Position numbers and translations under genes: made by a program. The notes beneath the pieces were generated by a model, which did no database searches, was not told where the DNA came from, and saw only the letters and a program-made list of their open reading frames with translations. DNA of 64,000 nt, from NCBI GenBank assembly GCA_963740085.1, contig CAVUCU010000004.1, forward strand, positions 96,001 through 160,000, in the 5' to 3' direction. Shown one piece after another: positions 1 to 64,000 of the stretch. The DNA comes from Nitrospirota bacterium. GTDB lineage: Bacteria; Nitrospirota; UBA9217. The first letter of the stretch is position 1, and each line of letters opens with the position of its first letter.

Positions 1-8
1 TCCACGTC

Positions 9-1365
9 ATGGTGAAACCCGGTGAAGCGTTCAATGCCCATGTGCTCGCTGTCGACGACTCATCGATCACGGTCAAGGGCCGCGGCATGATGGGCTACAT
101 CAATCATGACGACATGGCCTGGGCGCTCATCAACCACAAGAAGAAAAAGGACGCCCCCGACGAGTTCAGGAAACCGGCCGAACTCGTTCAGCCCGGCGAC
201 ATCATCAAGGTCCGCTTGAAGGATTACGACAGGAAGAAACAGCTCGCCTCGTTCATTCTGGAGCAGACGCCGCTGGTCGAGGGCGCGGTCGTGTCGATAG
301 AGCCTTTCACCGGATACGTGCGCGCTCTGGTCGGCGGCTATGACTTCGTAGAAGGCGGATTCAACCACGCGCTGGACGCGAAGCGCCAGCCCGGATCGTC
401 GTTCAAGCCCTTTATATACGGCGCGGCGCTCGAGAACGGGTTCACCCCGGCCTCCATCCTCATGGACCTGCCGGTGATCCACGAGAAGGACGAGTACGAC
501 AAGAAGGGGTGGAAACCGACGAATTATGACGGACGTTTCCTCGGCCCCATGCGGTTGCGAACGGCGCTTGCCCTCTCGCGCAATGCCGTAACGGTGGGCC
601 TGCTGGAGAAGATCGGACTGGACAAGACCATTGACTTCGCCCGCAAGGCCGGCATCACGAGCCCGATCAGTTACGATTACACAACGGCCCTCGGCTCATC
701 GGCGGTGACGCCCCTCGAACTCACCTCGGCGTACGCGACCTTCGCATCCCAGGGGATACGCACCGAACCCATCATCATCAAGAGCATTGTTGACGGCAAC
801 GGCGTGGAACTCGAGAGCTATCGAGCCGGAGCCCGTCCAGGCCATTGACCCGACCACGGCCTATCTCGTCACGAGCCTGCTGAAAAGCGTGGTGGAGGAA
901 GGCACGGGAAGGGGCGCGAAAGTCCTCGGGAAACCGCTGGCGGGCAAGACCGGAACCACGAACAATTACGTGGACGCATGGTTCATGGGGTACGCTCCGA
1001 GCATCGTCACGGGAGTGTGGGTAGGATATGATAACTCGAAGGCCTCGCTCGGCGACAAAGAGACCGGTGCGCGCGCCGCGCTCCCGATCTGGATCCGCGT
1101 CATGGCAAAGGCGCTTGAGGACAAGCCTGCTGAGGATTTCGCCGCGACCGACGACGTGGTTTTCGTGAAGATCGACCCCGAGAGCGGGCTGCTCGCCCGC
1201 GATGGCGCCACCGAGGTCTATGATGACGTGTTCCGCAGGGGAACAGAACCGACGCAGTACGCGGATACGGTAAAAAAGTCTAAGGCGAATTTCTTCGATC
1301 TGGACCGGGGCGTTGCGAGCGCGGGCACGATGACAAAAATAAACCCCGAAGAGATAACGGATTAA
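9..1365 (+). pseudogene. mrcA: Penicillin-binding protein 1A, C-terminal part (runs off the window start), split by a +1 frameshift near 822
   Basis: Transpeptidase motifs SxxK (QPGSSFKP) and SxN (SRN) lie in ORF 9..848, and KTG (AGKTGT) in ORF 787..1365. Removing the C at 822 joins ...VELESY to EPEPVQAIDP. May be an intact gene with an assembly indel. Confidence 0.85.
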
Positions 1366-1501
1366 CTGCAGTTCGGAGTTTGGGGTCAGTAACAAAGAAT
1401 AAAAACTATCACTGACAAGAATTATCATTGGGAAGGCGCAATTGCGGATTTTCGCGACCTTGCGTTTCGCGGTTCGGATGAGGAAAATCAGAGAAACTTG
1501 A

Positions 1502-4285
1502 ATGGATTATAAGACGACGCTGAATCTCCCGACGACCGACTTTCCCATGAAGGCCAATTTGAAGGACCTTGAACCGCGGACGATACTGCGGTGGAAAGAA
1601 CAGGGGACCTATGGCCGCATCCAGGATAGGAACAAGGGGGGGGAAAAGTACATTCTGCATGACGGCCCGCCTTACGCGAACGGCCATATCCACATCGGCC
1701 ACGCACTGAACAAGATCCTGAAGGACATCATCGTGAAATACAAATCCATGCAGGGCTTCTCCTCGCCTTATGTACCCGGCTGGGATTGCCATGGCCTCCC
1801 CATCGAACATCAGGTGCTCAAGAATCTCGGCCCGAAAAAGGACACGATGAGCAAGGCCGAGATACGGAAACTTTGCCGGGAGTACGCCGTGAAGTTCATC
1901 GACATCCAGCGCGAGGAGTTCAAGCGCCTCGGCGTGTTCGGGGACTGGGATAATCCCTACCTCACGATGAACTATGCGTATGAGGCCGCGATCGTGCGGG
2001 AACTTGGAAAGTTCGTGGGAACGGGCGGCGTGTATAAAGGGAAAAAGCCGGTGTACTGGTGCGGGTCCTGCGAAACAGCCCTTGCCGAGGCGGAGGTTGA
2101 GTACGCGGACCACGAGTCGCCTTCCATCTCGGTCAAATTCGCGCTTCCCGATGCGGCAAAGGTGTTTCCGTCGCTCGCGGGAAAGAACGTCGCTGTGGCG
2201 ATCTGGACCACGACCCCCTGGACGCTCGTCTCGAACCTTGCAGTGGCGCTGCATCCTGAATTCGACTACGCTGCCGTTGATATCGGTTCCAACTCGGTCA
2301 TCATCGTCGCCGAGGCGCTCGCTGCGCCGTCCATGGAGAAATTCGGCATAACGGATTACAAGGTCATCGAGAAGTTCAAAGGCGGCAAACTCGAAGGCCT
2401 CAAGGCGCGCCACCCGTTCATAGACCGGGACTCTCAGGTCATTCTCGGAGAGCACGTCACGCTCGAGGCAGGCACCGGTGTGGTGCATACGGCTCCCGGT
2501 CACGGCCAGGAAGACTACGAGGCCGGCATCAGGTATGGTCTTGACGTGTATGCGCCTGTCGATCATAAGGCGAGATTCACCAAAGAGGCCGGCCAGTTCG
2601 CGGGCGAGAATGTGCACAAGGCAAACAAGGGAATCATCGATCTTCTGAAAGAAAAGAACGCGCTTCTTTCCGAGGAGAAATTATCGCACTCCTATCCCCA
2701 TTGCTGGCGGTGCAAGAACCCCGTTATCTTCCGCGCCACCGAACAGTGGTTCATTTCCATGAAGAACAATGACCTGCTCAAAAAGACCGTGGAGAACGTG
2801 CACAAGGTCACCTGGGTCCCGGGATGGGGCAAGGACCGGTTCCTCTCCATGGTCGAGAAGCGGCCTGACTGGTGCATCTCGCGCCAGCGGGCGTGGGGCG
2901 TGAACATCGTCGCATTCACGTGCACGGCCTGCGGCCAGCTGCTTCTGGACAAGTCGATCATCGACCACGTGGCGGCGATCGTCGAAAAAGAAGGCGCTGA
3001 TGTCTGGTTCACCAGGTCCGCTGCCGAACTGGTGCCGTCCGGCACTGCCTGCAAAAAGTGCGGGAAGCAGGACTTCGAGAAGGAGATGGACATTCTCGAT
3101 GTGTGGTTCGATTCGGGCGTGAGCCACGCCGCGGTACTCAAACAACGGCCGGAGCTTTCCTGGCCCGCGGACCTGTACCTCGAAGGCAGCGATCAGCACC
3201 GCGGGTGGTTCCAGTCCTCGCTTCTCACGTCCGTGGGGACCACCGGCATGGCGCCTTATCGGGCGGTGCTGACCCACGGATTCACGATGGACGGTCAGGG
3301 CAAGAAAATGAGCAAGTCGGCGGGCAATACAATCGCTCCACAGGATGTTATCGATAAGTTTGGGGCCGAGGTGCTTCGACTCTGGGTCTCGGCAGCGGAC
3401 TATCGCGATGATCAGCGGATATCCCAGGAGATTCTGACCCACCTTGCCGAGGCGTACCGCAGGATCCGGAATACGAGCCGTTATCTGCTCGGCAATCTCT
3501 CTGACTTCGATCCCGGCAAAGACAAGGTCCCGGACAAGGACCTGCTTGAGATCGATCGCTGGGCACTGCATCGGCTGCAGAAGCTGGTGCAGCGCGTGGA
3601 AAAAGCATATGACGAATTCGAGTTTCACGTGGTGTTCCATTCGCTTCACAACTTTTGCGCGGTCGACATGAGCTCGTTCTACCTCGACATCCTGAAAGAC
3701 CGGCTCTATACCGCTAAAACCGCATCGGTTGAACGGCGGTCAGGCCAGACTACCATGCATGCGATCCTCTCCGCGATGATCCGCCTCATGGCGCCGGTGC
3801 TGTCGTTCACTGCGGACGAGGTCTGGGGTTACATGAAAGAAAGCGCGGGAACAACGACTGTATTTCTTGCGGAATTCCCCAAGGTGGAAGAGAAGTATAT
3901 TGATGATGAACTTGAGGCACGATGGAACAAGATCATCGGGGTGCGCGGCGAGGCTGCGAAGGTGCTCGAGGCGCTCCGCAGGGACAAGAAGATCGGCCAT
4001 TCTCTCGACGCGGCTGTGACGCTCTATGTCGCACCGGAATTGTTCGAGCTTCTGGATAATTATAAAAAGGACCTGGCCTTCATCTTTATCGTCTCATCCG
4101 TGTCCCTGGAGAAAGAAACCGACGCGCCCGCTGATGCCTACACGAGCGATGCGATACCGGGGCTCAGGATAGCGGCCGGTCCGGCCTCGGGCAAAAAGTG
4201 CGGCCGCTGCTGGATGTATCTCGAGTCCGTGGGAACGGTAAAAGAACATCCGGAGATCTGCGACAGGTGCGCCTCGAACTTGTGA
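1502..4285 (+). CDS. ileS: Isoleucine--tRNA ligase
   Basis: DGPPYANG..HIGH, GWDCHGLP, WTTTPWT, KMSKS and a C-terminal Zn finger (CGRCW..CDRC). Confidence 0.98.
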   Translation: MDYKTTLNLPTTDFPMKANLKDLEPRTILRWKEQGTYGRIQDRNKGGEKYILHDGPPYANGHIHIGHALNKILKDIIVKYKSMQGFSSPYVPGWDCHGLPIEHQVLKNLGPKKDTMSKAEIRKLCREYAVKFIDIQREEFKRLGVFGDWDNPYLTMNYAYEAAIVRELGKFVGTGGVYKGKKPVYWCGSCETALAEAEVEYADHESPSISVKFALPDAAKVFPSLAGKNVAVAIWTTTPWTLVSNLAVALHPEFDYAAVDIGSNSVIIVAEALAAPSMEKFGITDYKVIEKFKGGKLEGLKARHPFIDRDSQVILGEHVTLEAGTGVVHTAPGHGQEDYEAGIRYGLDVYAPVDHKARFTKEAGQFAGENVHKANKGIIDLLKEKNALLSEEKLSHSYPHCWRCKNPVIFRATEQWFISMKNNDLLKKTVENVHKVTWVPGWGKDRFLSMVEKRPDWCISRQRAWGVNIVAFTCTACGQLLLDKSIIDHVAAIVEKEGADVWFTRSAAELVPSGTACKKCGKQDFEKEMDILDVWFDSGVSHAAVLKQRPELSWPADLYLEGSDQHRGWFQSSLLTSVGTTGMAPYRAVLTHGFTMDGQGKKMSKSAGNTIAPQDVIDKFGAEVLRLWVSAADYRDDQRISQEILTHLAEAYRRIRNTSRYLLGNLSDFDPGKDKVPDKDLLEIDRWALHRLQKLVQRVEKAYDEFEFHVVFHSLHNFCAVDMSSFYLDILKDRLYTAKTASVERRSGQTTMHAILSAMIRLMAPVLSFTADEVWGYMKESAGTTTVFLAEFPKVEEKYIDDELEARWNKIIGVRGEAAKVLEALRRDKKIGHSLDAAVTLYVAPELFELLDNYKKDLAFIFIVSSVSLEKETDAPADAYTSDAIPGLRIAAGPASGKKCGRCWMYLESVGTVKEHPEICDRCASNL

Positions 4286-4290
4286 TACAA

Positions 4291-4327
4291 GTTTGGAGTT
4301 GAGAGCTCAGGGTTCGGAGTAAGGAGC
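4291..4327. repeat. 7-nt period tandem repeat between ileS and lspA
   Basis: Units gtttgga/gttgaga/gctcagg/gttcgga/gtaagga; the same unit occurs after the PBP1A stop at about 1371-1391. Confidence 0.7.
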
Positions 4328-4332
4328 AATGC

Positions 4333-4836
4333 TTGAAAAATAAATATCTCCAGGCTGGAGCGATCGCGGGCATCGTGCTGGTCCTGGACCAGGTTACCAA
4401 GTATATCGTGGTGGCGCGCATCCGGCTGTATGACGTTATCATCGTTATCCCGGGCTTCTTCAACATCACCCATGTACGGAACAAGGGCGCTGCCTTCAGC
4501 ATTCTTTCCAATCTGCCGGAGTTCTGGAGAGGTTCGTTCTTCATTACGGTCACGATCATTGCCGTGGCCGTGATCATCGCCCTCATCGTTAAAACACAGG
4601 AACGCCTCCCGGTGTATGCCTTCTCGCTCATCGCGGGCGGAGCGCTGGGCAATGTGGTCGACCGTATCAGGTACGGTGAAGTGGTGGACTTTATCCAGTG
4701 GTATGTGAAATCGTACTATTGGCCATCGTTCAACGTTGCCGATTCGGCCGTTACGATCGGTGTTGTATTGCTGGCGATCGAGATGCTGTTTGGGACAAAC
4801 ACCAAATCACACGAATCGATCTCAAAACATAAATAG
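4333..4836 (+). CDS. lspA: Lipoprotein signal peptidase II
   Basis: DQVTK, NKGAAF, GALGNVVDR, VVDFI and FNVAD motifs; follows ileS. Confidence 0.96.
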   Translation: MKNKYLQAGAIAGIVLVLDQVTKYIVVARIRLYDVIIVIPGFFNITHVRNKGAAFSILSNLPEFWRGSFFITVTIIAVAVIIALIVKTQERLPVYAFSLIAGGALGNVVDRIRYGEVVDFIQWYVKSYYWPSFNVADSAVTIGVVLLAIEMLFGTNTKSHESISKHK

Positions 4837-4861
4837 TTGATGGCTGCGTAAAAGGCATTTT

Positions 4862-4929
4862 ACCGCAGAAACGCAGAGAAAACCCTTTGATTTATATTGT
4901 CCTTCTCGGCGGCTCAGCGCCTCGGCGGT
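4862..4929. repeat. Inverted short-period repeat hairpin without cargo gene
   Basis: accgcagaaacgcagagaa ... ttctcggcggctcagcgcctcggcggt. Confidence 0.7.
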
Positions 4930-4987
4930 GGATTTTAAGTATTTTCGATGTTATCCGTATTTGGAATGATAACAAAATTGTGAAAGG

Positions 4988-5809
4988 TTGATCGTGCACC
5001 CAATACTCTTCGAAATACCGGCAATCACGATCGGAGGCTGGACCATTGGACCCATCCCGATCAGGATGTACGGCCTCATGATCGGCATCGGCTTTCTCCT
5101 TGCCATTTTTCTGGCGTCCCGCCGCGCGAGAAAGGAGGGCATAGATCCCGACCGCATCATGGACCTGGGGGTGTACCTATTGCTCGCGGCCATCGTCGGC
5201 TCGCGCATCCTCTACGTGTTGACAACGCTGCGGGAATTCACTGACCACCCGCTTGATGTCTTCGCGATCTGGAAGGGGGGGCTCGTGTTCTATGGCGGCC
5301 TGCTCGCCGCCGTCCCTGTCGGGATCTGGTACGTGCGGAAGCACAGTCTGCCGGTCTGGAAGACCGCGGACATCGTGGCCCCTTCGATCGCCCTCGGACA
5401 CGGCTTCGGCAGGCTCGGCTGCTTTTTCGCCGGCTGTTGTTATGGCTCCCCGTGCAGTGGCCCGATTTGCATAACCTTCCATGATCCGCACTCGCTCGCG
5501 CCCCTGGGGGTACCGCTCTTTCCGACCCAGCTTATGGAGTCGGGCGGAGAGTTCCTGATTTTCGGCATACTCATGGTCATCTGGCGGCACAGGAAGTTCG
5601 ACGGGCAGCTCTTCTGGCTCTACCCTCTCTTTTATTCGGTCTTGCGGTTCATCATCGAATTCTTCCGGGGCGACGAGATTCGCGGCGTGTACTTCGGTGG
5701 CCTGGTCTCGACCTCGCAGATCATCGCGGTGTTCATGTTCGGGTTCTCTCTGTTCATGCTTTGGAGATTGAGCAGGACACCTGCCCGGATAAGCCGGAAC
5801 CATAAATAA
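4988..5809 (+). CDS. lgt: Prolipoprotein diacylglyceryl transferase
   Basis: IRMYG, GSRILYV, IWKGGLVFYGG, GRLGCFFAGCCYG, PTQL and RFIIEFFR motifs. Confidence 0.96.
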   Translation: MIVHPILFEIPAITIGGWTIGPIPIRMYGLMIGIGFLLAIFLASRRARKEGIDPDRIMDLGVYLLLAAIVGSRILYVLTTLREFTDHPLDVFAIWKGGLVFYGGLLAAVPVGIWYVRKHSLPVWKTADIVAPSIALGHGFGRLGCFFAGCCYGSPCSGPICITFHDPHSLAPLGVPLFPTQLMESGGEFLIFGILMVIWRHRKFDGQLFWLYPLFYSVLRFIIEFFRGDEIRGVYFGGLVSTSQIIAVFMFGFSLFMLWRLSRTPARISRNHK

Positions 5810-5825
5810 GTTCATATTTACCACC

Positions 5826-6773
5826 ATGCCTATCATCACCCACACAGTCACCGAAAAGCACGTCAGCAAGCGCCTCGATATCTATATCGCGCATTACGAG
5901 CCGCACATCTCCAGAAACCGTATCCAGACCCTGATCAAGAACGGCCTTGCCCTTGTGGACGGCAAGCCGGAAAAACCCGGATATAAGGTAAAGCTTGGCG
6001 AGAGTATCACGCTCGAGCTTCCGGAAAGAATAGTTCACGATGTCCTGCCTGAAGCCATTCCACTTTCCGTTCTGTATGAAGACCCCCATATCATCGTGCT
6101 GAACAAACCTCCCGGGCTTGTGGTTCACCCCGCGCCGGGCAATTATACCGGCACGCTCGTGAATGCGCTCCTCTATCACTTCGGCAGCCTGCCGTCTCGA
6201 AAAGCCGGCGCGGAAGGGGACGGTCGCGAGCGCGCGGGCATTGTGCACCGTCTTGACAAGGACACCTCCGGAGTGATGGTCGTGGCGCGAACGCAAGAGG
6301 CGCTCCGCTCGTTGTCGACGCAGTTCAAGAACCGTGTGGTCAGGAAGCGCTACGTCGCGCTGGTTGCGGGGGTCATCAAAAAAGGTTCCGGGACGATCGA
6401 GGTCGGCCTTGGCCGCCACGTGAAAGAGCGGAAGAAGATGAGCACCCACACGCACCACGCTCGCGAGGCGATCACAAGCTTTATCGTGAAGGAACGGTAT
6501 CCAAAGGCGACACTGGTGGAGGTGGAGATAAAGACCGGCCGCACGCACCAGATCCGCGTTCACCTGGCCCACATCGGTCATCCGGTGCTTGGCGATCATG
6601 TGTACGGCGGCGGGAAGGCGACGCAGTTCGGAGAGAGCATCATCACCCGTCAGATGCTGCACGCCGAGACGCTCTCGCTCATTCATCCCGAAACAGGTGA
6701 CCCGATGTCATTTGCCGCGCCATTGCCTGAGGATATGGCTGAGGTCATCGATCGACTCAGGAAAACGAAATAG
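5826..6773 (+). CDS. rluD: RluA/RluD-family 23S rRNA pseudouridine synthase
   Basis: N-terminal S4 domain, NKPPGLVVHP, HRLDKDTSG, TGRTHQIRVH. Confidence 0.93.
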   Translation: MPIITHTVTEKHVSKRLDIYIAHYEPHISRNRIQTLIKNGLALVDGKPEKPGYKVKLGESITLELPERIVHDVLPEAIPLSVLYEDPHIIVLNKPPGLVVHPAPGNYTGTLVNALLYHFGSLPSRKAGAEGDGRERAGIVHRLDKDTSGVMVVARTQEALRSLSTQFKNRVVRKRYVALVAGVIKKGSGTIEVGLGRHVKERKKMSTHTHHAREAITSFIVKERYPKATLVEVEIKTGRTHQIRVHLAHIGHPVLGDHVYGGGKATQFGESIITRQMLHAETLSLIHPETGDPMSFAAPLPEDMAEVIDRLRKTK

Positions 6774-6921
6774 CTCTGAGCTGGCGCCGAAGCCGGGAAG
6801 GATGGGGCTGTTCTCGTGATACTCCTGATTGACAAATGACGTCGTATCTGCTTTATTTAGAGAAAAATGGCATGAGGAAATATCGTGGCATGACACTTCC
6901 CGACAATCAGGGCTCTACACT

Positions 6922-7629
6922 ATGCATAAAAGATCAGCGGCCTCTGCGAAAACGAGCGAAAATACAACGGCAGATGATCTCTTGCTTTCTCTTTTTATCA
7001 AAGGAAACAACGACGGAGACAATGGAGGAGTCCTTAAGAACTATCCCGCTCGGACGGAGATCTTCAGACAGGAAACTTCTTCGAACACGGTCTACCTCAT
7101 TGAACAGGGCTTGGTGAAACTTGTACGGGTTGCACCGAACGGGTCCCAGGTTATCATCGGTCTTCGCCGCCGGCCGTGGTTAATAGGCGCTCCGGCGGTT
7201 CTCCTGAACAAACCATATTCCTTCACGGCTGTCACCCTGCTCCCTTCCGCCATTCGTGTCATTCCGGCCAAGGCTTTTCTAAAGCATGCGACAACGAACA
7301 AACAATTTTCTTCTCACCTGCACCGGCTGCTTAGCCAGGAGATTTCTAACCACATGCGGGATGTGGAATCAGTCAGCTGCATGTCTGCTGAAGATCGGGT
7401 AATTCGTTTTCTGGGCGATCTCGTTGCCGAGCAAACATCAAGAGGAGAAAAACGCGCGGCTTTTTTACTACCGCTCACTAATCGGGAACTGGCCCAACTC
7501 ATTGCGGTCACTCCAGAACACATCTGTCGTGTATTGAAAGCCATGGAGCGAAGGGGCCTCATCAGGCGTGAGCACAGGACGCTAATAATAGAAAAGCCGG
7601 CGGAACTGTTGCAGAGCGCTCCCTTATGA
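6922..7629 (+). CDS. Crp/Fnr-family transcriptional regulator
   Basis: cNMP-binding-like barrel (VYLIEQGLVKL) and C-terminal HTH (LTNRELAQLIAVTPEHICRVL); no N-terminal FNR Cys cluster; start codon uncertain. Confidence 0.88.
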   Translation: MHKRSAASAKTSENTTADDLLLSLFIKGNNDGDNGGVLKNYPARTEIFRQETSSNTVYLIEQGLVKLVRVAPNGSQVIIGLRRRPWLIGAPAVLLNKPYSFTAVTLLPSAIRVIPAKAFLKHATTNKQFSSHLHRLLSQEISNHMRDVESVSCMSAEDRVIRFLGDLVAEQTSRGEKRAAFLLPLTNRELAQLIAVTPEHICRVLKAMERRGLIRREHRTLIIEKPAELLQSAPL

Positions 7630-7704
7630 TCGTGATAGTTCTCTTTTCAGCAACTTTCTTTTCCACCTTCTCTTTTTAAGCAATCATTTCATGAAAATAT
7701 ATCA

Positions 7705-7734
7705 ATTTGTCGTTGATCTATATCAATGACAAAT
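7705..7734. promoter_or_regulatory. FNR-type box inside an extended palindrome
   Basis: TTGAT-CTAT-ATCAA at 7713-7726 matches the consensus exactly, flanked by atttgtc/gacaaat; lies just downstream of the Crp/Fnr gene. Confidence 0.8.
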
Positions 7735-7783
7735 ATCCCTTCTTGTGATATTAGATTCAGTATAAAGCAGTATAAATATAAAC

Positions 7784-7870
7784 ATTCCCGACAACGCTAA
7801 ACCCTTCGCGAGAGGGGGACAGAAAGCTGCGGGTCTTGTACCAGCCAAGACGGCCGAGCTACCGAAGGAT
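7784..7870 (+). ncRNA. GEMM-I cyclic-dinucleotide riboswitch aptamer, A20 variant (probable 3',3'-cGAMP sensor)
   Basis: cgacaAcgctaaacccttc-gcga-gagggggacagaaagc..gggtcttg..caagacggccgagctaccg shows the GNRA-capped P2, AAAG junction and P3 of the c-di-GMP-I fold; A at 7794 is at the G20-equivalent position. Confidence 0.88.
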
Positions 7871-7904
7871 GAACCTGAGGTATGCTCGGCCGTCTTACTT
7901 ATTT
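7847..7904 (+). terminator. Riboswitch expression platform: intrinsic terminator mutually exclusive with the aptamer
   Basis: Perfect 13-bp inverted repeat aagacggccgagc (7847-7859) / gctcggccgtctt (7884-7896), followed by acttattt. Confidence 0.8.
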
Positions 7905-8193
7905 CCGGAAGCAGCAGTGCTTCTAAGCCCGTAGAATGCCAGGTAAAAAGGACTTAAGCTTCCACGTGAAACGATTGTGAAAAGTAGGCGTAAGTTGACC
8001 AGGAAATAACAGGGAGGGGCCTTTCTTATTCCGTTCGGCATCAAATCTTCAATTCCCAATAAGCCGAAAAACTGGATAATAAAGCTCTCAGCGGGTGGAT
8101 TGGGTAGAGAGCAATACGAAACCCGAAAAATCATTGGTTGAGTTCACGTAAATCATGCGAACAACGTAAAACCAATTAAAGGAGGGAACAGAC

Positions 8194-8664
8194 ATGGCGG
8201 GGGGGGAAGTAGCCATCATTATAATGGCGGTGTTAATGTTCACGGGAACGATGGTGAGTTGCGGCGGAGGTGGCGGAGGAAGCGACGCGGCACCACCATG
8301 TACTACCTGTACCAATGTGGCAGGAATTTGGGATTCGACGGAAGTAGCCAATGAGAGCCAGTGCGGTGGCTCTTCCGCTAACACTACCTATCACACTTAT
8401 ACGGTTACACAAAGTGGTTGTGGCCTTACCGTTAACCAAAACTTGCCCGCCTCAGCAGGTCCCTTCACGGGTTCAATATGTAACAACACACTGTCTTGGA
8501 GTGGTAGTTACCCCGAGCCACCCGGTACGACAACGATCACTTCCATGTCGCTCATTGTATCGGGAACTACGACCAGTACCTTTAGTGGTTCAGCTAACTG
8601 GTCATATAGCGAAACAGGCTATGCCTGCTCAGGATCGACTCAAATTAATGCTACGAAGAGGTAA
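8194..8664 (+). CDS. Small Cys/Thr-rich lipoprotein of unknown function
   Basis: RBS aggagg, hydrophobic signal, lipobox MVS-C followed by poly-Gly; beta-rich mature part. Confidence 0.75.
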   Translation: MAGGEVAIIIMAVLMFTGTMVSCGGGGGGSDAAPPCTTCTNVAGIWDSTEVANESQCGGSSANTTYHTYTVTQSGCGLTVNQNLPASAGPFTGSICNNTLSWSGSYPEPPGTTTITSMSLIVSGTTTSTFSGSANWSYSETGYACSGSTQINATKR

Positions 8665-8807
8665 TCATGAAATTGCTTATTTTTCACTCGGGCCGTCCCT
8701 TATAAAAGTCTGCCCGACATTACTTTAGTATTATTGCCCGGATTTAGCCAGAGGCAGGCCGACATTATTATAAAAAGTTGATTCTATTCGTATGATGTGG
8801 AGGGCCT

Positions 8808-10466
8808 ATGAAACGGTTAATTATTATACTCTCGATGCTGGTTATTTCAGTTGCTATTCTGTTTGCCTCAAGCGGCGGAGGAGGCGGGGGCGGAGAAACA
8901 CCCCCAACTGGTGGAGGTACACCGCAGGGTGGAGGAGGAACAACGGGTCCCGGACTTTCAGCATCGCTCCAGCAAGGCACGTACTGGGAGTTCTTCTGGA
9001 CTACTGAATCAACGAACGCAAGCTCAGGAGGCACGACCTATAGTACAAATACAGGCCGTTTTACGGTTACCTTGGGGGCATCGGTAACCATCCAGGGCAT
9101 GCTGGTCTATCCTCTTGTCGTTAGCGGACAAACCGGCACCCCTGGCCCGGATTTCAAACCCCGGTGGACGCATGTCGGCTATTCCAGAGGTGCGCTGGTC
9201 GGGTCCACAAACGGATCTACGCTGACCACCATTCTTGATGCTTCAAAGACCTCCATGCTTGGCGGCGGATTTATCACGCAGTTCGATCCCGCAGAAACGA
9301 TCAGCATTAGTTCAGGAACCTTCTCGGGAAATTACAACCAGTTAAGCAGCATTATCGCAAGCCATGGCACGAGTAAAGGCGGTTGTCAATCGATCCTGGG
9401 CTACACGATCTGTAGCGATAGGCAAACAACATTCTCGGAGAATGAGTATTATAAGGATGGAGTCGGCCCTCTCGGCCTGAAGCGTGACATGTACTTCTCC
9501 TCCTGTGGAGGCGGTTTCTGTTCAGACCACTGGAACACGCACGTGGTCGAACTGGTCGGCACGTCGCTTACCCCTACAGATGGCAGCGTCATCAAACAAC
9601 CGCCATGGGCCGCGGTTAGGCCCTTGAACACGCCAAGAACGGAGCATTTAGCTGCGGCTTACAACGGAAAGATCTATGTCTTTGGTGGATATGATACTAA
9701 TAAAACGCATCTGACCAGCGTTGAAATCTATGATCCTGTTGCTAATACTTGGACGGCGGGTGCACCTATTCCAGACTCCAATCCTTACGCTGTGGCAAAG
9801 ATTGTCGACAGCAAGATCTATTTGATTCCGACGGTCGGTACTGCGATTCGTATATACGACCCCATTGGGAATAGCTGGTCTTCCGGAGCTGCAATGGCAT
9901 TCCATGATGCGTCCGTGGACGGAGATGTTTGGTCTGACGCGACCGGCACCTACATCGTAAATGCAACCCCTGATGGCGCTTCTTCGAACGTCCTCAAAAT
10001 CTATGCCTACCGGCCCAGTGACAATAGCTTGTGGTATGGCTCTGATCTATCACCTTACACTGACCATCGATGGGGCGCGGTCACCATCGTCGGGAATAAT
10101 CTGTACGTTATTGGAGGGTACCGTCAATATTTGTCCCCGAGTGTAGTCTATAAGAACACTCTTCTCTATGATCTCTCGACAGATACCTGGTATCAGGGTG
10201 TCGGTACTCTGAATGTTGCACGGTATTCGGCAAAAGCCGTTACTTTCAATGGAGCTGCGGTCGTGCTGGGTGGTGAGGATGTGGTCAAGGAGCTTCGTGA
10301 CGTTGAAACCTACAATGAGACGACCAAGACTTGGAGCAAGCTTCCGTCCATGCTCAAGGCGAGGTCGCATTTCGCCGCTGTGGTCATGAGCGGAAAGATC
10401 TACGTCATCGGGGGCACGGCGGGCGGCACCACGTTTGGAAATGTCGAGGCATATACGCCGAACTGA
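8808..10466 (+). CDS. Exported Kelch-repeat beta-propeller protein
   Basis: Signal peptide and Gly linker; Kelch repeats GKIYVFGG..VEIYDP..W, NLYVIGG, GKIYVIGG. Confidence 0.88.
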   Translation: MKRLIIILSMLVISVAILFASSGGGGGGGETPPTGGGTPQGGGGTTGPGLSASLQQGTYWEFFWTTESTNASSGGTTYSTNTGRFTVTLGASVTIQGMLVYPLVVSGQTGTPGPDFKPRWTHVGYSRGALVGSTNGSTLTTILDASKTSMLGGGFITQFDPAETISISSGTFSGNYNQLSSIIASHGTSKGGCQSILGYTICSDRQTTFSENEYYKDGVGPLGLKRDMYFSSCGGGFCSDHWNTHVVELVGTSLTPTDGSVIKQPPWAAVRPLNTPRTEHLAAAYNGKIYVFGGYDTNKTHLTSVEIYDPVANTWTAGAPIPDSNPYAVAKIVDSKIYLIPTVGTAIRIYDPIGNSWSSGAAMAFHDASVDGDVWSDATGTYIVNATPDGASSNVLKIYAYRPSDNSLWYGSDLSPYTDHRWGAVTIVGNNLYVIGGYRQYLSPSVVYKNTLLYDLSTDTWYQGVGTLNVARYSAKAVTFNGAAVVLGGEDVVKELRDVETYNETTKTWSKLPSMLKARSHFAAVVMSGKIYVIGGTAGGTTFGNVEAYTPN

Positions 10467-10611
10467 TGCGTATCAGACAGGTGGCATATCAGCAGCCGCA
10501 GCGTAACGGGGGACTGTCCCGGAGTGCTCTGTCGCAGCAGCACCGCATGATTCCATCACACTGCGGCTTAGTAAGTATGGTTCTATGGATACTTCTGCTA
10601 AGGAGCGTATT

Positions 10612-12117
10612 ATGAAAACGCGAGAGCTCTCATTAATTGCCGCCTTAGTGGTCGTGTATCTGATGGGGGGAGTCGTGGCATATGGTGGCATTGGTCCGGT
10701 ATTGGACAAGATTTCTCCTTCCCTTGCCTATGATATTCAGAATAACCGATATCTCGCCGTGTATGAAAAAGACGTTTACATTAACGGGCAGCTCATTGAT
10801 GCAAATGGAACGCCATCCTCCGCTGAATTCGCTATTTCTGATCCTGCAATAAACCAACGCGGTTCCTCGGTGGCCTATGATGGGGTAAATGACAGGTTCA
10901 TCGTGGTGTGGGCGCGTTACGGCGCAGGTATCTACGGCCAACTCGTTAACGCAACAGGCGGTCTGATCGGCGGCAATTTTATCATAAGCGGTTATCAGAA
11001 CGTGGACAGGCCATCAGTTGCTTATGACAGTATCAATCGGACTTTTCTCGTTGTATGGGAAGACCCGCGCAACTCGACTGGATCCAATACGGACATTTAC
11101 GGTCAGATCGTGAACTCTGATGGAAGTCTTATTGGTGGCAACATAGCCGTCTCAACCGCCGTGAATCACCAATTCCATCCCTCAACAACCTATGACAGTG
11201 TTAATCAGAGATTCTTCGTGGTATGGATGGACAGCCGAATTACTGACTACGACCTCTACGGTCAGCTTGTGGACTATGGGGGAGCCCTGATCGGCTCTAA
11301 TTTTGTCGTCTCTGCCGCTCATGGCATTATGACGGATCCTGTTGTTGTTTATGATGTCACTCATCAGAAGTATCTCGTCGCATGGTCTGACGATCGAGAT
11401 CTTGCATCCACGGGATACAATATTTATGGTCAAATAGTCAACGCAGACGGTATCGTGAGCAGCGATAGCTTCACGATCTCGAACGCCGAGGGCGATCAAT
11501 CTTCCCCTGCGGTGGCTTTCGATGCCGCAACCAATACGTTCATGGTGGCATGGCAGGATGATCGAATGGCTGGTAGTTCGGGATCTGACATATACGGGCA
11601 ATTTGTGGATTCGGGCGGAGGATTGGTTGGAACGAATTTCTCGGTAAACAGCGCAGCCGGAAATCAACGTTATCCTATGGTTGCCTATAATTCTATTGCG
11701 AAAAATTTCATGGTCGCCTCTGAAAACCGGAGCGTTGCACCGGCTGATCTTTCTTTTGATCTTGTCGGCAGCGCAGCCTTGAATAATACCGCTCTAGACG
11801 AAGGGGGTGGAGGAGGGGGAGGCTGCTTCATCGCAACCGCAGCATACGGCAGTTCAATGGCCGAGGAGGTAAGGGTTCTTCGGGAGTTCAGGGATAATTA
11901 TCTCCTTACCAATGCGGTGGGCCGAGCATTCGTAAAGCTCTATTACCAATACTCACCTGCACCAGCGGAGTATATTGCCCGCCATGAGTTGCTCAGGACA
12001 GCCACAAGGTTAGCTCTAACGCCCGTCGTGTTCGGCGTCAGGCAACCTGTAGCTGTACTGCTTGTAATCACGGGTATCACTATCGTGTTTGTGAAAAGAT
12101 CGAGGATAGCTCGATAG
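10612..12117 (+). CDS. Exported repeat protein with a C-terminal CFI-box-CTERM-type sorting domain
   Basis: About 6 repeats of PSVAYD..FLVVW.D.R..DIYGQ; [27 protein letters not shown], then a TM segment and basic tail. Confidence 0.85.
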
Positions 12118-12132
12118 ATAAGGAGGATCGTC

Positions 12133-13944
12133 ATGAAAAGGGGAAGGCTGTTACTTATCACTGTTCTTCTGTCGTTTTTTACGGCGGTGTCGCTGGTTAA
12201 CTGCGGTGGAGGTGGCGGAGGAGGTGGTGGAGGTACTCCACCACCTCCCGTATCCAGTAATGCTAACCTTGCATCGCTCACTGCTTCTCATGGATTAGTG
12301 AACCCGTCTTTTGATCCCGCAACGACGGTATATGCCTCCATGTTCATTGGGCAGACGTCGATCACTATTACGCCTACAGCGGCGGATGCAGGTGCAACGA
12401 TCACGGTCAATGGGGCAGCCGTGGCATCGGGACATCAGTCTCAAGCCATTTCACTGAATCCCGGTCAGAACACGGTAACCGTTGCTGTGACTGCGGCAGA
12501 CGGGGTGACGACGAAGAACTATACGATCACCGCGAATTTGCTGTCGCAGGAAGCATACGCCAAGGCATCCAATACCGATGCACCTGATCTGTTTGGCTGG
12601 AGCGTAGCCCTATCGGGAGATACTCTCGCGGTAGGTGCAGTTTGGGAGGCGAGCAACGCTACAGGGATTGACGGTGATCAGTCTGACAATACTGAATGGC
12701 AGACCGGAGCGGTGTATGTTTTTATCCGTAGCGGATCGACGTGGACCCAGCAGGCATATATCAAGGCGTCTAACAGCGGTGGATTAGACTGGTTTGGATA
12801 CAGCATGTCCCTGGAGGGTGATACTCTCGCCGTAGGGTCTCCTTGGGAGGGCAGCAGCAACGGCAACCAGGGAGACAATAGTGCATCCGGGAGCGGGGCG
12901 GTGTATGTGTTCACCCGAAATGGTACGACCTGGACCCAGCAGGCGTATATCAAGGCATCGAACATCGATGCCGACGATAATTTCGGCTATAGCGTATCTC
13001 TCTCGGGAGACACGCTTGCCGTAGGCGCGCCTGAAGAAGACAGCAATGCTAAAGGTGTCAACGGCGACGAGAACGATAATAGTGCACCCGTGAGCGGCGC
13101 GGTGTATGTGTTCACCCGCACCGGTACGACATGGAACCAGCAGTCATATATCAAAGCATCGAATACTGATGCATATGACTGGTTTGGCTACAGCGTATCC
13201 CTCTCGGGTAATACGCTTGCTGTCGGGGCGCCTGAAGAAGCAAGCAATGCCCAAGGTATAAACGGCGACCAGGCGGATAATAGTGCAATTTATAGCGGGG
13301 CTGCATATGTGTTCATCCGGACCGGAGCGACTTGGACCCAGCAGGCGTACATCAAGGCATCGAACAGCATGGAAGGCGCCTGGTTTGGCCGGAGTCTATC
13401 TCTCTCGGGTGACACACTCGCCGTAGCGGCGCCTGATGAAAGCGGCGGTTCCACGGGGATCAATGGCGATCAGACGGTTAACGGCGCAACATCTATGAGC
13501 GGGGCGGTATATGTATTCACCCGGACCGGGGTGACCTGGACCCAGCAGGCCTATATCAAGGCATCGAATACTGGTCAAACCGATACGTTTGGCATAAGTG
13601 TGTGCCTTTCGGGTGACAGCCTCGCTGTCGGTGCTCCTAATGAAGCCAGTGTCGCAAAAGGGATCGGTGGTGATCAGGCAGATAACAGCGGGGTCGGGGC
13701 GGGAGCTGCTTATTTGTTCACCCGGACCGGCACGACCTGGACCCAGCAGGCGTATATCAAGGCATCGAACACCGATGCACGTGATACCTTTGGATTTAGT
13801 GTTGCCCTTTCAGGTGACACGCTTGCTGTTGGAGCACCTGACGAAGGCAGCAATGCTAAAGGAATCAACGGCGACCAGACGGACAACAGCGCTTTCATTA
13901 GCGGTACTGGCCAAGGGGCTGGAGCGGCATACATTTTGCGCTAG
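12133..13944 (+). CDS. Lipoprotein with cadherin-like beta-sandwich and FG-GAP/integrin-alpha repeats
   Basis: Lipobox LVN-C plus poly-Gly; VTAADGVTTKNYTI; repeated AYIKASNT..FG.SVSLSGDTLAVGAP..GAVYVF. Confidence 0.9.
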   Translation: MKRGRLLLITVLLSFFTAVSLVNCGGGGGGGGGGTPPPPVSSNANLASLTASHGLVNPSFDPATTVYASMFIGQTSITITPTAADAGATITVNGAAVASGHQSQAISLNPGQNTVTVAVTAADGVTTKNYTITANLLSQEAYAKASNTDAPDLFGWSVALSGDTLAVGAVWEASNATGIDGDQSDNTEWQTGAVYVFIRSGSTWTQQAYIKASNSGGLDWFGYSMSLEGDTLAVGSPWEGSSNGNQGDNSASGSGAVYVFTRNGTTWTQQAYIKASNIDADDNFGYSVSLSGDTLAVGAPEEDSNAKGVNGDENDNSAPVSGAVYVFTRTGTTWNQQSYIKASNTDAYDWFGYSVSLSGNTLAVGAPEEASNAQGINGDQADNSAIYSGAAYVFIRTGATWTQQAYIKASNSMEGAWFGRSLSLSGDTLAVAAPDESGGSTGINGDQTVNGATSMSGAVYVFTRTGVTWTQQAYIKASNTGQTDTFGISVCLSGDSLAVGAPNEASVAKGIGGDQADNSGVGAGAAYLFTRTGTTWTQQAYIKASNTDARDTFGFSVALSGDTLAVGAPDEGSNAKGINGDQTDNSAFISGTGQGAGAAYILR

Positions 13945-14004
13945 CGATGAAGGAGTGCGATTGCATGTAAGAAGCGGATAATGAATTGCGTGCGGTTAGT
14001 GCTG

Positions 14005-14036
14005 GAGGAGAGAACGACCCGTTCTCTCCTCTTTTT
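14005..14036 (+). terminator. Intrinsic terminator closing the surface-protein cluster
   Basis: gaggagagaacg-acc-cgttctctcctc followed by ttttt. Confidence 0.85.
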
Positions 14037-15126
14037 ATGATGAGGGGATGGAGAAATTTGACAAAGCCCGGAGCTGGCCGCAGGCGGCGTGGATATCGCG
14101 GCCGCGGCTGTTCCTGACGACGGCCACGTAACCGTTGTTCACGAGGGTGTCCCTGAAAAAGAAGGCACGCTCTTCATCAGGGCGATCATAAGAGGAGCCG
14201 GTGAAGGGATTAAAGAGCAGGATGTTGATCATGCAGGGCAGGTCCCGCAGTACCTCCATAAGCCGCTTCACCTCATCGGATGAATCATTTATTCCCTTAA
14301 AAAGCACATACTCGATCGTCACGGTCCTGCCGGTCGTATCGCAGTAATACCGCACTGCCTGCATCAGCCGCGCGAGAGGATATGTCTTGTTGACCGGCAT
14401 TATTTTGTCCCGCATCTCGTTGGTCGTGGCATTCAGCGACACGGCGAGGCTCACATCCACCCCGTCATCCGCGAGTTTCTCGATCATCGGAGCGAGTCCG
14501 CAGGTCGAGAGCGTCACCTTCCGGGGCGAGAACCCCATCCCGTTCCTGTCCGTGGCGATCTCGATGAACGATCTGACTGCCTCATAATTGCTGAGCGGCT
14601 CTCCCGTGCCCATGAGAACAATGTTCGAGATCGTTTTTTTGTCAACGATGTGTCCCGCGGCAAAGACCTGGTTCACGATCTCCGAGACCGTGAGGTTCCG
14701 CACGAGTCCGCCCGAGCCGGTGAGGCAGAAGCCGCAGCCCGAAGCGCAGCCTACCTGTGAAGAGACGCAGAGCGTAAGCCGTCCTCCCGGGCCGGGGATG
14801 AGCACTCCTTCAACGGCATTCCCGTCACTCAGCCGATAGAGCAGTTCACGGGTCCCGTCCCCGGAGGCGCTGCACTGTTCAATGGTGAGTGTGGATATCG
14901 AAGCATGTCGCTTCAGGTCTTCGCGGAACGGACTGTTCAGATCGGTCATCGCATCGAAATCCTCTACCTTTCTGCGATAGAGCCACACGGCGGCGCGGAG
15001 GCCCTGGCCGGGTTTCCGGCCCAACCTGTTTGTACAAAACCGGTCGATCTCGCGGGGAGTGAGACCTTTAAGGTCGATGATTGTATCGGGTTGATTATTC
15101 ATGGTTAAGACTTTTCGTCGGATCAT
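14035..15126 (-). CDS. rlmN: RlmN-family radical SAM rRNA/tRNA methyltransferase
   Basis: CVSSQVGCASGCGFC, MGTGEP, VTIEYVL, AACGQL. Confidence 0.9.
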   Translation of the reverse strand: MIRRKVLTMNNQPDTIIDLKGLTPREIDRFCTNRLGRKPGQGLRAAVWLYRRKVEDFDAMTDLNSPFREDLKRHASISTLTIEQCSASGDGTRELLYRLSDGNAVEGVLIPGPGGRLTLCVSSQVGCASGCGFCLTGSGGLVRNLTVSEIVNQVFAAGHIVDKKTISNIVLMGTGEPLSNYEAVRSFIEIATDRNGMGFSPRKVTLSTCGLAPMIEKLADDGVDVSLAVSLNATTNEMRDKIMPVNKTYPLARLMQAVRYYCDTTGRTVTIEYVLFKGINDSSDEVKRLMEVLRDLPCMINILLFNPFTGSSYDRPDEERAFFFRDTLVNNGYVAVVRNSRGRDIHAACGQLRALSNFSIPSS

Positions 15127-15172
15127 GGCAACAAATGGCGGACAGTTTACTGTCGCTCATGACAACTCAAAA

Positions 15173-15676
15173 GATTAAGGAGAAAGGGGGAAATTGGGGA
15201 GAAACGGAGATAAAGTCTGGAAAAATGAACCGGGTTTAGTATCATCAAATATCTTCCAATCGGCTCCCCTTCGACCTATTTTTTCACTAATTCAACCCTT
15301 CTCACATCAAGGGTAAAATCTGAAAAATTGACCAACAGGCCGACTTCTTTTTGCAAAGCTTTCAAATATGACCTCACTTGTGCATAGTATTTCTTACTTA
15401 AACCTTCTACTGTTTTTAGCTCAACTACGATATCACCTTCAATCAATAGGTCGATTTTATGACTTCCAACTTGAATATCACAATATCTAACCCTGACTTC
15501 CTTCTCTGATTCAAAGACAATTTTTTGTTTCTCAAGTTCAATCTTCAAGGCATTATGATAAATGCTTTCTAAAAAACCTGGACCTAATTCCTTGTGTACA
15601 ATTATACAAGCGTTGATAATTTTATCCGTTAAGTCCTCTTTTCCCCATTTCTCCATCTTCTCCCTTTCTCCTTATC
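15173..15676. repeat. Inverted arrays of a 9-nt unit enclosing the GxxExxY gene
   Basis: Left arm 15173-15210 gattaaggagaaagggggaaattggggagaaacggaga; right arm 15634-15676 tcctcttttccccatttctccatcttctccctttctccttatc. Confidence 0.8.
15276..15656 (-). CDS. GxxExxY protein (PD-(D/E)XK nuclease-like)
   Basis: VHKELGPGFLESIY, IDLLIEGDIVVELK, QVRSYLK, GLLVNF; markedly AT-rich relative to its neighbours. Confidence 0.92.
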   Translation of the reverse strand: MEKWGKEDLTDKIINACIIVHKELGPGFLESIYHNALKIELEKQKIVFESEKEVRVRYCDIQVGSHKIDLLIEGDIVVELKTVEGLSKKYYAQVRSYLKALQKEVGLLVNFSDFTLDVRRVELVKK

Positions 15677-15773
15677 GTTTTACAACTGATTTTAATCTGT
15701 GCCATCAAACATTGCAAGCGGATTGTTCGAAAATCAATTGACATCCCTGTCGGGAACATGCTAAGAATTGCCC

Positions 15774-16220
15774 ATGAAAGCATTGCTCCAGCGGGTATCA
15801 TCCGCGCATGTTGAGATCGAGGGAACCACGGTCGGTGGAATCGGGAAGGGGCTCCTGGTTTTTCTCTGTGCGGTCAAGGGGGATACGGGAAAAGACCTTG
15901 AGTACGTGGCCAGGAAGGTGTCATCGCTCAGGATCTTTGAAGACGAGCAGGGAAAGATGAACCGGTCCGTTACGGATATTAGCGGCGAAGTGCTTGTCGT
16001 CTCGCAGTTCACGCTTGCGGCGTCAACGCGAAAGGGAAACCGGCCTTCTTTCGACAATGCCGAGGCACCGGAACTGGCAAAGAGGATGTATGATTTTTTC
16101 GTCAACCGGCTTCGCGACATGGGCATCCCTGTCCAAACAGGCACATTCGCAGCAATGATGCGGGTATTTCTCGTAAATGATGGTCCGGTGACGATTTCCC
16201 TCGACTCCCGGGAGGATTAA
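15774..16220 (+). CDS. dtd: D-aminoacyl-tRNA deacylase
   Basis: [25 protein letters not shown]. Confidence 0.96.
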
Positions 16221-16224
16221 CATC

Positions 16225-17070
16225 ATGCGGCGTATATTAATTAGGGGAAGTTTCTGGTTCTGGATGCTGGTCCTTCTCGCGTTACAGACGGGATGCACCT
16301 ACATGTTTTTTAAACCGTCAAAAGAATTTGTCATGAGTTCCGAAGTCCTCAGGTATTCACCCCAGGATGTCTATTTCAAGTCTTCTGACGGGGTGACCCT
16401 CCACGGATGGTATTTCAGGGCCAAGGAGGAGCACGGCACCATCCTCATCTGCCACGGCAATGTGGAAAACCTCAGCACTCATGTAAAGCTCGACCTGTGG
16501 CTGATCGACGCGGGCTATAATCTCTTCATCTTCGATTACCGCGGGTACGGAAGGTCGGAGGGGTCGCCGGATGTTCAGGGGATCAATCGGGATGCCGAGG
16601 CGGCGCTCGAAACACTTCTTTTTACACTGCCGCGCACGAAAGACGGCAGGATCATCGTCTTCGGGAAAAGCCTCGGCGGCGCCGTGGCTGTGTACACGGT
16701 TGCGAATTCACCGTATAAGGACCGCGTGAAGGCGCTCATCCTGGACAGCGCATTCTCGAGTTATCGCGCCATAGCGCGGGAAAAGATCGCAGACTCCGTC
16801 ATCGGCTGGCCGTTTCAGTACCCGCTTTCCTGGCTGGTCGACGACGACTTCAGCCCGATAAGATATATCAAGAGGATCACGCCTGTGCCCCTCGTTATTA
16901 TCCAGGGGAAGGCCGATGATATCGTGCCCGAACATCATGGACGTATCCTGTACGATGCCGCCCTGTTGCCCAAGGAATTCTGGGAGCCGGCAGTCCCCGG
17001 TCATGTGAAGGCACAGGCTGATGAAGGCACGAGGAAAAAGCTGTTGGACTATCTCACCAGGCTGCCATAA
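16225..17070 (+). CDS. Alpha/beta hydrolase, probable lipoprotein
   Basis: QTG-C lipobox, CHGN, DYRGYG, GKSLGG nucleophile elbow, DDIVP, GH. Confidence 0.88.
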   Translation: MRRILIRGSFWFWMLVLLALQTGCTYMFFKPSKEFVMSSEVLRYSPQDVYFKSSDGVTLHGWYFRAKEEHGTILICHGNVENLSTHVKLDLWLIDAGYNLFIFDYRGYGRSEGSPDVQGINRDAEAALETLLFTLPRTKDGRIIVFGKSLGGAVAVYTVANSPYKDRVKALILDSAFSSYRAIAREKIADSVIGWPFQYPLSWLVDDDFSPIRYIKRITPVPLVIIQGKADDIVPEHHGRILYDAALLPKEFWEPAVPGHVKAQADEGTRKKLLDYLTRLP

Positions 17071-17162
17071 TAATCGAAGAAATCGAATACGTGTCAACGC
17101 AATTTAACTGCATCTGGGGTCTGCCGAGACGTGACAATCCCCACGCGCGGGGAAAAACTTCC

Positions 17163-17191
17163 TTGACAATCGCGGACTTTCACCTTATTAT
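17163..17191 (+). promoter_or_regulatory. Sigma70 promoter of tRNA-Leu
   Basis: TTGACA-17 nt-TATTAT, 9 nt upstream of the tRNA. Confidence 0.75.
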
Positions 17192-17200
17192 GTCAGCCGT

Positions 17201-17287
17201 GCCGAAGTGGTGGAACTGGTAGACGCGCTGCGTTCAGGGCGCAGTGGGAGCAATCCCGTGGGGGTTCGAGTCCCCCCTCCGGCACCA
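17201..17287 (+). tRNA. tRNA-Leu (anticodon CAG)
   Basis: GCCGAAG acceptor stem, D-loop GG, ctgcg-ttCAGgg-cgcag anticodon arm, long variable arm ggga-gcaa-tccc, GTTCGAGTC T-loop, encoded CCA. Confidence 0.97.
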
Positions 17288-17288
17288 T

Positions 17289-17468
17289 ATTTGACAAACA
17301 CGACTTTTGGGCTCAATTCCCGGAATGAGGTACTCAACTTCATGGGAACGCGGAAAGTCGAAAGAAATAGCAGCGTGCAACACCTTCTGCCCGTATTACC
17401 TCGATTTTGTCCAAGAAGGAACCTATTGCCTTTTTTTGTTCTCCCGGGTCTCGCTTCCTCAAAACCAT
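17289..17468 (-). pseudogene. C-terminal remnant of a putative integrase (large serine recombinase-like), copy 1
   Basis: Minus-strand translation MVLRKRDPGEQKKAIGSFLDKIEVIRAEGVARCYFF is 15/35 identical to the remnant at 20287-20625; the family assignment is inference. Confidence 0.6.
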
Positions 17469-17591
17469 TCCGATTTTTTATCAGATAACCTTACCGCTCG
17501 TATCCTTCGCAGGAAAAGGGGAGAGCAAGTCTTGTATGTGAGATATCCGGCATTCACAGACGTCTTGCATGAGGAAGGAACGTTAGGGCTG

Positions 17592-18242
17592 TTATCGTCT
17601 TATAGCAAGGCGTTGCCCCAGATCAAAGGCTTTCTGACAGTCAATTGGGAATATTTCCTTACGTCTCAAAGCCTTCTTCTCAGGGTCAAAATGCTCCATG
17701 ATGACCTTTGAATAGTCAGGAAACTGATACGTGTCATAGGAGCACAAGGTTTCGGCCTCGCCGAAGATCCTCTTTAAAGATGCTTCGGTGGCGCTCATCA
17801 TTGCTTGGTAGCCGATCTGCTTGCTCATTTCCTCGGGAACGTTCATCGTGTAGATCATCGCCGTCCGCAGTTTGCGCGGGAAGAGGGACCGTGAAGGCTG
17901 AGAATACACGAGAGGGGCAAAGAGAAGACGTTCCATGCATGATTTCAGCTCTCCGGACATGGACCCGAAGTATACCGGGGTTCCCAGCACCACTGCGTCG
18001 GCCTGGTCTTCGATCCGTTTTAAAACGGGGGTGAGCTCATCTTTCATGGCGCATTGCCCCTTGTTGGGCGAGTCGATCAATTTACACGCGAAACAACTTG
18101 TGCAGCCTTTGAAGGTGAGGTCATAGAGATGGATCAGTTCCGTTACCGCTCCGGCGGCCTGTGCCCCTTCAATGGTTTTTTCCAGCAGCGTTGCGGTATT
18201 CCAGCTCTTTCTCGGACTACCGTTGATGGCGATCAGTTTCAT
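17592..18242 (-). CDS. Flavodoxin-fold iron-sulfur flavoprotein / NADPH-dependent FMN reductase family
   Basis: INGSPRKSWNT, CTSCFAC..C, GTPVYFG. Confidence 0.9.
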   Translation of the reverse strand: MKLIAINGSPRKSWNTATLLEKTIEGAQAAGAVTELIHLYDLTFKGCTSCFACKLIDSPNKGQCAMKDELTPVLKRIEDQADAVVLGTPVYFGSMSGELKSCMERLLFAPLVYSQPSRSLFPRKLRTAMIYTMNVPEEMSKQIGYQAMMSATEASLKRIFGEAETLCSYDTYQFPDYSKVIMEHFDPEKKALRRKEIFPIDCQKAFDLGQRLAIRR

Positions 18243-18319
18243 GTTGGATCAGCTCCTTATAGTGAACGACAGCAATGCCTATTGCATGGTTCCAGTTAGT
18301 GACCGGATGGTTCTTGTTC

Positions 18320-19387
18320 TTATCGCAGGGTAATGGCTTTTTCAGGACACATCTCCTGGCAGCAAAAGCACGCAATGCAAATCTCACCATTCACCTGGGG
18401 GATATTTCCAACCATAGCTAAAGCTGATACCGGACAATGATCAACACAGGTGCCGCAGCTCGTACATTTCTCAGGGTCCGCCTGAGGGCGCAGGATCGCC
18501 CGTCCATGGATCATTGACTGCATGGCCTCATTGCGGAATAGTGCTTCTCCGCCCAACGGGGGCAGTTTGAAATCAGGCAGCGTTTTCAACTCTCCGACGA
18601 TTTCGATCGTCTTGAGATCGTAGTCGCCCAGGCCTGCCTCCTTCGCCTTCTGAAGGAATCGTAGTTTTCCCGGATCGCATCCCATCATGGTCGCAATAAC
18701 GGAGTCAACAGCAACCGCATTGTCCGACGCGAGGAGCATGCCGATGTTCCTGAGGTCAGGGGAGGCTGGGCCATTTCCTTCCATCCCGACTACGGCATCA
18801 ACGATGAATAAATCCGGTACCCGAAGCTTGAATACCTCTACAATCACTTCATTAAAATCCGCAGGGTTGCCTGCAGCCTTGTGCAGCATGGCTTTCTGTG
18901 CGCCAGGCAATAAACCGTAACTGTTCTTGATCGCTCCAGTCAGAACAGTCAGGCCATGGGTTTTAAATTTCGGCAGACTGATGACAATATCAGCGTCCAG
19001 TGCGTCTTGCGAGACGCTGACAAACGGCATATATTTGGGATTGAAAGCGACTTTCTGGGAATCATTCCCGATGTTTTTATAGTGGCCTTTGGCTGCTTCC
19101 ATCAATCCGGTTTTGGAAAAGCTCTCCTCATTCGCGCCGTAACTGAACAGGCCTGGATTATCTCCCACGATAAGAGAGGCGGGGCCCATTGTTTCCACCT
19201 TTTCAACAACAGCACGAAGAACAGCAGGATTGGTGACGATACCATCTTTTGTCTCCGAGCTTCGGAGAACGTTTGGTTTGATCAGGACTTTCTTTCCCGA
19301 TACTGTCAGGGGAAAGAGTTCAAATGCCCGGTCTACGGCTTGACGGACATTCCCATAACTGGCTGGCTGGATCATTACTTTTGACAT
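18320..19387 (-). CDS. DUF362-domain protein with C-terminal 2x[4Fe-4S] ferredoxin domain
   Basis: VLIKPN, LPKFKTH, GAIKN, MEGNGP; CTSCGTCVDHCP and CIACFCCQEMCP. Confidence 0.9.
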   Translation of the reverse strand: MSKVMIQPASYGNVRQAVDRAFELFPLTVSGKKVLIKPNVLRSSETKDGIVTNPAVLRAVVEKVETMGPASLIVGDNPGLFSYGANEESFSKTGLMEAAKGHYKNIGNDSQKVAFNPKYMPFVSVSQDALDADIVISLPKFKTHGLTVLTGAIKNSYGLLPGAQKAMLHKAAGNPADFNEVIVEVFKLRVPDLFIVDAVVGMEGNGPASPDLRNIGMLLASDNAVAVDSVIATMMGCDPGKLRFLQKAKEAGLGDYDLKTIEIVGELKTLPDFKLPPLGGEALFRNEAMQSMIHGRAILRPQADPEKCTSCGTCVDHCPVSALAMVGNIPQVNGEICIACFCCQEMCPEKAITLR

Positions 19388-19391
19388 GGTT

Positions 19392-19958
19392 TTACTCCTT
19401 TTTCGCGATTGAAAATGCCCTGCCTATACGCTCACCAATGCCATGGTAGGCGCCTTGCCCCGTATCAAAAACGAGCGGCTTGACCTTCAGGATATCAGCC
19501 ATTCCCTTCTCGCCGAGCACCGACTCTTCAGCCTTGATGTCCAGGATCTCTCCGATGAATTGCGTGTGAAGACCGATTTCCAGCGTGTGGATCACCTTGC
19601 ACTCTATTATCAAGGGAAATTCTTTTACGTACGGAGCGTCAACGAGGTCGCTTCGAACAGGGGTTAGCTTTGTCATTGCAAATTTATCGACATTTCGTCC
19701 GGAAGTCATTCCCACATAGTCCACCTCTTTCACCATCGCAACCGAAGGGATGTTAAGGGTATATGCTTTGCGTTCCTTGATGCTCCCGTATGTGTAGGTT
19801 TCCTTTCGCAGGGAAATAGTGACGCAGGGAGGTTGGGAGCAGCATATCCCGCCCCATGCAATAGTCATGATGTTTGGCTTGCCGTGCGAATCATAGCTTC
19901 CAACAACCCAGACAGGGGCTGGCTGTGCAAGTGTTTTGGCGCCGAGTGATTTTTTCAT
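19392..19958 (-). CDS. Flavin reductase / flavoredoxin family protein
   Basis: PNIMTIAWGG, SGRNVDKF, APYVKEFPLIIECK, HTQFIGEI. Confidence 0.9.
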   Translation of the reverse strand: MKKSLGAKTLAQPAPVWVVGSYDSHGKPNIMTIAWGGICCSQPPCVTISLRKETYTYGSIKERKAYTLNIPSVAMVKEVDYVGMTSGRNVDKFAMTKLTPVRSDLVDAPYVKEFPLIIECKVIHTLEIGLHTQFIGEILDIKAEESVLGEKGMADILKVKPLVFDTGQGAYHGIGERIGRAFSIAKKE

Positions 19959-20100
19959 AGTTGCCTCCTTAAAAAATGTCGTAAGAGACCGAAGATCGGC
20001 AATGCAGACCGGCTTATTCAGCGGAGAATACGCCGACTGTTATATATCATCATGAATATATTCCTGATCTCAGACGATGTCAATAATGTATAAAATGCAT

Positions 20101-20204
20101 TGACCAATCATTGGCAAAGGGAAATCCACGGTGATATATTGCACGCGTTGTTGCTGCCGTTGGGAAGCGTGTGCCTCAAGTGGGTGTCCCCCCTCCGGCA
20201 CCAT
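20101..20204. repeat. About 104-bp degenerate direct repeat ending in the tRNA-Leu 3' end (att arm, copy 1)
   Basis: Aligns throughout with 29847-29949. Confidence 0.9.
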
Positions 20205-20260
20205 TTTCTTTCATATATATTTTCGATTAATAAAATCTGTGGCCCTTCGCTCGGCACCAT

Positions 20261-20625
20261 CCTGAGGTGCACAACCTTTCAGGCACCTAGCCCAACCGGA
20301 ATGATATTGTCAATTTTCCTCGGCAGCTTATATCAACAAAGAAACAAAACCGTGCAACATCTTCCTCACGTATAACCTCAAACCTATCAGAGAAAACCCA
20401 GGTTAAGTCTTTTTGTTTGACGGCAGTCATTTCTTTAAGGATATCACCGGACATCTTTAAAGCTCGTGAATACTCGTTTACAGGAAGCAGAACTTTGTTT
20501 GGCTGACGTTTGATATTCTCATACCTTTCAATTTCTTCCTTTAGTTTTTCACGTGGTCCTGTGAATTTGCCGACCTGATTGCTAATGACAACGTTCAGGA
20601 CATCGTGGACAAAAATAATGTTCAC
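20261..20625 (-). pseudogene. C-terminal remnant of a putative integrase, copy 2
   Basis: Coiled-coil-like REKLKEEIERYE, then ILKEMTAVKQKDLTWVFSDRFEVIREEDVARFCFF; homologous to 17289-17468 and likewise pointing into an att copy. Confidence 0.6.
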
Positions 20626-20639
20626 GACAAGCAGGCACT

Positions 20640-20950
20640 TTATCGCAGTTGGTACTTGTATTCTTCGACCTGGATTGAATCCAGGAAGAGCTTCAGCTTT
20701 TGTTCTTTGGCGGAACCGAGAACATTTCGCCCCAGATGCTCATCCTGCAATCGCTTCGGATAAAACGAACGGGATTATAATAACCTCCACCGTCTTATCC
20801 AAGAAGTGTTTTGAAACATCATTCTTGCTCGGAAAGATCAATTTTATCTCCGACGCGGCCAGCGCCTTGAGCGGTGTGCTCCCCTTGAGCTTACTGCAGC
20901 GGTAGGCGCTGTTATGGTGGTGTTCAAAAGCCTGGGTTGATGCTGTGGCT
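20640..20950 (-). mobile_element. Frameshifted C-terminal fragment of a DDE (integrase-core) transposase
   Basis: Pieces in shifting frames: AFEHHHNSAYRCSKLKGSTPLKAL / VRFIRSDCRMSI / GEMFSVPP / KEQKLKLFLDSIQVEEYKYQLR*; recognised by resemblance only. Confidence 0.55.
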
Positions 20951-21144
20951 ATTCGATTCTTAGTACAGGGTGCGCTGCATGAATAGTTCTATCTCATACA
21001 TAGTTTGATTTATCCACCTCTCGATTATTGTATCAATTCTGTATTAATTAGGCCGCCGCAAGAATAACAAAGGATTGCAGTGCCATATTTTCTTTGCCGC
21101 AAAAAAACGGACGCCGCTGCCTGAAGAATTAGTATCCATACACA

Positions 21145-21188
21145 TATCAATAAGTTAACGGCTGCAATGCAATGGCATGGCGATTGCT
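21145..21188 (+). promoter_or_regulatory. Sigma54 promoter with upstream IHF site
   Basis: TGGCATGGCGATTGCT (GG-N10-GC) at 21173-21188; TATCAA-TAAG-TTA at 21145-21157 matches WATCAANNNNTTR; a sigma54 activator is encoded in the same island. Confidence 0.8.
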
Positions 21189-21243
21189 ATATCATCCACG
21201 AAGTTTGGCAACAACAATCATAACTACGGATCGGGGTGCAGCA

Positions 21244-23031
21244 ATGAAGGATAAATTAGAAGCAATACGCAATAACATTCACAGACACCACGGATGGAAG
21301 TGGTTCATACTTTCCACCGTTTTGCTGGGAGCCACCATGTCGGCCCTTGATGTAAGCATCGTAAACGTGGCTGTGCCGACGCTCAAGAACACCTTCGGGG
21401 TTTCGATGGCGGTCATCGAATGGATAACAATGGCGTATATGCTTACGCTGACCATATTCCTGCCGCTGTTCGGAAGGCTGGCCGATATGTTCGGCAGGTC
21501 GAAACTCTATAATATCGGATTTGTGGTGTTCTCTGTGGGTTCGCTGTTTTGCGGCATGTCGTCCACGGCGGGATTCATGATCGCAGCCAGAATCATCCAG
21601 GCCATCGGGGCCGGGCTTCTCCAGGCCAACTCCATTGCTCTTATTACCCAGGCATTTCCAACGAACGAGAGGGGCAAAGCTATCGGCATCCAGGCAGCAG
21701 TCCAGGCGATAGCGATGTCAGTCGGCCCTTTTGTGGGAGGCATACTGATCGCCACAGTAGGCTGGCGGGCGATCTTCTATATTAATATCCCCATCGGCAT
21801 ATTGGGGACCGTTGCCGCCCTGTTTATTCTTCCGCTTGACCAGAAAGTCGAAAAGAAGGAAAAGGTTGATTACCTTGGGGCAGCGCTGTTTGCCTCAGGA
21901 TTGGCATCTATCGTGCTCGCCTTCAACGAGGGAGTGAAGCTCGGTTGGGGCTCGCAAACCATCATGATGTATTTCGTGTCCGGCGCCGTGCTCCTGTCCC
22001 TTTTCATACTAACGGAGCTAAAGGTCGAGTTCCCGCTGATAGATCTTAAGCTTTTCAGGAACGCCACCTTTTTACTGGGGAACCTGACCGGTATGCTGTC
22101 CTATTATGTCCTGTTCGCGGTCATGTTCCTGATGCCCTTTTATCTCGAAAAAGCGCTTGGCTACAGTGTCGCTCTCACCGGCGCGCTGCTGACACCCCTT
22201 CTTCTTGCGATGGCGGTAGTGGCCCCATTCTCAGGCCAAATCTCGGATAAATACGGTTCGAGGATAATGACAACTTCCGGCATGATTCTTTCCGCCCTGG
22301 CATGTTTCTCACTTGTCTTCATGGGAGTGTCCGTGCAGCTGCCCCTGCTGGTATCTGTGTTAATACTCCTCGGGGCTGGCATGGGGATGTTTATTACTCC
22401 GAACAACAGCGTCGTCATAGGGGCCGCCCCTCAGGAGAAACTGGGAGTGGCCGGAGGCGTCCTGAACATGATGCGGTCCCTTGGGCTTATCTTCGGGGTG
22501 ACCATATCAGGCGTTATATTCACTACCCTGCAGCACAAGTACCTGTCCGATAATGGGTATCCAAATGTTCAACGTGTATTCAGCAACGCCAGTATTCCGG
22601 TGTCTGTTAAAGCCAGCGCATTTATGCACGGGTTTGTGATGGTAGTTATGGTCCTTATGGCAGTTACAATTTTTTCGGCATTCCTTTCATTTATCAGAAA
22701 AGTCAAAACAATTGACATCATAGATCATGAAGCAGCGAGAACCGCTGTCGTTTCATCAGGATTTTTTAATGGCTTTGGACAGGAAAGCAGGGGGATTGCT
22801 TTATTTATAATGCTCCTGCTGTTTATCGGGGTCACCAGTGCTTTTGCTTCGTCTCGATTGAGCGGCGGTAGCGTTACAACTACGAATGCAGTGCACAGCG
22901 TACCTGCGAAGTCTGATGTCGGGAAGAACGGCGAACCTGTAAAACAAAACATCAAACAAGGCGTTGCTGCAGCCGGGCATGGCACCGGTATGCGTGACTG
23001 GGCCTTTGATCTTTTAATCAACGTCAATTAA
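21244..23031 (+). CDS. DHA2-family (14-TM) MFS efflux transporter with C-terminal extension
   Basis: LDVSIVNVA, GRLADMFGR, ERGKAIG, GPFVGG, WRAIFYINIPIG. Confidence 0.92.
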   Translation: MKDKLEAIRNNIHRHHGWKWFILSTVLLGATMSALDVSIVNVAVPTLKNTFGVSMAVIEWITMAYMLTLTIFLPLFGRLADMFGRSKLYNIGFVVFSVGSLFCGMSSTAGFMIAARIIQAIGAGLLQANSIALITQAFPTNERGKAIGIQAAVQAIAMSVGPFVGGILIATVGWRAIFYINIPIGILGTVAALFILPLDQKVEKKEKVDYLGAALFASGLASIVLAFNEGVKLGWGSQTIMMYFVSGAVLLSLFILTELKVEFPLIDLKLFRNATFLLGNLTGMLSYYVLFAVMFLMPFYLEKALGYSVALTGALLTPLLLAMAVVAPFSGQISDKYGSRIMTTSGMILSALACFSLVFMGVSVQLPLLVSVLILLGAGMGMFITPNNSVVIGAAPQEKLGVAGGVLNMMRSLGLIFGVTISGVIFTTLQHKYLSDNGYPNVQRVFSNASIPVSVKASAFMHGFVMVVMVLMAVTIFSAFLSFIRKVKTIDIIDHEAARTAVVSSGFFNGFGQESRGIALFIMLLLFIGVTSAFASSRLSGGSVTTTNAVHSVPAKSDVGKNGEPVKQNIKQGVAAAGHGTGMRDWAFDLLINVN

Positions 23032-23262
23032 GGAAATGGGATCTTGTAGGTCCCTAACATAAAATTTATATGAGGAGGTAATTTAACAATGAGCAGATGG
23101 CCTTTTCCTTGTCCGTCCTTTAGCTTCTCGCGCGAGCCATAAATGGCTTGTCCTTGTGTCCGTGTTCTTAAGTGCAACCAAGTCGGCCCTGGGTGTGAAC
23201 ATTGCAAATCGGTAATGCCGAGTGTTTGTTGAGTCACTATATTATTTTATGGAGGTTGTGTT

Positions 23263-24033
23263 ATGTTAGCAAGCTGGCTGTTTTTACTGAGCTGTAGCTT
23301 AAGCGGTTCTTTTTTATCCAGTCTGTTGGGAATAGGGGGCGCCATATTCATTATTCCTGTAATTATGTTTTTTCAAAAGAATGTACATTTGAATATGGGG
23401 ATACATCAGATAAGCGCCCTTTCCACGCTTTTCGTCTTTGTGGCGGGGAGCATCGGTTTTTGGGCGCATGGCCGGCACATGAAGATAGAAAAGCGGTTGA
23501 TCCTCATAACCGGCATTTGTGCTTCCCTCGGGGCGCTGGCAGGTGGGACGGTGCAATTCTATCTGCCGCATAATGTGATTATGACAACATTCGTTACGCT
23601 ATTGTTTCTTATCAGTTTTTTGATGCTTTGGCCCCTTAAGGTTGAGTATACTGAGATGCCCGAATATTCAATAACTAAAACGGCTATTGGTTGTTTGACA
23701 GGAGGTTTTCTGGCAGGCACGGTGGGCATAGGAGGAGGCACGATACTGGTGCCCTTTATGATCGTTTTTCTTAAGATTCCTACCAAGGCGGCCATTGCTA
23801 CCGGCTTGGCTCTGGTAATGCTGGCAGGCCTTTTTGGCTTGGTCGGCCGGATGGGCCATGCTTCCTCTGTGCCCTGGATTTTAGGCATACCTCTCTTAAT
23901 CGGCATACTGCCGGGCAGCTTGCTCGGAACCTATACCAATCGGCGGGTGCCCGCAGCCGTTCTGCGCAAGGGCTTTGCCCTGCTGATTCTGGCGCTGGCT
24001 ATTCAGCAGGTCGCAACTATTTTCATGGCATAA
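23263..24033 (+). CDS. TauE/SafE (TSUP) family permease
   Basis: Two LLGIGGA/TVGIGGG..VP repeats, 8 TM segments, RBS ggagg. Confidence 0.88.
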   Translation: MLASWLFLLSCSLSGSFLSSLLGIGGAIFIIPVIMFFQKNVHLNMGIHQISALSTLFVFVAGSIGFWAHGRHMKIEKRLILITGICASLGALAGGTVQFYLPHNVIMTTFVTLLFLISFLMLWPLKVEYTEMPEYSITKTAIGCLTGGFLAGTVGIGGGTILVPFMIVFLKIPTKAAIATGLALVMLAGLFGLVGRMGHASSVPWILGIPLLIGILPGSLLGTYTNRRVPAAVLRKGFALLILALAIQQVATIFMA

Positions 24034-24046
24034 ATTCGTAGGTATC

Positions 24047-24152
24047 GAGCCTCTTGCGGAAGTCCCGTTCATGATTCGACAGACTCTCCACGAACGGAAA
24101 GATCCTTGCGTATTCAGTGCACCGCCGCCGCATGGACTTTTGCAAGAGGCTC
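24047..24152. mobile_element. MITE-like element with an internal REP-like hairpin
   Basis: 19-bp terminal inverted repeats gagcctcttgcggaagtcc / ggacttttgcaagaggctc; internal ccgttc..ttcgaca..gaacgg. Confidence 0.7.
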
Positions 24153-24187
24153 AACGTTTTATAATTCCTCAGGAGCTCTTTGCATAA

Positions 24188-25801
24188 ATGTTAACGAACA
24201 GAAGGACTGCGACAAAACCTAAAAGGATAAAAAAAATACTGGAGCATTGGCATGATTTTCGCCTGAAGCTTATTTTTGAAGGTATTTTAACCGGGGCGTT
24301 TGCCGGCCTGGTCGTGGTTTGTTTTAGACTTATGCTGGGTTGGACCGGCAAGGAACTGCCCAAGGTGTTTGCCTTTCTGAGGTCGAATGCCTTTAGCTGG
24401 ACCGCATTATGGTTTGTTTCCCTTATTATCAGCGGCTTGATTTTGGCCTGGTTGATTAAGGTCGTGCCGATGTCTACCGGCAGTGGCATCCCGCAGGTGA
24501 AAGGCATTCTGTCGGGATTTTGGCGATTTGACTGGCTTAAAGTAATCGGGGCAAAGTTTATCGGGGGTCTATTGGCAATTGGGGCGGGCCTTTCCCTGGG
24601 CCGGGAAGGCCCTTCGGTGCAATTGGGCGCGGCGGCGGGTCAGGGGATCAGCCGGCTTTTGAGACGCACCAGTATGGAGGAAAAATATTTACTCACCAGC
24701 GGGTCAAGCGCCGGGCTGTCCGCAGCCTTTAATGCCCCGCTGGCCGGGGTAATGTTCGCCCTGGAGGAACTGCATAAAAACTTTTCTCCGGTGGTGCTGG
24801 CTTCTGCCGTGGCTTCCTCGGTTACAGCGGTTTTTGTCACGCGCGAAGTTTTCGGGCAAAGTTCGGTGTTTGACTTTCACAATATTCCCGTGTTGCCCTT
24901 TCATTATTACTTGTATGTCGTGGTCCTGGGCCTTTTAGTCGGGGCTTTTGGGGTATATTTCAACTCGAGCCTGGTCAGATTTCAGGTTTTTTACGAGAAA
25001 CTGCCCTTGGTGCCACAAAAATTAAAACCGGCCATTCCTTTGATAGCGGCCGGATTCCTGGGATTTGTCCTGCCCCAGGCACTGGGCGGCGGAGACGACT
25101 TGATTAATTCGTTGCCGCAGATGCACTACACGCTCTCCCTGCTCCTGGTCATTATTGCGGTCAAATTTTACTTTACCATGTTGAGCTACGGTTCGGGCGT
25201 CCCGGGCGGCATCTTTATGCCCCTCTTGGCCATCGGCGCTTTAAGCGGCAATGTGTACGGCAGTCTTGCCGCCCAATATCTCCATGTTGAGCCCATGTAT
25301 GTCAACAACTTCATCATCCTGGCCATGGCCGCATACTTCAGCGCCATTGTCAAGGCGCCCATTACCGGCAGCGTCTTGATCATGGAAATGACCGGTAACA
25401 TGGAGCAGCTTTTACCTTTAATTACCGTTTGCATGTCCGCCTATATTGCCAGTGATTTATTTAACGGCAAGCCTGTTTATGATGTTTTGTTGAACCGGAT
25501 TCTGGCTAAACACAGGACAGCTTATAAACCGAGCCCTCAGGAACATGATGAGGAAAAACATATCCTGGAAAAAGTGGTCAGTTTGGGGGCACCGGCTTGT
25601 GACAAAAAAATATGCGATATTGATTGGCCGGAGAACAGTCTTTTGGTGGGTATCAGGCGGGGGGATGCCGAATTGATCCCGGCGCATGACACGATTATTT
25701 ATCCCGGGGATTATCTGATAGTGATGTCCGGGACAGCGGTATTCTCCAATGTGCACTCCTGTATCGAGGAACTGACCGGTGGAGAGAAGGTCTGTCTATG
25801 A
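24188..25801 (+). CDS. clcA: ClC-family H+/Cl- exchanger with C-terminal TrkA-C domain
   Basis: GSGIP, GREGP, FNAPLAG, LEE and GGIFMP motifs; gating and proton glutamates present. Confidence 0.92.
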   Translation: MLTNRRTATKPKRIKKILEHWHDFRLKLIFEGILTGAFAGLVVVCFRLMLGWTGKELPKVFAFLRSNAFSWTALWFVSLIISGLILAWLIKVVPMSTGSGIPQVKGILSGFWRFDWLKVIGAKFIGGLLAIGAGLSLGREGPSVQLGAAAGQGISRLLRRTSMEEKYLLTSGSSAGLSAAFNAPLAGVMFALEELHKNFSPVVLASAVASSVTAVFVTREVFGQSSVFDFHNIPVLPFHYYLYVVVLGLLVGAFGVYFNSSLVRFQVFYEKLPLVPQKLKPAIPLIAAGFLGFVLPQALGGGDDLINSLPQMHYTLSLLLVIIAVKFYFTMLSYGSGVPGGIFMPLLAIGALSGNVYGSLAAQYLHVEPMYVNNFIILAMAAYFSAIVKAPITGSVLIMEMTGNMEQLLPLITVCMSAYIASDLFNGKPVYDVLLNRILAKHRTAYKPSPQEHDEEKHILEKVVSLGAPACDKKICDIDWPENSLLVGIRRGDAELIPAHDTIIYPGDYLIVMSGTAVFSNVHSCIEELTGGEKVCL

Positions 25802-25929
25802 ATTGTTGCACAACCCCTATCCTTCCACCCCCATCCCTTTAGCGGTGGGGTTGGAAGCGTGTTTTAAATAACAATTTGCGGATATACAGTAAATAATGAA
25901 TTTTGTAGAAGGTAACACGAAAGACGAAG

Positions 25930-26454
25930 ATGTCTGAAACAATCGTACGCGACATAATGATAGCTATTGACAGCTATAGCACCGTGCGTTATGACGCAAA
26001 CCTGGAGGAAGCGGTAAAAGTACTTCATAAATCTTTTTACCAGGACGACAACGGAATTACATACGGACACAGGTCCGTTTTAGTGATCGACAAGGCCGGG
26101 GAATTGACAGGCATACTCACCATCCGGAGCATGTTAAAGGCGATGGACAAGGAATTGCCGGTTCTAGGTTCGGCTCTTGGCGGTCTCCTCAGTGAGCTTA
26201 CCCCGTTGCATGGGATGCTGGCTCGCATACCGGTACGGGAGGCCATGATTCCGGTTGCAAAGGCGGCGGTGAAGGAAGATGAAACCACCGGCCACGTCAT
26301 CCATGAGCTACTTAAAAGTGAGGCCGGCATTTTGCCGGTGCTCAGCGCGGGCAAAGTCGTGGGCATATTAAGAGCCATTGATTTTTTACAAAGTGTCGGC
26401 GATATATTGAGCGAAAAACAAAGAGTAATCCTCAGCTTTTTAACAGTCTCATAG
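25930..26454 (+). CDS. CBS-domain pair protein
   Basis: VRDIM..SVLVIDKAGELTGILT..VREAM..LPVLSAGKVVGIL. Confidence 0.88.
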   Translation: MSETIVRDIMIAIDSYSTVRYDANLEEAVKVLHKSFYQDDNGITYGHRSVLVIDKAGELTGILTIRSMLKAMDKELPVLGSALGGLLSELTPLHGMLARIPVREAMIPVAKAAVKEDETTGHVIHELLKSEAGILPVLSAGKVVGILRAIDFLQSVGDILSEKQRVILSFLTVS

Positions 26455-26725
26455 TAGTATTTATAGATTCTTCTCCCGCGTTCGTGCCACAGATTCCAAA
26501 GACTCCCCATCGCGCCTCGCTCTCCTCTCTGATTGCCTCATGGCATTCAGATTACAGCCGAAAAAAGGCGGCGTCAACTTCTCCCAGCATATATGTCATT
26601 GACCCTCTGTGAAAAGAAGATTGCCGTGACAGCCCTCTTAGGGTTATAATGAAAAAGTTTGTTGGATTAAGTAGTATCCATTCAGAACAGTTTTCGCGCA
26701 ATCTTCAGCAGACACAGAGGACAAC

Positions 26726-28333
26726 TTGGGCGTAATAAAGCAGGGCGGATCATCGCTTACGACAAAGTTTATGCTTGGATTAGGCATAATACTGCTGTGT
26801 GTTATTGCCATTCTTTCCTTGATTACCTATGATTATCTGAAAAAAATGTTCATCAATGAGGCCTATGAGAAGACAGACATTGTGCTGGGCCATATTGATG
26901 CTACGATGGAATATGCACGGGATGAGCTCCGTCCCCAGATATTTCATGCCCTGCCCGGGAATGTCTTCATCAAGCAGGTCATGTCCAGCACCTTTATTAA
27001 CATGGGAATCATGAAGAGGTTTAAACAGAGATTTCCCAGCTACATTTACAAAAGAGCCGCCATCGATCCCATGAATCCTGCGAACAAAGCCGATGCCTTT
27101 GAAGAAAAATTTATCAAACAATTCCAGAATGACCCGGCTTCGAAGAAACAGTGGAGGGGCCTGGTTTCCAGAAATGGCGAGGATTACTTTCTCCATGTTA
27201 AAGCTGTTGTTGCTGAAGAAGAGTGCCTGCTCTGTCACGGAGATCCCGCTTTATCACCGGAGTCCATTACCCGGCATTACGGAACGATGCATGGACGCCA
27301 CTGGAAAGTAGGTCATGTAATTGGCCTGGAGTCGATCGCAGCGCCGGTGAGCGGCACATTGCGCCAGTTGCGAAACGCTACGTTTTTCTTTTTCCTTATC
27401 CGCGTCGCCGTCATCGGGCTTTTTTTTGTAACGATGACTTATTTCCATTACCGCATGGCGGTCATGCCCCTGAGACGGGTGAGCTCTTTTTTCAAAGATG
27501 TGGTGAACCGGCACCGGGGTCTTGATATTCATTTGGACGCGCAGGACTATGGTGAAGTCAACGAACTGACCGAATCCTTTAACTGGATGATGGTGCATTT
27601 GAAAAAATCCGAAGAGGAAAGAAAAGAGATGGAGGAACGGGTGCTGCAAGCCGACAAACTAGCCTCCATAGGCCGGCTTGGCGCAGGTGTGGCCCACGAG
27701 ATCAACAATCCGCTCAGCCTGATCCTAGGCTATACAAATATGCTGCGCAAGGAATGTCCGGACGCGGGGCAGGCAAGAGCAGACCTTGATATTGTTTACA
27801 ACAACGCACGATTGTGTAAAAAGATCGTTGAAGACCTGCTCTATTTTTCAAGACAGACCAAAACAGATCTTGTCCCTACCGATATTAACGCTGCTGTCGA
27901 GTCGGCGCTGGTTCCGATGGAAGAAACATTGCGTGCCGGAGGGGTTACAGTCATCCGCGATTATGCTCCTGCGCTGCCTCCTTTGGCGGCAGACGAGGAC
28001 AAACTAAAACGGATTTTCACGAACTTTCTGCTCAACGCTTTTCAGGCAATGCAGCCCGGAGGACGTCTTACCGTCACGACCTCTTATGACAGAGAGAGAA
28101 ACGGCGTGAGGATCGTTTTTTCAGACACGGGCTGCGGTATTCCTGAGGAAATCCGGGATAAGATATTCGAGCCTTTCTTTACTACAAAACCGCCGGGAGA
28201 GGGAACAGGACTGGGGCTTGCGGTAAGCTACGGGATCGTGAAGGAGCACAAAGGGGAACTTTCGGTCATGAGCGAAAAAGGGAAGGGTTCATCTTTTACG
28301 CTTTGGTTTCCTCTTGCGGGTGACCACGTATGA
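26726..28333 (+). CDS. Sensor histidine kinase with periplasmic heme-c (DUF3365-like) domain and HAMP
   Basis: [47 protein letters not shown]. Confidence 0.92.
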
Positions 28334-29736
28334 AACAGACGATTCTTATTGTTGACGACAATCCGGATATGACCCGCTTGCTTGAGAGGCTCATCGGAAA
28401 TACGCTGCATCTGGAAACCCTATCCGCGGGCAGCGCAGCGGCGGCTCTGCGGATTCTCCAGGAGAAAACCATCAACTGCCTGCTTGTTGACATGAAGATG
28501 CCGGGCATGGACGGCATGGAGCTCATGCGGCGCATCAAGGAAAAGGACGCTTCCCTCCCCGTGATAATAATGACGGCCTATGGCGCCATCGAAACGGCCG
28601 TGGCCGCTATGAAAGAGGGGGCCTATGACTTCGTCACCAAGCCGTTCGAGGAGGAGCGGTTATTGCATACGGTGCGGAGGGCGATGGAGCATGAGAATCT
28701 CCTCCGGAGGAACCTGGACCTTGAAAGAAGGATCAGGGAGAAAGAACGGGAGACTTTCTTTGTCGGTGAGTCACCCCGGATGAAACAACTAATCGATACA
28801 ATTAAGCTGGTGGCCGGGACCGACGTGACCGTACTTATCACGGGCGAAACGGGGACCGGCAAGGAACTGGCGGCACGCATGATCCACAATCTTAGCAACA
28901 GGACCGGTAAACCTTTTGTGGCGGTCAACTGTCCGGCAATCCCTGAAACCATCTTAGAAAGCGAACTTTTCGGTTATCGCAAAGGTGCATTTACCGGTGC
29001 CAACTCTGACCGGGAAGGGCTTTTTCAGGCGGCACAGGGTGGGACCTTGCTCCTGGACGAGATAGGCGACATATCCTCCTCTTTGCAGGCAAAGCTCCTG
29101 AGGGTGCTGCAGGAAAGAGAACTGAAGCCATTAGGCGATACCATAACCCGGAGGGTGGATGTAAGGGTCATCGCCGCCACAAACAGGGACCTGCAGGGTA
29201 ATGTTGCCGCGGGGCTTTTCAGGTCCGACCTTTACTACCGGCTTAATGTCGTTTCGGTCAAGACGCCGCCACTCAGGGACATACCGGAAGATATACCACT
29301 CATCGCCTACCACTTTCTATCCCTGTTTTGCAGCGAGCTTGGATTGGGCCAAAAGAGGTTGACGGAAGAAGCAATACAGTTTCTTGTTTCCAGCCAGTGG
29401 AAAGGCAATGCCCGGGAACTTCAGAACGAGATAAAACGGGCGGTAATCTTTTCAAAAAGCGACCTGCTTGCGCCCGGGGATTTCGGTTCCCGCGTGGAAC
29501 TGATCACTTCGCGAAATGACGCCAATGAGACCGACAACCTCGATTACCGGGAGGCAAAGAAAAAGGTACTCGCTGCATTTAATAGTAACTATATTTCAAA
29601 CCTGCTGCGCCGCACAGGGGGAAATGTTTCCTCAGCCGCTCAGTCTGCGGGGATAGAACGCCAATCGCTCCAGCACCTTATGAGGAAGTATGGCATAGCC
29701 TCCGCCCAGTTTAGAAAAGATGAAGAAAATAAATAA
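28330..29736 (+). CDS. Sigma54-dependent response regulator (NtrC family)
   Basis: Receiver domain (DD, DMKMP), GETGTGKE, GAFTGA, DEIGD, Fis-type HTH. Confidence 0.96.
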   Translation: MKQTILIVDDNPDMTRLLERLIGNTLHLETLSAGSAAAALRILQEKTINCLLVDMKMPGMDGMELMRRIKEKDASLPVIIMTAYGAIETAVAAMKEGAYDFVTKPFEEERLLHTVRRAMEHENLLRRNLDLERRIREKERETFFVGESPRMKQLIDTIKLVAGTDVTVLITGETGTGKELAARMIHNLSNRTGKPFVAVNCPAIPETILESELFGYRKGAFTGANSDREGLFQAAQGGTLLLDEIGDISSSLQAKLLRVLQERELKPLGDTITRRVDVRVIAATNRDLQGNVAAGLFRSDLYYRLNVVSVKTPPLRDIPEDIPLIAYHFLSLFCSELGLGQKRLTEEAIQFLVSSQWKGNARELQNEIKRAVIFSKSDLLAPGDFGSRVELITSRNDANETDNLDYREAKKKVLAAFNSNYISNLLRRTGGNVSSAAQSAGIERQSLQHLMRKYGIASAQFRKDEENK

Positions 29737-29846
29737 TGGCTTATTATTTTCCGCCTCCTTAAATGCTAAAAGGAGTTTGTTTTTTATTTAGACGCCATAT
29801 AATAGAAGATAATATATAAACATGACCACTTTTATGCGAAAGATCA

Positions 29847-29949
29847 TTAAGCAGTCGTTGACAATCGAAAGTCCACTATGATATAGTGCACCCGTTGTTG
29901 TCGCTGAGAAGCGTGTACCTCAAGTGGGGTGTCCTTCCTCCGGCACCAT
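29847..29949. repeat. Att arm copy 2, ending in the tRNA-Leu 3' end
   Basis: Homologous to 20101-20204; contains TTGACA-18 nt-TATAGT facing bamD. Confidence 0.9.
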
Positions 29950-29961
29950 GTGGTAAACAGC

Positions 29962-30085
29962 AAATTCCAAATTACGAATCCCGAATAAATTCCAATTATC
30001 AAATTTCAATGACCCGGAGTCAGAAATTTGGTCTTTGATTCTTCTCTGAGCTTATTGGCGATTTGGTGCTCGTTATCTGGAATTT
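29962..30085. repeat. Inverted 7-nt period array without cargo gene
   Basis: aaattcc aaattac gaatccc gaat..aaatttc aatgacc versus atttggtgctcgttatctggaattt. Confidence 0.75.
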
Positions 30086-30094
30086 CCCCATCGT

Positions 30095-30823
30095 ATGAAA
30101 AAAATACTCATCATAGTGCTCCTTGCCCTTCTCGCCGGGTGCGCGACAAAAGAACCACCCTTCAACGCGGTGGCCGTATTCAAGGCAGCCGAAGAGAACA
30201 TGCGCACGCAATCGTTCGAAAAGGCGCGCAAGGGGTACCAGCAGATCCAGGAACGGTCTCCGGACAAGAGCTATGACGCTGACCTGATGCTTCGTGTCGC
30301 GGACACCTACTACGGCGAGGAGAAATACAGCGAGGCGCTGGTCGAGTACCAGGCCTTCCTGAACTACCATCCCGTGCACAAGGACGCGCCGTACGCCCAG
30401 TACCAGATCGCGATGTGCAACTACCAGGACCTCTCCACCATTGACCGTGACCCCGCGCCCGCCCATGCCGTGATCAGAGAGATGCGAAAGCTCATGGAAA
30501 AATATCCGCACAGCGGCTACGAAGAGCAGGCGAGAAAATATATTGCCATCTGCACGGACTGGATCGCGGAGTACGAACTTTACGTTGCGCATTTCTACTA
30601 CAAAAAGGGGTCCTACAAGGCGGCTGTGGGAAGGTGCGAGAACCTTTTGAAGGAATACCCGGGCTCGAGCTCGGAGAAGGACGCGCTCTATTATGCGGGT
30701 CTTTCGTATCAGGAACTTGGCGAGAAGGACCTGGCGCGCGCCAGGTTCGAGACACTCGCGCAGAAATATCCGGCCATGAAGACAACGGCGCTGTCCCACA
30801 TCCAACACCTGCACCTGCAATGA
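30095..30823 (+). CDS. bamD: Outer membrane protein assembly factor BamD
   Basis: LAG-C lipobox, TPRs, FLNYHP..APYAQY, IDRDP, AEYELYVAHFYYKKG. Confidence 0.9.
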   Translation: MKKILIIVLLALLAGCATKEPPFNAVAVFKAAEENMRTQSFEKARKGYQQIQERSPDKSYDADLMLRVADTYYGEEKYSEALVEYQAFLNYHPVHKDAPYAQYQIAMCNYQDLSTIDRDPAPAHAVIREMRKLMEKYPHSGYEEQARKYIAICTDWIAEYELYVAHFYYKKGSYKAAVGRCENLLKEYPGSSSEKDALYYAGLSYQELGEKDLARARFETLAQKYPAMKTTALSHIQHLHLQ

Positions 30824-31461
30824 AATTTTACCCCGTATATCTGGACCTTCGCGATCGGCCCTGCGCGGTCATCGGCGGCGGAGCGGTGGCCGAACGCAAG
30901 ACGCTCGCGCTCCTTGAAGCCGGGGCCGATGTGACGATCATAAGTCCGGCGCTCACTCCAAAACTGAAAGGTTTTTCCGACGCCGGAAAGATCACCCATT
31001 CTAAAAAACAGTATGAAGAAAGCGACCTCTCCGGCGTGTTCCTCGTGATCGCTGCTACGCCTTCGGTCGAGGTGAACACCCTCGTGGCGCGTGCATGCAG
31101 GAAGAGGCATGTGCTGGTCAATGTAGCGGTGCCTCCGGAGGAGAGCAGCTTTATCGTACCCTCGGTGGTGGAGCGAGGAGATCTTTTGATCGCGGTCTCC
31201 ACGAGCGGCGCAAGTCCGGCGCTGGCGAAGAAGATCAGACAGGACATCGAACAAAGGTATGGCGCGGAGTACGGGCTTTTCCTTGATAAAATGTCGGCGA
31301 TCCGTCATCGGGTACTTGAAAAGGTCCCTGATGGACGGAAAAGACATGAGGTGTTTCAGGAGCTCGTGGACTCCGATGTCATCGATCTCATCCGTCTCGG
31401 AAAGACGCACGAGGCGGAGCTGCGAATGGCTGAGATCGCGGGATTGAAGCACCGGGTGTAA
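30820..31461 (+). CDS. Precorrin-2 dehydrogenase / sirohydrochlorin ferrochelatase (CysG N-terminal type)
   Basis: FYPVYLDL, VIGGGAVAERK, VSTSGASPALAK; ATGA overlap with bamD. Confidence 0.92.
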   Translation: MKFYPVYLDLRDRPCAVIGGGAVAERKTLALLEAGADVTIISPALTPKLKGFSDAGKITHSKKQYEESDLSGVFLVIAATPSVEVNTLVARACRKRHVLVNVAVPPEESSFIVPSVVERGDLLIAVSTSGASPALAKKIRQDIEQRYGAEYGLFLDKMSAIRHRVLEKVPDGRKRHEVFQELVDSDVIDLIRLGKTHEAELRMAEIAGLKHRV

Positions 31462-31514
31462 GGGCAGTACTCGGTCATTTATTAGTTAAATTTTATCGTA
31501 ACTACTCAGATGTG

Positions 31515-31597
31515 GCCGCAAAAGAACGCAAGGAACTCAAAGAAAAAACCTGAATCCATGTATTTCAGTTTTAATTCTCTCTGCGATCCTTCGCGGC
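31515..31597. repeat. Inverted 10-nt period array without cargo gene
   Basis: gccgcaaaagaacgcaaggaactcaaaga ... tctctgcgatccttcgcggc. Confidence 0.7.
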
Positions 31598-31758
31598 AAA
31601 CGGATTTTGACCTGAGTAGAGACAATCTTTCTAACGGCTATGCTCCTTTCTTCGGTTGGCTCTGTCGTCTGGTCCAACCGGTCCATAATCAAGAAAGTGA
31701 GGATGGCCTTTTTCGATTTTGACCTTTCGGTTCCGGCTTGTCCGGGTTAGGGGAAAGT

Positions 31759-33744
31759 ATGAAGTCTGCAGATCAAAAAAAAGGATCATCGACCTGGCAG
31801 AATGAAGTGAAGCGTGTTGCCGCAGGCGTCCGGAAACGCGTGCTGGAACATACGATCATGAACAACGGGGGTTATCTCTCACAGGCCTGTTCATCGGCGG
31901 AGATCCTGGCGACGCTCTACGTGAAGATCATGGACCTCGGCACGATCAAGGCCCCACTCGTGCCCCTGCCGTTCCCGGGAGTGCCTGGCCCGAACAACCC
32001 TGATTACTTTACCGGCGCCTCTTTTAACGGCCCGGGTCCCGACCATGACCGCTTCTTTCTTTCTCCCGCCCAATACGCCCTGGTGCTCTACGCGACCCTG
32101 ATCGAGACGGGACGCATGGCGGAGGAAGGGCTTCTCCAGTTCAACAAGGATGGAAGTTCGGTCGAAATGATCGGCGCCGAGCATTCGCCGGGTATGGAGA
32201 CCATGACCGGCTCTCTCGGCCAGGGCATCAGCCAGGCGGCAGGCATCGCCATGGCCAGAAAGAGAAAGGAAGAGAAGGGCAGGGTGATCATCTTCATGTC
32301 CGACGGCGAGTTCCAGATCGGCCAGACCTGGGAGGCGCTCCAGTCACTGTCCTTTCACATGCTCGACAACGTGGTCATCTTCGTTGATGTGAACGGCTTC
32401 CAGTGCGACGGCAAGATGTGCACGGTCATGGACATCGAACCGCTGGACAAGCGGATCGAATCCTTCGGGGCGCGGGTGCTCAGGGTCAATGGGCACGATA
32501 TCAAGCGTCTCGCGGATGCCGGATCGCTTACCCCGGATGGACGGCCTGTTGTCGTGCTCTGCGATACCGATGCCGCACGGGGACTGGATATCCTCAAGTC
32601 GCGGGCCCCGAAGATGCACTATGTCCGCTTCACGAGCGAAGAGGAAAAGGGCCGTTATGCTGCCGCTTATGCGGAGTTGTGCGGCAGGGAGTATTCGCCC
32701 GAACAAAAGAAGGGGGCGGCGCCCGCAAGATCTTCCATCGGTCCGGAGATCGTTACCAGGGTCCACGCAAAGAACCTCGTCCGCTGGGCAGCGGACAAAC
32801 CGGAAGTGCTGGTGCTCTCTGCGGACCTCACGAGTTCAACGGAGATCGATCTGTTCAGGTCTACGTATCCCGACCGCTTTCTGTCCATGGGCGTTGCGGA
32901 ACAGAACATGCTGAGCTTTGCCGCCGGCCTTGCGCGGGAAGGTTTTATTCCCTTTGTGCATACCTTCGCGGTCTTCATCTATCGCCGCGCCTATGACCAG
33001 ATCGCGATGTCCGTCGCTTATCCGAACCTGCCGGTCCGGATGATCGGTTTTCTTCCGGGCATCACGACGCCGGGCGGGGCTACCCATCAGGCGATCGAGG
33101 ATATCGCGATCATGCGCGCGTTGCCGAACATGACTGTGCTTGAGTGCGGTGACGCGACCGAGGTGGAATCCGTCCTCGAGCTGATGCAGGAAATCAAAGG
33201 CCCGGTGTATGTGCGGATGCTGCGCGGCGAGATCCCGCGGCTCTTCAATAGTCCGATGAAATTGGGAACAGCGCGCGTCCTGACCGAAGGGAAGGATCTC
33301 GTCATTCTGTCAAGCGGCATCATGACCGAAGAGGCAATGCGGGCGGTTCAGGTCCTCCGGAAAAGGGGCCTCTCTGTTCAGCACATGCATATCTCTACAT
33401 TGAAGCCGTTCGATGATCGTTCCGTTCTCGATGCGATCAGCAGGTCGCGCTTCGGCGTCATCACCATGGAGAACCACACGGTCATCGGCGGTCTCGGCAC
33501 GATCATCGCCGAGAAGATGGCGGAATCCGGCATGTCGAAAAAACTGGTCAGGATCGGCCTGAAGGATACGTTCAGCCACGGCGCGAGCAAACAGTATCTT
33601 CTGAAGGAACACAAGATGGACGCGTTATCACTGATCAGCGAGGTTGAGGCGATGATCGGCCGGAAATTCAACATCCTGAAAGACGAATTGGCAGGGACGC
33701 ATGTAGCCGCTGTCCATAGCAAGGCCAAAGCTGAGGCGCTTTAA
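31759..33744 (+). CDS. Transketolase-family ThDP enzyme (fused N- and C-terminal parts) with a non-canonical active site
   Basis: TGSLGQG, SDGE..N ThDP motif, NGHD, SADL, GVAEQNM, RAYDQI, ATHQ, PVYVR, ENH. Confidence 0.9.
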   Translation: MKSADQKKGSSTWQNEVKRVAAGVRKRVLEHTIMNNGGYLSQACSSAEILATLYVKIMDLGTIKAPLVPLPFPGVPGPNNPDYFTGASFNGPGPDHDRFFLSPAQYALVLYATLIETGRMAEEGLLQFNKDGSSVEMIGAEHSPGMETMTGSLGQGISQAAGIAMARKRKEEKGRVIIFMSDGEFQIGQTWEALQSLSFHMLDNVVIFVDVNGFQCDGKMCTVMDIEPLDKRIESFGARVLRVNGHDIKRLADAGSLTPDGRPVVVLCDTDAARGLDILKSRAPKMHYVRFTSEEEKGRYAAAYAELCGREYSPEQKKGAAPARSSIGPEIVTRVHAKNLVRWAADKPEVLVLSADLTSSTEIDLFRSTYPDRFLSMGVAEQNMLSFAAGLAREGFIPFVHTFAVFIYRRAYDQIAMSVAYPNLPVRMIGFLPGITTPGGATHQAIEDIAIMRALPNMTVLECGDATEVESVLELMQEIKGPVYVRMLRGEIPRLFNSPMKLGTARVLTEGKDLVILSSGIMTEEAMRAVQVLRKRGLSVQHMHISTLKPFDDRSVLDAISRSRFGVITMENHTVIGGLGTIIAEKMAESGMSKKLVRIGLKDTFSHGASKQYLLKEHKMDALSLISEVEAMIGRKFNILKDELAGTHVAAVHSKAKAEAL

Positions 33745-34898
33745 TGATCATTCAAAAAACCTGCACGCCGAATTCCTTGTTCTCATTGGAACGTTTTTCC
33801 GTCACCTACCGGCTGTTCGGGGGCGAGAAGGACACGCGTGCCAAAGCCGAAGACATCTGCATTGAGCAGACCGTGGAATTTCCCGCCGATGAAGTGCCCG
33901 AGGGGATCATCAGAGACCATGTCTTCGGAAGGATCGAATCATTCGAGCGTTACGACAACGAAAGCTTCAAGGCGGTCATAAGCTATGCCGTGGAAATAGC
34001 GGCAGGCGAACTGACACAGTTCCTGAACGTTGTTTTCGGCAACAGCAGCATCAAGCCGGGCGTCAGGGTGGAGCACCTCGATCTGCCTGAATCGCTGGTT
34101 CGTTGCTTCAAAGGGCCGCGCTTCGGCAGGGTGGGATTACGAAACCTTCTGCAGGCCCCGAAGCGGCCGCTTCTTTCCACTGCGCTCAAACCCATGGGGC
34201 TTTCGTCACAGGAGCTTGCGGACCTGGCATACCAGTTCACCCTCGGGGGCATGGACCTCATCAAGGACGACCACGGACTGAGCAATCAGAGCTGTTCGCC
34301 ATTTGAGGAACGGGTCAGCCTTTGCGCTGCCGCAGTACAGAGGGGAAACAAGGAGACAGGCCAGCGCACGCTCTATGTGGCGAATATTACCGCTCCCCAC
34401 AGCGAGGTCATACAAAGAGCCCGCTTCGCGAAACGAGCCGGCGCGGGCGGCCTGATGGCAGCGCCGGGACTGATCGGCTTTGATCTGATGCGGGAACTTG
34501 CTGATGACGATTCGCTCGCGCTGCCGATCCTGACGCATCCGGCGTTGCAGGGAAGTTTTGTGGCCAGCCGGAACGGCATCTCGCACGGAGTCATCTTCGG
34601 CCAGCTCGCGCGCCTTGCAGGCGCGGACGCGACCATCTTCCCGAACTACGGCGGACGCTTTTCATTCAGCCGGGACGAGTGCAAAGAGATCGCCGGCGCA
34701 ACCTCGGCGCCGATGGGTCATCTCAAGTCGATCTTTCCCGCGCCGGGAGGAGGCATGAACCTCGAGAGGGTGCCGGAGATGATCGAGACCTACGGCCGGG
34801 ACCTAATTTTTCTGATCGGCGGGGGGTTGTTCAAGCACGGACCCGACCTTGTTGAGAACTGCCGGTATTTCAGAAAAATAGTGGAGGCGATGCAATAA
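33744..34898 (+). CDS. RuBisCO-like protein (form IV)
   Basis: IEQTVE, FKGPRFG, LKPMG, IKDDHG, HPA, RLAGAD, PAPGGG, IGGG; 384 aa; TAATG-coupled to the upstream gene. Confidence 0.93.
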   Translation: MIIQKTCTPNSLFSLERFSVTYRLFGGEKDTRAKAEDICIEQTVEFPADEVPEGIIRDHVFGRIESFERYDNESFKAVISYAVEIAAGELTQFLNVVFGNSSIKPGVRVEHLDLPESLVRCFKGPRFGRVGLRNLLQAPKRPLLSTALKPMGLSSQELADLAYQFTLGGMDLIKDDHGLSNQSCSPFEERVSLCAAAVQRGNKETGQRTLYVANITAPHSEVIQRARFAKRAGAGGLMAAPGLIGFDLMRELADDDSLALPILTHPALQGSFVASRNGISHGVIFGQLARLAGADATIFPNYGGRFSFSRDECKEIAGATSAPMGHLKSIFPAPGGGMNLERVPEMIETYGRDLIFLIGGGLFKHGPDLVENCRYFRKIVEAMQ

Positions 34899-35031
34899 GG
34901 TTAATCGTGCAAAGCACCGGGTTCCAGGTCCTGAGTGCTGACTGAACGGCAACAATGTTTAAATTTGATACTAGAAGCTTATCCTCTTTCTAACGCTCGG
35001 ACTTTTAAGCCCGTAGCTGGCGAGGCCACTT

Positions 35032-36225
35032 ATGCAAACAAAAAAGCTGCTCCTCGGAAGTTCGCTGGTCCTTTACTTTGTCATTGCCTTTGAAGTCTTG
35101 ATCATGATCAGCCCCTTTGCGGGCTTCTTCTACTCGGTCTTTAACCCGTTGCTGCTCAATCTCGCGAGCCGTCCCTCAACGCGATGGCTCAGCGCCTTTT
35201 ACCTGCCGCACATGGTCCTGCCTCAGGACCCGCTCCTTCAGTTCGTGCGCATCATGGGATCGGTCCTCTTCGTTTTCGGGATGGCGATCTTTTTCGTGTG
35301 CGCCGGCCAGATTTACTTCGCCAAATTCACTAAAAAGGGTGCCGTCCTGGGCGGCCTGTACGCCTATATCCGGCATCCTCAGTACCTTGCACTGGGGATA
35401 GCGGGCCTCGGGCTTTCCATCCTCTGGCCGCGTTTTTTAACTATCGTACTATGGCTCGCTATGGCATTGGTATATTATTTTCTTGCCAAGGATGAAGAAC
35501 GAAGGATGCTGAATGCACATGAGGCGACCTATCGTTCGTACATGGATAAGACCGGGATGTTTTTGCCGGGGAGGTTGGAAAAATCTTTGACTCCATCCTC
35601 AACTATCGGGAAGGTCGTTTTCGCAATCGGACTCGCAGCAATGGTCATTGGAACAGCTTTCTTTCTCCGCATGCATACAATCAGGCAACTGACACTCTGG
35701 ACAAAAGCGCCCAACGTGGTCGGCATCGCCATCCTGCCCGAGGACGGATTCAAGATGGAGCACCGGATGAGCGACATTTGTTCACTTCCGGAAGTACAGT
35801 CACGGATACAGGACAATAAAAAGTACCTCGTCTATTTTATTCCGCGGGACTATATTATGCAGGGCATGATCGCGGATACCGGCGGGGACTGGAGGCTTTA
35901 TAATCAGCACCACTCTTTGTCCATGATCTCTGACTGGGTGTTCCATCCCTTCCGGCATCTCAGAGAAGGGCATCACGCAATGCATGGCGCGATGCAGATG
36001 CAGCATCCGGGGAACGAGGCACCGGCGGGCGGCGTGGTCCGGAGACTCATCTTTCTTTCGATCGAGGATATTGAAGTGAATTCTCCGGATGACCTATTCT
36101 CGATCAATGCCCTTCGCGTTCCGCGGTTCATGGTGGATGTGGACGTGCACGCCCTGCAACTGATCGAGGTCAAGGACCTCGCGCACGGGAGCGGGTGGGG
36201 GACCGTTCCGACGCCGGTGTTCTGA
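35032..36225 (+). CDS. ICMT/PEMT-family membrane methyltransferase with a His-rich soluble C-terminal domain
   Basis: GLYAYIRHPQY, DEERRM, Y..KTGMFLP; tail FHPFRHLREGHHAMHG. Confidence 0.8.
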   Translation: MQTKKLLLGSSLVLYFVIAFEVLIMISPFAGFFYSVFNPLLLNLASRPSTRWLSAFYLPHMVLPQDPLLQFVRIMGSVLFVFGMAIFFVCAGQIYFAKFTKKGAVLGGLYAYIRHPQYLALGIAGLGLSILWPRFLTIVLWLAMALVYYFLAKDEERRMLNAHEATYRSYMDKTGMFLPGRLEKSLTPSSTIGKVVFAIGLAAMVIGTAFFLRMHTIRQLTLWTKAPNVVGIAILPEDGFKMEHRMSDICSLPEVQSRIQDNKKYLVYFIPRDYIMQGMIADTGGDWRLYNQHHSLSMISDWVFHPFRHLREGHHAMHGAMQMQHPGNEAPAGGVVRRLIFLSIEDIEVNSPDDLFSINALRVPRFMVDVDVHALQLIEVKDLAHGSGWGTVPTPVF

Positions 36226-36354
36226 AAGAAAACTTGTTTTTTGCAACGTCAAAAGGACGACCAGTGGAAACCTTCTTGTAAATAATATCCCCTTCGTTCC
36301 GCGCGGGCGTTCCGAGAGGAGCGCTTTCGTCGTAACGCCTTGCTCCCGTTCGTT

Positions 36355-37327
36355 CTATCCCTTCCTTGCTGTCAGCACGACGGTGTCCCCGAGGACCATC
36401 GTCTTAATGCTTCTAAAGCCCGTCTTTATGAGCCACGCCTTCATCTCCTGGACAGTATAACTTCTGCCTGCCGCAGTATTGACGAGCATATTGACGGAGA
36501 AGAGCGCGCCGGGGACCGGGAAGGCCCTGTTGTTTTCCAGGAAGAACTCGTGGATAGCGATCCTGCCTTTCGGGTTCAGCGCATCCCGGGATTTATTCAG
36601 AAGCGCAAGGCTTTCATCCTTGGAAAGAGAATGCAGTATCTGGCTGACGAACACCAGGTCGTAGTTGTCTCCCGATATCATCGGAATGATAATCGCCGCC
36701 GATAAATTCAATGCTCCTGACCTTCGATGCCTTGACGATCTTCCTCGCGATATCGACGGTATCGGGCAGGTCGAAGAGCGTGACCGTCATGCCGTGCCGG
36801 GCAAGTTCCATGCTGTAGGTCCCGGGACCGCCGCCGAGGTCGAGCGCCTTTTTCACGTTGCTCAGGTCAAGGGCCCCGATCACCGTGCTTGCGCGAAAGA
36901 CCGCATTGTTATGCATGGCCATGATGAACGACTCGTGATCACGGCCCCCTGAACGGTTCGGCAGGCCGGTCTTCATGACCTCGTCGAGCCCGGACCAGTT
37001 CTTCCAGAGCGCGTCCGAATGGCGAAGCATGTCGCCCTGGTACCAGGGCGATTCTTTCAGGAGAAATTTTTTCGCCAGGACCGCATTGTGATACGTCGCT
37101 CCTGTTTTCTTGAGCAGTCCGAGGGCCGTAACCGCATCAAGCAGGATCTCCGTTGCCCGCACATCGGTCTTGATCTTCCCCGCAAGCCAAATCGCGGTCT
37201 TCGGTGTCTTGAGGTGTTCAAAGACCGCGTAATTGTTCGCGGTCAGTATCACGCGAGATGCTCGGAACCCGCCCGAGAGCCGCATAAAAACCTGCATCTG
37301 GTTCATAGTGTCTTTGTTCATTGGCAT
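36355..37327 (-). pseudogene. SAM-dependent O-methyltransferase (dimerisation plus MTase domains), +1 frameshift at about 36672
   Basis: LDLGGGPG and FDLP in ORF 36614..37327; SQILH and AIHEF in ORF 36355..36711; removing one G from atcgggagac restores DDIGDNYDL. Confidence 0.85.
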
Positions 37328-37567
37328 GTCCTTTCTTTCTCTTCAGCCGTCATTCCCGAGAAAAGAGTGATCCGATCTCCTGGTTTTGACTGGCAGTGTC
37401 CAAACACATCATAGCGCACGATCCAAGGAGAAGTCAATGACTCAACCTGAAATAGGCTTGAAATTGCCCCGGATTTGAACGATAATCCAACTTCAGAGGC
37501 ATCGAAGGCAAGAGCTCCAATGCTCACCAATCGGTATCTTGACGTGAAGCCTGCGCGAACAATATCG

Positions 37568-37597
37568 TTGACAATCACTTCTGGCGTGCTCTATACT
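37568..37597 (+). promoter_or_regulatory. Probable sigma70 promoter of the DUF2127-hisS operon
   Basis: TTGACA-18 nt-TATACT. Confidence 0.6.
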
Positions 37598-37645
37598 CAC
37601 AGTTATCAGCAAGGTCACCACGAAACAGAATGACGGGCCGAGCAT

Positions 37646-38137
37646 GTGCCGACAATGATATTTCAGGATCATTCAAAAGGCGGTCTTCGTGTCGTCTCCA
37701 TTTTTGAAGCATTAAAAGGACTGCTTGTTTTGCTAACCGGATGCGGACTGCTGATGTACATTCACCAGGACCTTCATCTTGCCGCAGAGCAGCTTGTCCG
37801 GCATTTTCATTTGAATCCGGCCAGTCGCTACCCGCGGATCTTCCTCGATCTCGCTGATCATATATCGGACAAGCAGCTATGGGTCATGGCCTTTTCCGCG
37901 CTGCTCTATTCAGTTGTCCGTTTTGTCGAAGCGTATGGGCTGTGGCTGCGGCGGCAGTGGGCTGAGTGGTTCGGTCTCTTGTCGGGAGGCATATATGTCC
38001 CCATCGAGATATTCGAACTCATACGCAAAATCACGTGGCCGAGAATGACGGTGTTAATCGTTAATGCGGCTATTGTCGCGTATCTGGCGTATATCCTGTA
38101 TCAATCAAGACAGGAAAACAAACAGGTTCGGTGGTAA
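37646..38137 (+). CDS. DUF2127 membrane protein
   Basis: FEALKG, HFHLNPASRYP, VEAYGLW..WAEW, YVPIEIFE. Confidence 0.85.
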   Translation: MPTMIFQDHSKGGLRVVSIFEALKGLLVLLTGCGLLMYIHQDLHLAAEQLVRHFHLNPASRYPRIFLDLADHISDKQLWVMAFSALLYSVVRFVEAYGLWLRRQWAEWFGLLSGGIYVPIEIFELIRKITWPRMTVLIVNAAIVAYLAYILYQSRQENKQVRW

Positions 38138-38164
38138 CAAACCATTACAATACAAGGAGTCTGA

Positions 38165-39418
38165 ATGTCGATCCAGGCAATTAAAGGCGTGAAGGACGTG
38201 CTGCCGTCGGACATGCCGGTATGGCAATACCTCGAGGCGACGGCGCGCAAGCTGTTTCAGGACTATGGGTTCACCGAGATACGGGTCCCTGTGTTCGAAT
38301 ATACGGAGTTGTTCGCCCGGAGCATCGGCGCATCAACGGACATTGTTGAGAAGGAGATGTATACCTTTGAGGACCGTGACGGCAGAAAGATCACGCTCAG
38401 GCCGGAAGGGACCGCCGGCGTGGTGCGTGCGTTCATAGAACACAAGCTGTATGCCGATGCCCAGCTGACGAAGCTGTACTACCTCGGCCCCATGTTCCGG
38501 CATGAGCGGCCGCAGAAAGGCCGTTATCGCCAGTTCTACCAGATCGGTGTCGAGTCGCTCGGACTTGACCACCCTCATGTCGATATCGAGGTCCTTGCGA
38601 TGCTGCACGACCTTTTCGACAGACTCGGCATCGGCGGCTTGAGCCTCCAGATTAATTCTCTCGGTGACGGCGAGTGCAGGGGAGCATACCGGGCTGCGCT
38701 CAAGCAGTATTTAAAGGCAAAACTCCCCGCGTTGTGCGCGGATTGTCAACGGCGGTACGAGACGAACCCGCTCCGCGTTCTGGACTGCAAAGTGGACGCG
38801 GACAAGTTCACGGACTCGCCGGTGATGCTGGATTATCTCTGCGCTCCCTGCAAGTCGCATTTCGAGACCGTGGAACAGGGACTTCAGAAGCTCGGCATCC
38901 CTTTTGAGGTCAACAAGCGCCTGGTACGGGGACTCGACTATTATACCCGCACGACATTCGAACTCGTGATGGGCCATATGGGCGCGCAGAATACCGTGGC
39001 CGCAGGAGGCAGGTACGACGGACTGGTCAAGGAGATCGGCGGCCCGGCAACACCAGGGATCGGTTTTGCGCTCGGCGTCGAGCGGGCCATATCACTCATG
39101 GAAACCGGGAACGTAGTGTTTCCCCGGCCTGCGCTCTTCGTCGCGGCGCTCGGACCGGACGCAGTGGCGCTGGTACTTCCGATCGTCCTTCACCTCAAAT
39201 CGTCCGGGATGCCCGTTGAAACGGATTACTCCGGCGCAAGCCTCAAGAGCCAGATGAAGAAAGCCGACAAATCCGGAGCTCCATACACGCTGATCATCGG
39301 CGAACAGGAGATGAAGAGCGGGATGGCGGTCCTCCGGAATATGCAGACCAAAGAGCAGGAAGAGATCGCATTGAAGGATATCGAAGAGGCACTGAAGAAG
39401 AGAGCGGCCCTCGCATAA
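38165..39418 (+). CDS. hisS: Histidine--tRNA ligase
   Basis: LRPEGTA, FRHERPQKGRYRQF, LVRGLDYY, GGRYD, GVER. Confidence 0.98.
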   Translation: MSIQAIKGVKDVLPSDMPVWQYLEATARKLFQDYGFTEIRVPVFEYTELFARSIGASTDIVEKEMYTFEDRDGRKITLRPEGTAGVVRAFIEHKLYADAQLTKLYYLGPMFRHERPQKGRYRQFYQIGVESLGLDHPHVDIEVLAMLHDLFDRLGIGGLSLQINSLGDGECRGAYRAALKQYLKAKLPALCADCQRRYETNPLRVLDCKVDADKFTDSPVMLDYLCAPCKSHFETVEQGLQKLGIPFEVNKRLVRGLDYYTRTTFELVMGHMGAQNTVAAGGRYDGLVKEIGGPATPGIGFALGVERAISLMETGNVVFPRPALFVAALGPDAVALVLPIVLHLKSSGMPVETDYSGASLKSQMKKADKSGAPYTLIIGEQEMKSGMAVLRNMQTKEQEEIALKDIEEALKKRAALA

Positions 39419-39897
39419 TGAGAGTAGGAGTTCTTTCCGATACCCATGTCCCGGCCATTGCCCGGGCATTGCCTGCGGTTATCTTCGACATCTTTAAGGG
39501 CGTCGACCTCATCCTCCATGCAGGCGATATCCTCGAGATGTCCGTGCTCGATGAACTCAGGACCATAGCGCCCGTCGAGGCGGTCGCCGGCAACATGGAC
39601 GGGTCCGAGGTCCAATTGAGCCTTCCTTATAAAAAGATCATTCCCCTCGCTCAATACACCGCCGGACTTATTCACGGCAAATACAGAATAGACGTTCAGC
39701 GCGATATGATCAGGAGAGAGTTCGATGCCGTTGATCTGATCGTCTACGGACACTCGCACACGCCTTTCTGGGGAAAGGTGAATGGCGTTTATTTCCTGAA
39801 CCCGGGAAGCCCGACCGATACGCGACATGCACCGTATAATTCCGTTGCCATACTTGAGGTGGGGGACGAATTGAAAGCGGAGATAATAAGGCTCTGA
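39418..39897 (+). CDS. YfcE/MJ0936-type metallophosphoesterase
   Basis: SDTH, HAGD, GNMD, HG, GHSH, NPGS. Confidence 0.92.
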   Translation: MRVGVLSDTHVPAIARALPAVIFDIFKGVDLILHAGDILEMSVLDELRTIAPVEAVAGNMDGSEVQLSLPYKKIIPLAQYTAGLIHGKYRIDVQRDMIRREFDAVDLIVYGHSHTPFWGKVNGVYFLNPGSPTDTRHAPYNSVAILEVGDELKAEIIRL

Positions 39898-40012
39898 TAA
39901 AGACGCATTTGAAATTGTCACAGACGTGCCGGGATGTACCTTTATTATTTCATCCGCATTAAATCATTTTAAGTTGCAAAGGACTTTGCTTTATGATAAA
40001 TTTCGGACAGCT

Positions 40013-41443
40013 ATGGCGATTGAAAAAATAAAGTTCGGGACATCGGGCTGGCGGGGCGTCATCGCGGATGACTTTACCTTCAGCAGAGTACGGGCCGTGA
40101 CCCAGGCGATCGCCGATCACCTTGTTGCGCAAGGGCTGAAAGACAAGGGTGTGGTCGTAGGATATGATACGCGCTTTTTGTCCGAGCGGTTTGCCGCGGA
40201 GTCCGTCCGGGTTTTTGCGGCAAACGGGATACGTTCTTTTCTCTCGAACAGGGATGTCCCCACGCCTGCGGTCGCCTTCGACATCATTCGGAGAAAGGCC
40301 GCCGGTGGCATCAACTTCACTGCGAGTCACAACCCGCCGGAATACAACGGCCTGAAATTCTCCGCGGCCTGGGGTGGTCCGGCCCTGCCTGAAACCACGA
40401 AAGATATTGAAGTACGGGCCAACGCTCTTGTCGATAAAAATTCCATAGGGATCCTGTCGCTGGCAGAGGCGAAGCAAAAGGGGATGGTGGACGAGGTCGA
40501 CCATCGCAAGGCTTATCTTGATGACCTGCGAAAAAAGATCGACTTTGAACCCATTAAAAAAGCAAAATTAAAGATCGCCATCGACCTGCTTTACGGGACG
40601 GGCAGGGACTATCTGGACAGCCTGCTCAAGGAAGCCGGCTGCGCGGTCACGGTCCTCCATGGACATCGCGACGCGCTGTTCGGCGGCCGATCTCCGGAAC
40701 CGTCCGAGGAAAACCTCGCGGAACTTTCAGAACTGATGAAAAAGGGACGCTATGACCTCGGCCTGGCAGTCGACGGCGACGCTGACCGTTTCGGGATCAT
40801 GGATCCGGACGGGACGTACATTAATCCGAATCAGGTCCTGGCCCTGGTCCTGGATTACCTTTGCCGGACACGGGGCTGGAAAGGCGGCGCCGCGCGCTCT
40901 ATCGCCACTACCCATCTCATCGACGCGGTAGCCAAGAAACACGGCATCGAGGTGTACGAAACGGGCGTAGGGTTCAAATTCATCGGGGACCTGCTGGTAC
41001 AGGGCAAGATCATCTTCGGCGGTGAGGAAAGCGCAGGGATGACGATCAAGGACCACGTGCCTGAAAAGGACGGCATCCTTGCCTGCCTTCTGGTCGCTGA
41101 AATGGTTTCGAGCGAACGAAAGACGATCAAGGACATGCTGAAGAGGCTCTATAAAGAAGTAGGTACTATTTTAAATGACCGGGTCAATATACGATTAACC
41201 GAAGCGAATCACGCGTCAGTGTATGCGCGGCTCAGTCAGCCCCTGAACGAGTTCGGCGGGCTCCGGGTCAAGGGCAAGAAGACCACCGCCGACGGGACCA
41301 AGTACATGCTTGAGGACGACAGCTGGGTCCTGATGCGCGCTTCAGGCACCGAGCCGGTGGTGAGAGTGTATGTCGAGTCCTCTTCCGAGGAAAAGATAAA
41401 GGAACTAATAGAGGCGGGCAAGAAGTTCATACTGGGGCAGTGA
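40013..41443 (+). CDS. Phosphoglucomutase/phosphomannomutase
   Basis: FGTSGWRG, TASHNP, DGDADR, GGEESAG, RASGTEP. Confidence 0.95.
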   Translation: MAIEKIKFGTSGWRGVIADDFTFSRVRAVTQAIADHLVAQGLKDKGVVVGYDTRFLSERFAAESVRVFAANGIRSFLSNRDVPTPAVAFDIIRRKAAGGINFTASHNPPEYNGLKFSAAWGGPALPETTKDIEVRANALVDKNSIGILSLAEAKQKGMVDEVDHRKAYLDDLRKKIDFEPIKKAKLKIAIDLLYGTGRDYLDSLLKEAGCAVTVLHGHRDALFGGRSPEPSEENLAELSELMKKGRYDLGLAVDGDADRFGIMDPDGTYINPNQVLALVLDYLCRTRGWKGGAARSIATTHLIDAVAKKHGIEVYETGVGFKFIGDLLVQGKIIFGGEESAGMTIKDHVPEKDGILACLLVAEMVSSERKTIKDMLKRLYKEVGTILNDRVNIRLTEANHASVYARLSQPLNEFGGLRVKGKKTTADGTKYMLEDDSWVLMRASGTEPVVRVYVESSSEEKIKELIEAGKKFILGQ

Positions 41444-41449
41444 GCCCAC

Positions 41450-42805
<1,356 letters not shown>

Positions 42806-42840
42806 GGAATCAAATTCTTCACCAACTGGAAAGATAGTTT

Positions 42841-42936
42841 ACCGCGAAGGCGCGAGGGACGCCAAGGAGCGATAATGATTCTATGGTTAAATACCAGAAG
42901 TCATGATTTCCTTGGCGCCCTTCGCGCCTTCGCGAT
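42841..42936. repeat. Inverted 9-nt period array without cargo gene
   Basis: accgcgaaggcgcgagggacgccaagga ... tccttggcgcccttcgcgccttcgcgat. Confidence 0.85.
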
Positions 42937-42987
42937 TCAAAGGTTTTGTTCCGGCTTGTCCGGATCAGGTATTCCGCACCGCTAATC

Positions 42988-43374
42988 ATGGATCGATCCG
43001 CATTCGAAATACTCGTTCAGAACTCCCTGCGAAAACTTCCCCGAAAGTTTAAAAAGAAACTCGCCAATATCTCCGTTGAGGTGGAAGACCGGCCTTCTCA
43101 GGCGCTGCTGAACGATATGGGAATACGATCCGGCACGCTTTTCGGCCTTTATCAGGGCGTGCCGCTCACGCAGCGGGAATGGAATTACGGCAACATGCTT
43201 CCTGACCGCATAGTTATCTACCAACGCACGATTGAGAGCGTTGCCGAATCTCCTGAACAGATTGAGAAAATAGTCCTGGACACGGTGATTCACGAAATCG
43301 GGCATTATTTCGGGTTTTCCGATCAGGAGTTGCGTGAGATGGAGATTGAGAAAAGAAGGGAAGAGCGGATTTAG
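42988..43374 (+). CDS. Minimal zincin-like metallopeptidase
   Basis: LFGLYQGVPL, PDRIVIYQ, HEIGHYFG. Confidence 0.88.
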   Translation: MDRSAFEILVQNSLRKLPRKFKKKLANISVEVEDRPSQALLNDMGIRSGTLFGLYQGVPLTQREWNYGNMLPDRIVIYQRTIESVAESPEQIEKIVLDTVIHEIGHYFGFSDQELREMEIEKRREERI

Positions 43375-43392
43375 GCATGTTGTGCATCCCTC

Positions 43393-43893
43393 TCACCCGC
43401 GTTCCTTCCCTCCCTCTCCATATTTTTTTACGATTTTCTCAATGATCCCCGTTGTTGACGCCCCTTCGATATACCCCACACTCACGACCTTGCCGCCACG
43501 GGCCTCAACAATGTCACGGCCGATGATCTTCTCGATCGGCCAGTCTCCGCCCTTGACCAGCACGTCGGGCTGGAGTTCTCCAATGATCCGGCGCGGATCG
43601 GGTTCATTGAAGAGGACGACGTAGTCAACGTTCTCAAGCGCGGCGAGCGTTTCCATGCGCTCTGCCTCAGCGTTGATCGGCCGCTTGTCCCCCTTGATCC
43701 CGCGCACGGAGGCATCGCTGTTCACCGCTACGATCAGGAGGTCTCCGAAAGACCTTGCTTTCGTGAGGTAGCGTGTGTGACCGGTATGGATCAGATCAAA
43801 GCAACCGTTCGTAAAGACGATCTTCCTGCCCGTTGAGCGAAGAATGTCGATGAGTGGTCGCAATTCACTGACGGTTTTAATTTTATGGTGCAT
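43393..43893 (-). CDS. rfaE2: D-glycero-beta-D-manno-heptose-1-phosphate adenylyltransferase
   Basis: FTNGCFDLIHTGH, NSDASV, KRPIN, VKGGDW, STT. Confidence 0.94.
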   Translation of the reverse strand: MHHKIKTVSELRPLIDILRSTGRKIVFTNGCFDLIHTGHTRYLTKARSFGDLLIVAVNSDASVRGIKGDKRPINAEAERMETLAALENVDYVVLFNEPDPRRIIGELQPDVLVKGGDWPIEKIIGRDIVEARGGKVVSVGYIEGASTTGIIEKIVKKYGEGGKERG

Positions 43894-44001
43894 GCGAAAC
43901 TATAATCTAAAATCGGAACAATTGCAAGGGGGAGGGGTGGAGGGGAGTGGAAAAGAGTGATTATTAGTCGTCTCAAAAAAAATGAATAGGATTCCAAGGC
44001 T

Positions 44002-44071
44002 GTCATTCCCGAAGATCTTATCGGGAATCCGGTGCTAAACCATATCCCCGAAAGGAGCATTCGGGGATGAC
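44002..44071. repeat. REP/REPIN-like double hairpin
   Basis: gtcattcccg..cgggaatcc paired with atccccgaa..ttcggggatgac. Confidence 0.7.
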
Positions 44072-44148
44072 TATCGGTTTGCTACGGGGACTGCAGGTAA
44101 ATACAATTATGAAAGCGTTAATAAGAGAACTGATCCGGCAGGCTGTTC

Positions 44149-45222
44149 TTAATCCTGGTGCATGTTAAATATCTCATCAAACACAGAAGCCATCTCATGA
44201 AACGCCTTCAAAACCGCAGGGTCAAAGTGTTCCGGCATGGTCCTGCCGTCGCCCTGGGTGATGATCTTACAAGTTGTCTCATGGTCAAATGCGGTTTTAT
44301 ATGGTCTCTTGCTGCGCAGGGCATCATACTGATCAGCAAGCATGACTATTCTTCCCTCGATCGGAATATCCGTTCCTTTAAGCCCGTACGGGTATCCCTT
44401 CCCATCCCATCGTTCATGATGGTTGAGTGCAACCGATGCCGCCACCTGAATGCCCGGATAGGTCGAGCCGGCGAGCATTTCAGCTCCGATAGCAGCGTGT
44501 TTTTTCATGATCTCAAATTCTTCCCGCGTCAGAGTGGCCGGCTTCAGGAGGATGCTGTCGGGAATGCCGATCTTCCCCAGGTCGTGCATGGGGCTCGCAA
44601 ACGTTATGGTCTCGACAAAATCAGCGGACATGCCTAATGCCTCCGCGATCTTGTTCGAGTAGAGGCCGATCCTCGCGATGTGAGCCCCGGTGTCCGTGTC
44701 GCGGTACTCGGCCACGGATGTCAGACGCTGGATGACCTCGGCGCTCATCTTCTTGACCATCAGCAGGGCATCCGCCAGTTCCCGCGTCCGTATCCGCACC
44801 GTTTCCTCGAGCATCGTCTTGTAATTCTTTTCCATCTGGATGAAACTGGTATATTTGACCGCCTTTTCCACCGAGTGCAGGAGATAATCCGGATTGTAGG
44901 GTTTCGTTATGAAATCGAAAGCGCCCTGTTTGATCGCGTCGACGGCAACATCCAGCTCCGCGAACGCCGTCATCAGGATCACGGGGATCTGTTGATTATA
45001 AGCATGGATTTTTTTGAGAAGCTCGATGCCGGTGACCCGGGGCATTTTGATATCGGTCAGGACCACAACGACGACGTTGTTTTTGATAACTTCCATGGCG
45101 TCGTTCGCATTTTGGCAGGCATGTACCGTATAGTCGAACGTTCTTAACAAAGTTGAAATGGATTCAAGCACATAAGGGTCGTCATCGACAACGAGCAGCG
45201 TGTTTTTTCCCTTATCATTCAT
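44149..45222 (-). CDS. Response regulator with HD-GYP cyclic-dinucleotide phosphodiesterase domain
   Basis: Receiver domain (DDD, DIKMP), [29 protein letters not shown]. Confidence 0.95.
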
Positions 45223-45446
45223 CTATTCAGGACCTCCCTGGATTTGCGCGCAATGGCTTGCCCATTTGTTTTCTTTCAGAATAGTATACACGAAATCGTT
45301 GGGAAATGCCATTGCAAGACAGGATGCAAGACAGTATGCCAAATTATTCTCTTTCCCATGGCACAGAATATTTGGTATAATCTGCACTAGCGTGCAAGCG
45401 CGGCAACCTTGTTCTCAATACGGATGGATCGCATAAGGAGCATGCC

Positions 45447-47210
45447 ATGGCGGTTGTGGACACGAAGAAAAAGAGGATCGGTGAGTTGCTTGTCGCCGGC
45501 GGGCTGATCAAGGAAGAGCAGCTCGAGCGGGCACTTGACGAACAGAAGAAGAGGGGTGGGAAGGTCGGCGAGGTCCTCGTGGACCTGGGGTTCATCAATG
45601 AGCACAACCTGGCGACATTTCTCGCCCGACAGCTTCACATACCTTACCTTGAAATCGAAAAACAACTGGTGGACCCTGACAGCGTAAAGCTTATTCCCGC
45701 GGACATGGCCAGACGCATCACCGCGATCCCACTGTACAAGGACAAAGAAGCGCTGGTCGTGGCCATGGCTGATCCGCTTAATATCTTCGGCCTTGACGAT
45801 ATCCGGAAGGCGGCGGGCACAGAGATCCGGCAGGTTGTGGCCACGCGAAGCGATATACAGAAGGCCATTTCCAACTATTATGGAATGGGGCAGAACATTG
45901 ACGCTGCGGCCATGGATTTCGCCGGGGAGACAGGCGCCGTTTTCGCAGAGGCCGCGGAGATGTCCGGAATCACGTACGAGGACGCACCGGTTGTCAAGCT
46001 GGTGAGCATGCTGATCGCCCAGGCCATCATGGACCATGCCAGCGACATCCACATCGACCCTGAAGGGAAAAGCATCAAGGTGCGCTACCGGATCGACGGA
46101 GTGCTGGCCGAGGTAAGGACCCTGCCGCGGGAGATGCATGCACCGATCGTTTCGCGCATCAAGATCATGGCCAATATGGACATCGCGGAAAAACGCATCC
46201 CCCAGGACGGCCGCTTTCAGGCCCGGATCACGCATACCGAGGCCGGCCCCGTCGTAACCGCCGTCTATCGCGAGCGGAACGCTCTTCGTATGAATGAAGA
46301 CTCCACCGTGGACATTCGTGTCTCGACCCTGCCGGTCATTCAGGGAGAGACGGTGGTGATGCGCATCCTCGACAAGTCACGAATTATCCTGACCCTTGAT
46401 GGACTGAGTTTGTCACCGGATATGTTCGATCGGTATCGCGCGCTCATCGCGAGACCGTACGGCATAATCCTTGTGACGGGACCGACCGGAAGCGGGAAAA
46501 CCACTACGCTCTATGCAAGCATCAATTCCATCGATCGGAAGGCAAACAATCTGGTGACCATCGAGGACCCTGTGGAGTATCAGATCATGGGAGTCAACCA
46601 GGTGCAGGTAAATGCCAAGGCAGGCGTGACGTTCGCCAGCGGTCTTCGTTCCATTCTGCGGCAGGACCCTGATATCATCATGGTGGGCGAGATCCGCGAC
46701 CGGGAGACGGCCGAGATCGCCATCCATGCGGCGCTTACCGGTCATCTGGTCTTCGCGACGCTCCATACCAATGACGCTGCCGGCGCCGCTACCCGGCTTA
46801 TTGACATGGGTATAGAACCTTTTCTTATCGCATCCTCGGCGATCGGTATCCTGGCGCAGCGTCTTGCTCGGAAGATATGCGACCGATGTAAAAAACCGTA
46901 TGCCGCTACCCCCGATCTTCTCAAGAACCTCGGCATAGCGCCCGGGAACGTGACCTTCTATCGGGGCGAGGGGTGCCCCGCCTGCAAAAAAACGGGGTAC
47001 CAGGGCAGGGTCGGTCTTTATGAGTTGATGGACATGACCGAAGCGGTCAGGACGCTGATCATCTCCAAGGCATCGAGCACCGCCATAAAGACGGCTGCTG
47101 CTCAATCAGGATTCAAGACTCTGCGCCAGGCAGGCCTGGCCAAAGCCGAGGCCGGGGTCACCACGATAGAAGAGGTGCTCCGCGTGACGCAGGAGGCGGA
47201 AGAGGTTTAG
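45447..47210 (+). CDS. PilB/GspE-family assembly ATPase with N-terminal MshEN domain
   Basis: RIGELLV..GLI....L..AL.EQ, GPTGSGKTT, IEDPVE, LRQDPD, TGHLV..TLH, tetra-Cys motif. Confidence 0.93.
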   Translation: MAVVDTKKKRIGELLVAGGLIKEEQLERALDEQKKRGGKVGEVLVDLGFINEHNLATFLARQLHIPYLEIEKQLVDPDSVKLIPADMARRITAIPLYKDKEALVVAMADPLNIFGLDDIRKAAGTEIRQVVATRSDIQKAISNYYGMGQNIDAAAMDFAGETGAVFAEAAEMSGITYEDAPVVKLVSMLIAQAIMDHASDIHIDPEGKSIKVRYRIDGVLAEVRTLPREMHAPIVSRIKIMANMDIAEKRIPQDGRFQARITHTEAGPVVTAVYRERNALRMNEDSTVDIRVSTLPVIQGETVVMRILDKSRIILTLDGLSLSPDMFDRYRALIARPYGIILVTGPTGSGKTTTLYASINSIDRKANNLVTIEDPVEYQIMGVNQVQVNAKAGVTFASGLRSILRQDPDIIMVGEIRDRETAEIAIHAALTGHLVFATLHTNDAAGAATRLIDMGIEPFLIASSAIGILAQRLARKICDRCKKPYAATPDLLKNLGIAPGNVTFYRGEGCPACKKTGYQGRVGLYELMDMTEAVRTLIISKASSTAIKTAAAQSGFKTLRQAGLAKAEAGVTTIEEVLRVTQEAEEV

Positions 47211-47748
47211 AGCCACGAGTCTCTGGAGCCTAAGGAGTTCGAGGAGTCTAAAAGAGGCTAGTTCTAGGAGTCTAAAGAGTCTGAGGAGTGTACAAATTTA
47301 ATGAGTTTTAGGAGTTTTCTTCTCCGATAGGTAAGTAGAAAGCCCCATGAGCATTCGGGATATTTCATCGGCAATATCATATAACTTTTTGAAGACATTT
47401 TCGGTAATATATGTTTGATCAAATGCTATATACAGTGCAGCTTGAACTTCTGCGCATGAACCATGAGCTTGAACAAGATATTGTTTTAGTTCCTTATCTG
47501 TCCTTCTGCCAAAATCCTCCGCAATGTTAAGCATGATTGAAACAGTTGCTCTTTTCATTTGGTCTTTAGGGGATAATCTTTTGCAAAAGCGCCTTTGCTC
47601 GTTTCCGTGTAGATCAATTTGGTAAATTCTCGTGCTTTCTGCCATGCCTGAATATCCTCAAATCTCTTAATAGGAGCCATCAGATTTTTCCTATTCAGAA
47701 TTGAACTCTTCAAACTCTTCAGACTCTAAAAACTCTACAGACTCTCAG
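47211..47748. repeat. Inverted arrays of a 9-nt unit enclosing the four-helix-bundle gene
   Basis: Left arm ggagcctaa ggagttcga ggagtctaa .. ggagtctaa agagtctga ggagt; right arm aactcttca aactcttca gactctaaa aactctaca gactctca. Confidence 0.9.
47298..47680 (-). pseudogene. Four-helix-bundle (23S rRNA IVS / Avd-like) protein, frameshifted at about 47566
   Basis: MAPIKRFEDIQAWQKAREFTKLIY..KDYPL in one frame, KDQMKRATVSIMLNIAE..AHGSCAEV in the next; one A missing from ctaaagac. Confidence 0.88.
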
Positions 47749-47749
47749 C

Positions 47750-49471
47750 CTATCTGATATACGCTTCCGTCACATACCGTCTCATCATACGGTGGCTGTT
47801 GAAATAATAGGCGTTCTTGCTGACGGCGTTCTTCATCATGATGCTCCAGTGACTCTTGTCGGGGTCGTAATATTTTGGGATGATCAGGTTCTCCAGCTTG
47901 TGATAGAGGTCCGCCGCGTCCTCGGCATCCCCGCCAAGGCCGGGATGTGCCGTCTCGGTAGGCATGCCGCCGATGGACCATCCGGTAAATCCCTCGATGT
48001 GCCCCTCGATCCACCATCCGTCCAGCACGCTGAAGTTCACGACGCCGTTGTGAGCAGCCTTCATTCCGCTTGTGCCCGACGCCTCAAGCGGTCTGAGCGG
48101 CGTGTTGAGCCACACGTCGACGCCCGAGACGAGCTTGAGCGCAATGTCCATGTCATAGCCGGGAAGAAAGACCACGGATATCCTCCCCTTGAGCTTGTCG
48201 CGAAATCCGTAGATGCCCTGGATCAGCTGCTTGCCGTTGTCGTCGTGTGGATGGGCCTTTCCCGCATAGATGATCTGGAGTTTGCCCTTTTCACTGATCT
48301 TCAGCAAGCGATCGATGTCGGAGAACACCAGGTGGGGACGTTTATACGCGGTGGCCCGCCGTGCAAAGCCGAGGGTGAGCACGTTCGCGTCCATGACCAC
48401 ACCCGTTGCCTCGCCGACATAGGTAAGGAGCTTCTTCTTTGCCTCACGGTGCGCTTCCCACATCTCCAGTTCGGGTATGTTGCCGGACCGGACGAAGAGC
48501 TCGGGTTCATTGGCCCAGCCGGGGATGTACCGGTCATAGAGCTTCGCCATTTCTTCGCAGGTCCACGTGAACGTGTGTACGCCGTTGGTGATGGCATGGA
48601 TGTGGTAGCCGGGGAACATGTGCTGAGAAACCTCACCATGTTTCTTTGCCACTCCGTTGATGTACTTGCTCAGTTTGAGCGCCAGCAAAGTCATGTTCAG
48701 GCTGTCCTTGCCCGCAAGGTCCTTGAGCACGTCGAACGGGATGATCTCGCCGAGGACCTGTTTGACGAGGGGGTAGGGAAACTTGTCGTGGCCCGCCTCC
48801 ACAGGGGTGTGCGTGGTGAATACGCACAGGTCACGCACCCTGCCGATGTCCCAGATCGACCGCTCGTCCCATACGCTCTCGATGTCGCGTTTGAACCGGA
48901 GCAGCAGTTCGAGCGCGAGAAAACTCGCGTGTCCCTCATTCATGTGAAATTTTTTGATGTGGAATTCAAGGGCCTGGAGCATGCGCACGCCGCCCATGCC
49001 GAGCACGACCTCCTGCTTGATCCGGTAGGAGATGTCGCCGCCGTAGAGTGAATCCGTGATGCGCCGGTCCTCTGCTCCGTTCTCAGGCAGGTCCGTGTCC
49101 AGGAAGAGGATAGGCACCTTGCCTCCCGTAGGGCTGATAACCTGATACATCCATGCCTGGACCAGGACGTCCCGGCCTTCGATAAGGACCGTGATCTTCT
49201 CGGGCAGAAGCGTCATGTACTTTGCCGGGTCCCAGACCATTGGTTTTTCCTTCTGCCAGCCTTCCGCATCGATCTCCTGATCGAAGTAGCCTTTGTGCGT
49301 GATCAGCGTCACGGCCACAAGGGGAAGATTGAGGTCTGCTGCGGACTTGATGGTGTCGCCCGCAAGGATGCCGAGGCCGCCGCTGTAAGTTGGAATATCA
49401 TTTTTTACGCCGATCTCCATGGAAAAATAGGCGATCATGGGCTCGGAGTTAAATTCGTGCAGGCTGTTCAT
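47750..49471 (-). CDS. glgP: Alpha-glucan phosphorylase
   Basis: YFSMEIG, YSGGLG, MNEGH, FARRATAYKR, EASGTSGMK. Confidence 0.95.
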   Translation of the reverse strand: MNSLHEFNSEPMIAYFSMEIGVKNDIPTYSGGLGILAGDTIKSAADLNLPLVAVTLITHKGYFDQEIDAEGWQKEKPMVWDPAKYMTLLPEKITVLIEGRDVLVQAWMYQVISPTGGKVPILFLDTDLPENGAEDRRITDSLYGGDISYRIKQEVVLGMGGVRMLQALEFHIKKFHMNEGHASFLALELLLRFKRDIESVWDERSIWDIGRVRDLCVFTTHTPVEAGHDKFPYPLVKQVLGEIIPFDVLKDLAGKDSLNMTLLALKLSKYINGVAKKHGEVSQHMFPGYHIHAITNGVHTFTWTCEEMAKLYDRYIPGWANEPELFVRSGNIPELEMWEAHREAKKKLLTYVGEATGVVMDANVLTLGFARRATAYKRPHLVFSDIDRLLKISEKGKLQIIYAGKAHPHDDNGKQLIQGIYGFRDKLKGRISVVFLPGYDMDIALKLVSGVDVWLNTPLRPLEASGTSGMKAAHNGVVNFSVLDGWWIEGHIEGFTGWSIGGMPTETAHPGLGGDAEDAADLYHKLENLIIPKYYDPDKSHWSIMMKNAVSKNAYYFNSHRMMRRYVTEAYIR

Positions 49472-49581
49472 AATTCTCCTTTAAGTATTCAATGCTGAAG
49501 CTGGATGTAAAAGAAGAAGGATACAACCAAATAAAAATTTCTCGCAGAGACGCCTTTAGTTTCGCCTTCTTCAGTTCAGGC

Positions 49582-50367
49582 TTACTCCATCCTGATCCTG
49601 TTCGGCCAGGTGTAGATGTTCATCCGGTCTCCCCGGGCAAATCCCACGAGCGTGATGCCCATGTCTTCAGCATAGCTGATGGCCATGCACGAGGGCGCTG
49701 CGCGGCTGATCAGGATCGGGATGCGGTTCCGACCGGCCTTCGTCACGATCTCTGACGTGACCCTTCCGCTGGTGAGCAGGACCTTGTTCTCTATCGGGAC
49801 CGTCTGAAGAAACGCTTTCCCTATCAGCTTGTCCACGGCATTGTGTCTGCCGATATCTTCGGAAAAAAACAGGAGGTCTTTTCCGTCCGAGAGCGCTGCG
49901 CTGTGCACACCACCGGTCGAGAGATAAAGTTTCGATATGTTCCGGAAGTCATTGAGCAGGTTCCTGATGCCCTTGAGGCTTACCATCGGTCCCGTGAAGG
50001 CGATCCTGTTGTCCGTATCCATCCGGTAACTGGTGAAGGTGATCCCTTTACCGCAGCCTGAAGAGATGGTGCGTTTCTCGAACGCTTTCTCCCAATCGGC
50101 AGGAAGATCGGACAACTCGATCCGGACAGCGGCGTCGCCTTCGATGAACTCCAGCTTCCTGATCGCCGATCTTTCGCGGAGCAAACCCTCCGAGAGAAGG
50201 AAACCGATGGAGAGCTCTTCGAGTTCGGACGGCGTGCAGAGGAGCGTCACGAGCTGCTGGTCGTTCAGGATGAGCCTGACCGGCAGTTCGGACGCCACCT
50301 CGTCGACAACACCCTCGACGTTGGAGCCGGATATCTTGAGTATGAGCGCATCTCTCTTCGTTTCCAC
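49582..50367 (-). CDS. fdhD: Formate dehydrogenase accessory sulfurtransferase FdhD
   Basis: SSGCG, TGGVHSA, EDIGRHNAVDK, GFARG. Confidence 0.94.
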   Translation of the reverse strand: METKRDALILKISGSNVEGVVDEVASELPVRLILNDQQLVTLLCTPSELEELSIGFLLSEGLLRERSAIRKLEFIEGDAAVRIELSDLPADWEKAFEKRTISSGCGKGITFTSYRMDTDNRIAFTGPMVSLKGIRNLLNDFRNISKLYLSTGGVHSAALSDGKDLLFFSEDIGRHNAVDKLIGKAFLQTVPIENKVLLTSGRVTSEIVTKAGRNRIPILISRAAPSCMAISYAEDMGITLVGFARGDRMNIYTWPNRIRME

Positions 50368-50456
50368 CGGGGGAATATAACATAATCAGGGTCATGGGGC
50401 AAGGGGCATGCGTTTGACAGGGGCATGCGCTTGAATAAATGTCAACAATGCAAAAT

Positions 50457-50488
50457 AAAAAGCCCCCGGTTTGACGGCCGGGGGCTTT
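50457..50488 (-). terminator. Intrinsic terminator downstream of the beta-barrel gene
   Basis: aaaaagcccccgg-tttgacgg-ccgggggcttt. Confidence 0.85.
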
Positions 50489-50513
50489 GAAAGGCGTTTC
50501 GCGTCTGATGGTC

Positions 50514-51302
50514 TTAGAAGCTGAGACCTGCTTCAATGAAGGGGCCGCCGAACTTGATGTCCGCCTTCACATCGCTGTGGTCGATCTTGATGGTTTCTGC
50601 CCGGTAACCGGCGCCGATAAAGACCAGCGGGATCGGGTTCACTCTCAACCTGCCGATATAGTCGTAATAGTGATTGTTACTGTATGCGATCCCGCGCACT
50701 TCAGCCTCGATGCTGAAGGCCGAAATGGGTTTTAACTGTATGCCTGCATAGATCATAGGCACATAGACAGAAACGCTCTTGGTGGATGTCTGGTTTAAGG
50801 TCGGCTGGCTTATGGTCCCTTCAAAGTCAAATTTTCGAGCGTTGATACCAAGCTCGACATTGAGTTTGCCGGCAGTCGCCGTTTTCAGCACAGGAATGGG
50901 GTAGAACAACGCCAGATCATAGTGGTCCAGTTTAACTTTTGATTCAACGGGGGCGGAAGCATTGACGACGAATGGCGTGTTGCCGAAACTGATGTCCCTT
51001 GTGAGCAGCCCTGACCCTGTGAATGACATCGGCGTGGCCATAACATAAATGTTCGGCAAGATCAACGGGAGTTCCATCTTGATGCGAGCGAATGCTTTGT
51101 TCTCCCTGCCTAAATTCAGGTCATCCTTAAGGTCAATGTTACCGGTAAGCGACGAGGTCGGTTTATAATCCATTGTGCCCGACGGCGTCTGCCGCCAGTA
51201 TCCCACTCCGACATCCATGGCAAAAAATGCGAACGCACTGCAAGGAACAATGAGCAGGGAAAGGACGAACATGCAGGCAATGTACAATGGTGTTCTTTTC
51301 AC
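50514..51302 (-). CDS. Outer-membrane beta-barrel protein (TIGR04219-like)
   Basis: Signal peptide, GYWRQTPSG, LKDDL, PLILPN, D..LFY, C-terminal Phe. Confidence 0.8.
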   Translation of the reverse strand: MKRTPLYIACMFVLSLLIVPCSAFAFFAMDVGVGYWRQTPSGTMDYKPTSSLTGNIDLKDDLNLGRENKAFARIKMELPLILPNIYVMATPMSFTGSGLLTRDISFGNTPFVVNASAPVESKVKLDHYDLALFYPIPVLKTATAGKLNVELGINARKFDFEGTISQPTLNQTSTKSVSVYVPMIYAGIQLKPISAFSIEAEVRGIAYSNNHYYDYIGRLRVNPIPLVFIGAGYRAETIKIDHSDVKADIKFGGPFIEAGLSF

Positions 51303-51461
51303 GATTTGGTCTCCTTTTGAAATAATGTCGATGAATCCGCGGACGGTGGAATTACCGTATCAAACCATGCCGGTTTTGTCAAGTTGAATGTGCCGGTGAA
51401 ATTGCTTGACAAGCGATGGTGAATGTATTACCTTCCGTGAAAATGTATGGTGGAGGTCTGT

Positions 51462-51881
51462 ATGGCCGGCATCACACGATTTGGCGTTTCGATCGACAGC
51501 CAGCTGATAAAAAAATTTGATGCGCTCATCGGCCGCAAGGGTTATGCCAACAGATCGGAGGCCATCCGCGACATGATCCGGGACAACCTTGTCGAGCAGG
51601 AGTGGAAATCGGGCGAGCATGAGACCGTGGGCACGATCACCATCGTATATAATCATCACACGCGGGAGCTCGAACACGCGCTCACGGACATGCAACATAG
51701 ATCATTTCACCAGATCATCTCCGCGCTCCATGTCCATCTTGATGCGCATAATTGCCTTGAGGTGCTGGTGGTGAAGGGCAAGAGCTCGGAGATCAGGAAG
51801 ATCGCTGACCGGCTGATCGGCACCCGTGGTGTGAAGCACGGGAAGCTTACGACCACGACCACGGGAAAAGAGCTGGCATGA
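51462..51881 (+). CDS. nikR: Nickel-responsive regulator NikR
   Basis: [23 protein letters not shown]. Confidence 0.96.
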
Positions 51882-51945
51882 TAAAGAAGGGTCAGGAATC
51901 AGGAGTATCCTGCCGGTGGCTATAAAAAAGATAGTGGAGAAAAAC

Positions 51946-52707
51946 ATGTTCAATTTTTTCAGGGCTGGCATCCTCTGTGTAATCATGCTCATGCCGGCTA
52001 CGGTCTGGGCGACGCATCCGTTTGACGTTGACGACACGGCAACGGAAGGCAAAGGCAATTTTCTGTTCGAGCTTACCGGTGTTTACGCGAAGGACGCGTC
52101 GCTCAAGTCGACGACGGAGACCGCATTTCTCACCGTTGGAGCGAGCGAACATACGGAACTTTCCCTCGAAGTTCCTTATCTTCTGCTGGACCCGAGCCCG
52201 GTCACGGGCGAGAACGCGAGCGGAAAGGGAGATATCCGGATAAAATTTAAACAGCAGATATTTGAGAACGAGGTCAGGCAATCCATGGCCTATGAAATCT
52301 ACTCTGATATGCCGACCGGGGACGTTCATAAGGGCCTCGGTACGAACAACGTTGTGTGGGGCGTCAAGCTTGTCGACACGCAGGAGTGTCACAACAACGC
52401 CTTCCATCTGAACGTGGGATACGAGGTGTTTGGCCGGGACATGAAAAAATGGCATTATGGTACAAATTACGATATCCGGTTCGGCCTGGCTGCCGAGCAT
52501 AAGTTCACCGAGTCCTTCCGCGTTCTTGCCGAGATATCCGGCGAGCACGGGAAGATCGCGGAAAATAAATATGATCCTTACCGGTTTCTCGCAGGCATCA
52601 TCTATGATATCTCCAAGTCCTGGTACGTTGATCTCGGTGCGCAGGTCGGCCTGAACAAGGATGCCGAGGACCACGCCATACTTGCTGGTACGGCATGGCG
52701 GTTTTAG
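51946..52707 (+). CDS. Outer-membrane beta-barrel transporter, paralog 1
   Basis: Signal peptide ending VWA-THPFDVDD, GD..K, PTGD, C-terminal WRF. Confidence 0.75.
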   Translation: MFNFFRAGILCVIMLMPATVWATHPFDVDDTATEGKGNFLFELTGVYAKDASLKSTTETAFLTVGASEHTELSLEVPYLLLDPSPVTGENASGKGDIRIKFKQQIFENEVRQSMAYEIYSDMPTGDVHKGLGTNNVVWGVKLVDTQECHNNAFHLNVGYEVFGRDMKKWHYGTNYDIRFGLAAEHKFTESFRVLAEISGEHGKIAENKYDPYRFLAGIIYDISKSWYVDLGAQVGLNKDAEDHAILAGTAWRF

Positions 52708-52931
52708 CTGCAGGTTGATCCCGGGGGAGGGTCAGGTCCATTGTCCCGGTTAAATTGAATTTCTTTTTGCATATCCAGAAATCCCGTCCCTTCGGCTGTA
52801 ACATGCAGCCCTCGCAATGCATTAAACGCCTGCCAGGGATCCCTCTGCTGCGTTGAACCGATCATTCTTATTTCCCGTAACGCCCTCCTCTTTGCGAAAT
52901 GAATCACCTCCGAGGGACGTGAAAAAATCCC

Positions 52932-52977
52932 TTGACAGCATTTTTTGAATGTGTTACTTAAATTAAAATCGTAACAC
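52932..52977 (+). promoter_or_regulatory. NikR operator overlapping a sigma70 promoter
   Basis: TTGACA at 52932; perfect palindrome GTGTTAC-13 nt-GTAACAC at 52951-52977. Confidence 0.85.
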
Positions 52978-52980
52978 TAT

Positions 52981-53871
52981 GTGTCCGCGATACGGAGCGT
53001 TATGCCGCGATTATCATGCATCCCGCTGTTCCGTGTATTACAATGCCCGGCGGAACCGTTCAACGGGAAAGGGGACCACAGGACGCTTTCCAAGAGGTTA
53101 TTCGGAGGGGTTGTGCTTTGTGCCGTTCTGCTCTTGCCGGCATCGGCCTGGTCGGCGCACCCGCTCATTACGGATGATACCGGTACGCAGGGGAAAGGGA
53201 AATTCCAGATCGAGATCAACGGCCAGTATAACAGCGACACGGATACGATCGCGGGCGCATCGGTTAAATCAACGGGCGGACAGGCAGCGACGATTCTGTC
53301 CTACGGGATCGTCGATAGTGGGGATCTTGTTCTTAGCCTTCCCTATTTGTGGAGCAAAGTAAAGGAAGATGGTGTCATCACGTCAGATGAAGAGGGGATC
53401 TCGGACACGACTGTAGAGATCAAGTGGCGGTTCTTCGAGGAAGAAGGGCTCAGTTTCGCCTTGAAGCCCGGGATAAGCTTGCCAACGGGCGATGAAAATA
53501 AAGGGCTTGGCGCAGGCAGGACCGGATATCACGTCTTTCTCATCTGTTCGAAGGAAGCAGCACCCTGGTCGCTCCATGCGAATCTCGGATACAGCCGGAA
53601 TGAGAACAGTGAAGTCGTCGATGAGCTGAAGGACATTTGGCATGCGTCCCTTGCGGCGACCTATGCGGTCTCCAAAAACCTGAAGATAGCCGCTAATATC
53701 GGCATCGAGCGAAGTCCCGATAAGGCATCGGACAATGATCCGGCTTTTCTCATTGGCGGGCTCATCTATTCTTTAGGTGAGCAGTTCGATATTGATGCCG
53801 GGGTGAAGTCCGGAGTGACCTCGTCCGAGACCGATCTGGCTCTTATGGCGGGAACGACATACAGATTTTAA
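52981..53871 (+). CDS. Outer-membrane beta-barrel transporter, paralog 2 (true start probably downstream)
   Basis: AWS-AHPLITDDTGTQGKG, LPTGD, C-terminal YRF. Confidence 0.78.
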   Translation: MSAIRSVMPRLSCIPLFRVLQCPAEPFNGKGDHRTLSKRLFGGVVLCAVLLLPASAWSAHPLITDDTGTQGKGKFQIEINGQYNSDTDTIAGASVKSTGGQAATILSYGIVDSGDLVLSLPYLWSKVKEDGVITSDEEGISDTTVEIKWRFFEEEGLSFALKPGISLPTGDENKGLGAGRTGYHVFLICSKEAAPWSLHANLGYSRNENSEVVDELKDIWHASLAATYAVSKNLKIAANIGIERSPDKASDNDPAFLIGGLIYSLGEQFDIDAGVKSGVTSSETDLALMAGTTYRF

Positions 53872-53915
53872 GTCTGATGCAGGAGTGACATAATTGAGCA
53901 TCTTAAGGGAGAAGC

Positions 53916-54584
53916 ATGCACATACCTGACGGATATTTGGGCCCGGCCACCTACGGGACGATGTATGCCGTAACCATCCCATTCTGGGCCTTTGCGTCCT
54001 GGAAATTGAACAAGACGCTGAAGACCAGGCAAGCCCCGTATCTGGCGCTCGGCGCCGCATTCAGCTTTGTGATCATGATGTTCAACGTCCCCATCGTGGG
54101 AGGCACTACCGGTCATGCTACCGGCGCGACCCTGATCGCAATTCTTCTCGGGCCCTGGGCCGCGATAATATCTGTTTCCGTGGCCCTCATTATTCAGGCA
54201 TTGCTGTTTGGCGACGGAGGAATCACTGCGATCGGGGCTAACTGCTTCAATATGGGGGTTGTCGGCGCATTGACAGGGTACGGCATCTATCGGCTTATCG
54301 CGGCAGGCTCGGATATCAAAAGCAAGAGACGCTGGGTCGCAGGAGCGATCGCCGCGTACATCAGCCTGAACATTTCAGCATTGATCACCGCAGTTCAGCT
54401 GGGCATTCAGCCCATGCTGGAAAAAACGCCGACCGGGCAGCCGCTCTATTCGCCCTTTCCCTTAAGTGTTGCCGTACCCGCCATGGCGCTCGAGCACCTA
54501 TTCCTGTTCGGGATCGTAGAGGCTGTAGTGACGGCGCTGGTGATAAAGTACTTCCAGAAGAGTGATCCCGAAATGCTGGGATAG
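53916..54584 (+). CDS. cbiM: Ni/Co ECF transporter substrate component NikM/CbiM
   Basis: MHIPDG N-terminus, GTTGH, LLGP, FGDGG. Confidence 0.94.
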   Translation: MHIPDGYLGPATYGTMYAVTIPFWAFASWKLNKTLKTRQAPYLALGAAFSFVIMMFNVPIVGGTTGHATGATLIAILLGPWAAIISVSVALIIQALLFGDGGITAIGANCFNMGVVGALTGYGIYRLIAAGSDIKSKRRWVAGAIAAYISLNISALITAVQLGIQPMLEKTPTGQPLYSPFPLSVAVPAMALEHLFLFGIVEAVVTALVIKYFQKSDPEMLG

Positions 54585-54620
54585 AGAGAGTCAGGAGTCA
54601 GGAGAACACACTACAACAGT

Positions 54621-54956
54621 ATGAGTAAAATTAGAAAACTCTGGATAGGCATCGGTATTTTAGTGCTCCTTTCACCATTGGGAGTGATCATCCCGAAGCT
54701 GTTCGGCGCAGAGGGCGCCTGGGGGGAGTGGGGACTGGATGCGATCGAGAAGATGTCCGGGTTTGTACCCTCAGGCATGAAACAACTTGCCGAGATATGG
54801 AAGGCGCCGCTCCGGGACTACGGCCTGCCCGGCCAGAGCAAGGGCCTGGCCGGTGAAAGCCTGGGGTACGTGATCACGGCGATCATCGGAGTTGCGTTCA
54901 CGGCGGGAATGATGTATCTTCTTGCCAGGGTATTAGGAAGAAAAAAAGATAGCTGA
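54621..54956 (+). CDS. ECF auxiliary component (NikN/PDGLE-type)
   Basis: LSPLG, AWGEW, APLRDY, two TM segments. Confidence 0.82.
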   Translation: MSKIRKLWIGIGILVLLSPLGVIIPKLFGAEGAWGEWGLDAIEKMSGFVPSGMKQLAEIWKAPLRDYGLPGQSKGLAGESLGYVITAIIGVAFTAGMMYLLARVLGRKKDS

Positions 54957-55085
54957 TAGGTGAAAGACAGTTTCCCTCATTTGAGAAACATCCACAACAC
55001 CTCCTGTCCGGAAAGGCAGGAAGTTTTTTCAGCACAGTACTGATTATTGATCGGCACGGTCTTCGAAATCTAACGGGGTTTCCCG

Positions 55086-55970
55086 GTGGCTGTCTTGTCA
55101 CGGACTAAATTTTTAGATAAAACGCTCTTGGCGGTTGCGCATGTTGCGGAGCAAGCCCTGTTCTCGGAGGCGTACGCACGGAAGGAGGGATTGCTCCAGT
55201 CACTCGACATTAGAATCAAGCTCGTGACATTCCTGCTCATTATCATCCTCATCAGTTTTATCCATTCACCGCCGTTGTTATGGCTGCTGTACGGTATCAG
55301 TCTCATACTCGCCCTTTTTTCGCGTGTCCCTCTGTGGTTCTTTATCAGGCGGGTCTGGCTGTTCGTGCCGCTCTTTTCCGCGGCCATTGTCCTGCCGGCG
55401 ATCTTGAATATCATCACCCCCGGAGAAACCCTCATAACGATCATGGATCTCGGACATTCTCGTTCCTGGGGTCCGTATGTGATCCCCGCTGAGATAGCGA
55501 TCACCCGTCAGGGGCTCTGGGGCGGGATCGTATTCGTCTCGCGCGTCGCTGCCTCGGTCTCTTTTGCCGTTCTGTTCACGCTGACGCATCGATGGTCTGA
55601 GATTTTCGCGGGGCTCAGATCGATCTTCGTACCGCGCATATTTGTCATGACGCTCAGTATGACCGAACGATACATTTTTGTTTTTCTGCGTTTGATCCAG
55701 GATATGTACCGGGCGAGGAAGAGCCGGACCATCAGGCCGCTTTCCGCAGCGGCTGAACGGAACTGGACCGCCTCACGAATCGGCGTCACGTTCAAGAAAT
55801 CAGTGGAAATGAGCGGAGATATCTATAATGCGATGCTTTCACGCGGCTTTCACGGAGACTATCGGTCCATAAACAGATTGAGCACGAGGGCTATCGATTA
55901 CGTCTGGCTGATGACAGTTCTCTGTTTTGCTGGTATACTTATCCTGTTCGAAAGGGGTATGCCCCGGTAA
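55086..55970 (+). CDS. cbiQ: ECF transmembrane component NikQ/CbiQ
   Basis: D.RIKL, RYIF, ARKSR, AMLSRGF. Confidence 0.9.
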   Translation: MAVLSRTKFLDKTLLAVAHVAEQALFSEAYARKEGLLQSLDIRIKLVTFLLIIILISFIHSPPLLWLLYGISLILALFSRVPLWFFIRRVWLFVPLFSAAIVLPAILNIITPGETLITIMDLGHSRSWGPYVIPAEIAITRQGLWGGIVFVSRVAASVSFAVLFTLTHRWSEIFAGLRSIFVPRIFVMTLSMTERYIFVFLRLIQDMYRARKSRTIRPLSAAAERNWTASRIGVTFKKSVEMSGDIYNAMLSRGFHGDYRSINRLSTRAIDYVWLMTVLCFAGILILFERGMPR

Positions 55971-57073
55971 TGAGCGTTTTCAGTTTGCGCAATGTAGTCT
56001 ATTCCTACGCGAACGGTGAAACAGTACTGAACGATCTGACGCTGGATTTTCAGCCGGGCGAGCGGACCGTGATCCTCGGCGCGAACGGCACGGGGAAGTC
56101 CACGCTGCTGTCCCTGCTCGATGGTCTGGTGTTCCCGAAATCAGGCAGCATCCGCGCCTTCAGCAAGTCATTGTCCGAAGCAGCGCTTGAAGACAGGTTG
56201 TTTTCCATGGACTTCAGGAAGCGGGTGGCTTTCGTGTTCCAGAACCCGGATGTGCAGCTTTTCTCGTCCACCGTCTGGGACGATATCGCCTTCGGTCCTC
56301 TGCAACTGGGATATTCGGTGTCAGATATAGAAGTAACGGTGGAAGGGCTGCTTGAAATGCTGCGCATAGCCGACCTGCGTGACCGCGCCCCCCATACGCT
56401 TTCGGATGGACAGAAGAAGAAGGTCGCCATCGCATCAAGCCTCGCCACTGATCCTGATGTGCTTCTGCTCGATGAGCCGACGAACGGCCTTGACCCGAGG
56501 ACGCAGGTCTGGCTTATCGAGCTTATAAATGAATTGCACCATCGCGGAAAAACCATCATCTCGGCCACGCACGACCTGTCGATCGCAGGTGACATCTCGG
56601 ACCGGGCGGTCGTTTTTTCCGAGGACCATGCCGTCGCGGCGGATGGCGCATTCCAGGATATCATTGCCGACGATGAACTGCTGCTCAGGGTGAACCTGAT
56701 CCACGAGCATGCGCACCACCACGGCGACAAGGCCCATGTGCATCGACACGGGCATTATGGCCACACTCATCTCAACGGAGGATCGAGAGACGACATGCAC
56801 AAAGGACATTCACACAGCCACGGTCATGATCACGAAGAAGATCTCGACCAGAGGGAAACTCTGCGTAAGCTTCAGATGATGATCGAACATTGGATCGATC
56901 ATGGCGAAAGCCATGCCGAGAATTACCGGGAATGGGCGTCAAAGGCGAGCCAGGCAGGGGAAGAGGAGGTATCCCGGGAGATACACCTTGCCATCGATGA
57001 CAGCGAAGAGGTGAACAAGCACCTGAAGCGGGCGAAGGCGATACTGGCGGCGAAGCTGGTGCTGAGGAAGTAA
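55970..57073 (+). CDS. cbiO: ECF ATPase NikO/CbiO with His-rich linker and extra C-terminal helical domain
   Basis: GANGTGKS, FQNPD, LSDGQ, LLDEPT, ATHD; His-rich tail. Confidence 0.9.
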   Translation: MSVFSLRNVVYSYANGETVLNDLTLDFQPGERTVILGANGTGKSTLLSLLDGLVFPKSGSIRAFSKSLSEAALEDRLFSMDFRKRVAFVFQNPDVQLFSSTVWDDIAFGPLQLGYSVSDIEVTVEGLLEMLRIADLRDRAPHTLSDGQKKKVAIASSLATDPDVLLLDEPTNGLDPRTQVWLIELINELHHRGKTIISATHDLSIAGDISDRAVVFSEDHAVAADGAFQDIIADDELLLRVNLIHEHAHHHGDKAHVHRHGHYGHTHLNGGSRDDMHKGHSHSHGHDHEEDLDQRETLRKLQMMIEHWIDHGESHAENYREWASKASQAGEEEVSREIHLAIDDSEEVNKHLKRAKAILAAKLVLRK

Positions 57074-57078
57074 AGCAA

Positions 57079-57180
57079 AGAGGGACGAGAGACAATGGGG
57101 AGATGGACGAAAGACGAGGGACGAAAAGTCGTTGCGTCCATCGTCCAAGCGAACGCAGCGAGCGGTCATCTGTCATCCAC
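57079..57180. repeat. Degenerate inverted 7-nt period array after cbiO
   Basis: gagggac gagagac .. gatggac gaaagac gagggac gaaaagt versus cgtccat cgtccaa .. gtcatct gtcatcc. Confidence 0.7.
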
Positions 57181-57216
57181 CGGTTCTGCTCCGGCCGGCC
57201 GTCCGTGGGAGGAAAC

Positions 57217-57807
57217 ATGAACGAACTGAACAATAGCGATCTTCGTGACACCGTCCAATTCCATGGACATCTCTGCCCGGGACTTGCGCTCGGGTACCGC
57301 GTAGCGAAGGCGGCACTCCGTGAGCTTGGGGCCGACCGGCCTCGGGACGAGGAACTGGTCGCGATCGTGGAGAACGACTCCTGCGCCGTCGACGCGGTCC
57401 AGTTCATCACCGGCTGCACCTTCGGGAAGGGGAACCTCATCTTCCGCGACTATGGCAAGCACGTCTACACGTTCACTAATCGCCGCACCGGTCGGGGCGT
57501 TCGCATATCCGAGGATTATCGCGGGTTCGAGAATGATCAGCGCTATCCCGGGCTCAAGAAACGGCAGGAGGCCGGTGAGGACGTGGCCCGCGAGAAGCAG
57601 ATGTTCATGATGGAAAAGGCTTCAGCGATCTTGAAGGCGGATGAGAAGGAGCTATTTACCCTTACACCGGTATCTTCGCCCCCACCGGCAGAAGCAACAA
57701 TACGCAATTCGCTGCGATGCGCGATGTGCGGTGAGAAGTTCATGGAATCCCGCCGGCGCGAGAAGAACGGAAAGGTCGTGTGTATTCCGTGTTTTGAGAA
57801 AACATAA
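57217..57807 (+). CDS. FmdE-family protein with C-terminal zinc finger
   Basis: FHGHLCPG, ENDSCAVDAVQ, GCTFGKGN, CAMCGE..CIPC. Confidence 0.9.
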   Translation: MNELNNSDLRDTVQFHGHLCPGLALGYRVAKAALRELGADRPRDEELVAIVENDSCAVDAVQFITGCTFGKGNLIFRDYGKHVYTFTNRRTGRGVRISEDYRGFENDQRYPGLKKRQEAGEDVAREKQMFMMEKASAILKADEKELFTLTPVSSPPPAEATIRNSLRCAMCGEKFMESRRREKNGKVVCIPCFEKT

Positions 57808-58043
57808 GCTGTCCCTCTGTTTGGCAGATTTTATTATCCACGATTTGTGAGGGAAAAAATCGCTATCAACCGTCGGCTCCGATCAAAAACCCTGTCATTT
57901 ACACTCCCAACGAGATACGGAGTTCTCAATAACATCCTCTTTTTTCTACAATATTCTTGACAATAAACAACGCTGAAGTTATTATAACGATGCTCTGCTA
58001 TCGGTTATTCAATCGACTCATTGCCATGAGGAAGGAGGATAGT

Positions 58044-58790
58044 ATGAAGAAAGTTTTTGTTTTTCCAGCATTTATTTTATTACTCCTGACCGGATGTGTC
58101 TCGCAATCTACATACGATCTCAAGGCCAAGGAGTTCCAAACGCTCGCATCGAAGAACGACGACCTTGAGGCCCAGGTTAAGACCCTGACCGGCGACGTCG
58201 AAGTACTCAAAAAGGACAGAGAATCTCTCATAAAGGAAAAGGATGCGGTCCTGAAGGAGAGGGACGAACTTCTGGCAAAAAACAACGAGCTGTCGCGGAA
58301 GGCCGAGAAGGCGGAGCAGCTTGAAAAGGCCACGCAGACCTACCAGGACCTCCAGAAGAAGCTCGAGAAAGAGATACGGGAGGGCCAGGTGCAGCTCAAG
58401 GAGATGAAGGACCGTCTGACCATGACCATGGTGGACAAGATCCTCTTCCCCTCGGGCAGTTCAAAAATCAGCAAGGAAGGCAAAGCCGTGCTGGACAAGG
58501 TGGTCAGTATCCTGAAAGACGTGAAAGACAAGCGCATTCAGGTCGAAGGGCATACGGACAATGTGAAGATCGCGAGCGATCTCAAGAAACACTTCGCCAC
58601 CAACTGGGAGCTCTCGACTGCCCGGGCCACCGAGGTGGTGCGATATCTCCAGGAGGTCGGCGGGATCAACCCCGGTCTCCTGTCTGCGACGGGCTATGGT
58701 GAATACCAGCCTGTCGCTCCGAACGATACCGATGAGGGAAGGCACAAGAATCGCCGTATTGAGATCGTCCTGCTGCCGCCGCTGAAATAG
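58044..58790 (+). CDS. OmpA/MotB-domain lipoprotein with coiled coil
   Basis: LTG-C lipobox, EGHTDN, NWELSTARA, NRRIEI. Confidence 0.9.
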   Translation: MKKVFVFPAFILLLLTGCVSQSTYDLKAKEFQTLASKNDDLEAQVKTLTGDVEVLKKDRESLIKEKDAVLKERDELLAKNNELSRKAEKAEQLEKATQTYQDLQKKLEKEIREGQVQLKEMKDRLTMTMVDKILFPSGSSKISKEGKAVLDKVVSILKDVKDKRIQVEGHTDNVKIASDLKKHFATNWELSTARATEVVRYLQEVGGINPGLLSATGYGEYQPVAPNDTDEGRHKNRRIEIVLLPPLK

Positions 58791-58880
58791 GGACACTGCG
58801 GTTTTAATAGGGTTGGTTCCTGACTTTGTCCGTTTCACCCGTGAGCGCGAAGCGCCGGTGGCTGCACAAGAAGGGAAACA

Positions 58881-59519
58881 ATGTTCACCGGGATCATAGA
58901 AGAGATGGGGAGTGTGAAGGCGCTTCGGCGTGATGCGGGGTCGGCCCGTTTAACAATATCCGCATCCATGGTCCTCGGCAATACCGCGCCCGGCGACAGC
59001 ATCTGCGTGAACGGGGTCTGCCTCACCGTCGTCGATATGACGAAAAGCGATTTTTCAGCCGATGTTGCAGTTGAAACGCTGAAGGTCACGAACCTCGGGG
59101 ACCTGAGGACCGGTTCAAAGGTCAACCTTGAGCGGGCACTTCTGTTGTCAGCGCGGATCGGCGGCCATCTGGTGAGCGGTCACGTTGACGGGGTGGGACG
59201 GATCCGTGAGCGGCGTGAAGAAGGCAATGGCTGGAGGATCTTCATGGACGCACCGGAGACCGTCCTTCGATATGTAATAAAAAAAGGCTCCATTGCGATA
59301 GACGGAATCAGTCTTACGGTTGCCGATGTCGATAAAACCGGTTTTTCCGTTGCCATGATACCCCATACCGCGAAGCTTACGACGCTGGGGTTCAAGTCCG
59401 CGGGCGATAGTGTAAATCTGGAGTCGGACATGATCGGGAAATACGTTGAACGGCTTCTGCAGGGCAGGGTCGAGGGCGGTGTGAGCCTGGAGCTCTTGAG
59501 GAAGAACGGATTTGCGTAA
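58881..59519 (+). CDS. ribE: Riboflavin synthase (alpha)
   Basis: MFTGI, GVCLT, VNLERAL, GGHLVSGHVD. Confidence 0.97.
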   Translation: MFTGIIEEMGSVKALRRDAGSARLTISASMVLGNTAPGDSICVNGVCLTVVDMTKSDFSADVAVETLKVTNLGDLRTGSKVNLERALLLSARIGGHLVSGHVDGVGRIRERREEGNGWRIFMDAPETVLRYVIKKGSIAIDGISLTVADVDKTGFSVAMIPHTAKLTTLGFKSAGDSVNLESDMIGKYVERLLQGRVEGGVSLELLRKNGFA

Positions 59520-59612
59520 AAGACAGGGTTCCAGGGGGTCAGGGTTCAGAAAGATGAAGTGTTCATTTACCCCTGTTACTGGCTCCTGCCCGCTTTACTC
59601 TGAGGTGATTTT

Positions 59613-60818
59613 ATGAAGTTTAACACAATAGAAGAGGCTGTTGAAGATATCAAGAACGGCAAGATGGTCATCCTTGTTGATGATGAGGACCGGGAGAACG
59701 AAGGAGACCTTACCATGGCTGCGGAGGCCATAACGCCGGAGGCCATAAATTTCATGGCCATGCACGGTCGCGGGCTCATCTGCCTGTCGCTCACGTCAGA
59801 GCGCGTGGAACAACTGCAACTCCCGATGATGACCACGGACAACACATCGTCGTTCGGAACGGCGTTCACTATTTCCATCGAGGCGAAAAAGGGCGTGACC
59901 ACGGGCATTTCCGCGGCTGACCGGGCCGTGACGATCAAAACGGCCATAGACCCCAAGTCCAAGCCAGCGGACCTGGCCCGGCCCGGGCATGTGTTCCCGC
60001 TCCGCGCACGAGTGGGCGGCGTGCTTCAGCGCGCCGGCCAGACCGAAGGGTCCGTGGACCTTGCCCGGCTTGCAGGATTGTATCCGGCAGGCGTGATCTG
60101 CGAGATCATGAACGATGACGGCACAATGTCCCGTGTCCCGCAGCTCATGGAATTCGCCAAAAAGTTCCACCTAAAGATCATCACGGTGAAGGACCTGATC
60201 GCCTATCGGATCAGAAAAGAGTCGCTTGTGCGCAGGGTAGCGGTCACGAAAATGCCGACCAGCCACGGGAGCGACTTTACCGCCATCCTCTATGCGAATG
60301 ACATCGATCGGATGAACCACATCGCTCTGGTAAAGGGAGAGATCAAGCCCGAGGATGAGGTCCTCGTGCGGGTACACTCCGAGTGCCTCACCGGCGACGT
60401 ATTCGGTTCGCTCAGGTGCGACTGCGGCGACCAACTCCACAACGCAATGAAGATAATCGACGATGAGGGCAAGGGCGTGATCCTCTACATGCGCCAGGAA
60501 GGTCGCGGCATAGGCATTGAAGGCAAGCTCAAGGCATACGAACTTCAGGACAAGGGCAAGGACACGGTTGAGGCGAACCTTGCGCTCGGATTCAAGGCCG
60601 ATCTCAGGGACTACGGCGTCGGTGCACAGATCCTGCGCGACCTTGGTGTCCGCAAGATCCGGCTGCTTACGAATAATCCCAAAAAGATCGTGGGTCTCGA
60701 AGGCTATGGCTTGACCGTCGTATCGCGCATACCGATCGAAACGCATCCCCATGCCAAGAACATCCATTACCTTAAGGTGAAGAAGAACAAGATGGGTCAT
60801 ATACTAGAGAAAGTCTAA
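59613..60818 (+). CDS. ribBA: Bifunctional DHBP synthase / GTP cyclohydrolase II
   Basis: [38 protein letters not shown]. Confidence 0.97.
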
Positions 60819-60844
60819 AAGTACAGAGTACAAAGTACAAAGTG
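60817..60844. repeat. 7-nt tandem repeat (aaagtac x4) between ribBA and ribH
   Basis: aaagtac agagtac aaagtac aaagtgc. Confidence 0.8.
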
Positions 60845-60862
60845 CATGGCATGGAGGGTTTG

Positions 60863-61330
60863 ATGGCGAAGATAATCCAGGGAGAGTTGGGCGGCAAGGG
60901 CCTGAAGGTGGGCATTGTCGCGGCCCGGTTCAACGATTTTATCACGAGCAGGCTGGTGGATGGCGCTCTCGATGGATTGCAGCGGCACGGAGTGGCCGAG
61001 GCCGACATTGAGATCGTGAGGGTCCCCGGGGCATATGAGATCCCGCTTGTTGCGAAGAGGCTTGCGCGAACAAAGAAATACAACGTCATCATCTGTCTCG
61101 GCGCGGTGATTCGCGGCGCCACACCGCATTTCGAGTATGTAAGCGCCGAGGTGAGCAAGGGTGTGGCTTCGGTTTCGATGGAATCGGACCTGCCTATCAT
61201 CTTCGGCGTCCTGACCACCGATACCATTGAACAGGCGATCGAGCGCGCCGGCTCCAAGAGCGGCAACAAGGGCTGGGACGCGGCCCTCTCCGCTATAGAG
61301 ATGGCGAATGTCATGAAACAGTTGGCCTAA
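60863..61330 (+). CDS. ribH: 6,7-dimethyl-8-ribityllumazine synthase
   Basis: [27 protein letters not shown]. Confidence 0.97.
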
Positions 61331-61371
61331 CAGGGGATGCATGCACGGGAACGGCGGTCAGGCGACAGGGT

Positions 61372-61806
61372 ATGAAGAGACGCAAGGCAAGGGAGTACGC
61401 GCTCCAGGTATTGTTCCAGCTCGATATCAGAAAAGAGAAGCCTTCAGCTGTCGTCTTGAGGCATTTTTGGACAGAGTACCAGCCGGACGACGAGGTCAAG
61501 GTCTTTGCCGAAGAGATCATCAAGGGGACCTATAAACATCTTGCTGAAATCAACAAGCTGATCCACGCGTGTGCAAAGAACTGGAGCCTCGACCGCATGG
61601 CCGTGGTTGACCGCAATGTGCTCAGAATGGCGGTGTATGAAATTCTCCACCGGATGGATATTCCTACCAGTGTAACCATCAACGAGGCCATCGAAATCGC
61701 CAAAAAATACGGCACCGAAGAATCAGGGTCGTTTGTGAACGGCATTCTGGACAGCGTTGCCAGGACGACCGGCAACCTCGATGAGGGAAAGACGGGGTCG
61801 AAGTAA
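61372..61806 (+). CDS. nusB: Transcription antitermination factor NusB
   Basis: RRKARE, WSLDRM, INEAIEIAKKY, FVNGILD; follows ribH. Confidence 0.96.
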   Translation: MKRRKAREYALQVLFQLDIRKEKPSAVVLRHFWTEYQPDDEVKVFAEEIIKGTYKHLAEINKLIHACAKNWSLDRMAVVDRNVLRMAVYEILHRMDIPTSVTINEAIEIAKKYGTEESGSFVNGILDSVARTTGNLDEGKTGSK

Positions 61807-61943
61807 GTTCGGTTTTACCTCATGGCGCGAAGACAAAAGAGGTCCTTACTGTTCAGCGTCCCATACCCCGCGATTTTGCATCTGCGCGTGATTTTTTATT
61901 TTTTACGAGACCATCAAAGAGCGAGCCGCAGGAAGAAGAGGCG

Positions 61944-62456
61944 ATGTCCAGCGTGACGGTGAAGGTAATCCTCCAGGACATTAAAAAACTGGCGACAGAA
62001 GCCCTGATCGTCGGTATCTATGAGGATGTCCGGCCGCTGAAAGGCATTGCCGGAGAGCTCGACTGGCTGCTCTGCGGCGTTCTCTCCTCTCTCGTGCTCA
62101 CAAAGAAGCTCCGCGGATCGCTCGGTGAAGTGGCCCTCGTCACCTCACAGGGCAAGGTGCCCGCGCAAAAGATCTTCCTGGTGGGATTGGGACCTCGGGC
62201 AGGGTTGACTCCGGCAACGCTGAAAAGCGCTGCCAGGAACGCGGCGGCGAGCGCGGTAGGAGCGGGTGTCAGGAGCGCGGCAATTGAATATTTTCCGTCC
62301 TCCGATATGCCTCAGGATGGCGGGGTTACCGCTCTGCATCAGGGTTTGAACGAGGGCGCCGGCGGACGCGGCTTCGATGTCCTCTTGATCGCGTCGGATG
62401 CCGGTGCCTACGAATCGATTTCCCGATCGCTTGCTGAACCCAGAATGAGCATTTAG
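61944..62456 (+). CDS. Stand-alone leucyl aminopeptidase (M17) N-terminal domain protein
   Basis: EDVRPLKG.AG.LDW.L.G, FLVGLG; no catalytic domain. Confidence 0.75.
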   Translation: MSSVTVKVILQDIKKLATEALIVGIYEDVRPLKGIAGELDWLLCGVLSSLVLTKKLRGSLGEVALVTSQGKVPAQKIFLVGLGPRAGLTPATLKSAARNAAASAVGAGVRSAAIEYFPSSDMPQDGGVTALHQGLNEGAGGRGFDVLLIASDAGAYESISRSLAEPRMSI

Positions 62457-62600
62457 ACACGGAAAAACCGGATATTACCATCTGATAAAAGCGGGTGAAA
62501 ATAGGGTCAGCTATTCGTGAGAGCCCATCACCCAACGGGTGAACTGATTTCGTTCGGAACATCCGATTTTATCCGATGTTGATCCGCATCTATCCATGGC
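62456..62600. repeat. Degenerate inverted ~10-nt period array upstream of purB
   Basis: gacacggaaaaaccggat..ctgataaaagcgggt versus atccgatttt atccgatgttg atccgcatct atccatggc. Confidence 0.65.
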
Positions 62601-62642
62601 AAATGCCGTTTCCAAAATGAATAACGTGACCAGGAGTATCCG

Positions 62643-63944
62643 ATGATCCCTCGCTACAGCAGGCCGGAGATGACCCGTCTCTGGGAACCCGAGAACAGAT
62701 ACCGCACCTGGCTCGAGGTTGAGATCCTTGCCTGCGAGGCCAACGCAAAACTGGGGCTGATCCCGGCAAGGGCGCTCGCAACCATCAAGAAAAAAGCCGA
62801 CTTCAAGGTCAAGCGGATCGATGCCCTTGAAAGGACGGTGAAACACGACGTCATCGCCTTCCTGACCGCCGTCGGCGAGCATATCGGCCCTGATTCCCGG
62901 TACGTCCATCTCGGGCTCACATCCTCAGATGTCCTCGACACCTCGCTTGCCGTGCTCATGCGACGATCATCGGACATTATCGTCGACGATATCCGCCTCG
63001 TTCTCAAAACGCTCAAGAAGAAGGCTTTGCGGTATAAAAAAACGGCAATGATCGGCCGTTCACACGGTGTGCATGCAGAGCCGGTGACCTTCGGCCTCAA
63101 GATGGCCCTCTGGTTCGAGGAAATGCAGCGCGCCCTCGATCGCATGCTGCGGGCACGGGACGTGATCAGCGTCGGCAAGGTTTCGGGTGCAGTCGGGACC
63201 TTCGCGAACATCGACCCTTTTGTAGAGATGTATGTCTGCCGCAAACTGGCGCTTAAACCCGAACCGGTTGCGACACAGGTGGTGCAGCGCGACCGGCACG
63301 CCGAGTTTCTGACGGTGCTTGCGCTCATTGCGTCGTCGATCGAAAAATTCTCCCTTGAACTCCGCCATCTTCAACGGACCGAGGTTCTTGAGGCGGAGGA
63401 GTATTTTTCAGAAGGCCAGAAGGGTTCCTCGGCAATGCCGCATAAACGGAACCCGATCTCGGCCGAGAATCTGTCCGGTCTTGCCCGCGTCGTGCGCGCG
63501 AACTCCATCGCGGCGATGGAGAATGTCGCTCTCTGGCACGAGCGGGACATCAGCCATTCGTCGGTCGAGCGGATCATCATACCCGACAGCACCATCCTCG
63601 TTGACTACATGCTTGCGCGTTTCAATACCCTGATCGACGGGCTTTTTGTTTATCCCAAGAACATGCAACGCAATATGGCCATCTCCCGGGGGCTCTTTCA
63701 TTCGGAGACCGTGATGCTTGCACTTGTTGGCAAGGGGATCACTCGCGAGGCCGCATATTCCACTGTTCAGAGAAACGCGATGGATGTATGGAAACACGGC
63801 GGGGATTTCAAGCAGCTTTTGAAGAGCGACAAGGATATTCGCAAATATCTGAGCAGCAGGGAGATCGACGAGTGTTTTGACCTTTCACATACGCTCAGGA
63901 ACGTTGATTATATTTTCAAGAGGGTATTTAAAAAAAACCAGTAG
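62643..63944 (+). CDS. purB: Adenylosuccinate lyase
   Basis: MIPRYS, KHDV, GRSHG, GSSAMPHKRNP, HERDISHSS. Confidence 0.97.
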   Translation: MIPRYSRPEMTRLWEPENRYRTWLEVEILACEANAKLGLIPARALATIKKKADFKVKRIDALERTVKHDVIAFLTAVGEHIGPDSRYVHLGLTSSDVLDTSLAVLMRRSSDIIVDDIRLVLKTLKKKALRYKKTAMIGRSHGVHAEPVTFGLKMALWFEEMQRALDRMLRARDVISVGKVSGAVGTFANIDPFVEMYVCRKLALKPEPVATQVVQRDRHAEFLTVLALIASSIEKFSLELRHLQRTEVLEAEEYFSEGQKGSSAMPHKRNPISAENLSGLARVVRANSIAAMENVALWHERDISHSSVERIIIPDSTILVDYMLARFNTLIDGLFVYPKNMQRNMAISRGLFHSETVMLALVGKGITREAAYSTVQRNAMDVWKHGGDFKQLLKSDKDIRKYLSSREIDECFDLSHTLRNVDYIFKRVFKKNQ

Positions 63945-64000
63945 TCTCCCGAATGCACGAAGTCTCGAAGTAAACCATGCAGGTTTTTTTAGTGTCTTCG

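Follow-up and report, generated by a model that had tools for sequence, protein, structure and literature searches.

Two gene-carrying cassettes in the window

We analysed a window of 64,000 nt from a Nitrospirota-type chromosome (GCA_963740085.1, CAVUCU010000004.1:96001-160000). At two sites, a small gene lies between inverted arms able to pair, forming cassettes of about 0.5 kb (Table 1). The first-pass annotation of this DNA had described two sites enclosing small AT-rich genes and no visible transposase. Both points hold: the GC content of the cargo is 0.34 (GxxExxY) and 0.38 (four-helix-bundle), compared with 0.53 for the window, and no match to transposase or recombinase families was found among the 71 window ORFs scanned.

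Table 1 Parts of the loaded cassettes, ORF-less hairpins and single arrays in the window (p, periodicity test).
Feature	Position	Strand	Remarks
GxxExxY cassette 5′ arm	15630..15690	-	purine-rich, ~8-nt units (GGAGAAA type); holds RBS and start codon; TRF 15640-15671, period 8
GxxExxY / PDDEXK_3 gene	15276..15656	-	intact cargo, 126 aa, GC 0.34; TIGR04256 E 2.5e-37; PF13366 E 5e-37
GxxExxY cassette 3′ arm	15160..15225	-	pyrimidine-rich on gene strand; 39 nt upstream of rlmN start; duplex -48 to -51 kcal/mol
Four-helix-bundle cassette 5′ arm	47690..47749	-	9-nt GAGTCTnnn units; abuts glgP-like stop; TRF 47704-47745, period 9; p 0.004; duplex z -4.7 to -5.4
Four-helix-bundle gene (PF05635, '23S rRNA IVS protein')	47298..47680	-	GC 0.38; frameshifted after ~codon 39; hits cover 78-93%
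Four-helix-bundle cassette 3′ arm	47211..47297	-	begins 1 base past pilB/gspE-type stop; TRF 47266-47289; shuffle p 0.004
ORF-less hairpin after eno	42843..42934	+	26-nt arms, 8-9-nt units (CGCGAAGG type), loop ~40 nt; MFE -62 kcal/mol, z -10
ORF-less hairpin filling pgm-eno spacer	41447..41512	+	7-nt units, TGCGGAT type; TRF; shuffle p 0.002; fold z -3.35
Single array, ileS-lspA	4288..4328	+	~six 7-nt units; 3′ end is lspA RBS; shuffle p 0.002; no fold
Single array, cbiM / cbiN-like gene	54585..54608	+	GAGTCAG x2.4; TRF; p 0.02
Single array upstream of ribH, overlapping ribBA stop	60815..60848	+	AAGTACA x3.7; TRF score 45; p 0.002; no fold
Degenerate 7-nt array after cbiO, partly inverted	57077..57150	+	TRF, 61% matches; p 0.024; fold z 0.1
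Long weak imperfect hairpin upstream of bamD	29955..30092	+	AAATTCC-type units; p 0.018; fold z -1.5, -2.1
Single 7-nt array, 18 nt past RuBisCO-like gene	34915..34946	+	p 0.004; no fold; not in first-pass list
G/A-rich array between two minus-strand genes, opposed to host genes	43926..43962	+	p 0.012; no fold; not in first-pass list
Weak candidate, lspA-lgt	4860..4932	+	~8-nt units, two partly complementary arms; p 0.08; fold z -0.4, -1.6
Weak candidate hairpin, cysG-N-type gene / transketolase gene	31512..31600	+	p 0.13; fold z -1.4, -2.1
Weak candidate upstream of purB	62458..62600	+	~10-nt units, two distant arms; TRF 62561-62586; p 0.61; fold z -2.0

The arm duplexes of both loaded sites were computed at -48 to -51 kcal/mol (z -4.5 to -5.4) with stems of 40-50 bp, which supports the earlier proposal to the extent that the arms are able to fold into a long stem around the cargo. 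The GxxExxY 5′ arm pairs with the 3′ arm at z -4.5 to -4.7; with wide 145-nt flanks the value was only z -0.37, and shuffled purine/pyrimidine tracts pair too. An arm homologous to this 5′ arm is present in two of the external loci described below (L001 and L002).

The cargo proteins differ in fold. The four-helix-bundle gene matched TIGR02436/PF05635 at 47298-47645(-) (E 1e-21), and its N-terminal 39 codons begin at 47680 in a different frame, giving two HMM fragments; the nearest solved relative is XCC0516 (2GSC), with no nuclease fold. In the GxxExxY protein, the residues of a D...ExK core (D69, E79 and K81) are invariant or nearly so in 45 relatives. The nearest folds to its AF2 model (pLDDT 90) are Cas4 and lambda exonuclease, and the protein also gives a weak Cas4 match. 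The retained core, the predicted fold and the Cas4 match would suit free-standing elements of the homing-endonuclease type, in which the GxxExxY nuclease cuts the empty site, repair copies the cassette, and the arms are by-products of repair or a protection. Precise placement between conserved genes points the same way. However, the four-helix-bundle cargo sits in the same build without a nuclease fold, sometimes with the same arm type, and cassettes persist despite broken cargo, so that we regard homing as very unlikely.

Short-period arrays in other intergenic regions

Periodicity at lags 7-10 was tested in the window's 45 intergenic regions measuring 30 nt or more, using 500 dinucleotide shuffles each; site 63945, at the window end, was left out. 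Ten regions showed p ≤ 0.05 (4286, 41444, 60819, 47211, 47681, 29737, 54585, 57074, 34899 and 43894), compared with 2.25 expected, and six showed p ≤ 0.01, compared with 0.45. Two of the ten, 34899 (array at 34917) and 43894 (array at 43929), were absent from the first-pass list. Tandem Repeats Finder (TRF) detected arrays at 8 of the 16 listed sites (15640-15671; 41450-41500; 42910-42934; 47266-47289 with 47704-47745; 54588-54604; 57080-57124; 60818-60843; 62561-62586). Non-coding DNA (8.9 kb) had seven regions with a self-match of at least 15/21, and coding DNA (55 kb) also had seven; all seven of the latter had a period of 9, 10 or 11, five of them period 9, as expected from codon repeats.

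The site family claimed by the first-pass annotation thus stands as an excess of periodic regions, but about six of the listed sites are singly indistinguishable from chance. Singly non-significant in the shuffle test were 1371 (p 0.23), 4862 (0.08), 15127 (0.09), 15657 (0.20), 31515 (0.13), 51889 (0.13), 59523 (0.27) and 62456 (0.61). At 15657 the arm overlaps the coding sequence, and TRF detected the array despite the shuffle value. Site 42806 gave p = 0.052, yet it forms the strongest hairpin by far.

Among the ORF-less sites, just two gave a clear fold, 42830-42945 (z -10.0) and 41444-41521 (z -3.35). A T run follows the 41444 stem. The fold z test gave no fold at 4286, 54585, 60815, 57074, 59520, 34899 and 43920; these seven sites were therefore read as single arrays, and the description of the sites as usually two inverted arms was overstated. 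As had been noted, the repeat unit differs from site to site within the window and the arrays often lie near a stop codon, 12 of 17 starting no more than 7 nt away by our own count.

Eight-mers in common with the arms of external loci covered 10.4% of positions in the window sites and 4.2% in the rest of the window. Three single arrays had no such 8-mer, and the AAGTACA array upstream of ribH had none in common with external arrays. Three window units, at 41450, 42841 and 54585, have counterparts in the arms of cassettes elsewhere that are loaded or decaying: the pgm-eno unit is also that of the arms flanking a decayed L002 four-helix-bundle gene, the 8-mers of the hairpin after eno match the 5′ arm of the L011 GxxExxY cassette, and the cbiM unit is exactly the one that makes up the four-helix-bundle cassette arms in Nostocales. 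The AAATTCC-type unit upstream of bamD also occurs in ORF-less hairpins of L002.

The ORF-less sites and single arrays could instead be simple-sequence repeats, mRNA-stabilising hairpins or terminators that arose in place by slippage, unrelated to the cassettes. Seven sites lack a fold, about six listed sites are non-significant, a search for remnants of cargo in the window's ORF-less sites gave nothing, and the 41444 stem has a T run behind it; heptamers are over-represented in many bacteria irrespective of cargo (PMC4692102). The shared units just described argue against this origin, as does one orthologous junction (see below) where an ORF-less hairpin and a single arm occur beside the filled state with the same unit. 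Moreover, a terminator scan called none of the periodic sites; the clear window terminators, at 14004-14032 and 50488-50459, have the form of compact GC hairpins. We consider an origin in place unlikely.

The arrays might also be host regulatory sites, bound by a global regulator that recognises DNA or RNA (IHF/HU, CsrA, S1 or cold-shock proteins) and governs transcription or translation of adjacent genes, with the small genes incidental. Similar arrays have been read in this way: in Geobacter metallireducens, paired opposite-strand tandem hepta- and octanucleotide repeats as sites of a global regulator (PMC2700814), and in Beggiatoaceae, TAACTGA arrays shortly before start codons as translational-regulator sites (PMC4679880). 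Several single arrays in the window run into the RBS of the next gene, and many units contain GGA or GGAG. The variation of the unit within one window is nevertheless a poor fit to one regulator; furthermore, where filled and empty alleles are compared, arrays come in with the cargo and are missing from the empty junction, and the arms are mutual reverse complements whatever the unit. A regulatory role is accordingly quite improbable.

The same build around homologues in other phyla

We compared 25 external loci, comprising all four genome loci, all seven GxxExxY plasmid hits and 14 of the 27 four-helix-bundle plasmid records, the last picked to avoid duplicates and not a random sample. By our reading, short-period arms stand on both sides in 20 of the 25 loci, which come from at least eight phyla. 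The two-arm build is missing in five: in L005 the inverted repeat is short and non-periodic, L007 carries a direct repeat, L011 has no arm but the 5′ one, and the picture in L006 and L009 is ambiguous. The 5′ arm of L023 is cut off from its gene by an ISL3 element.

The flanks of 27 cargo loci were compared with those of 79 other ORFs of the same loci as controls. The two sets of flanks differed (p about 1e-8). The median flank-to-flank duplex z was -3.09 for cargo and 0.05 for controls (p 9e-8), the weaker-flank periodicity was 15/21 and 11/21, respectively (p 9e-9), and both features were found together in 13 of the 27 cargo loci but in 0 of the 79 controls. The purine-rich arm is the 5′ arm in 22/27 cargo loci (p 4e-5), and cargo GC is below locus GC in 26/27. 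Arms of G and A only were found with both cargo families.

Mismatches within the arms, counted on the sense strand, were G.U in 48 cases and A.C in 36, which is not significant (p 0.23); thus, there is no sequence evidence for pairing selected in RNA over DNA. Such a lack of asymmetry would also fit pairing in DNA and hence arrays acting structurally as non-B DNA, as G-quadruplexes or cruciforms. Quadruplex formation is reported for the G-rich heptamers of Xanthomonas and Nostoc, which occur as inverted pairs near the upstream ORF (PMC4692102). Most window units, however, lack G-runs (AAGTACA, TGCGGAT, GAGTCTnnn, AAATTCC), and a structural role in DNA appears highly improbable.

Elements also lie within genes. 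In-frame elements were found inside protein-coding genes in L004 (leuS), L008, L019 and L002. The L022 cassette, with period-7 arms and a PF05635 gene, falls within the 23S rRNA match at 1792-4990 and is thus a true intervening sequence (IVS), which supports the intervening-sequence nature suggested earlier.

Mobility and decay of the cassettes

Over the ORF, DNA identity among the cassettes of the window, L002 and L001 is 73-79%; homology begins in the 5′ arm, and the flanks show no alignment. None of the four loci from the genome scan was orthologous to a window site. L012 and L018, both Nostoc plasmids, carry different cassettes at neighbouring junctions of a single operon, the alternative junction being bare (stop-GTT-start or stop-start).

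Filled, empty and absent alleles, which the first-pass annotation had predicted, were seen at one Nostocales plasmid junction, as absent, filled, single-arm with gene remnant, and ORF-less hairpin alleles. Three plasmids are filled at this 1152|777-nt junction, and seven span its flanks at 97.5-98% identity minus about 430 nt; one of the seven (L026) was inspected at base level. Presence and absence involve the whole unit, arms included. The 419-nt cassette alone is 77-82% identical in five other plasmids at two further junction types, in every case between a stop and a start codon. Presence or absence between 98% identical flanks, together with occurrence at different junctions, bears out the idea of a mobile cassette. 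A possible TAA duplication was seen at one junction and was missing at two others.

Cargo decays by frameshift, as in the four-helix-bundle gene of the window, and by deletion, leaving at the extreme an ORF-less hairpin or single arm. In L002, residues 1-38 and 84-117 of a 118-aa relative remain after an internal deletion. At the Nostocales junction, L027 retains one arm, the 5′ one, and some 105 nt of the ORF, and L028 an ORF-less hairpin (z -6.6), both with the unit of the filled state. The proposed route from cargo loss to empty hairpins and single arms is thus seen at this one junction; no such remnants were found in the ORF-less sites of the window. Arm copy number among orthologues is 3, 5 or 8 units.

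Interpretation and comparison with known systems

The two-arm build elsewhere, the IVS in 23S rRNA and the allelic series together indicate, as far as sequence comparison can tell, that the cassettes are mobile, decaying and IVS-type. Small selfish cassettes of this type probably form a widespread class, with members in the window. The first-pass observation is thus partly confirmed and its interpretation partly supported.

A cassette measures about 0.42-0.55 kb in all and consists of a gene bracketed by two inverted arms of tandem 7-9-nt units; on the gene strand, the purine-rich 5′ arm supplies the RBS and sometimes the start codon, the 3′ arm being its complement. Units are placed exactly between a host stop and the next start, in a 23S rRNA gene, or in frame in a tolerant protein region, and related units occur in unrelated contexts and different phyla. 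In the transcript, the arms may pair into a long stem that insulates the host operon and, by analogy with 23S rRNA intervening sequences, is probably cut by RNase III. Arms may grow by replication slippage, with complementarity kept by template switching. Most ORF-less hairpins of the window would be decayed or ORF-less members of the class, and the single arrays may belong too, their descent from cassettes being suggested by analogy.

Four known systems come close to the cassettes. Warrier 2016 describes an IVS of 428 nt whose ends form a 28-bp stem, which carries an S23p ORF and is cleaved by RNase III (PMC4990558). The 23S rRNA IVSs of Leptospira, Coxiella and Brucella resemble the cassettes in size (about 0.43 kb), an inverted-repeat long stem, a PF05635 ORF, GC below the host, sporadic distribution and the occurrence of ORF-carrying and ORF-less forms (same source). 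Unlike them, the window cassettes lie between protein-coding genes, have arms of tandem short-period arrays and include a second, unrelated cargo family (GxxExxY) in the same build; their cleavage by RNase III would follow by analogy.

The short tandemly repeated repetitive (STRR) and heptamer arrays of cyanobacteria, Xanthomonas, Beggiatoaceae, Bacteroidetes and Geobacter also have 7-8-nt tandem units, mostly intergenic near the upstream stop and sometimes intragenic; they stand alone or as converging inverted pairs with variable spacing, and show 7-nt-step indels. As presented in the available portions of these papers, they are one unit per genome with a regulatory or quadruplex role, unlike the site-to-site variation in the window, and are not tied to a cargo gene or IVS (PMC4692102, PMC4679880, PMC2700814, PMC2670836); the accessible text of PMC4679880 has no mention of S23, intervening or helix bundle. 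Heptamer arrays and IVSs are each already known separately. In the literature searched, we found no description of these cassettes as a class and no published link of heptamer arrays or IVSs to these cargo genes. The cassettes would tie together three long-unexplained features of bacterial genomes.

Correia/nemis elements of Neisseria are small terminal-inverted-repeat elements in operon intergenic regions, co-transcribed as mRNA hairpins that are cut by RNase III; they share a single conserved sequence, duplicate a TA target and lack an ORF. In contrast, the cassettes have variable tandem arrays as arms and no consistent duplication, and their full forms carry a non-transposase gene. Rickettsia palindromic elements differ in sequence and have neither a cargo gene nor tandem-unit arms, but these selfish palindromes are tolerated in frame within protein-coding genes, as are the elements in L004, L008, L019 and L002.

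Short-period arrays in intergenic regions of the window

The window is a stretch of bacterial chromosome with a GC content of about 0.53, in which housekeeping genes lie close together and are mostly encoded on the plus strand. They include ileS-lspA-lgt-rluD, rlmN, dtd, hisS, pgm-eno, a pilB/gspE-type ATPase gene, an alpha-glucan phosphorylase gene, nikR, cbiMNQO, ribE-ribBA-ribH-nusB and purB. The enolase and PurB fall into 90%-identity clusters that contain "Nitrospirota bacterium" proteins, which makes a Nitrospirota genome the probable source. For periodicity, every intergenic region of 30 nt or longer (45 in all) was compared with 500 dinucleotide shuffles. Six of the 45 regions reached p ≤ 0.01 (0.45 expected) and ten reached p ≤ 0.05 (2.25 expected).

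The first-pass annotation had listed about 15 short-period repeat sites. Tandem Repeats Finder called arrays at 8 of 16 listed sites. The shuffle test supported the sites at 4291, 29962, 41450, 47211, 47748, 54585, 57079 and 60817, but those at 1371, 4862, 31515, 51889, 59523 and 62456 were individually indistinguishable from chance in this test. Site 63945 is truncated by the window end, and two significant arrays, at 34917 and 43929, were absent from the list. At 42841, the exact-lag periodicity was borderline (p 0.052) and the hairpin was outstanding (z −10).

The description of the sites as usually having two inverted arms was too generous, as clear folding was limited to 42841 and 41450. 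Folding was weak at 29962, 31515, 62456 and 4862, and single arrays without a fold were found at 4291, 54585, 60817, 34917, 43929, 57079 and 59523. The arrays do adjoin stop codons, starting at most 7 nt from a stop in 12 of 17 cases by our own count, and the unit sequence differs between most sites of the 64-kb window, both as first described. We regard the repeat-site observation as largely real in its core. Unlike intrinsic terminators, which have a compact GC stem, a 3–8-nt loop and a T tail, none of the periodic sites was called in a terminator scan of positions 1–60000. The true terminators of the window, at 14004–14032 and 50488–50459, each consist of a compact GC hairpin and a T tail.

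Two sites enclose small AT-rich genes

Two sites were confirmed to enclose small AT-rich genes, with a GC content of 0.34 for the GxxExxY gene and 0.38 for the four-helix-bundle gene against 0.53 for the window. Each forms a cassette, in which a cargo gene is bracketed by inverted arms. On the gene strand, both have a purine-rich array before the gene and a complementary array after it, and the predicted arm duplexes have energies of −48 to −51 kcal/mol (z −4.5 to −5.4). The GxxExxY cassette lies within the rlmN leader. The four-helix-bundle cassette occupies the entire gap between two convergent stop codons, and its gene is frameshifted, because the N-terminal 39 codons, which begin at 47680, sit in a different frame from the rest.

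Coordinates of the two cargo genes and of other features of the window
Feature	Position	Strand	Remark
GxxExxY / PDDEXK_3 gene, intact	15276–15656	−	family match
Four-helix-bundle (PF05635) gene, C-terminal four-fifths	47298–47645	−	PF05635 E 4e-24
Class-A penicillin-binding-protein gene, first ORF	9–848	+	matches transpeptidase models
Class-A penicillin-binding-protein gene, second ORF	787–1365	+	matches transpeptidase models
c-di-GMP-I-GGC riboswitch	7787–7867	+	67.5 bits (gathering 59)
Kelch-like, CFI-box-CTERM, FG-GAP/cadherin-like protein cluster	8808–13944		
201-nt tandem repeat ×5	12890–13892	+	in a 603-aa protein
tRNA-Leu(CAG) gene	17201–17287		
AT-rich stretch, 1.2 kb	19959–21171		GC about 0.44
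Paralogous element, about 90 nt	20111–20206	+	
ORF in AT-rich stretch	20287–20625	−	
ORF in AT-rich stretch	20579–20905	+	
Paralogous element, about 90 nt	29858–29948	+	
Transketolase-like gene, then directly RuBisCO-like (MtnW-type) gene	31738–34898	+	
17-nt unit ×1.9	50402–50434		upstream of fdhD

The arm-gene-arm build in other genomes and plasmids

The GxxExxY query has more than 4,600 relatives. A search of genome contigs with this protein yielded four loci, from Nitrospinota, Nitrospirota, Pirellulales and a CPR bacterium (L001 to L004). Short-period arms were present on both sides in all four, and none is orthologous to the window site. In the Pirellulales locus (L003, 5736–5875), the last codons of the GxxExxY gene and the 3′ arm are duplicated in tandem.

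The plasmid sample comprised all seven GxxExxY matches and 14 of the 27 records matched by a four-helix-bundle relative. By our own reading, both arms were present in 20 of 25 external loci. The exceptions had a short plain inverted repeat (L005), a direct repeat (L007) or the 5′ arm only (L011), and the arm build of L006 and L009 was ambiguous. In L007 (Fusobacteria plasmid, 2900–3430), the repeat of about 50 nt flanks a GxxExxY gene and is direct, not inverted.

We compared the flanks of 27 cargo loci with those of 79 other ORFs of the same stretches. The cargo flanks were far more periodic and complementary than the control flanks (p ~1e-8 each), and both features occurred together in 13 of 27 cargo genes versus 0 of 79 controls. 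The purine-rich arm was on the 5′ side in 22 of the 27 cargo loci.

The units included GGGGAAA, AGTCAGG, GTAGGGA, GGTGACA, GGGTGTA, GGCAGAA, CACAGAGGA, CGCGAAGG, GCGGAAT and others, and the 5′ arm was complemented by the 3′ arm whatever the unit. Since the units vary widely while the arms stay complementary, it is complementarity that is kept, not a particular sequence. A correlation of unit type with cargo family, raised in the first-pass annotation, was not seen in the sample. Arms of G and A only accompanied cargo of either family; CGCGAAGG/CACAGAGGA-like arms flanked GxxExxY as well as a four-helix-bundle gene borne by a 23S rRNA gene. A candidate third cargo, the ORF at 297–690 of L018, lies between arm-like arrays and matches no Pfam or NCBIfam family. 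In Anabaena sp. 90 (L021, 2638–2908), a GGTGACA/GGGAACA array of about 270 nt lies upstream of a four-helix-bundle gene in the cas6-cas4 gap.

Insertions within coding sequences

In the CPR locus (L004, Moraniibacteriota, 8383–12003), leuS is a 1,206-aa ORF whose reading frame runs through a GxxExxY domain and both of its arms. A second inserted segment of this leuS resembles an alpha/beta hydrolase by eye. ORF-less arm pairs, apparently read through in frame, were found within coding sequences, annotated or predicted, for an FAD-dependent protein (L008, 4496–4614), an ABC transporter (L019, 5549–5802) and a response-regulator-like ORF (L002, 5726–5799). Insertion therefore takes place in DNA, and whether an insert survives depends on tolerance.

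Mobility and decay of the cassettes

Between the window, L002 and L001, the GxxExxY cassettes share 73–79% identity in ORF DNA, with homology from the 5′ arm onward. Their flanks are unalignable, and their hosts and neighbour genes are all different. Two related Nostoc plasmids carry different cassettes at neighbouring junctions in a single operon, where the alternative junction is a bare stop-GTT-start or stop-start without repeats. At another junction, on Nostocales conjugative plasmids, three records were filled and seven were without about 430 nt, with flanks 97.5–98% identical; one of these seven, inspected at the base level, has a 13-nt stop-to-start spacer. The 419-nt unit alone recurs in five further plasmids (77–82% identity) at two other junction types, and it stands directly after a stop and directly before a start codon in all four base-level reads (L018, L029, L030 and L031). 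Arm copy number among orthologues was 3, 5 or 8 units.

No mobility enzyme is evident among the 71 window ORFs, which include no Y1 transposase, in line with the initial description. The absence of a target duplication, also described there, held at two filled/empty junctions, but one junction has a possible TAA duplication. As for phage vectors, tblastn gave no match for either cargo type among 50,697 phage records.

Several loci appear in decayed form, the window's own frameshifted four-helix-bundle gene among them. The cassette with TGCGGAT arms in L002, a Nitrospirota genome locus, has the same unit as the pgm-eno hairpin of the window, and the four-helix-bundle gene of L002 is reduced to residues 1–38 and 84–117. 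At the Nostocales conjugative-plasmid junction, one plasmid has kept the 5′ arm with some 105 nt of the ORF, fused directly to the host start codon, and another has an ORF-less hairpin with the same unit as the filled state (z −6.6). The L023 cassette is split by an ISL3 element. Thus the predicted series of absent, filled, single-arm and empty-hairpin alleles was found at a Nostocales plasmid junction, but not in the lineage of the window. The cassette idea was largely borne out. No cargo remnants were detected in the ORF-less sites of the window.

We searched these ORF-less sites in three ways: with homologue-built HMMs on all six-frame fragments, with Pfam at E ≤ 1 on 60 loop fragments, and with tblastn using a second four-helix-bundle subfamily. 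None of these searches detected a cargo remnant. A weak cargo match inside the ORF at 42946–43374 was rejected, as this ORF encodes a zincin-like peptidase. Window sites shared 8-mers with external arms at 10.4% of positions versus 4.2% for the background, driven by 41450, 42841, 54585 and 29962. From the shared units and the series seen elsewhere, we infer a link between the ORF-less sites and the cassettes.

Comparison with known systems

In L022, from Azospirillum lipoferum plasmid AZO_p2, a complete 23S rRNA gene encloses a four-helix-bundle gene flanked by period-7 arms, and this cassette is therefore a classical intervening sequence (IVS) of the Coxiella/Leptospira kind. Such an IVS is described as 428 nt long, closed by a terminal stem of 28 bp, bearing an S23p ORF and cleaved by RNase III (PMC4990558). 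Like it, the window cassettes have complementary ends predicted to form a long duplex around the insert, and one carries a PF05635/S23p ORF (frameshifted), the other carrying PF13366. Unlike it, they lie between protein-coding genes, and an Rfam search of the window detected no rRNA.

Heptamer arrays, or STRRs, have been noted since 1990. The window shares with them head-to-tail tandem repeats, about 7 nt per unit, that exceed chance in intergenic regions; judged on the 64-kb window alone, however, it lacks one or a few genome-specific units recurring at many loci, and units differ between most sites. Earlier reports describe heptamer arrays that lie between genes near the upstream ORF, either alone or as convergent pairs, in Xanthomonas and Nostoc (PMC4692102), TAACTGA arrays in Beggiatoaceae, cyanobacteria and Bacteroidetes (PMC4679880), hepta- and octanucleotide arrays in pairs with variable spacing, also inside genes, in Geobacter metallireducens (PMC2700814), and STRR hairpins in Nostoc (PMC2670836). 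Subscription journals and NCBI/TIGRFAM model comments aside, the accessible portions of the full-text literature contained nothing joining such arrays to the cargo genes or to IVSs.

In contrast to MITE or Correia-like elements, the window sites share no sequence, and the filled/empty junctions show no consistent target-site duplication. REP/BIME elements (REPIN-RAYT) have a conserved palindrome that a RAYT transposase recognises; the arms here are variable, and the 71 window ORFs yielded no Y1 transposase. Integron cassettes have one attC hairpin and form arrays beside intI, whereas these cassettes have arms on both sides, are solitary and occur in a window with no integrase. As for free-standing homing endonucleases, which cleave the empty allele, a nuclease-like fold is predicted for GxxExxY, but not for the four-helix-bundle cargo. 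The cassettes are best filed as IVS-type elements that sit at operon junctions, have arms built of tandem arrays and carry cargo from two families.

Cargo proteins and a possible mechanism

In the predicted structure, the GxxExxY protein has a Cas4/lambda-exonuclease-like core, and defence-system libraries gave weak Cas4 matches for it. The four-helix-bundle protein resembles XCC0516 (2GSC) and had no match in these libraries. By analogy with the IVS precedent, we assume that the arms would pair in RNA and be cut by RNase III. As a gauge of pairing in RNA, sense-strand arm mismatches comprised 48 G·U and 36 A·C, not a significant excess (p 0.23; L007, L014 and L023 left out).

It is a tentative and rather improbable proposal that heptamer/STRR arrays, 23S IVSs and the four-helix-bundle and GxxExxY families are facets of one mobile-element class. 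Such an element would insert at stop-start junctions, rRNA helix tips and protein linkers, and its arm stem would either remove it from the host transcript or insulate it within. Decayed copies would be the source of most short-period intergenic hairpins and arrays. Either the RNA after excision or DNA in hairpin form could, with the cargo proteins (a putative nucleic-acid-binding pentamer and a Cas4-like nuclease), serve as the mobility intermediate, and transposition would then proceed without a transposase.

If true, separately annotated heptamer arrays, rRNA IVSs and two orphan gene families would have a common origin. Intergenic heptamer arrays have hitherto been interpreted as "STRR", as quadruplexes or as sites for regulators, rRNA IVSs have been handled as a separate curiosity, and both cargo families are among the commonest function-unknown small gene families of bacteria. 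The four-helix-bundle genes in cas, fatty-acid, ribonucleotide-reductase and conjugation operons would then be inserts, not components of these systems; within cas loci, 18 are listed as cas-associated in one report (PMC3936711). The cassettes also offer a tractable system for insertion exactly between stop and start codons, with absent, filled and decayed alleles all present on Nostoc and Trichormus plasmids.

Other features of the window

The c-di-GMP riboswitch lies upstream of an unassigned 156-aa ORF, which is followed by the Kelch-like protein cluster. The 201-nt tandem repeat encodes FG-GAP protein repeats and is ordinary. Owing to either a frameshift or a sequence error, the class-A penicillin-binding-protein gene comprises two ORFs that overlap. 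The two paralogous elements stand behind near-consensus promoters (10–11 of 12 matches, extended −10), and both terminate in a sequence similar to the 3′ end of the tRNA-Leu(CAG) gene. They had no Rfam match at gathering score and could be small-RNA genes or integration-site remnants. The two overlapping ORFs of the AT-rich stretch match no Pfam or NCBIfam family. The 17-nt repeat upstream of fdhD adjoins the strong minus-strand terminator at 50488–50459.

Follow-up and report, generated by a model that had tools for sequence, protein, structure and literature searches.

The exchange of an integrase's C-terminal tail upon integration is not a new idea for serine recombinases, as it was raised in 2011 for DsiB at the Dehalococcoides ssrA gene (McMurdie et al. 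2011, PMC3146451). In that description, the 3' end of the DsiB gene overlaps attL in every case, and the stop codon is reached only outside the island; the authors suggest that full function of the gene may be confined to the circular element, and call the overlapping part divergent and probably non-functional. As described, DsiB resembles the family found in this study in being a serine integrase of ~540 aa encoded on the reverse strand beside attL, and its islands likewise sit at the 3' end of a gene for a small stable RNA, in tandem arrays with repeated 3' fragments (PMC3146451). However, its target is the tmRNA gene (ssrA) and not a tRNA gene as here, and the system, which we liken to ours by its description, includes a second small serine recombinase, DsiA, in a six-gene module (PMC3146451). 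Compared with what is described for DsiB, the family studied here shows a conserved native tail, co-variation of its reading frames and, overlapping it, an outward promoter motif.

A change of activity after a tail swap was reported from experiments for IntP/IntX of the Myxococcus phage Mx8 (PMC6070905). There, too, attP is described to lie in the integrase coding sequence, and integration yields a recombinant gene whose 3' end is new and whose product is still an integrase; however, Mx8 uses a tyrosine recombinase with another chemistry and large arm-type att sites (PMC6070905), and in the large serine recombinases (LSRs) described here tail exchange is read from sequence alone. Archaeal integrases of the SSV type also differ in being tyrosine recombinases. 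In these, integration splits the integrase gene into two parts, whereas here a short tail is lost. According to the published account, they share with our family an ORF that extends across attP and a tRNA gene as target (PMC4383910). In cluster G-type mycobacteriophages, attP is reported inside the repressor ORF, and integration removes a C-terminal degradation tag (PMC3694055). The likeness lies in an attP within an ORF, the loss of a C-terminal peptide and a changed protein behaviour, whereas the ORF there is that of a repressor and the integrase is of the tyrosine type (PMC3694055). Such integration-dependent immunity offers the best model of a tail swap that could signal the integrated state, the degradation tag being a feature of the mycobacteriophages. 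Among serine integrases, phiC31, Bxb1 and SPbeta are described with the same Resolvase, Recombinase and zinc ribbon domains with a long coiled coil, and with att sites of ~40-50 bp built of inverted half-sites; in these descriptions, directionality depends on the coiled coil and on a distinct directionality factor, and not on the tail. Islander (2014, PMC4383910) states that serine-family integrases were not known to target tRNA genes.

The DNA analysed here, referred to as the window, is a stretch of 64,000 nt from a Nitrospirota bacterium (GTDB UBA9217; GCA_963740085.1, contig CAVUCU010000004.1, positions 96,001-160,000 of the forward strand). It contains a tRNA-Leu(CAG) gene, the integration target (17201-17287, plus strand; ARAGORN, 43.1 bits with Rfam), preceded by a promoter-like site (TTGACA-17-TATTAT, 17163-17191, plus strand, 11/12 consensus matches). 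In a whole-genome tRNA search, this was the sole CAG copy of tRNA-Leu among 43 tRNAs found across the assembly. The gene is followed by two tandem islands, island 1 (17288-20204) and island 2 (20205-29949), each closed by a copy of the tRNA 3' end. These repeats of 18-22 nt lie at 17270-17291, 20186-20207 (95%) and 29931-29952 (82%), and the 12-mer CCTCCGGCACCA occurs three times in the window, as compared with a mean of 0.00 in 100 shuffles. On the basis of the repeats and the shuffle test, att core copy 1 (attL) was placed at 17270-17287, on the 3' strand of the T-stem/acceptor region of the tRNA, and copy 2 at 20186-20203, at the junction of the two islands; copy 3 (attR, 29931-29948) is a displaced tRNA 3' fragment with the element-type TT at GTCC[TT]CC. 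In four of eight other genomes of the genus (G046, G047, G049 and G044), among them the closest relative, G046 (92% identity in bamD), the site is empty and the tRNA is followed directly by the bamD flank. An intact tRNA at one end, a displaced 3' fragment at the other and an empty site in relatives, by which an island is recognised, were all seen. An integrase is absent from both islands, and no recombinase domain was found in 16 ORFs of the window (Pfam); both recombinase genes are dead and both islands are immobilised. Because the window is without an intact recombinase, the picture of the intact system is drawn from relatives, whose genes provide all the facts on it.

What is left of the recombinase genes lies on the minus strand at the left ends of the islands. 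LSR pseudogene 1 has been cut down to about 45-80 codons with a frameshift: an upstream piece (17340-17477, minus strand, ..PGEQKKAIGSFLDKIEVIRAEGVARCYFF), N-terminal of which everything is gone, and, in a different frame, a last piece (17234-17395, minus strand, ..EVEYLIPGIEPKSRVCQIWCRR) that runs on through the antisense tRNA as GDSNPHGIAPTAP-stop. This ending, common to G003 and P0011, is the tail of the integrated state. LSR pseudogene 2 (20287-20625, minus strand, ..KLKEEIERYENIKRQPNKVLLPVNEY..EVIREEDVARF..) keeps approximately the 95 residues that lead up to the core region; it ends at a stop at 20287, the final 85 nt toward the core being decayed, and is cut off by the adjoining remains of the 3' end of an IS transposase gene of the rve/DDE type, together with its terminal repeats (20626-20800, minus strand). 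A preliminary description of this DNA had taken both remnants for homologous pieces of a large serine recombinase that read into att. Their homology was recovered (17/42 identical, E 2e-7, where 15/35 had been given) and so was their identity, the matches being to LSR genes and not to another family (pseudogene 2 matches those of G003, G035, G025 and G054 at E 4e-22 to 2.5e-15). The reading into att was not, as remnant 1 needs the frameshift between 17340-17477 and 17234-17395, and remnant 2 stops at 20287. Likewise, the integrated tail, given as MVPEGGLEPP..., is in the remnant's own frame (17234-17395) WCRRGDSNPHGIAPTAP-stop, as in G003.

The right ends of the islands are homologous past the core (79% over ~98 nt, E 3e-17). 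The P arm of island 2 (29847-29948, minus strand) has an intact native-tail frame, WCRRKDTPLEVHASQRQQRVHYIIVDFRLSTTA-stop, with homologous tails in relatives; this copy is probably intact because its promoter is still needed. The P arm of island 1 (20070-20204, minus strand) also encodes the native tail, and one base has been lost beside the core (GGGT, as compared with GGGGT in five other right ends), so that the tail is out of frame with WCRR; in addition, the usual tail stop is lost and the -35 box is mutated (TTGGCA). Both right-end peptides quoted in the preliminary description are present, copy 1 in the minus frame 20070-20210 and copy 2 in the unaltered frame 29847-30005 from ..PLEVHASQ.. 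on. The removal of one C from copy 2, on which that reading depended, is unnecessary, since copy 2 is open from WCRR to the stop and the base loss is in copy 1. The six synonymous codon differences and the 3-nt gap noted between the right ends are there, but so are 14 non-synonymous codons, many of which fall in the frameshifted end and the far end.

Intact relatives of the remnants are LSRs of 575-630 aa from Nitrospirota MAGs which, with one exception, adjoin tRNA-Leu genes. Resolvase, Recombinase and Zn_ribbon_recom domains (Pfam) are found in three full-length genes; these three match PF00239 at E 4e-18 to 2e-19 and carry the N-terminal motif YLRCSTDMQ, and PF07508 and PF13408 are present in 4/4 relatives. 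The predicted fold of P0010 has long helices at residues 352-447, at moderate confidence, in keeping with a coiled coil inserted in the zinc ribbon, and the nearest phage or plasmid relatives of the family are 23-30% identical. Rather than stopping before the att core, the LSR ORF runs through it into the antisense tRNA-Leu at all nine family loci from genomes (9/9) and at nine of the ten metagenome loci that reach the 3' end, and 13 of 15 family proteins from databases end in sequence of the antisense-tRNA type, the tRNA overlap being verified on DNA at the loci. The intact relatives enter the core as either ..WCRR or ..GAEG, and not in the frame MVPEGG previously assigned to it.

At island right ends, a native tail of ~30 residues with the conserved motif YI(I/T)(V/I)DFxL is encoded in the LSR frame. 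In G035, the LSR reads into the core as GAEG, and the right end belonging to it, which lies on the same contig at a distance of 61 kb, stays open in this frame through QYIIVDFKLST; in G003, the LSR reads into the core as WCRR, and the corresponding right end, at a distance of 6.7 kb, stays open in this frame through QYITIDFKLST. In both of these in-silico reconstructions of attP the ORF is continuous from the LSR into the tail, and the frames co-vary. Four natural uninterrupted ORFs of LSR plus tail were also found (L033, P0010/L044, P0016 and P0024), of which P0010/L044 is a full-length gene with a terminator hairpin behind it; L044 may be no working attP, because its core and P half-site are poorly conserved even though the gene is full length and has the tail. 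As the right ends continue the LSR frame as a conserved tail, integration, to judge from these frames, swaps the last thirty or so residues of the recombinase, which was the central idea of the preliminary description. An attP core inside the ORF and a gene that would be continuous on the free element are likewise read from these frames.

The P' half-site of island 1 (17288-17301, minus strand GTGTTTGTCAAATA) stands at the fixed distance to the core that is found in 17/17 LSR junctions, and its inverted partner is the P half-site GTGTACCTCAAG (29913-29924). In right ends and LSR junctions, inverted GTGTAYSTMAA motifs, the putative half-sites, lie ~50 bp apart with the core at the centre. The crossover probably falls within CCTYCGGCACCA, at the central CC of ..CCTTC/CTCCGG... 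We propose that LSRs inserted both islands at the T-stem/acceptor junction of tRNA-Leu(CAG), and that their attP, of roughly 50 bp, would fall within the ~45 codons at the end of the recombinase gene and consist of inverted GTGTAYSTMAA half-sites flanking a core that is the same as the tRNA 3' end. When the element is free or circular, the gene would cross attP and end with the native tail, the motif standing in its last part. Integration would cut the gene inside the core; the P' side would stay with the gene and restore the tRNA, and the tail-coding P side would move to the far end of the island. The integrated gene then runs into the antisense tRNA and meets a stop 1 to >100 codons on. On its opposite strand, the tail DNA carries a sigma-70 promoter motif close to consensus, its -10 box being of the extended type, which after integration faces out of the island toward bamD. 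With the geometry, the recombinase family, the frames, the empty site and the conserved promoter motif as shown in these genomes, we consider it quite probable that the locus holds tandem dead islands from a Nitrospirota LSR family whose gene spans attP, with a tail swapped on integration and a right end that provides a promoter for bamD.

The bamD gene (30095-30823, plus strand; YfiO-family lipoprotein, Pfam) is the host gene directly after the tRNA in empty sites, and an insertion cuts it off from the tRNA promoter, because it starts only 20-130 nt past the tRNA in these sites. P arm 2 carries a promoter-like site that faces bamD (TTGACA-18-TATAGT with TG, 29858-29887, plus strand, 11/12 consensus), and P arm 1 a similar one (TTGGCA-18-TATATT with TG, 20111-20140, plus strand, 10/12 consensus). 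The outward motif is kept in 9 of 12 right ends; its -35 and -10 boxes are invariant, synonymous positions included, and the spacer codons V/I-D-F wobble at third positions. In G045, the promoter is retained ~110 nt upstream of bamD, in G050 it alone is retained, fused to the bamD start, and in the scar of G048, where the tRNA is adjacent again, it is lost. Taken together, these patterns suggest that the right-end promoter is active toward bamD.

The same geometry would also be expected if the tail were no functional part of the protein, the gene merely abutting attP, translation running on to a stop, the right ends being conserved for the half-site and the bamD promoter, and the swap being a neutral by-product. 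Promoter boxes that are invariant at every codon position, and a promoter that alone survives fused to bamD in G050, fit such a neutral tail. The integrated tails of otherwise intact-looking LSRs range from 1 to >100 residues, a spread that speaks against selection for any particular integrated tail and is in keeping with a dispensable one. In the predicted folds, the last confidently folded strands stop ~10 residues before the core and AlphaFold left the tail unmodelled (two runs on shallow alignments, pLDDT below 30-50), so that they point to no structural role. Synonymous changes are only weakly in excess as well: synonymous to non-synonymous codon differences between the tail of W2 and those of three relatives are 4:6, 2:9 and 6:12, and over the 12 codons of the motif the three codon positions have 6, 6 and 7 variable columns. 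The native tail has a modest coding signature, and the DNA-level functions, att half-site and promoter, explain part of its conservation. However, the motif YIxIDFxL is kept in the natural ORFs P0010, P0016 and P0024 despite diverged DNA without TTGACA, and the WCRR and GAEG lineages each have the right-end motif in their own frame. The stop position is conserved too, four residues past the L of the motif in W2, L033, L034, L039, P0010, P0016 and P0024; the promoter spacer varies codon-wise (GTG/GTA/ATC/ATT, GAC/GAT, TTT/TTC), and the more distant LSRs P0028 and P0031 likewise end in a hydrophobic, strand-like motif. On balance, a native tail that is a selected part of the protein seems reasonably probable to us, and a neutral tail a weaker, though serious, candidate.

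Two further readings concern the nature of the right ends and the frame itself. Non-coding right ends that are relics of a captured tRNA-Leu gene, with its promoter kept, the tRNA body deleted and the frames open by chance, would account for a consensus promoter followed by a stretch to GTGGGG-T-GTCC..CGGCACCA, which is like a loop-deleted T arm and acceptor end, and for the -35 region TTGACAATCG common to the right ends and the tRNA promoter of the window. Such an origin is nevertheless very improbable, as neither right end has a tRNA or Rfam match, the inverted half-site shared with the P' arm accounts for the stretch adjacent to the core, and a relic would not be expected to keep frame with the LSR in two lineages and in four natural ORFs. 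Still less credible is the preliminary description taken literally, with the core frame MVPEGG, an integrated tail MVPEGGLEPPRDCSHCALNAARLPVPPLRHG and a one-base insertion in copy 2: both of its peptides can be read in the sequence, but all intact relatives use GAEG or WCRR, the MVPEGG frame meets a TGA within 9 codons in the right ends W2, L033, L034, L035, L038, L039 and L041, and copy 2 is open unaltered in the WCRR frame.

By analogy with Mx8 IntP/IntX, it is tempting to speculate that, in a recombinase with a selected native tail, the loss of this tail might alter activity or stability and thereby mark the integrated state, a possibility that we regard as doubtful. Even more tentatively, and rather improbably, the tail might act as a state sensor: a full-length recombinase ending in YIIVDFxL would be made from the circular element only, and the chromosomal form, with an end dictated by the tRNA, would differ in its stability or in the site pairs that it recombines. 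If this were true, a serine integrase would have direction control built in and encoded by DNA topology, in addition to or in place of a separate directionality factor, the setting of directionality by tail exchange having been suggested in the preliminary description, and the same 100 bp would, on the other strand, serve as the replacement promoter of an essential host gene. As for the cargo (Pfam), island 1 carries FMN reductase-like, DUF362/4Fe-4S and flavin reductase-like genes (17592-19958, minus strand), and island 2 carries genes for an MFS transporter, TauE, a CLC channel, a CBS protein, a histidine kinase and a sigma-54 response regulator (21172-29736, plus strand).

The single tRNA gene, tRNA-Leu(CAG), was located at 17201-17287 on the plus strand by ARAGORN, and Rfam concurred. 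Its last 18-22 nt are repeated at 20186-20207 and 29931-29952, and the 12-mer CCTCCGGCACCA is found in three copies in the window and in none of 100 shuffles. This repeated tRNA 3' end marks out two tandem islands, I1 (17288-20204) and I2 (20205-29949). According to Pfam, I1 carries three flavoprotein/ferredoxin genes and I2 carries transporters, a CLC channel, a histidine kinase and a sigma-54 regulator, and none of the 16 ORFs of the island region has a recombinase domain. With Rfam at E up to 0.1 across 16900-30300, the tRNA was the sole match, and the right ends of the islands fit no described RNA family. Among the eight other genomes of the genus, four (G046, G047, G049, G044) have an empty site, in which the tRNA is followed by the sequence that flanks the window's islands after 29949 and then by bamD; one of them, G046, is the nearest genome (bamD 92% identical). 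The site in G048 bears a short scar, present twice, and G043 has a 290-nt spacer without a recognisable right end, while G045 and G050 keep a right-end remnant before bamD at a locus without the tRNA. The acceptor stem of the window's tRNA has an A5-C68 mismatch (5' GCCGAAG vs 3' CTCCGGC; CTTCGGC in most relatives); G048 and the empty site of G046 share the CTCCGG variant. This gene is the sole CAG copy among the 43 tRNAs of the assembly, in which tRNA-Leu(GAG) was not found.

The left ends of both islands hold remnants of a large serine recombinase (LSR) gene. The minus-strand frame of I2 at 20287-20739 was searched against 64 genomes of the order and matched 11 of the 63 others (12/64 with the window's own genome). 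Four matches (G003, G035, G025, G054; E 4e-22 to 2.5e-15) are to the C-terminal part of long ORFs, three of them full-length (575-626 aa) with Resolvase, Recombinase and Zn_ribbon_recom domains, and the copy in G003 without its N-terminus. The LSR matches ruled out the first impression of the peptide, that the remnants are excisionase-type HTH proteins. In the other seven genomes the match covers query residues 5-40 and corresponds to an IS: the 3' end of its rve-type transposase gene plus the terminal repeats. The transposase ends there in ..IQVEEYKYQLR-stop, after which come a 10-bp palindrome and GTCCACGATGTC repeats; intact copies of about 400 aa are present in G019, G051 and G032. In the window this 3'-end remnant lies at 20626-20800 (minus strand); Pfam gave no match on the fragments at 20620-20988, and their identity comes from the alignment with relatives alone. 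Since residues 5-40 of the query are the end of a transposase, the I2 recombinase gene was cut by an IS element, which is now decayed too. I1 keeps less of the gene, split into one piece at 17340-17477 and a second, in another frame, at 17234-17395; this remnant is identical to that of I2 at 17 of 42 positions. The LSR gene of G003 is cut at its 5' end, beside a 218-aa ORF (locus L003, 2563-3219). Inspection by eye suggests that this ORF is an integrase-core (DDE) transposase, in which case an IS would have disabled this recombinase twice. The viral contigs searched with the LSR gave no match, with no phage-borne or free form among them, and the phage and plasmid collections yielded distant LSRs only, 23-30% identical and uninformative for the tail.

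Intact integrases at tRNA-Leu do exist, and their ORFs read through the att core into the antisense tRNA. In all four relatives with long ORFs, tRNA-Leu lies on the opposite strand and overlaps the 3' end of the recombinase ORF. This arrangement holds on genome contigs for 9/9 loci of the family, mostly from Nitrospirota MAGs; a tenth, partial hit (49% identical, from another phylum and beside other tRNAs) was set aside from this count. In metagenomes the ORF overlaps an antisense tRNA-Leu in nine of the ten loci that reach the 3' end, five loci cut before it being left out, and 13 of 15 database proteins end in antisense-tRNA-type sequence. The target comprises the genes of three tRNA-Leu isoacceptors (CAG, GAG and CAA). 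The tRNA sets the length of the extension that it encodes: a single residue if the T loop supplies TGA (GGT-stop, GGI-stop), about 26-60 residues for tRNA-Leu(CAG), and over 100 in a single case. The preliminary description, which placed the att site in the 3' end of an integrase gene with a swap of the C-terminal tail, made a real observation and had the outline right, with the reading frame wrong. The frame that it assigned to the core (MVPEGG) is used by none of these LSRs; the gene enters as ..DGAEGG in most of them and as ..WCRR in G003, the database protein P0011, locus L033 and the window's I1 remnant. The integrated tail in the window's lineage is GDSNPHGIAPTAP-stop and differs from the one first given. 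Three more distant recombinases of the same clade (P0020, P0023 and P0034; 35-44% identical in the C-terminal part) have ends that resemble antisense 3' ends of other tRNAs (..VGAGGRNRTD.., ..EVGVEPT-stop). Judging from these ends, reading into a tRNA may be common in a wider group of recombinases.

The tail that the gene would have before integration is encoded by the right ends of the islands, and the tail peptide first read there is real. Used as a DNA query, the I2 right end has homologues in nine of 400 other sampled genomes of the phylum, eight of them in the window's family, and the alignment extends over about 100 nt. On reconstruction of attP, the expected continuity of the ORF was found in both frames. 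In the right end of G035, the only genome with an intact LSR gene and both island ends on one contig (island of 61 kb), the GAEG frame continues without interruption past QYIIVDFKLST until a stop; in that of G003 (island of 6.7 kb) the WCRR frame does so with QYITIDFKLST. Natural fusions are also present. At the tandem junction of G036 (L033) a single ORF connects an LSR remnant, via WCRR, with the native tail, and the metagenome contig L044 (protein P0010) joins a full-length LSR gene to a homologous tail and a terminator hairpin, with the tRNA absent. The last 150 residues of P0010 served as query for an exhaustive profile search that listed 21 proteins; of the 15 examined, two (P0016, P0024) are further natural fragments that carry the tail. 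The tail motif is [QKEH]-[YFH]-I-x-[IV]-[DN]-F-x-L, mostly followed by four residues and a stop, and more distant LSRs have a similar hydrophobic C-terminal stretch. In the window it is the I2 right end (29847-29948) that is intact, in the WCRR frame; the damaged copy is that of I1, not that of I2 as had been proposed, since one base was lost beside the core and the tail was shifted into the frame described earlier.

The tail is encoded by DNA that seems to serve other functions as well. On the gene strand, GTGTAYSTMAA ends two bases before TGGTGCC in all 17 distinct gene-to-core junctions and is absent from the decayed I2 junction, and an inverted partner, GTGTACCTCAAG, lies in the right ends on the tRNA strand. 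Together both half-site motifs span about 50 bp, the usual att size for serine integrases according to published abstracts. Their centre falls at ..GTCCTTC|CTCCGG.., in line with the single mismatch that is informative (GTCC-TT-CC in right ends vs GTCC-CC-CC in the tRNA), and we infer that the crossover lies at this centre. Accordingly, the tail residues LEVH or LRYT and the pre-core residues RVC or CVPQ would be dictated by the binding sites. The right ends of I1 and I2 differ by six synonymous and 14 non-synonymous codon changes, and that of I2 differs from three relatives by synonymous to non-synonymous ratios of 4:6, 2:9 and 6:12. Within the 12-codon window of the motif, the codons over the -10 and -35 boxes of a promoter-like site are invariant even at synonymous sites, and three codons over the promoter spacer vary (GTG/GTA/ATC/ATT, GAC/GAT and TTT/TTC), as a stretch under protein and DNA constraint together should look. 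Stronger points are that gene and tail agree in frame in both lineages, which are one base apart, that the motif is kept where the DNA has diverged and TTGACA is lost, and that the position of the stop is conserved. On these grounds the case for a coding tail is moderate from the substitution pattern and good from the frames, and it is fairly probable that the native tail is a selected part of the protein.

In a consensus scan of the 13-kb region, three plus-strand sites ranked top: one at the tRNA (11/12), one in the I2 right end (TTGACA-18-TATAGT with TG, 11/12) and one in the I1 right end (with TG, 10/12). Of the 12 right ends that were aligned, nine have TTGACA. The distance from the tRNA to the bamD start in empty sites is about 20 nt in G047, 50 nt in G044 and 130 nt in G046 and G049, and at least in G047 this leaves bamD no room for a promoter of its own. 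The spacing of 20-130 nt in the empty sites of the genus (loci L063-L070; window flank 29950-30095) suggests that bamD, an essential outer-membrane assembly gene, is co-transcribed with tRNA-Leu(CAG). The right-end promoter-like site is fused about 12 nt before the bamD start in G050, where the remaining att is gone, lies about 110 nt upstream of bamD in G045, and is deleted in the scar of G048, where the tRNA is adjacent again. These three comparisons support a role of the right-end promoter for bamD, and we infer that the island brings a replacement promoter. Such a promoter would explain why the I2 right end is well kept and the internal I1 right end is decaying. A further promoter-like site on the minus strand, just inside the I1 right end (20055-20083, TTGACA-17-TATATT, 11/12), faces the three-gene flavoprotein operon (19958 to 17592).

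Serine integrases are prized for genome engineering as simple and directional enzymes, and their direction is thought to depend on a coiled coil and a separate factor. If a natural LSR family has its protein altered by the very reaction that it catalyses, this would be a different, testable layer of control. It is possible, if rather doubtful, that the tail swap alters the activity or stability of the LSR. AlphaFold2 models of P0010 (14 sequences) and P0016 (11 sequences) left the tail without structure both times, and the last modelled strands (..RIEV..ARCYFY..IDYILP) stop about 10 residues before the core; given the shallow alignments, these models carry little weight. The integrated tails are variable, which suggests that loss of the native end is what counts, if anything. 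The closest working models are Mx8, in which the recombinant gene is reported to yield an integrase of altered specificity (PMC6070905), and integration-dependent immunity, in which a degradation tag is reported to be removed by integration (PMC3694055). In the Islander paper (2014), Mx8 and SSV are listed as integrases extending across attP, and tRNA-gene targeting is described as not known for serine-family integrases (PMC4383910). For DsiB, whose gene is reported to overlap attL at the 3' end in every case and to find its stop codon only outside the island, McMurdie et al. suggest that full function may be confined to the circular form (PMC3146451). A full-text literature search with partial journal coverage, large LSR surveys lying outside it, returned no later reports of serine integrases at tRNA genes. 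The kind of system is therefore already known; the additions here are tRNA-Leu as target, the demonstration that the native tail is conserved and its frames compensate, and the overlap of a putative promoter with tail-coding DNA. This LSR family targets true tRNA genes, with three tRNA-Leu isoacceptors and distant relatives that end in other antisense tRNAs. Protein tail, recombinase-binding site and putative outward promoter within about 100 bp make a compact case, and the overlap of tail and promoter would show how an island pays for insertion before an essential gene.

The window itself is a modest result, two fossil islands with metabolic and transport cargo; the interesting biology is in the intact relatives. 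The first 60 nt of locus L029, from a MAG, hold a second att core and a right-end-like stretch, about 3.7 kb from the tRNA and beside a decayed recombinase gene, and this is another small fossil island. The 61-kb island of G035 with the intact LSR (L059-L061; contig C22, 33.3-92.6 kb) has no phage structural genes. Its genes for defence and competition comprise a Wadjet-like MksE/DUF3584 set, a restriction-modification enzyme of the Eco57I type, proteins with RHS repeats and spare C-terminal cassettes, a beta-helix surface protein of 3084 aa, a primase-like gene and three tyrosine recombinase genes.

Follow-up and report, generated by a model that had tools for sequence, protein, structure and literature searches.

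MTA and 5'-deoxyadenosine are unavoidable and inhibitory by-products of SAM chemistry, and we know of no disposal route for either in many anaerobes and uncultured lineages. One described route, the MTA-isoprenoid shunt, is known from Rhodospirillum rubrum and Rhodopseudomonas palustris and comprises MtnP, MtnA, a RuBisCO-like protein (RLP) of the DeepYkr kind, a cupin 1-methylthio-xylulose-5-P methylsulfurylase and an O-acetylhomoserine sulfhydrylase (PMC5893883, PMC6302742). The carbonyl shift catalysed by the RLP is demonstrated for relatives from Rhodospirillum and Rhodopseudomonas (PMC5893883, PMC6302742). Here we describe a gene pair in which an RLP of this kind is joined to a member of the transketolase (TK) superfamily with a remodelled sugar pocket, hereafter the TK-like enzyme; a literature search found no paper describing such a pair. 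Its joint inheritance, loss and fusion point to an undescribed recycling of SAM-derived sugar waste.

The pair lies in the window, the whole 64,000-nucleotide stretch of Nitrospirota DNA that was analysed (Table 1). As initially described, the two genes overlap in TAATG, the TAA at 33742-33744 closing the TK-like frame and the ATG at 33744-33746 opening that of the RLP. A longer alternative TK-like frame begins from TTG at 31738. The upstream region gave no Rfam match, sigma-70-like site or sigma-54-like site, and no regulatory element was recognised in it.

Table 1. Features of the TK-like/RLP gene pair (positions in the window; E. coli TktA numbering for replaced residues).
Feature	Position	Strand	Remarks
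Intergenic region upstream of TK-like gene	31462..31758	+	297 bp
TK-like gene	31759..33744	+	661 aa; ATG start, preceded by GGGGAAAG
TK-like protein	31759..33744	+	Fused N+C form; split enzyme in most other phyla
Y39, replaces H26	31873..31875	+	Y in 22/22 clade N-parts
Pro-rich insertion, residues ~61-92	31939..32034	+	~28 aa; directly before DRFFLSPAQYA motif
Q105, replaces H66	32071..32073	+	Lineage-specific; Q 12/22, H 10/22 N-parts
I138, replaces H100 (donor C1-OH contact)	32170..32172	+	I in 22/22 clade N-parts
E381, cofactor-activating glutamate (E411), retained	32899..32901	+	Alignment
L432, replaces H461	33052..33054	+	L in 25/25 clade C-parts
G439, replaces D469 (acceptor C2-OH contact)	33073..33075	+	G in 25/25 clade C-parts
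RLP gene	33744..34898	+	384 aa; start overlaps TK-like stop codon
Form IV RLP, DeepYkr kind	33744..34898	+	Pfam RuBisCO_large; PF00016 at 114 bits; 3qfw_A best solved relative
K174 of KDDHG motif	34263..34265	+	RLP translation

The TK-like enzyme has the PP, Pyr and C-terminal domains, the ThDP/Mg motif and the activating glutamate of the transketolase superfamily. Its Pfam matches are Transketolase_N (PF00456, partial, residues 95-270), Transket_pyr (PF02779) and Transketolase_C (PF02780), with no phosphoketolase family among them. It falls below the cut-off of every transketolase equivalog model (NCBIfam NF004559, 371 against 488 bits; NF004556, 225 against 575; TIGR00232, 111 against 682), and with H26, H66, H100, H461 and D469 all replaced it was rejected as a canonical transketolase (EC 2.2.1.1). 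DXP synthase was rejected too (TIGR00204, 191 bits against a cut-off of 466); the genome has a separate, true Dxs at C4:84756-86603, 48% identical to that of E. coli, as well as TK paralogues with canonical residues. Identity to ordinary TKs is only ~33-42%. More than 120 protein clusters are at least 80% identical to the TK-like enzyme, and its clade extends over 10 or more phyla of bacteria and into diatoms, with members in Nitrospirota, Bacillota, Spirochaetota, Planctomycetota, Myxococcota, Chloroflexota, Vulcanimicrobiota, Synergistota, Acidobacteriota and Alphaproteobacteria, among others.

Residues were mapped by alignment to E. coli TktA (from NC_000913.3) and human TK and counted over 22 N-parts and 25 C-parts of the clade (L058_N left out). 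The initial annotation had read the protein as a ThDP enzyme with its cofactor motifs kept and its sugar-hydroxyl contacts lost, and most of that reading stood. TGSLGQG, SDGE...N, AEQ and MHY, together with PGGATHQ, are all in the translation, and G114, D155, N185, H261, S385, E411, H473 and R520 (E. coli numbering) are retained, six of them as D182 (D155), N212 (N185), H287 (H261), E381 (E411), H443 (H473) and R489 (R520). R358 is probably retained as well; one alignment suggested its loss, others placed R334 (R/K across the clade) opposite it. The losses claimed for H26, H100 and D469 recur as invariant replacements throughout the clade, whereas that of H66 held for the window enzyme but not clade-wide, and H occupies this position in all diatom fusions. 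A further invariant change, H461 to L432, had been missed. Among ordinary TK relatives H26, H66 and H100 are intact in 6 of 6, and H461 and D469 in 6 of 7. The Pro-rich insertion, also seen at the outset, is present in all clade members shown, including the diatom fusions, and absent from E. coli TktA, the C3 TK of the same genome and the ordinary split TK of L081. Judged by alignment, H100I would take away the contact to the donor C1-OH. Engineered H100L/F/T variants (TKgst H102L) are described as making more use of pyruvate or alkyl donors. The invariant D469G and H461L count against a simple cleavage model, which does not predict them; they sit where the unchanged glyceraldehyde-3-P (G3P) half should bind.

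The RLP is the sole RuBisCO-family gene of the genome. Its best PDB match is 3qfw_A (252 bits, E 7e-74), which we take to be R. palustris RLP1. Two other identities were rejected: MtnW/YkrW enolase (PRK09549, 230 against 409 bits; TIGR03332, 180 against 514) and a sugar-acid RLP of the OiaX sort (OiaX, 81 bits against a cut-off of 700, where the mtnW model gives 230; 3nwr, only 85 bits). The ingroup of the RLP tree stands apart from a YkrW-like RLP and a PRK-linked RuBisCO with support of 98-99, and the window RLP falls within a clade of 54 (support 96) that includes cupin fusions and the cupin-adjacent RLP of L096. The DeepYkr placement first proposed is upheld by these scores and by the grouping with cupin-fused and cupin-adjacent RLPs, and the predicted activity is that of a 5-methylthioribulose-1-P 1,3-isomerase. 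The KDDHG motif noted earlier is visible in the translation, and its K174, presumably at the position of the lysine carbamylated in RuBisCO, is invariant with D176 in 20 RLPs.

How closely are the two proteins tied? Neighbourhoods were surveyed at 73 loci with a clade member, 64 of them informative (at least 1200 bp downstream). An RLP gene is present in 47 of the 64, within 1.7 kb and on the same strand in 43 of these; where the downstream sequence reaches 7 kb or more (48 loci), 39 have one, against none of 6 loci of ordinary TKs. Across 201 Nitrospirota genomes the TK-like orthologue occurs in 38, of which 33 belong to the window's own family (45 genomes) and 5 to a second family (6 genomes), and the RLP orthologue occurs in exactly the same 38, while 11 own-family genomes have neither gene. 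The same 5 of 151 Spirochaetota genomes have both genes, adjacent in all 5, and at the thresholds used both are missing from the other 146. In G207 both genes carry stop codons, a joint decay. Full fusions with the RLP at the N-terminus and the TK at the C-terminus form 13 protein clusters of 1021-1363 aa, the named ones being from diatoms. Across their TK part, identity to the window enzyme is 45-50%, at full length in 11 of 13, and Y26, I100, L461 and G469 are found in every fusion covering those positions. Co-inheritance and fusion argue against chance adjacency, and the two proteins are very probably functionally coupled. The survey and genome profiles bear out the suspected link of this TK clade with the RLP, which is tight; mtnA, mtnK or mtnP is often linked too: mtnK and mtnA lie within the clusters of L036, L072 and a Treponema contig, mtnA in L046 and L055 and mtnP in L039. 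Counted against the coupling, 2 of 5 genomes checked have the TK-like enzyme but no DeepYkr-like RLP; the best RLP is 31% identical in Brevibacillus (L064) and 26% in a spirochaete (L066), and in both the neighbouring genes concern sugars or polyols (PTS, AraD-like epimerase, Zn dehydrogenase, DhaKL). So, too, a clade member in L076, 50% identical, is paired with a YkrW-like RLP.

The initial annotation had also held that no cupin is present and that the ThDP enzyme replaces it; as with its other genomic predictions, the results agree. Searches by tblastn with three cupin queries (E <= 1e-3) found no match in the 98.5%-complete genome or at 79 TK loci, and the window neighbours scanned include no Pfam Cupin_2. 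In a sister genus, and in sister fusion proteins, the RLP is partnered by the cupin instead. In the sister genus (G079, same family), an RLP, a hydrolase, a Cupin_2 protein and an O-acetylhomoserine sulfhydrylase (MetY; 596 bits, cut-off 495) are encoded consecutively, and a search for a TK-like orthologue there found none. RLP-cupin fusions make up 26 of 33 long RLP representatives, and the diatom RLP-TK fusions are nested within the RLP-cupin fusion clade (SH-aLRT 97). The window genome encodes mtnA (438 bits) and mtnP (329 bits), both above their cut-offs, away from the pair; a class II aldolase (MtnB/Ald2) and ARD (MtnD) were not found in it. Nor was an O-acetylhomoserine sulfhydrylase above cut-off, for the recapture of methanethiol, and this counts against the scheme proposed below. 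All 5 tested same-family genomes without the pair encode MtnA together with a class II aldolase; the aldolase also occurs in 2 of 6 genomes with the pair, so that aldolase and pair are only partly complementary.

We suggest the following scheme. MtnP and MtnA would yield 5-methylthio-ribulose-1-P (or 5-deoxy-ribulose-1-P), and the RLP would shift its carbonyl to give 1-methylthio-xylulose-5-P (or 1-deoxy-xylulose-5-P), an analogue of xylulose-5-P without the C1 hydroxyl; the feed would be MTA and, probably, 5'-deoxyadenosine as well. The TK-like enzyme would fill the place of the cupin methylsulfurylase of the MTA-isoprenoid shunt. ThDP would attack C2, the C2-C3 bond would break and G3P would leave, while a C2 unit bearing CH2-SCH3 (or CH3) would stay on the cofactor. 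This unit might then beta-eliminate methanethiol to form acetyl-ThDP and, from it, acetate or acetyl-P; alternatively, protonation might free it as (methylthio)acetaldehyde or acetaldehyde. It appears likely that the TK-like enzyme substitutes for the cupin and acts on the product of the RLP. For C2-C3 cleavage to G3P, in which we infer substrate, bond and fate of the C2 unit, the balance tips only modestly in favour, and a similarly slight preference attaches to the pair as a two-enzyme module that disposes of a 5-substituted pentose from SAM chemistry by cleaving the RLP product at this bond. Elimination of methanethiol is a tentative proposal. Equally tentative is the clade's reading as a "methylthio-ketolase", which would cleave 1-methylthio-xylulose-5-P and expel methanethiol from the ThDP-enamine to leave G3P, methanethiol and acetyl-P or acetate. 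Counted against the scheme, a DXP-cleaving activity would oppose the genome's own Dxs.

The same module and the same C2-C3 cleavage could also end with protonation of the bound C2 unit and its departure as an aldehyde, (methylthio)acetaldehyde from MTA or acetaldehyde from 5'-deoxyadenosine, making a G3P-forming counterpart of the DHAP shunt in which sulfur is recovered later or the aldehyde is reduced or oxidised. This ending is rather doubtful, though genes for Zn-dependent alcohol dehydrogenases recur in 6 loci (L033, L045, L064, L065, L072 and L076) and in a Treponema operon the pair is accompanied by genes for an acylating aldehyde dehydrogenase, a PduL-type phosphotransacylase and microcompartment shell proteins. 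The class II aldolase of that operon could supply the aldehyde and so can explain these genes. An enamine with a beta-thioether should moreover readily lose thiolate, and at 7 Nitrospirota loci, as at L046, Cys/Met-family PLP genes adjoin the TK-like gene, which fits free methanethiol, weakly. A more distant reading places the pair in another sugar pathway, such as the use of imported deoxy-pentoses or pentitols, with a different RLP reaction and an incidental link to MTA. Sugar ABC/PTS transporters, DeoR/SorC regulators, DhaKL and an AraD-like epimerase adjoin clade members, and the two genomes without a DeepYkr-like RLP would be accommodated; we nevertheless hold it improbable, as mtnK, mtnA or mtnP lies inside the clusters in several phyla, the alternative partner is a cupin specific to the MTA-isoprenoid shunt, and the window genome has mtnP and mtnA with no other recognised outlet found.

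Might the enzyme build a ketose instead of cleaving one? Acting upstream of the RLP, or as a carboligase in the manner of DXP synthase, it would join an aldehyde to a hydroxyethyl or methylthio-acetyl unit by condensation, as could be read from the bacterial gene order (TK, then RLP) and from engineered TKs with H100L and D469 changes, which are described as 1-deoxy-ketose synthases. The diatom fusions have the reverse order, RLP then TK, the genome already has Dxs, and the replaced cupin acts after the RLP in the shunt (PMC5893883, PMC6302742), so we consider this direction very improbable. That an ordinary pentose-phosphate transketolase has an RLP as a chance neighbour is scarcely credible: fold and cofactor motifs are those of a transketolase, but four substrate contacts are replaced clade-wide, every transketolase model scores it below cut-off and canonical-residue paralogues are present in the genome.

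In the window genome mtnP, mtnA and the RLP were found, but no enzyme known to follow them (MtnB, Ald2 or cupin). Should the TK-like enzyme be the next step, it would complete the pathway in a broad range of bacteria as well as in diatoms. It would represent a new natural reaction in the transketolase family, at positions that engineers mutate for 1-deoxy-ketose chemistry, and might be a source of methanethiol or C2 aldehydes in nature; a widespread automatic annotation would be corrected, since the source names, where given, are "transketolase" or "ribulose-bisphosphate carboxylase large chain". With methanethiol as product, this would be a third RLP-dependent, oxygen-independent route of methionine/SAM-waste salvage, operating in no fewer than ten phyla of bacteria and, in the form of one bifunctional fusion, in diatoms.

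In phosphoketolase and Xsc (sulfoacetaldehyde acetyltransferase), the C2 carbanion ejects a leaving group from the beta position (water or sulfite) to give acetyl-ThDP and then acetyl-P; these enzymes offer a functional analogy only for methanethiol loss, a step that we purely infer for the window enzyme. Canonical TKs (E. coli TktA, human TKT, the split Carboxydothermus TK, PDB 6yaj/6yak) share with it the three-domain fold, the ThDP/Mg motifs, E411, H261, H473, S385, R520 and probably R358, and short TKs likewise occur split or fused; they differ from the window clade in its H26Y, H100I, H461L and D469G, the 28-aa insertion and the sub-cut-off scores. Engineered TKs (E. coli H100L/D469E or T; Geobacillus H102L/L118I/H474S) come closer, with H100 and D469 made hydrophobic or small, and these changes permit methyl or alkyl in place of CH2OH at C1. 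They were made in the laboratory and are used for synthesis from keto-acid donors, whereas the window enzyme is natural, retains H473 and is also changed at H26 and H461. Dxs belongs to the same ThDP superfamily and makes DXP, one proposed substrate, and the proposed reaction resembles that of Dxs reversed without CO2; the window enzyme differs in its score against the Dxs model and in its co-occurrence with a true Dxs. The DHAP shunt (MtnP or MtnN/MtnK, MtnA, class II aldolase Ald2) takes the same feed and likewise breaks it down to a triose phosphate plus a C2 fragment, but does so with a single aldolase to give DHAP, where here an isomerase and a proposed ThDP lyase would give G3P; within the window's family the distributions are partly complementary, and both occur together in the Treponema operon. 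The MTA-isoprenoid shunt has the same first three enzymes, an RLP of the same kind and, in the sister genus, a full RLP-cupin-MetY operon, but here a ThDP enzyme stands in place of a cupin. As ThDP chemistry is incapable of the thiol-dependent reduction to DXP, the expected products would be G3P and a C2 unit rather than DXP.

The transketolase-like (TK-like) enzyme of the window and its RuBisCO-like protein (RLP) are encoded by consecutive genes that overlap as TAATG, as the initial annotation had read them, the first gene's stop codon and the second gene's start codon having one base in common. All three transketolase domains are present in the TK-like protein, the N-terminal model covering residues 95-270 only, and it scores far below the cut-offs of all curated transketolase and DXP-synthase models (best NF004559, 371 vs 488 bits). 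The 297-bp region upstream of its gene yielded neither a sigma-70-like nor a sigma-54-like site, scans performing no better than on shuffled sequence. Rfam searches gave no match at E <= 0.1 across 29500-37500 of the window and none at the gathering score in nine loci. The membrane protein encoded after the RLP has homologues in five further Nitrospirota loci (L007, L010, L015, L021, and L041), of which the L010 copy lies downstream of the RLP.

Features of the window and of other contigs or loci (G, genome; C, contig; L, locus; G000, the window's own genome)
Feature	Location	Strand	Remarks
TK-like gene	window 31759-33744	+	661 aa; ATG preceded by GGGGAAAG
Alternative longer TK-like frame	window, from 31738	+	TTG start
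Gene overlap	window 33742-33746	+	TAATG
RLP gene	window 33744-34898	+	384 aa
Membrane protein gene	window 35032-36225	+	397 aa; weak PEMT/ICMT-type methyltransferase matches
O-methyltransferase-like ORF	window 36614-37327	-	strand opposite to membrane protein gene
Apparently decaying gene pair	G207:C15:1032373-1035518		TK-like gene with 6 TGA and 2 TAG; adjacent RLP with TGA and TAG
Cys/Met-metabolism PLP gene	G000:C5:349756-350917		O-acetylhomoserine sulfhydrylase model match in pieces, in different frames
CMD-family gene	L028:10050-10526		158 aa; after TK-like gene, gap 58 bp

Alignment with E. coli TktA (NC_000913.3), ordinary split transketolases, the transketolase paralogues of the window's own genome and human transketolase reveals a rebuilt substrate pocket around an intact cofactor site. 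In TktA numbering, G114, D155, N185, E411, F434, F437, H261, H473, S385, and R520 are kept, while H26, H66, H100, H461, and D469 are replaced by Y39, Q105, I138, L432, and G439 of the window enzyme. Across the clade formed by its relatives, Y26 and I100 occur in 22/22 N-terminal parts and L461 and G469 in 25/25 C-terminal parts (counts that leave out L058_N, a wrong ORF); in ordinary relatives the histidines are kept in 6/6 and H461/D469 in 6/7. The changes at H26, H100, and D469 proposed in the initial annotation are thus borne out clade-wide, as is a Pro-rich insertion of approximately 28 residues ahead of the DRFxLSP motif; the intact cofactor residues are confirmed in the window enzyme. 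Its list nevertheless overlooked H461L, and the H66 change, although real in the window enzyme, is lineage-specific, with Gln in 12 and His in 10 of the 22 N-terminal parts. A third correction is that the phosphate-binding arginines are retained, in the case of R358 probably. Loss of R358 appeared in one alignment only and was rejected; three others place it at R334, which is Arg or Lys across the clade, and it is therefore taken as kept. In two studies, H100 contacts the donor end of the substrate, Leu, Phe or Thr at this position in the E. coli or Geobacillus enzyme boosts use of pyruvate and alkyl keto acids, and D469 is a hotspot of acceptor specificity (10.1101/719906; PMC11997939). By sequence comparison, the natural I138 would suit a C1 carrying CH3 or CH2SCH3.

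More than 120 protein clusters belong with the window enzyme at >=80% identity. A scan of one genome per species gave at least 598 matching stretches, of which the best 79 loci were taken. Clade members at approximately 50-95% identity occupy 73 of these; the other six are ordinary transketolases, after an abrupt drop to 33-37%. Within the best 79 loci the clade extends over Nitrospirota (the window's own group), Bacillota, Spirochaetota, Planctomycetota, Myxococcota, Chloroflexota, Vulcanimicrobiota, Synergistota, Acidobacteriota, and one alphaproteobacterium. Two ORFs, N-terminal (approximately 310 aa) and C-terminal (approximately 335 aa), encode the enzyme everywhere outside Nitrospirota and a single Treponema. 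The cultured Sporotomaculum syntrophicum (L033) encodes both the TK-like enzyme and an RLP.

Four independent lines of evidence (synteny, phyletic profile, joint decay and fusion) point in the same direction, and functional coupling of the TK-like enzyme with the RLP is well supported. From the best 79 loci, 64 of the 73 with clade members have at least 1200 bp of downstream sequence, and 47 of these 64 contain an RLP, in 43 cases within 1.7 kb on the same strand; the figure is 39/48 where at least 7 kb is available, and 0/6 for ordinary transketolase loci. Five genomes without adjacency were checked; in three, an RLP orthologue (84, 77, and 64% identity) is encoded at another site, in one case beside mtnA, and in the other two, Brevibacillus (L064) and a spirochaete (L066), no DeepYkr-like RLP was found. 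Among 201 Nitrospirota genomes, the TK-like orthologue is found in 33/45 members of the window's family, 5/6 of a second family and nowhere else, and the RLP orthologue in exactly the same 38; both are absent from 11 genomes of the window's family, and only three of the 201 combine absence of the TK-like gene with presence of a related RLP (52-61% identity). At the thresholds used, five of 151 Spirochaetota genomes have the TK-like gene, the same five have the RLP, always adjacent, and 146 have neither. Co-occurrence with the RLP, one of the linkages that the initial annotation proposed to survey, is found in both phyla. In genome G207 stop codons interrupt both genes and the pair appears to be decaying jointly; this locus is probably on the same contig as L040.

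The two proteins are also found as one polypeptide. Sorted by domain, 53 long RLP relatives comprise 14 with a transketolase, 27 with a cupin and 12 with neither. Thirteen of the 14 are full fusions with the RLP N-terminal and the transketolase C-terminal (1021-1363 aa), those with names coming from the diatoms Thalassiosira, Cyclotella, and Skeletonema. Their transketolase part is 45-50% identical to the window enzyme, full length in 11/13, and every fusion covering the positions has Y26, I100, L461, and G469. Other combinations, recognized by domain content and some of which may be gene-calling artefacts, join an RLP to an inositol-monophosphatase family domain (protein cluster P0185, 726 aa), a ThiF family domain (P0273, 674 aa) or a SorC-type sugar-binding domain (P0278, 743 aa).

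Which kind of RLP is this? The window protein is a RuBisCO large-chain homolog nearest to the mtnW models, still below cut-off (230 vs 409 bits). Among solved relatives it scores highest against 3qfw (252 bits), which we take to be R. palustris RLP1, with YkrW-type enolases next (181-150 bits), then Photo-type RLPs and, at a wide interval, 3nwr (85 bits); the apionate enzyme OiaX is also a distant match (81 bits). The 150 nearest clusters (50% identity) supply 33 long representatives, and in 26 of these an RLP is fused to a Cupin_2 domain. In the MTA-isoprenoid shunt, as described in two papers, the cupin, a 1-methylthio-xylulose-5-P methylsulfurylase, acts next after the DeepYkr RLP (PMC5893883; PMC6302742). 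The window RLP is assigned to the DeepYkr kind because many of its close relatives are fused to this enzyme, a placement that agrees with the one anticipated from the sequence. In phylogenetic trees, a YkrW-like RLP and a PRK-linked RuBisCO fall outside the whole set (support 98-99). A clade of 54 sequences takes in every TK-linked RLP (SH-aLRT support 96), and the bacterial ones form a clade of 32 (support 84). A single clean TK-linked clade was not obtained; the label takes six changes on both trees, at least three forced by well-supported branches.

The DeepYkr-like RLP has as its genetic partner a ThDP enzyme whose cofactor site is intact and whose substrate site is altered, and which stands where the cupin is found elsewhere. 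In genome G079, from the window's family, an RLP, an alpha/beta hydrolase, a Cupin_2 protein and an O-acetylhomoserine sulfhydrylase (596 vs 495 bits cut-off) are consecutive; no TK-like orthologue was found in this genome, and its RLP nests within the TK-linked clade. The clade defined by six RLP-cupin fusions (support 97) also contains, nested within it, the ten diatom RLP-TK fusions (support 99), whose sister is one of the six (support 100). Together with the six label changes, these cases indicate repeated exchange of cupin and TK-like enzyme as partners of one kind of RLP, and no other observation argues more strongly that the RLP product is the substrate of both. A third partner arrangement may exist in Nitrospirota family f9. 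There, the gene after the RLP (39-52% identical to that of the window; L098, L102, and L103) encodes a 725-833-aa radical SAM protein that weakly matches PhpK or B12-type methyltransferases, and neither a cupin nor a TK-like gene was seen among the flanking genes scanned; L098 and L102 also have, immediately upstream in the opposite orientation, a gene resembling 3-hydroxyisobutyrate dehydrogenase.

In several loci the genomic surroundings include genes of methylthioadenosine salvage. Spirochaeta locus L036 reads TK-N, TK-C, RLP, regulator, sugar ABC transporter, mtnK, mtnA; mtnK and mtnA also occur in L072 and on a Treponema contig, mtnA in L046 and L055, and mtnP in L039. The window's genome (98.5% complete) encodes mtnA (438 bits) and mtnP (329 bits), and the RLP is its only RuBisCO-family gene. 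No cupin was found in it, as the initial annotation had stated for the pair, nor a class II aldolase (MtnB/Ald2), ARD (MtnD) or O-acetylhomoserine sulfhydrylase above cut-off; the only close Cys/Met-metabolism PLP gene may be frameshifted or reflect an assembly error. The five family members tested that lack the pair all carry mtnA together with a class II aldolase; of six with the pair, the aldolase is absent in four and present in two. CMD (carboxymuconolactone-decarboxylase/AhpD-like) family genes follow the TK-like gene in L028 and in Nitrospirota loci L007, L012, L015, L017, L019, L031, L035, and L045, and none lies between the two genes of the window. At Nitrospirota loci L016, L029, L018, L006, L011, L017, and L047, threonine-synthase-like and Cys/Met-family PLP genes are upstream of the TK-like gene, on the opposite strand and divergent in L016 and L029, and the RLP is missing from the locus or several kb away. 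The Treponema contig (G008:C245, L044 with L108) carries a co-directional run of approximately 17 kb: class II aldolase, probable binding protein, sugar ABC transporter, mtnK, mtnA, PduL-type phosphotransacylase, EutN-like vertex protein, acylating aldehyde dehydrogenase, RnfC/PduS-like protein, PduT-like shell protein, fused TK-like enzyme and RLP. This looks like a bacterial microcompartment locus for methylthio- or 5-deoxy-ribose.

In the proposed chemistry, the RLP would make 1-methylthio-xylulose-5-P, or 1-deoxy-xylulose-5-P from a 5-deoxy sugar. ThDP would then attack C2 and the C2-C3 bond would be broken, with release of G3P. The remaining C2 unit could undergo beta-elimination of methanethiol to give acetyl-ThDP, a chemically attractive step for which phosphoketolase and Xsc are models, and one consistent with the Cys/Met-family PLP genes beside some Nitrospirota copies. 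Release of the C2 unit as an aldehyde also fits; Zn-dehydrogenase genes are present in six loci, and Treponema has genes for an acylating aldehyde dehydrogenase, PduL and shell proteins, although the class II aldolase of the same operon could itself supply aldehyde, which weakens the microcompartment genes as proof of such a product.

Replacement of DXP synthase is rejected because the window's genome has a normal dxs. Some points do not fit the proposed cleavage: a DXP-cleaving activity would oppose Dxs, and D469G and H461L, which sit where the unchanged G3P half should bind, are not predicted by it. The clade members without a DeepYkr-like RLP (L064 and L066) lie beside PTS, AraD-like epimerase, Zn dehydrogenase or DhaKL genes. 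In Brevibacillus the neighbors are a PTS-Gat IIC component, a Zn dehydrogenase and an AraD-like class II epimerase or aldolase, and the best RLP match in the genome is 31% identical and not DeepYkr-like; at L076, a 434-aa YkrW-like RLP and a HAD phosphatase accompany the clade member (50% identity), along with PTS genes and a Zn dehydrogenase. These three contexts suggest that the enzyme acts somewhat more broadly, on xylulose phosphates modified at C1.

A full-text literature search, with subscription journals, approximately 1.7 million PMC articles and supplements outside its scope, returned no paper in which an RLP or MTA salvage is tied to an enzyme resembling transketolase. The pair would represent an RLP-dependent route of SAM-waste salvage with a new second enzyme and with chemistry predicted from sequence. 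In the part available of a 2023 survey of the MEP pathway, RLP and cupin are the only arrangement considered (PMC10663253).
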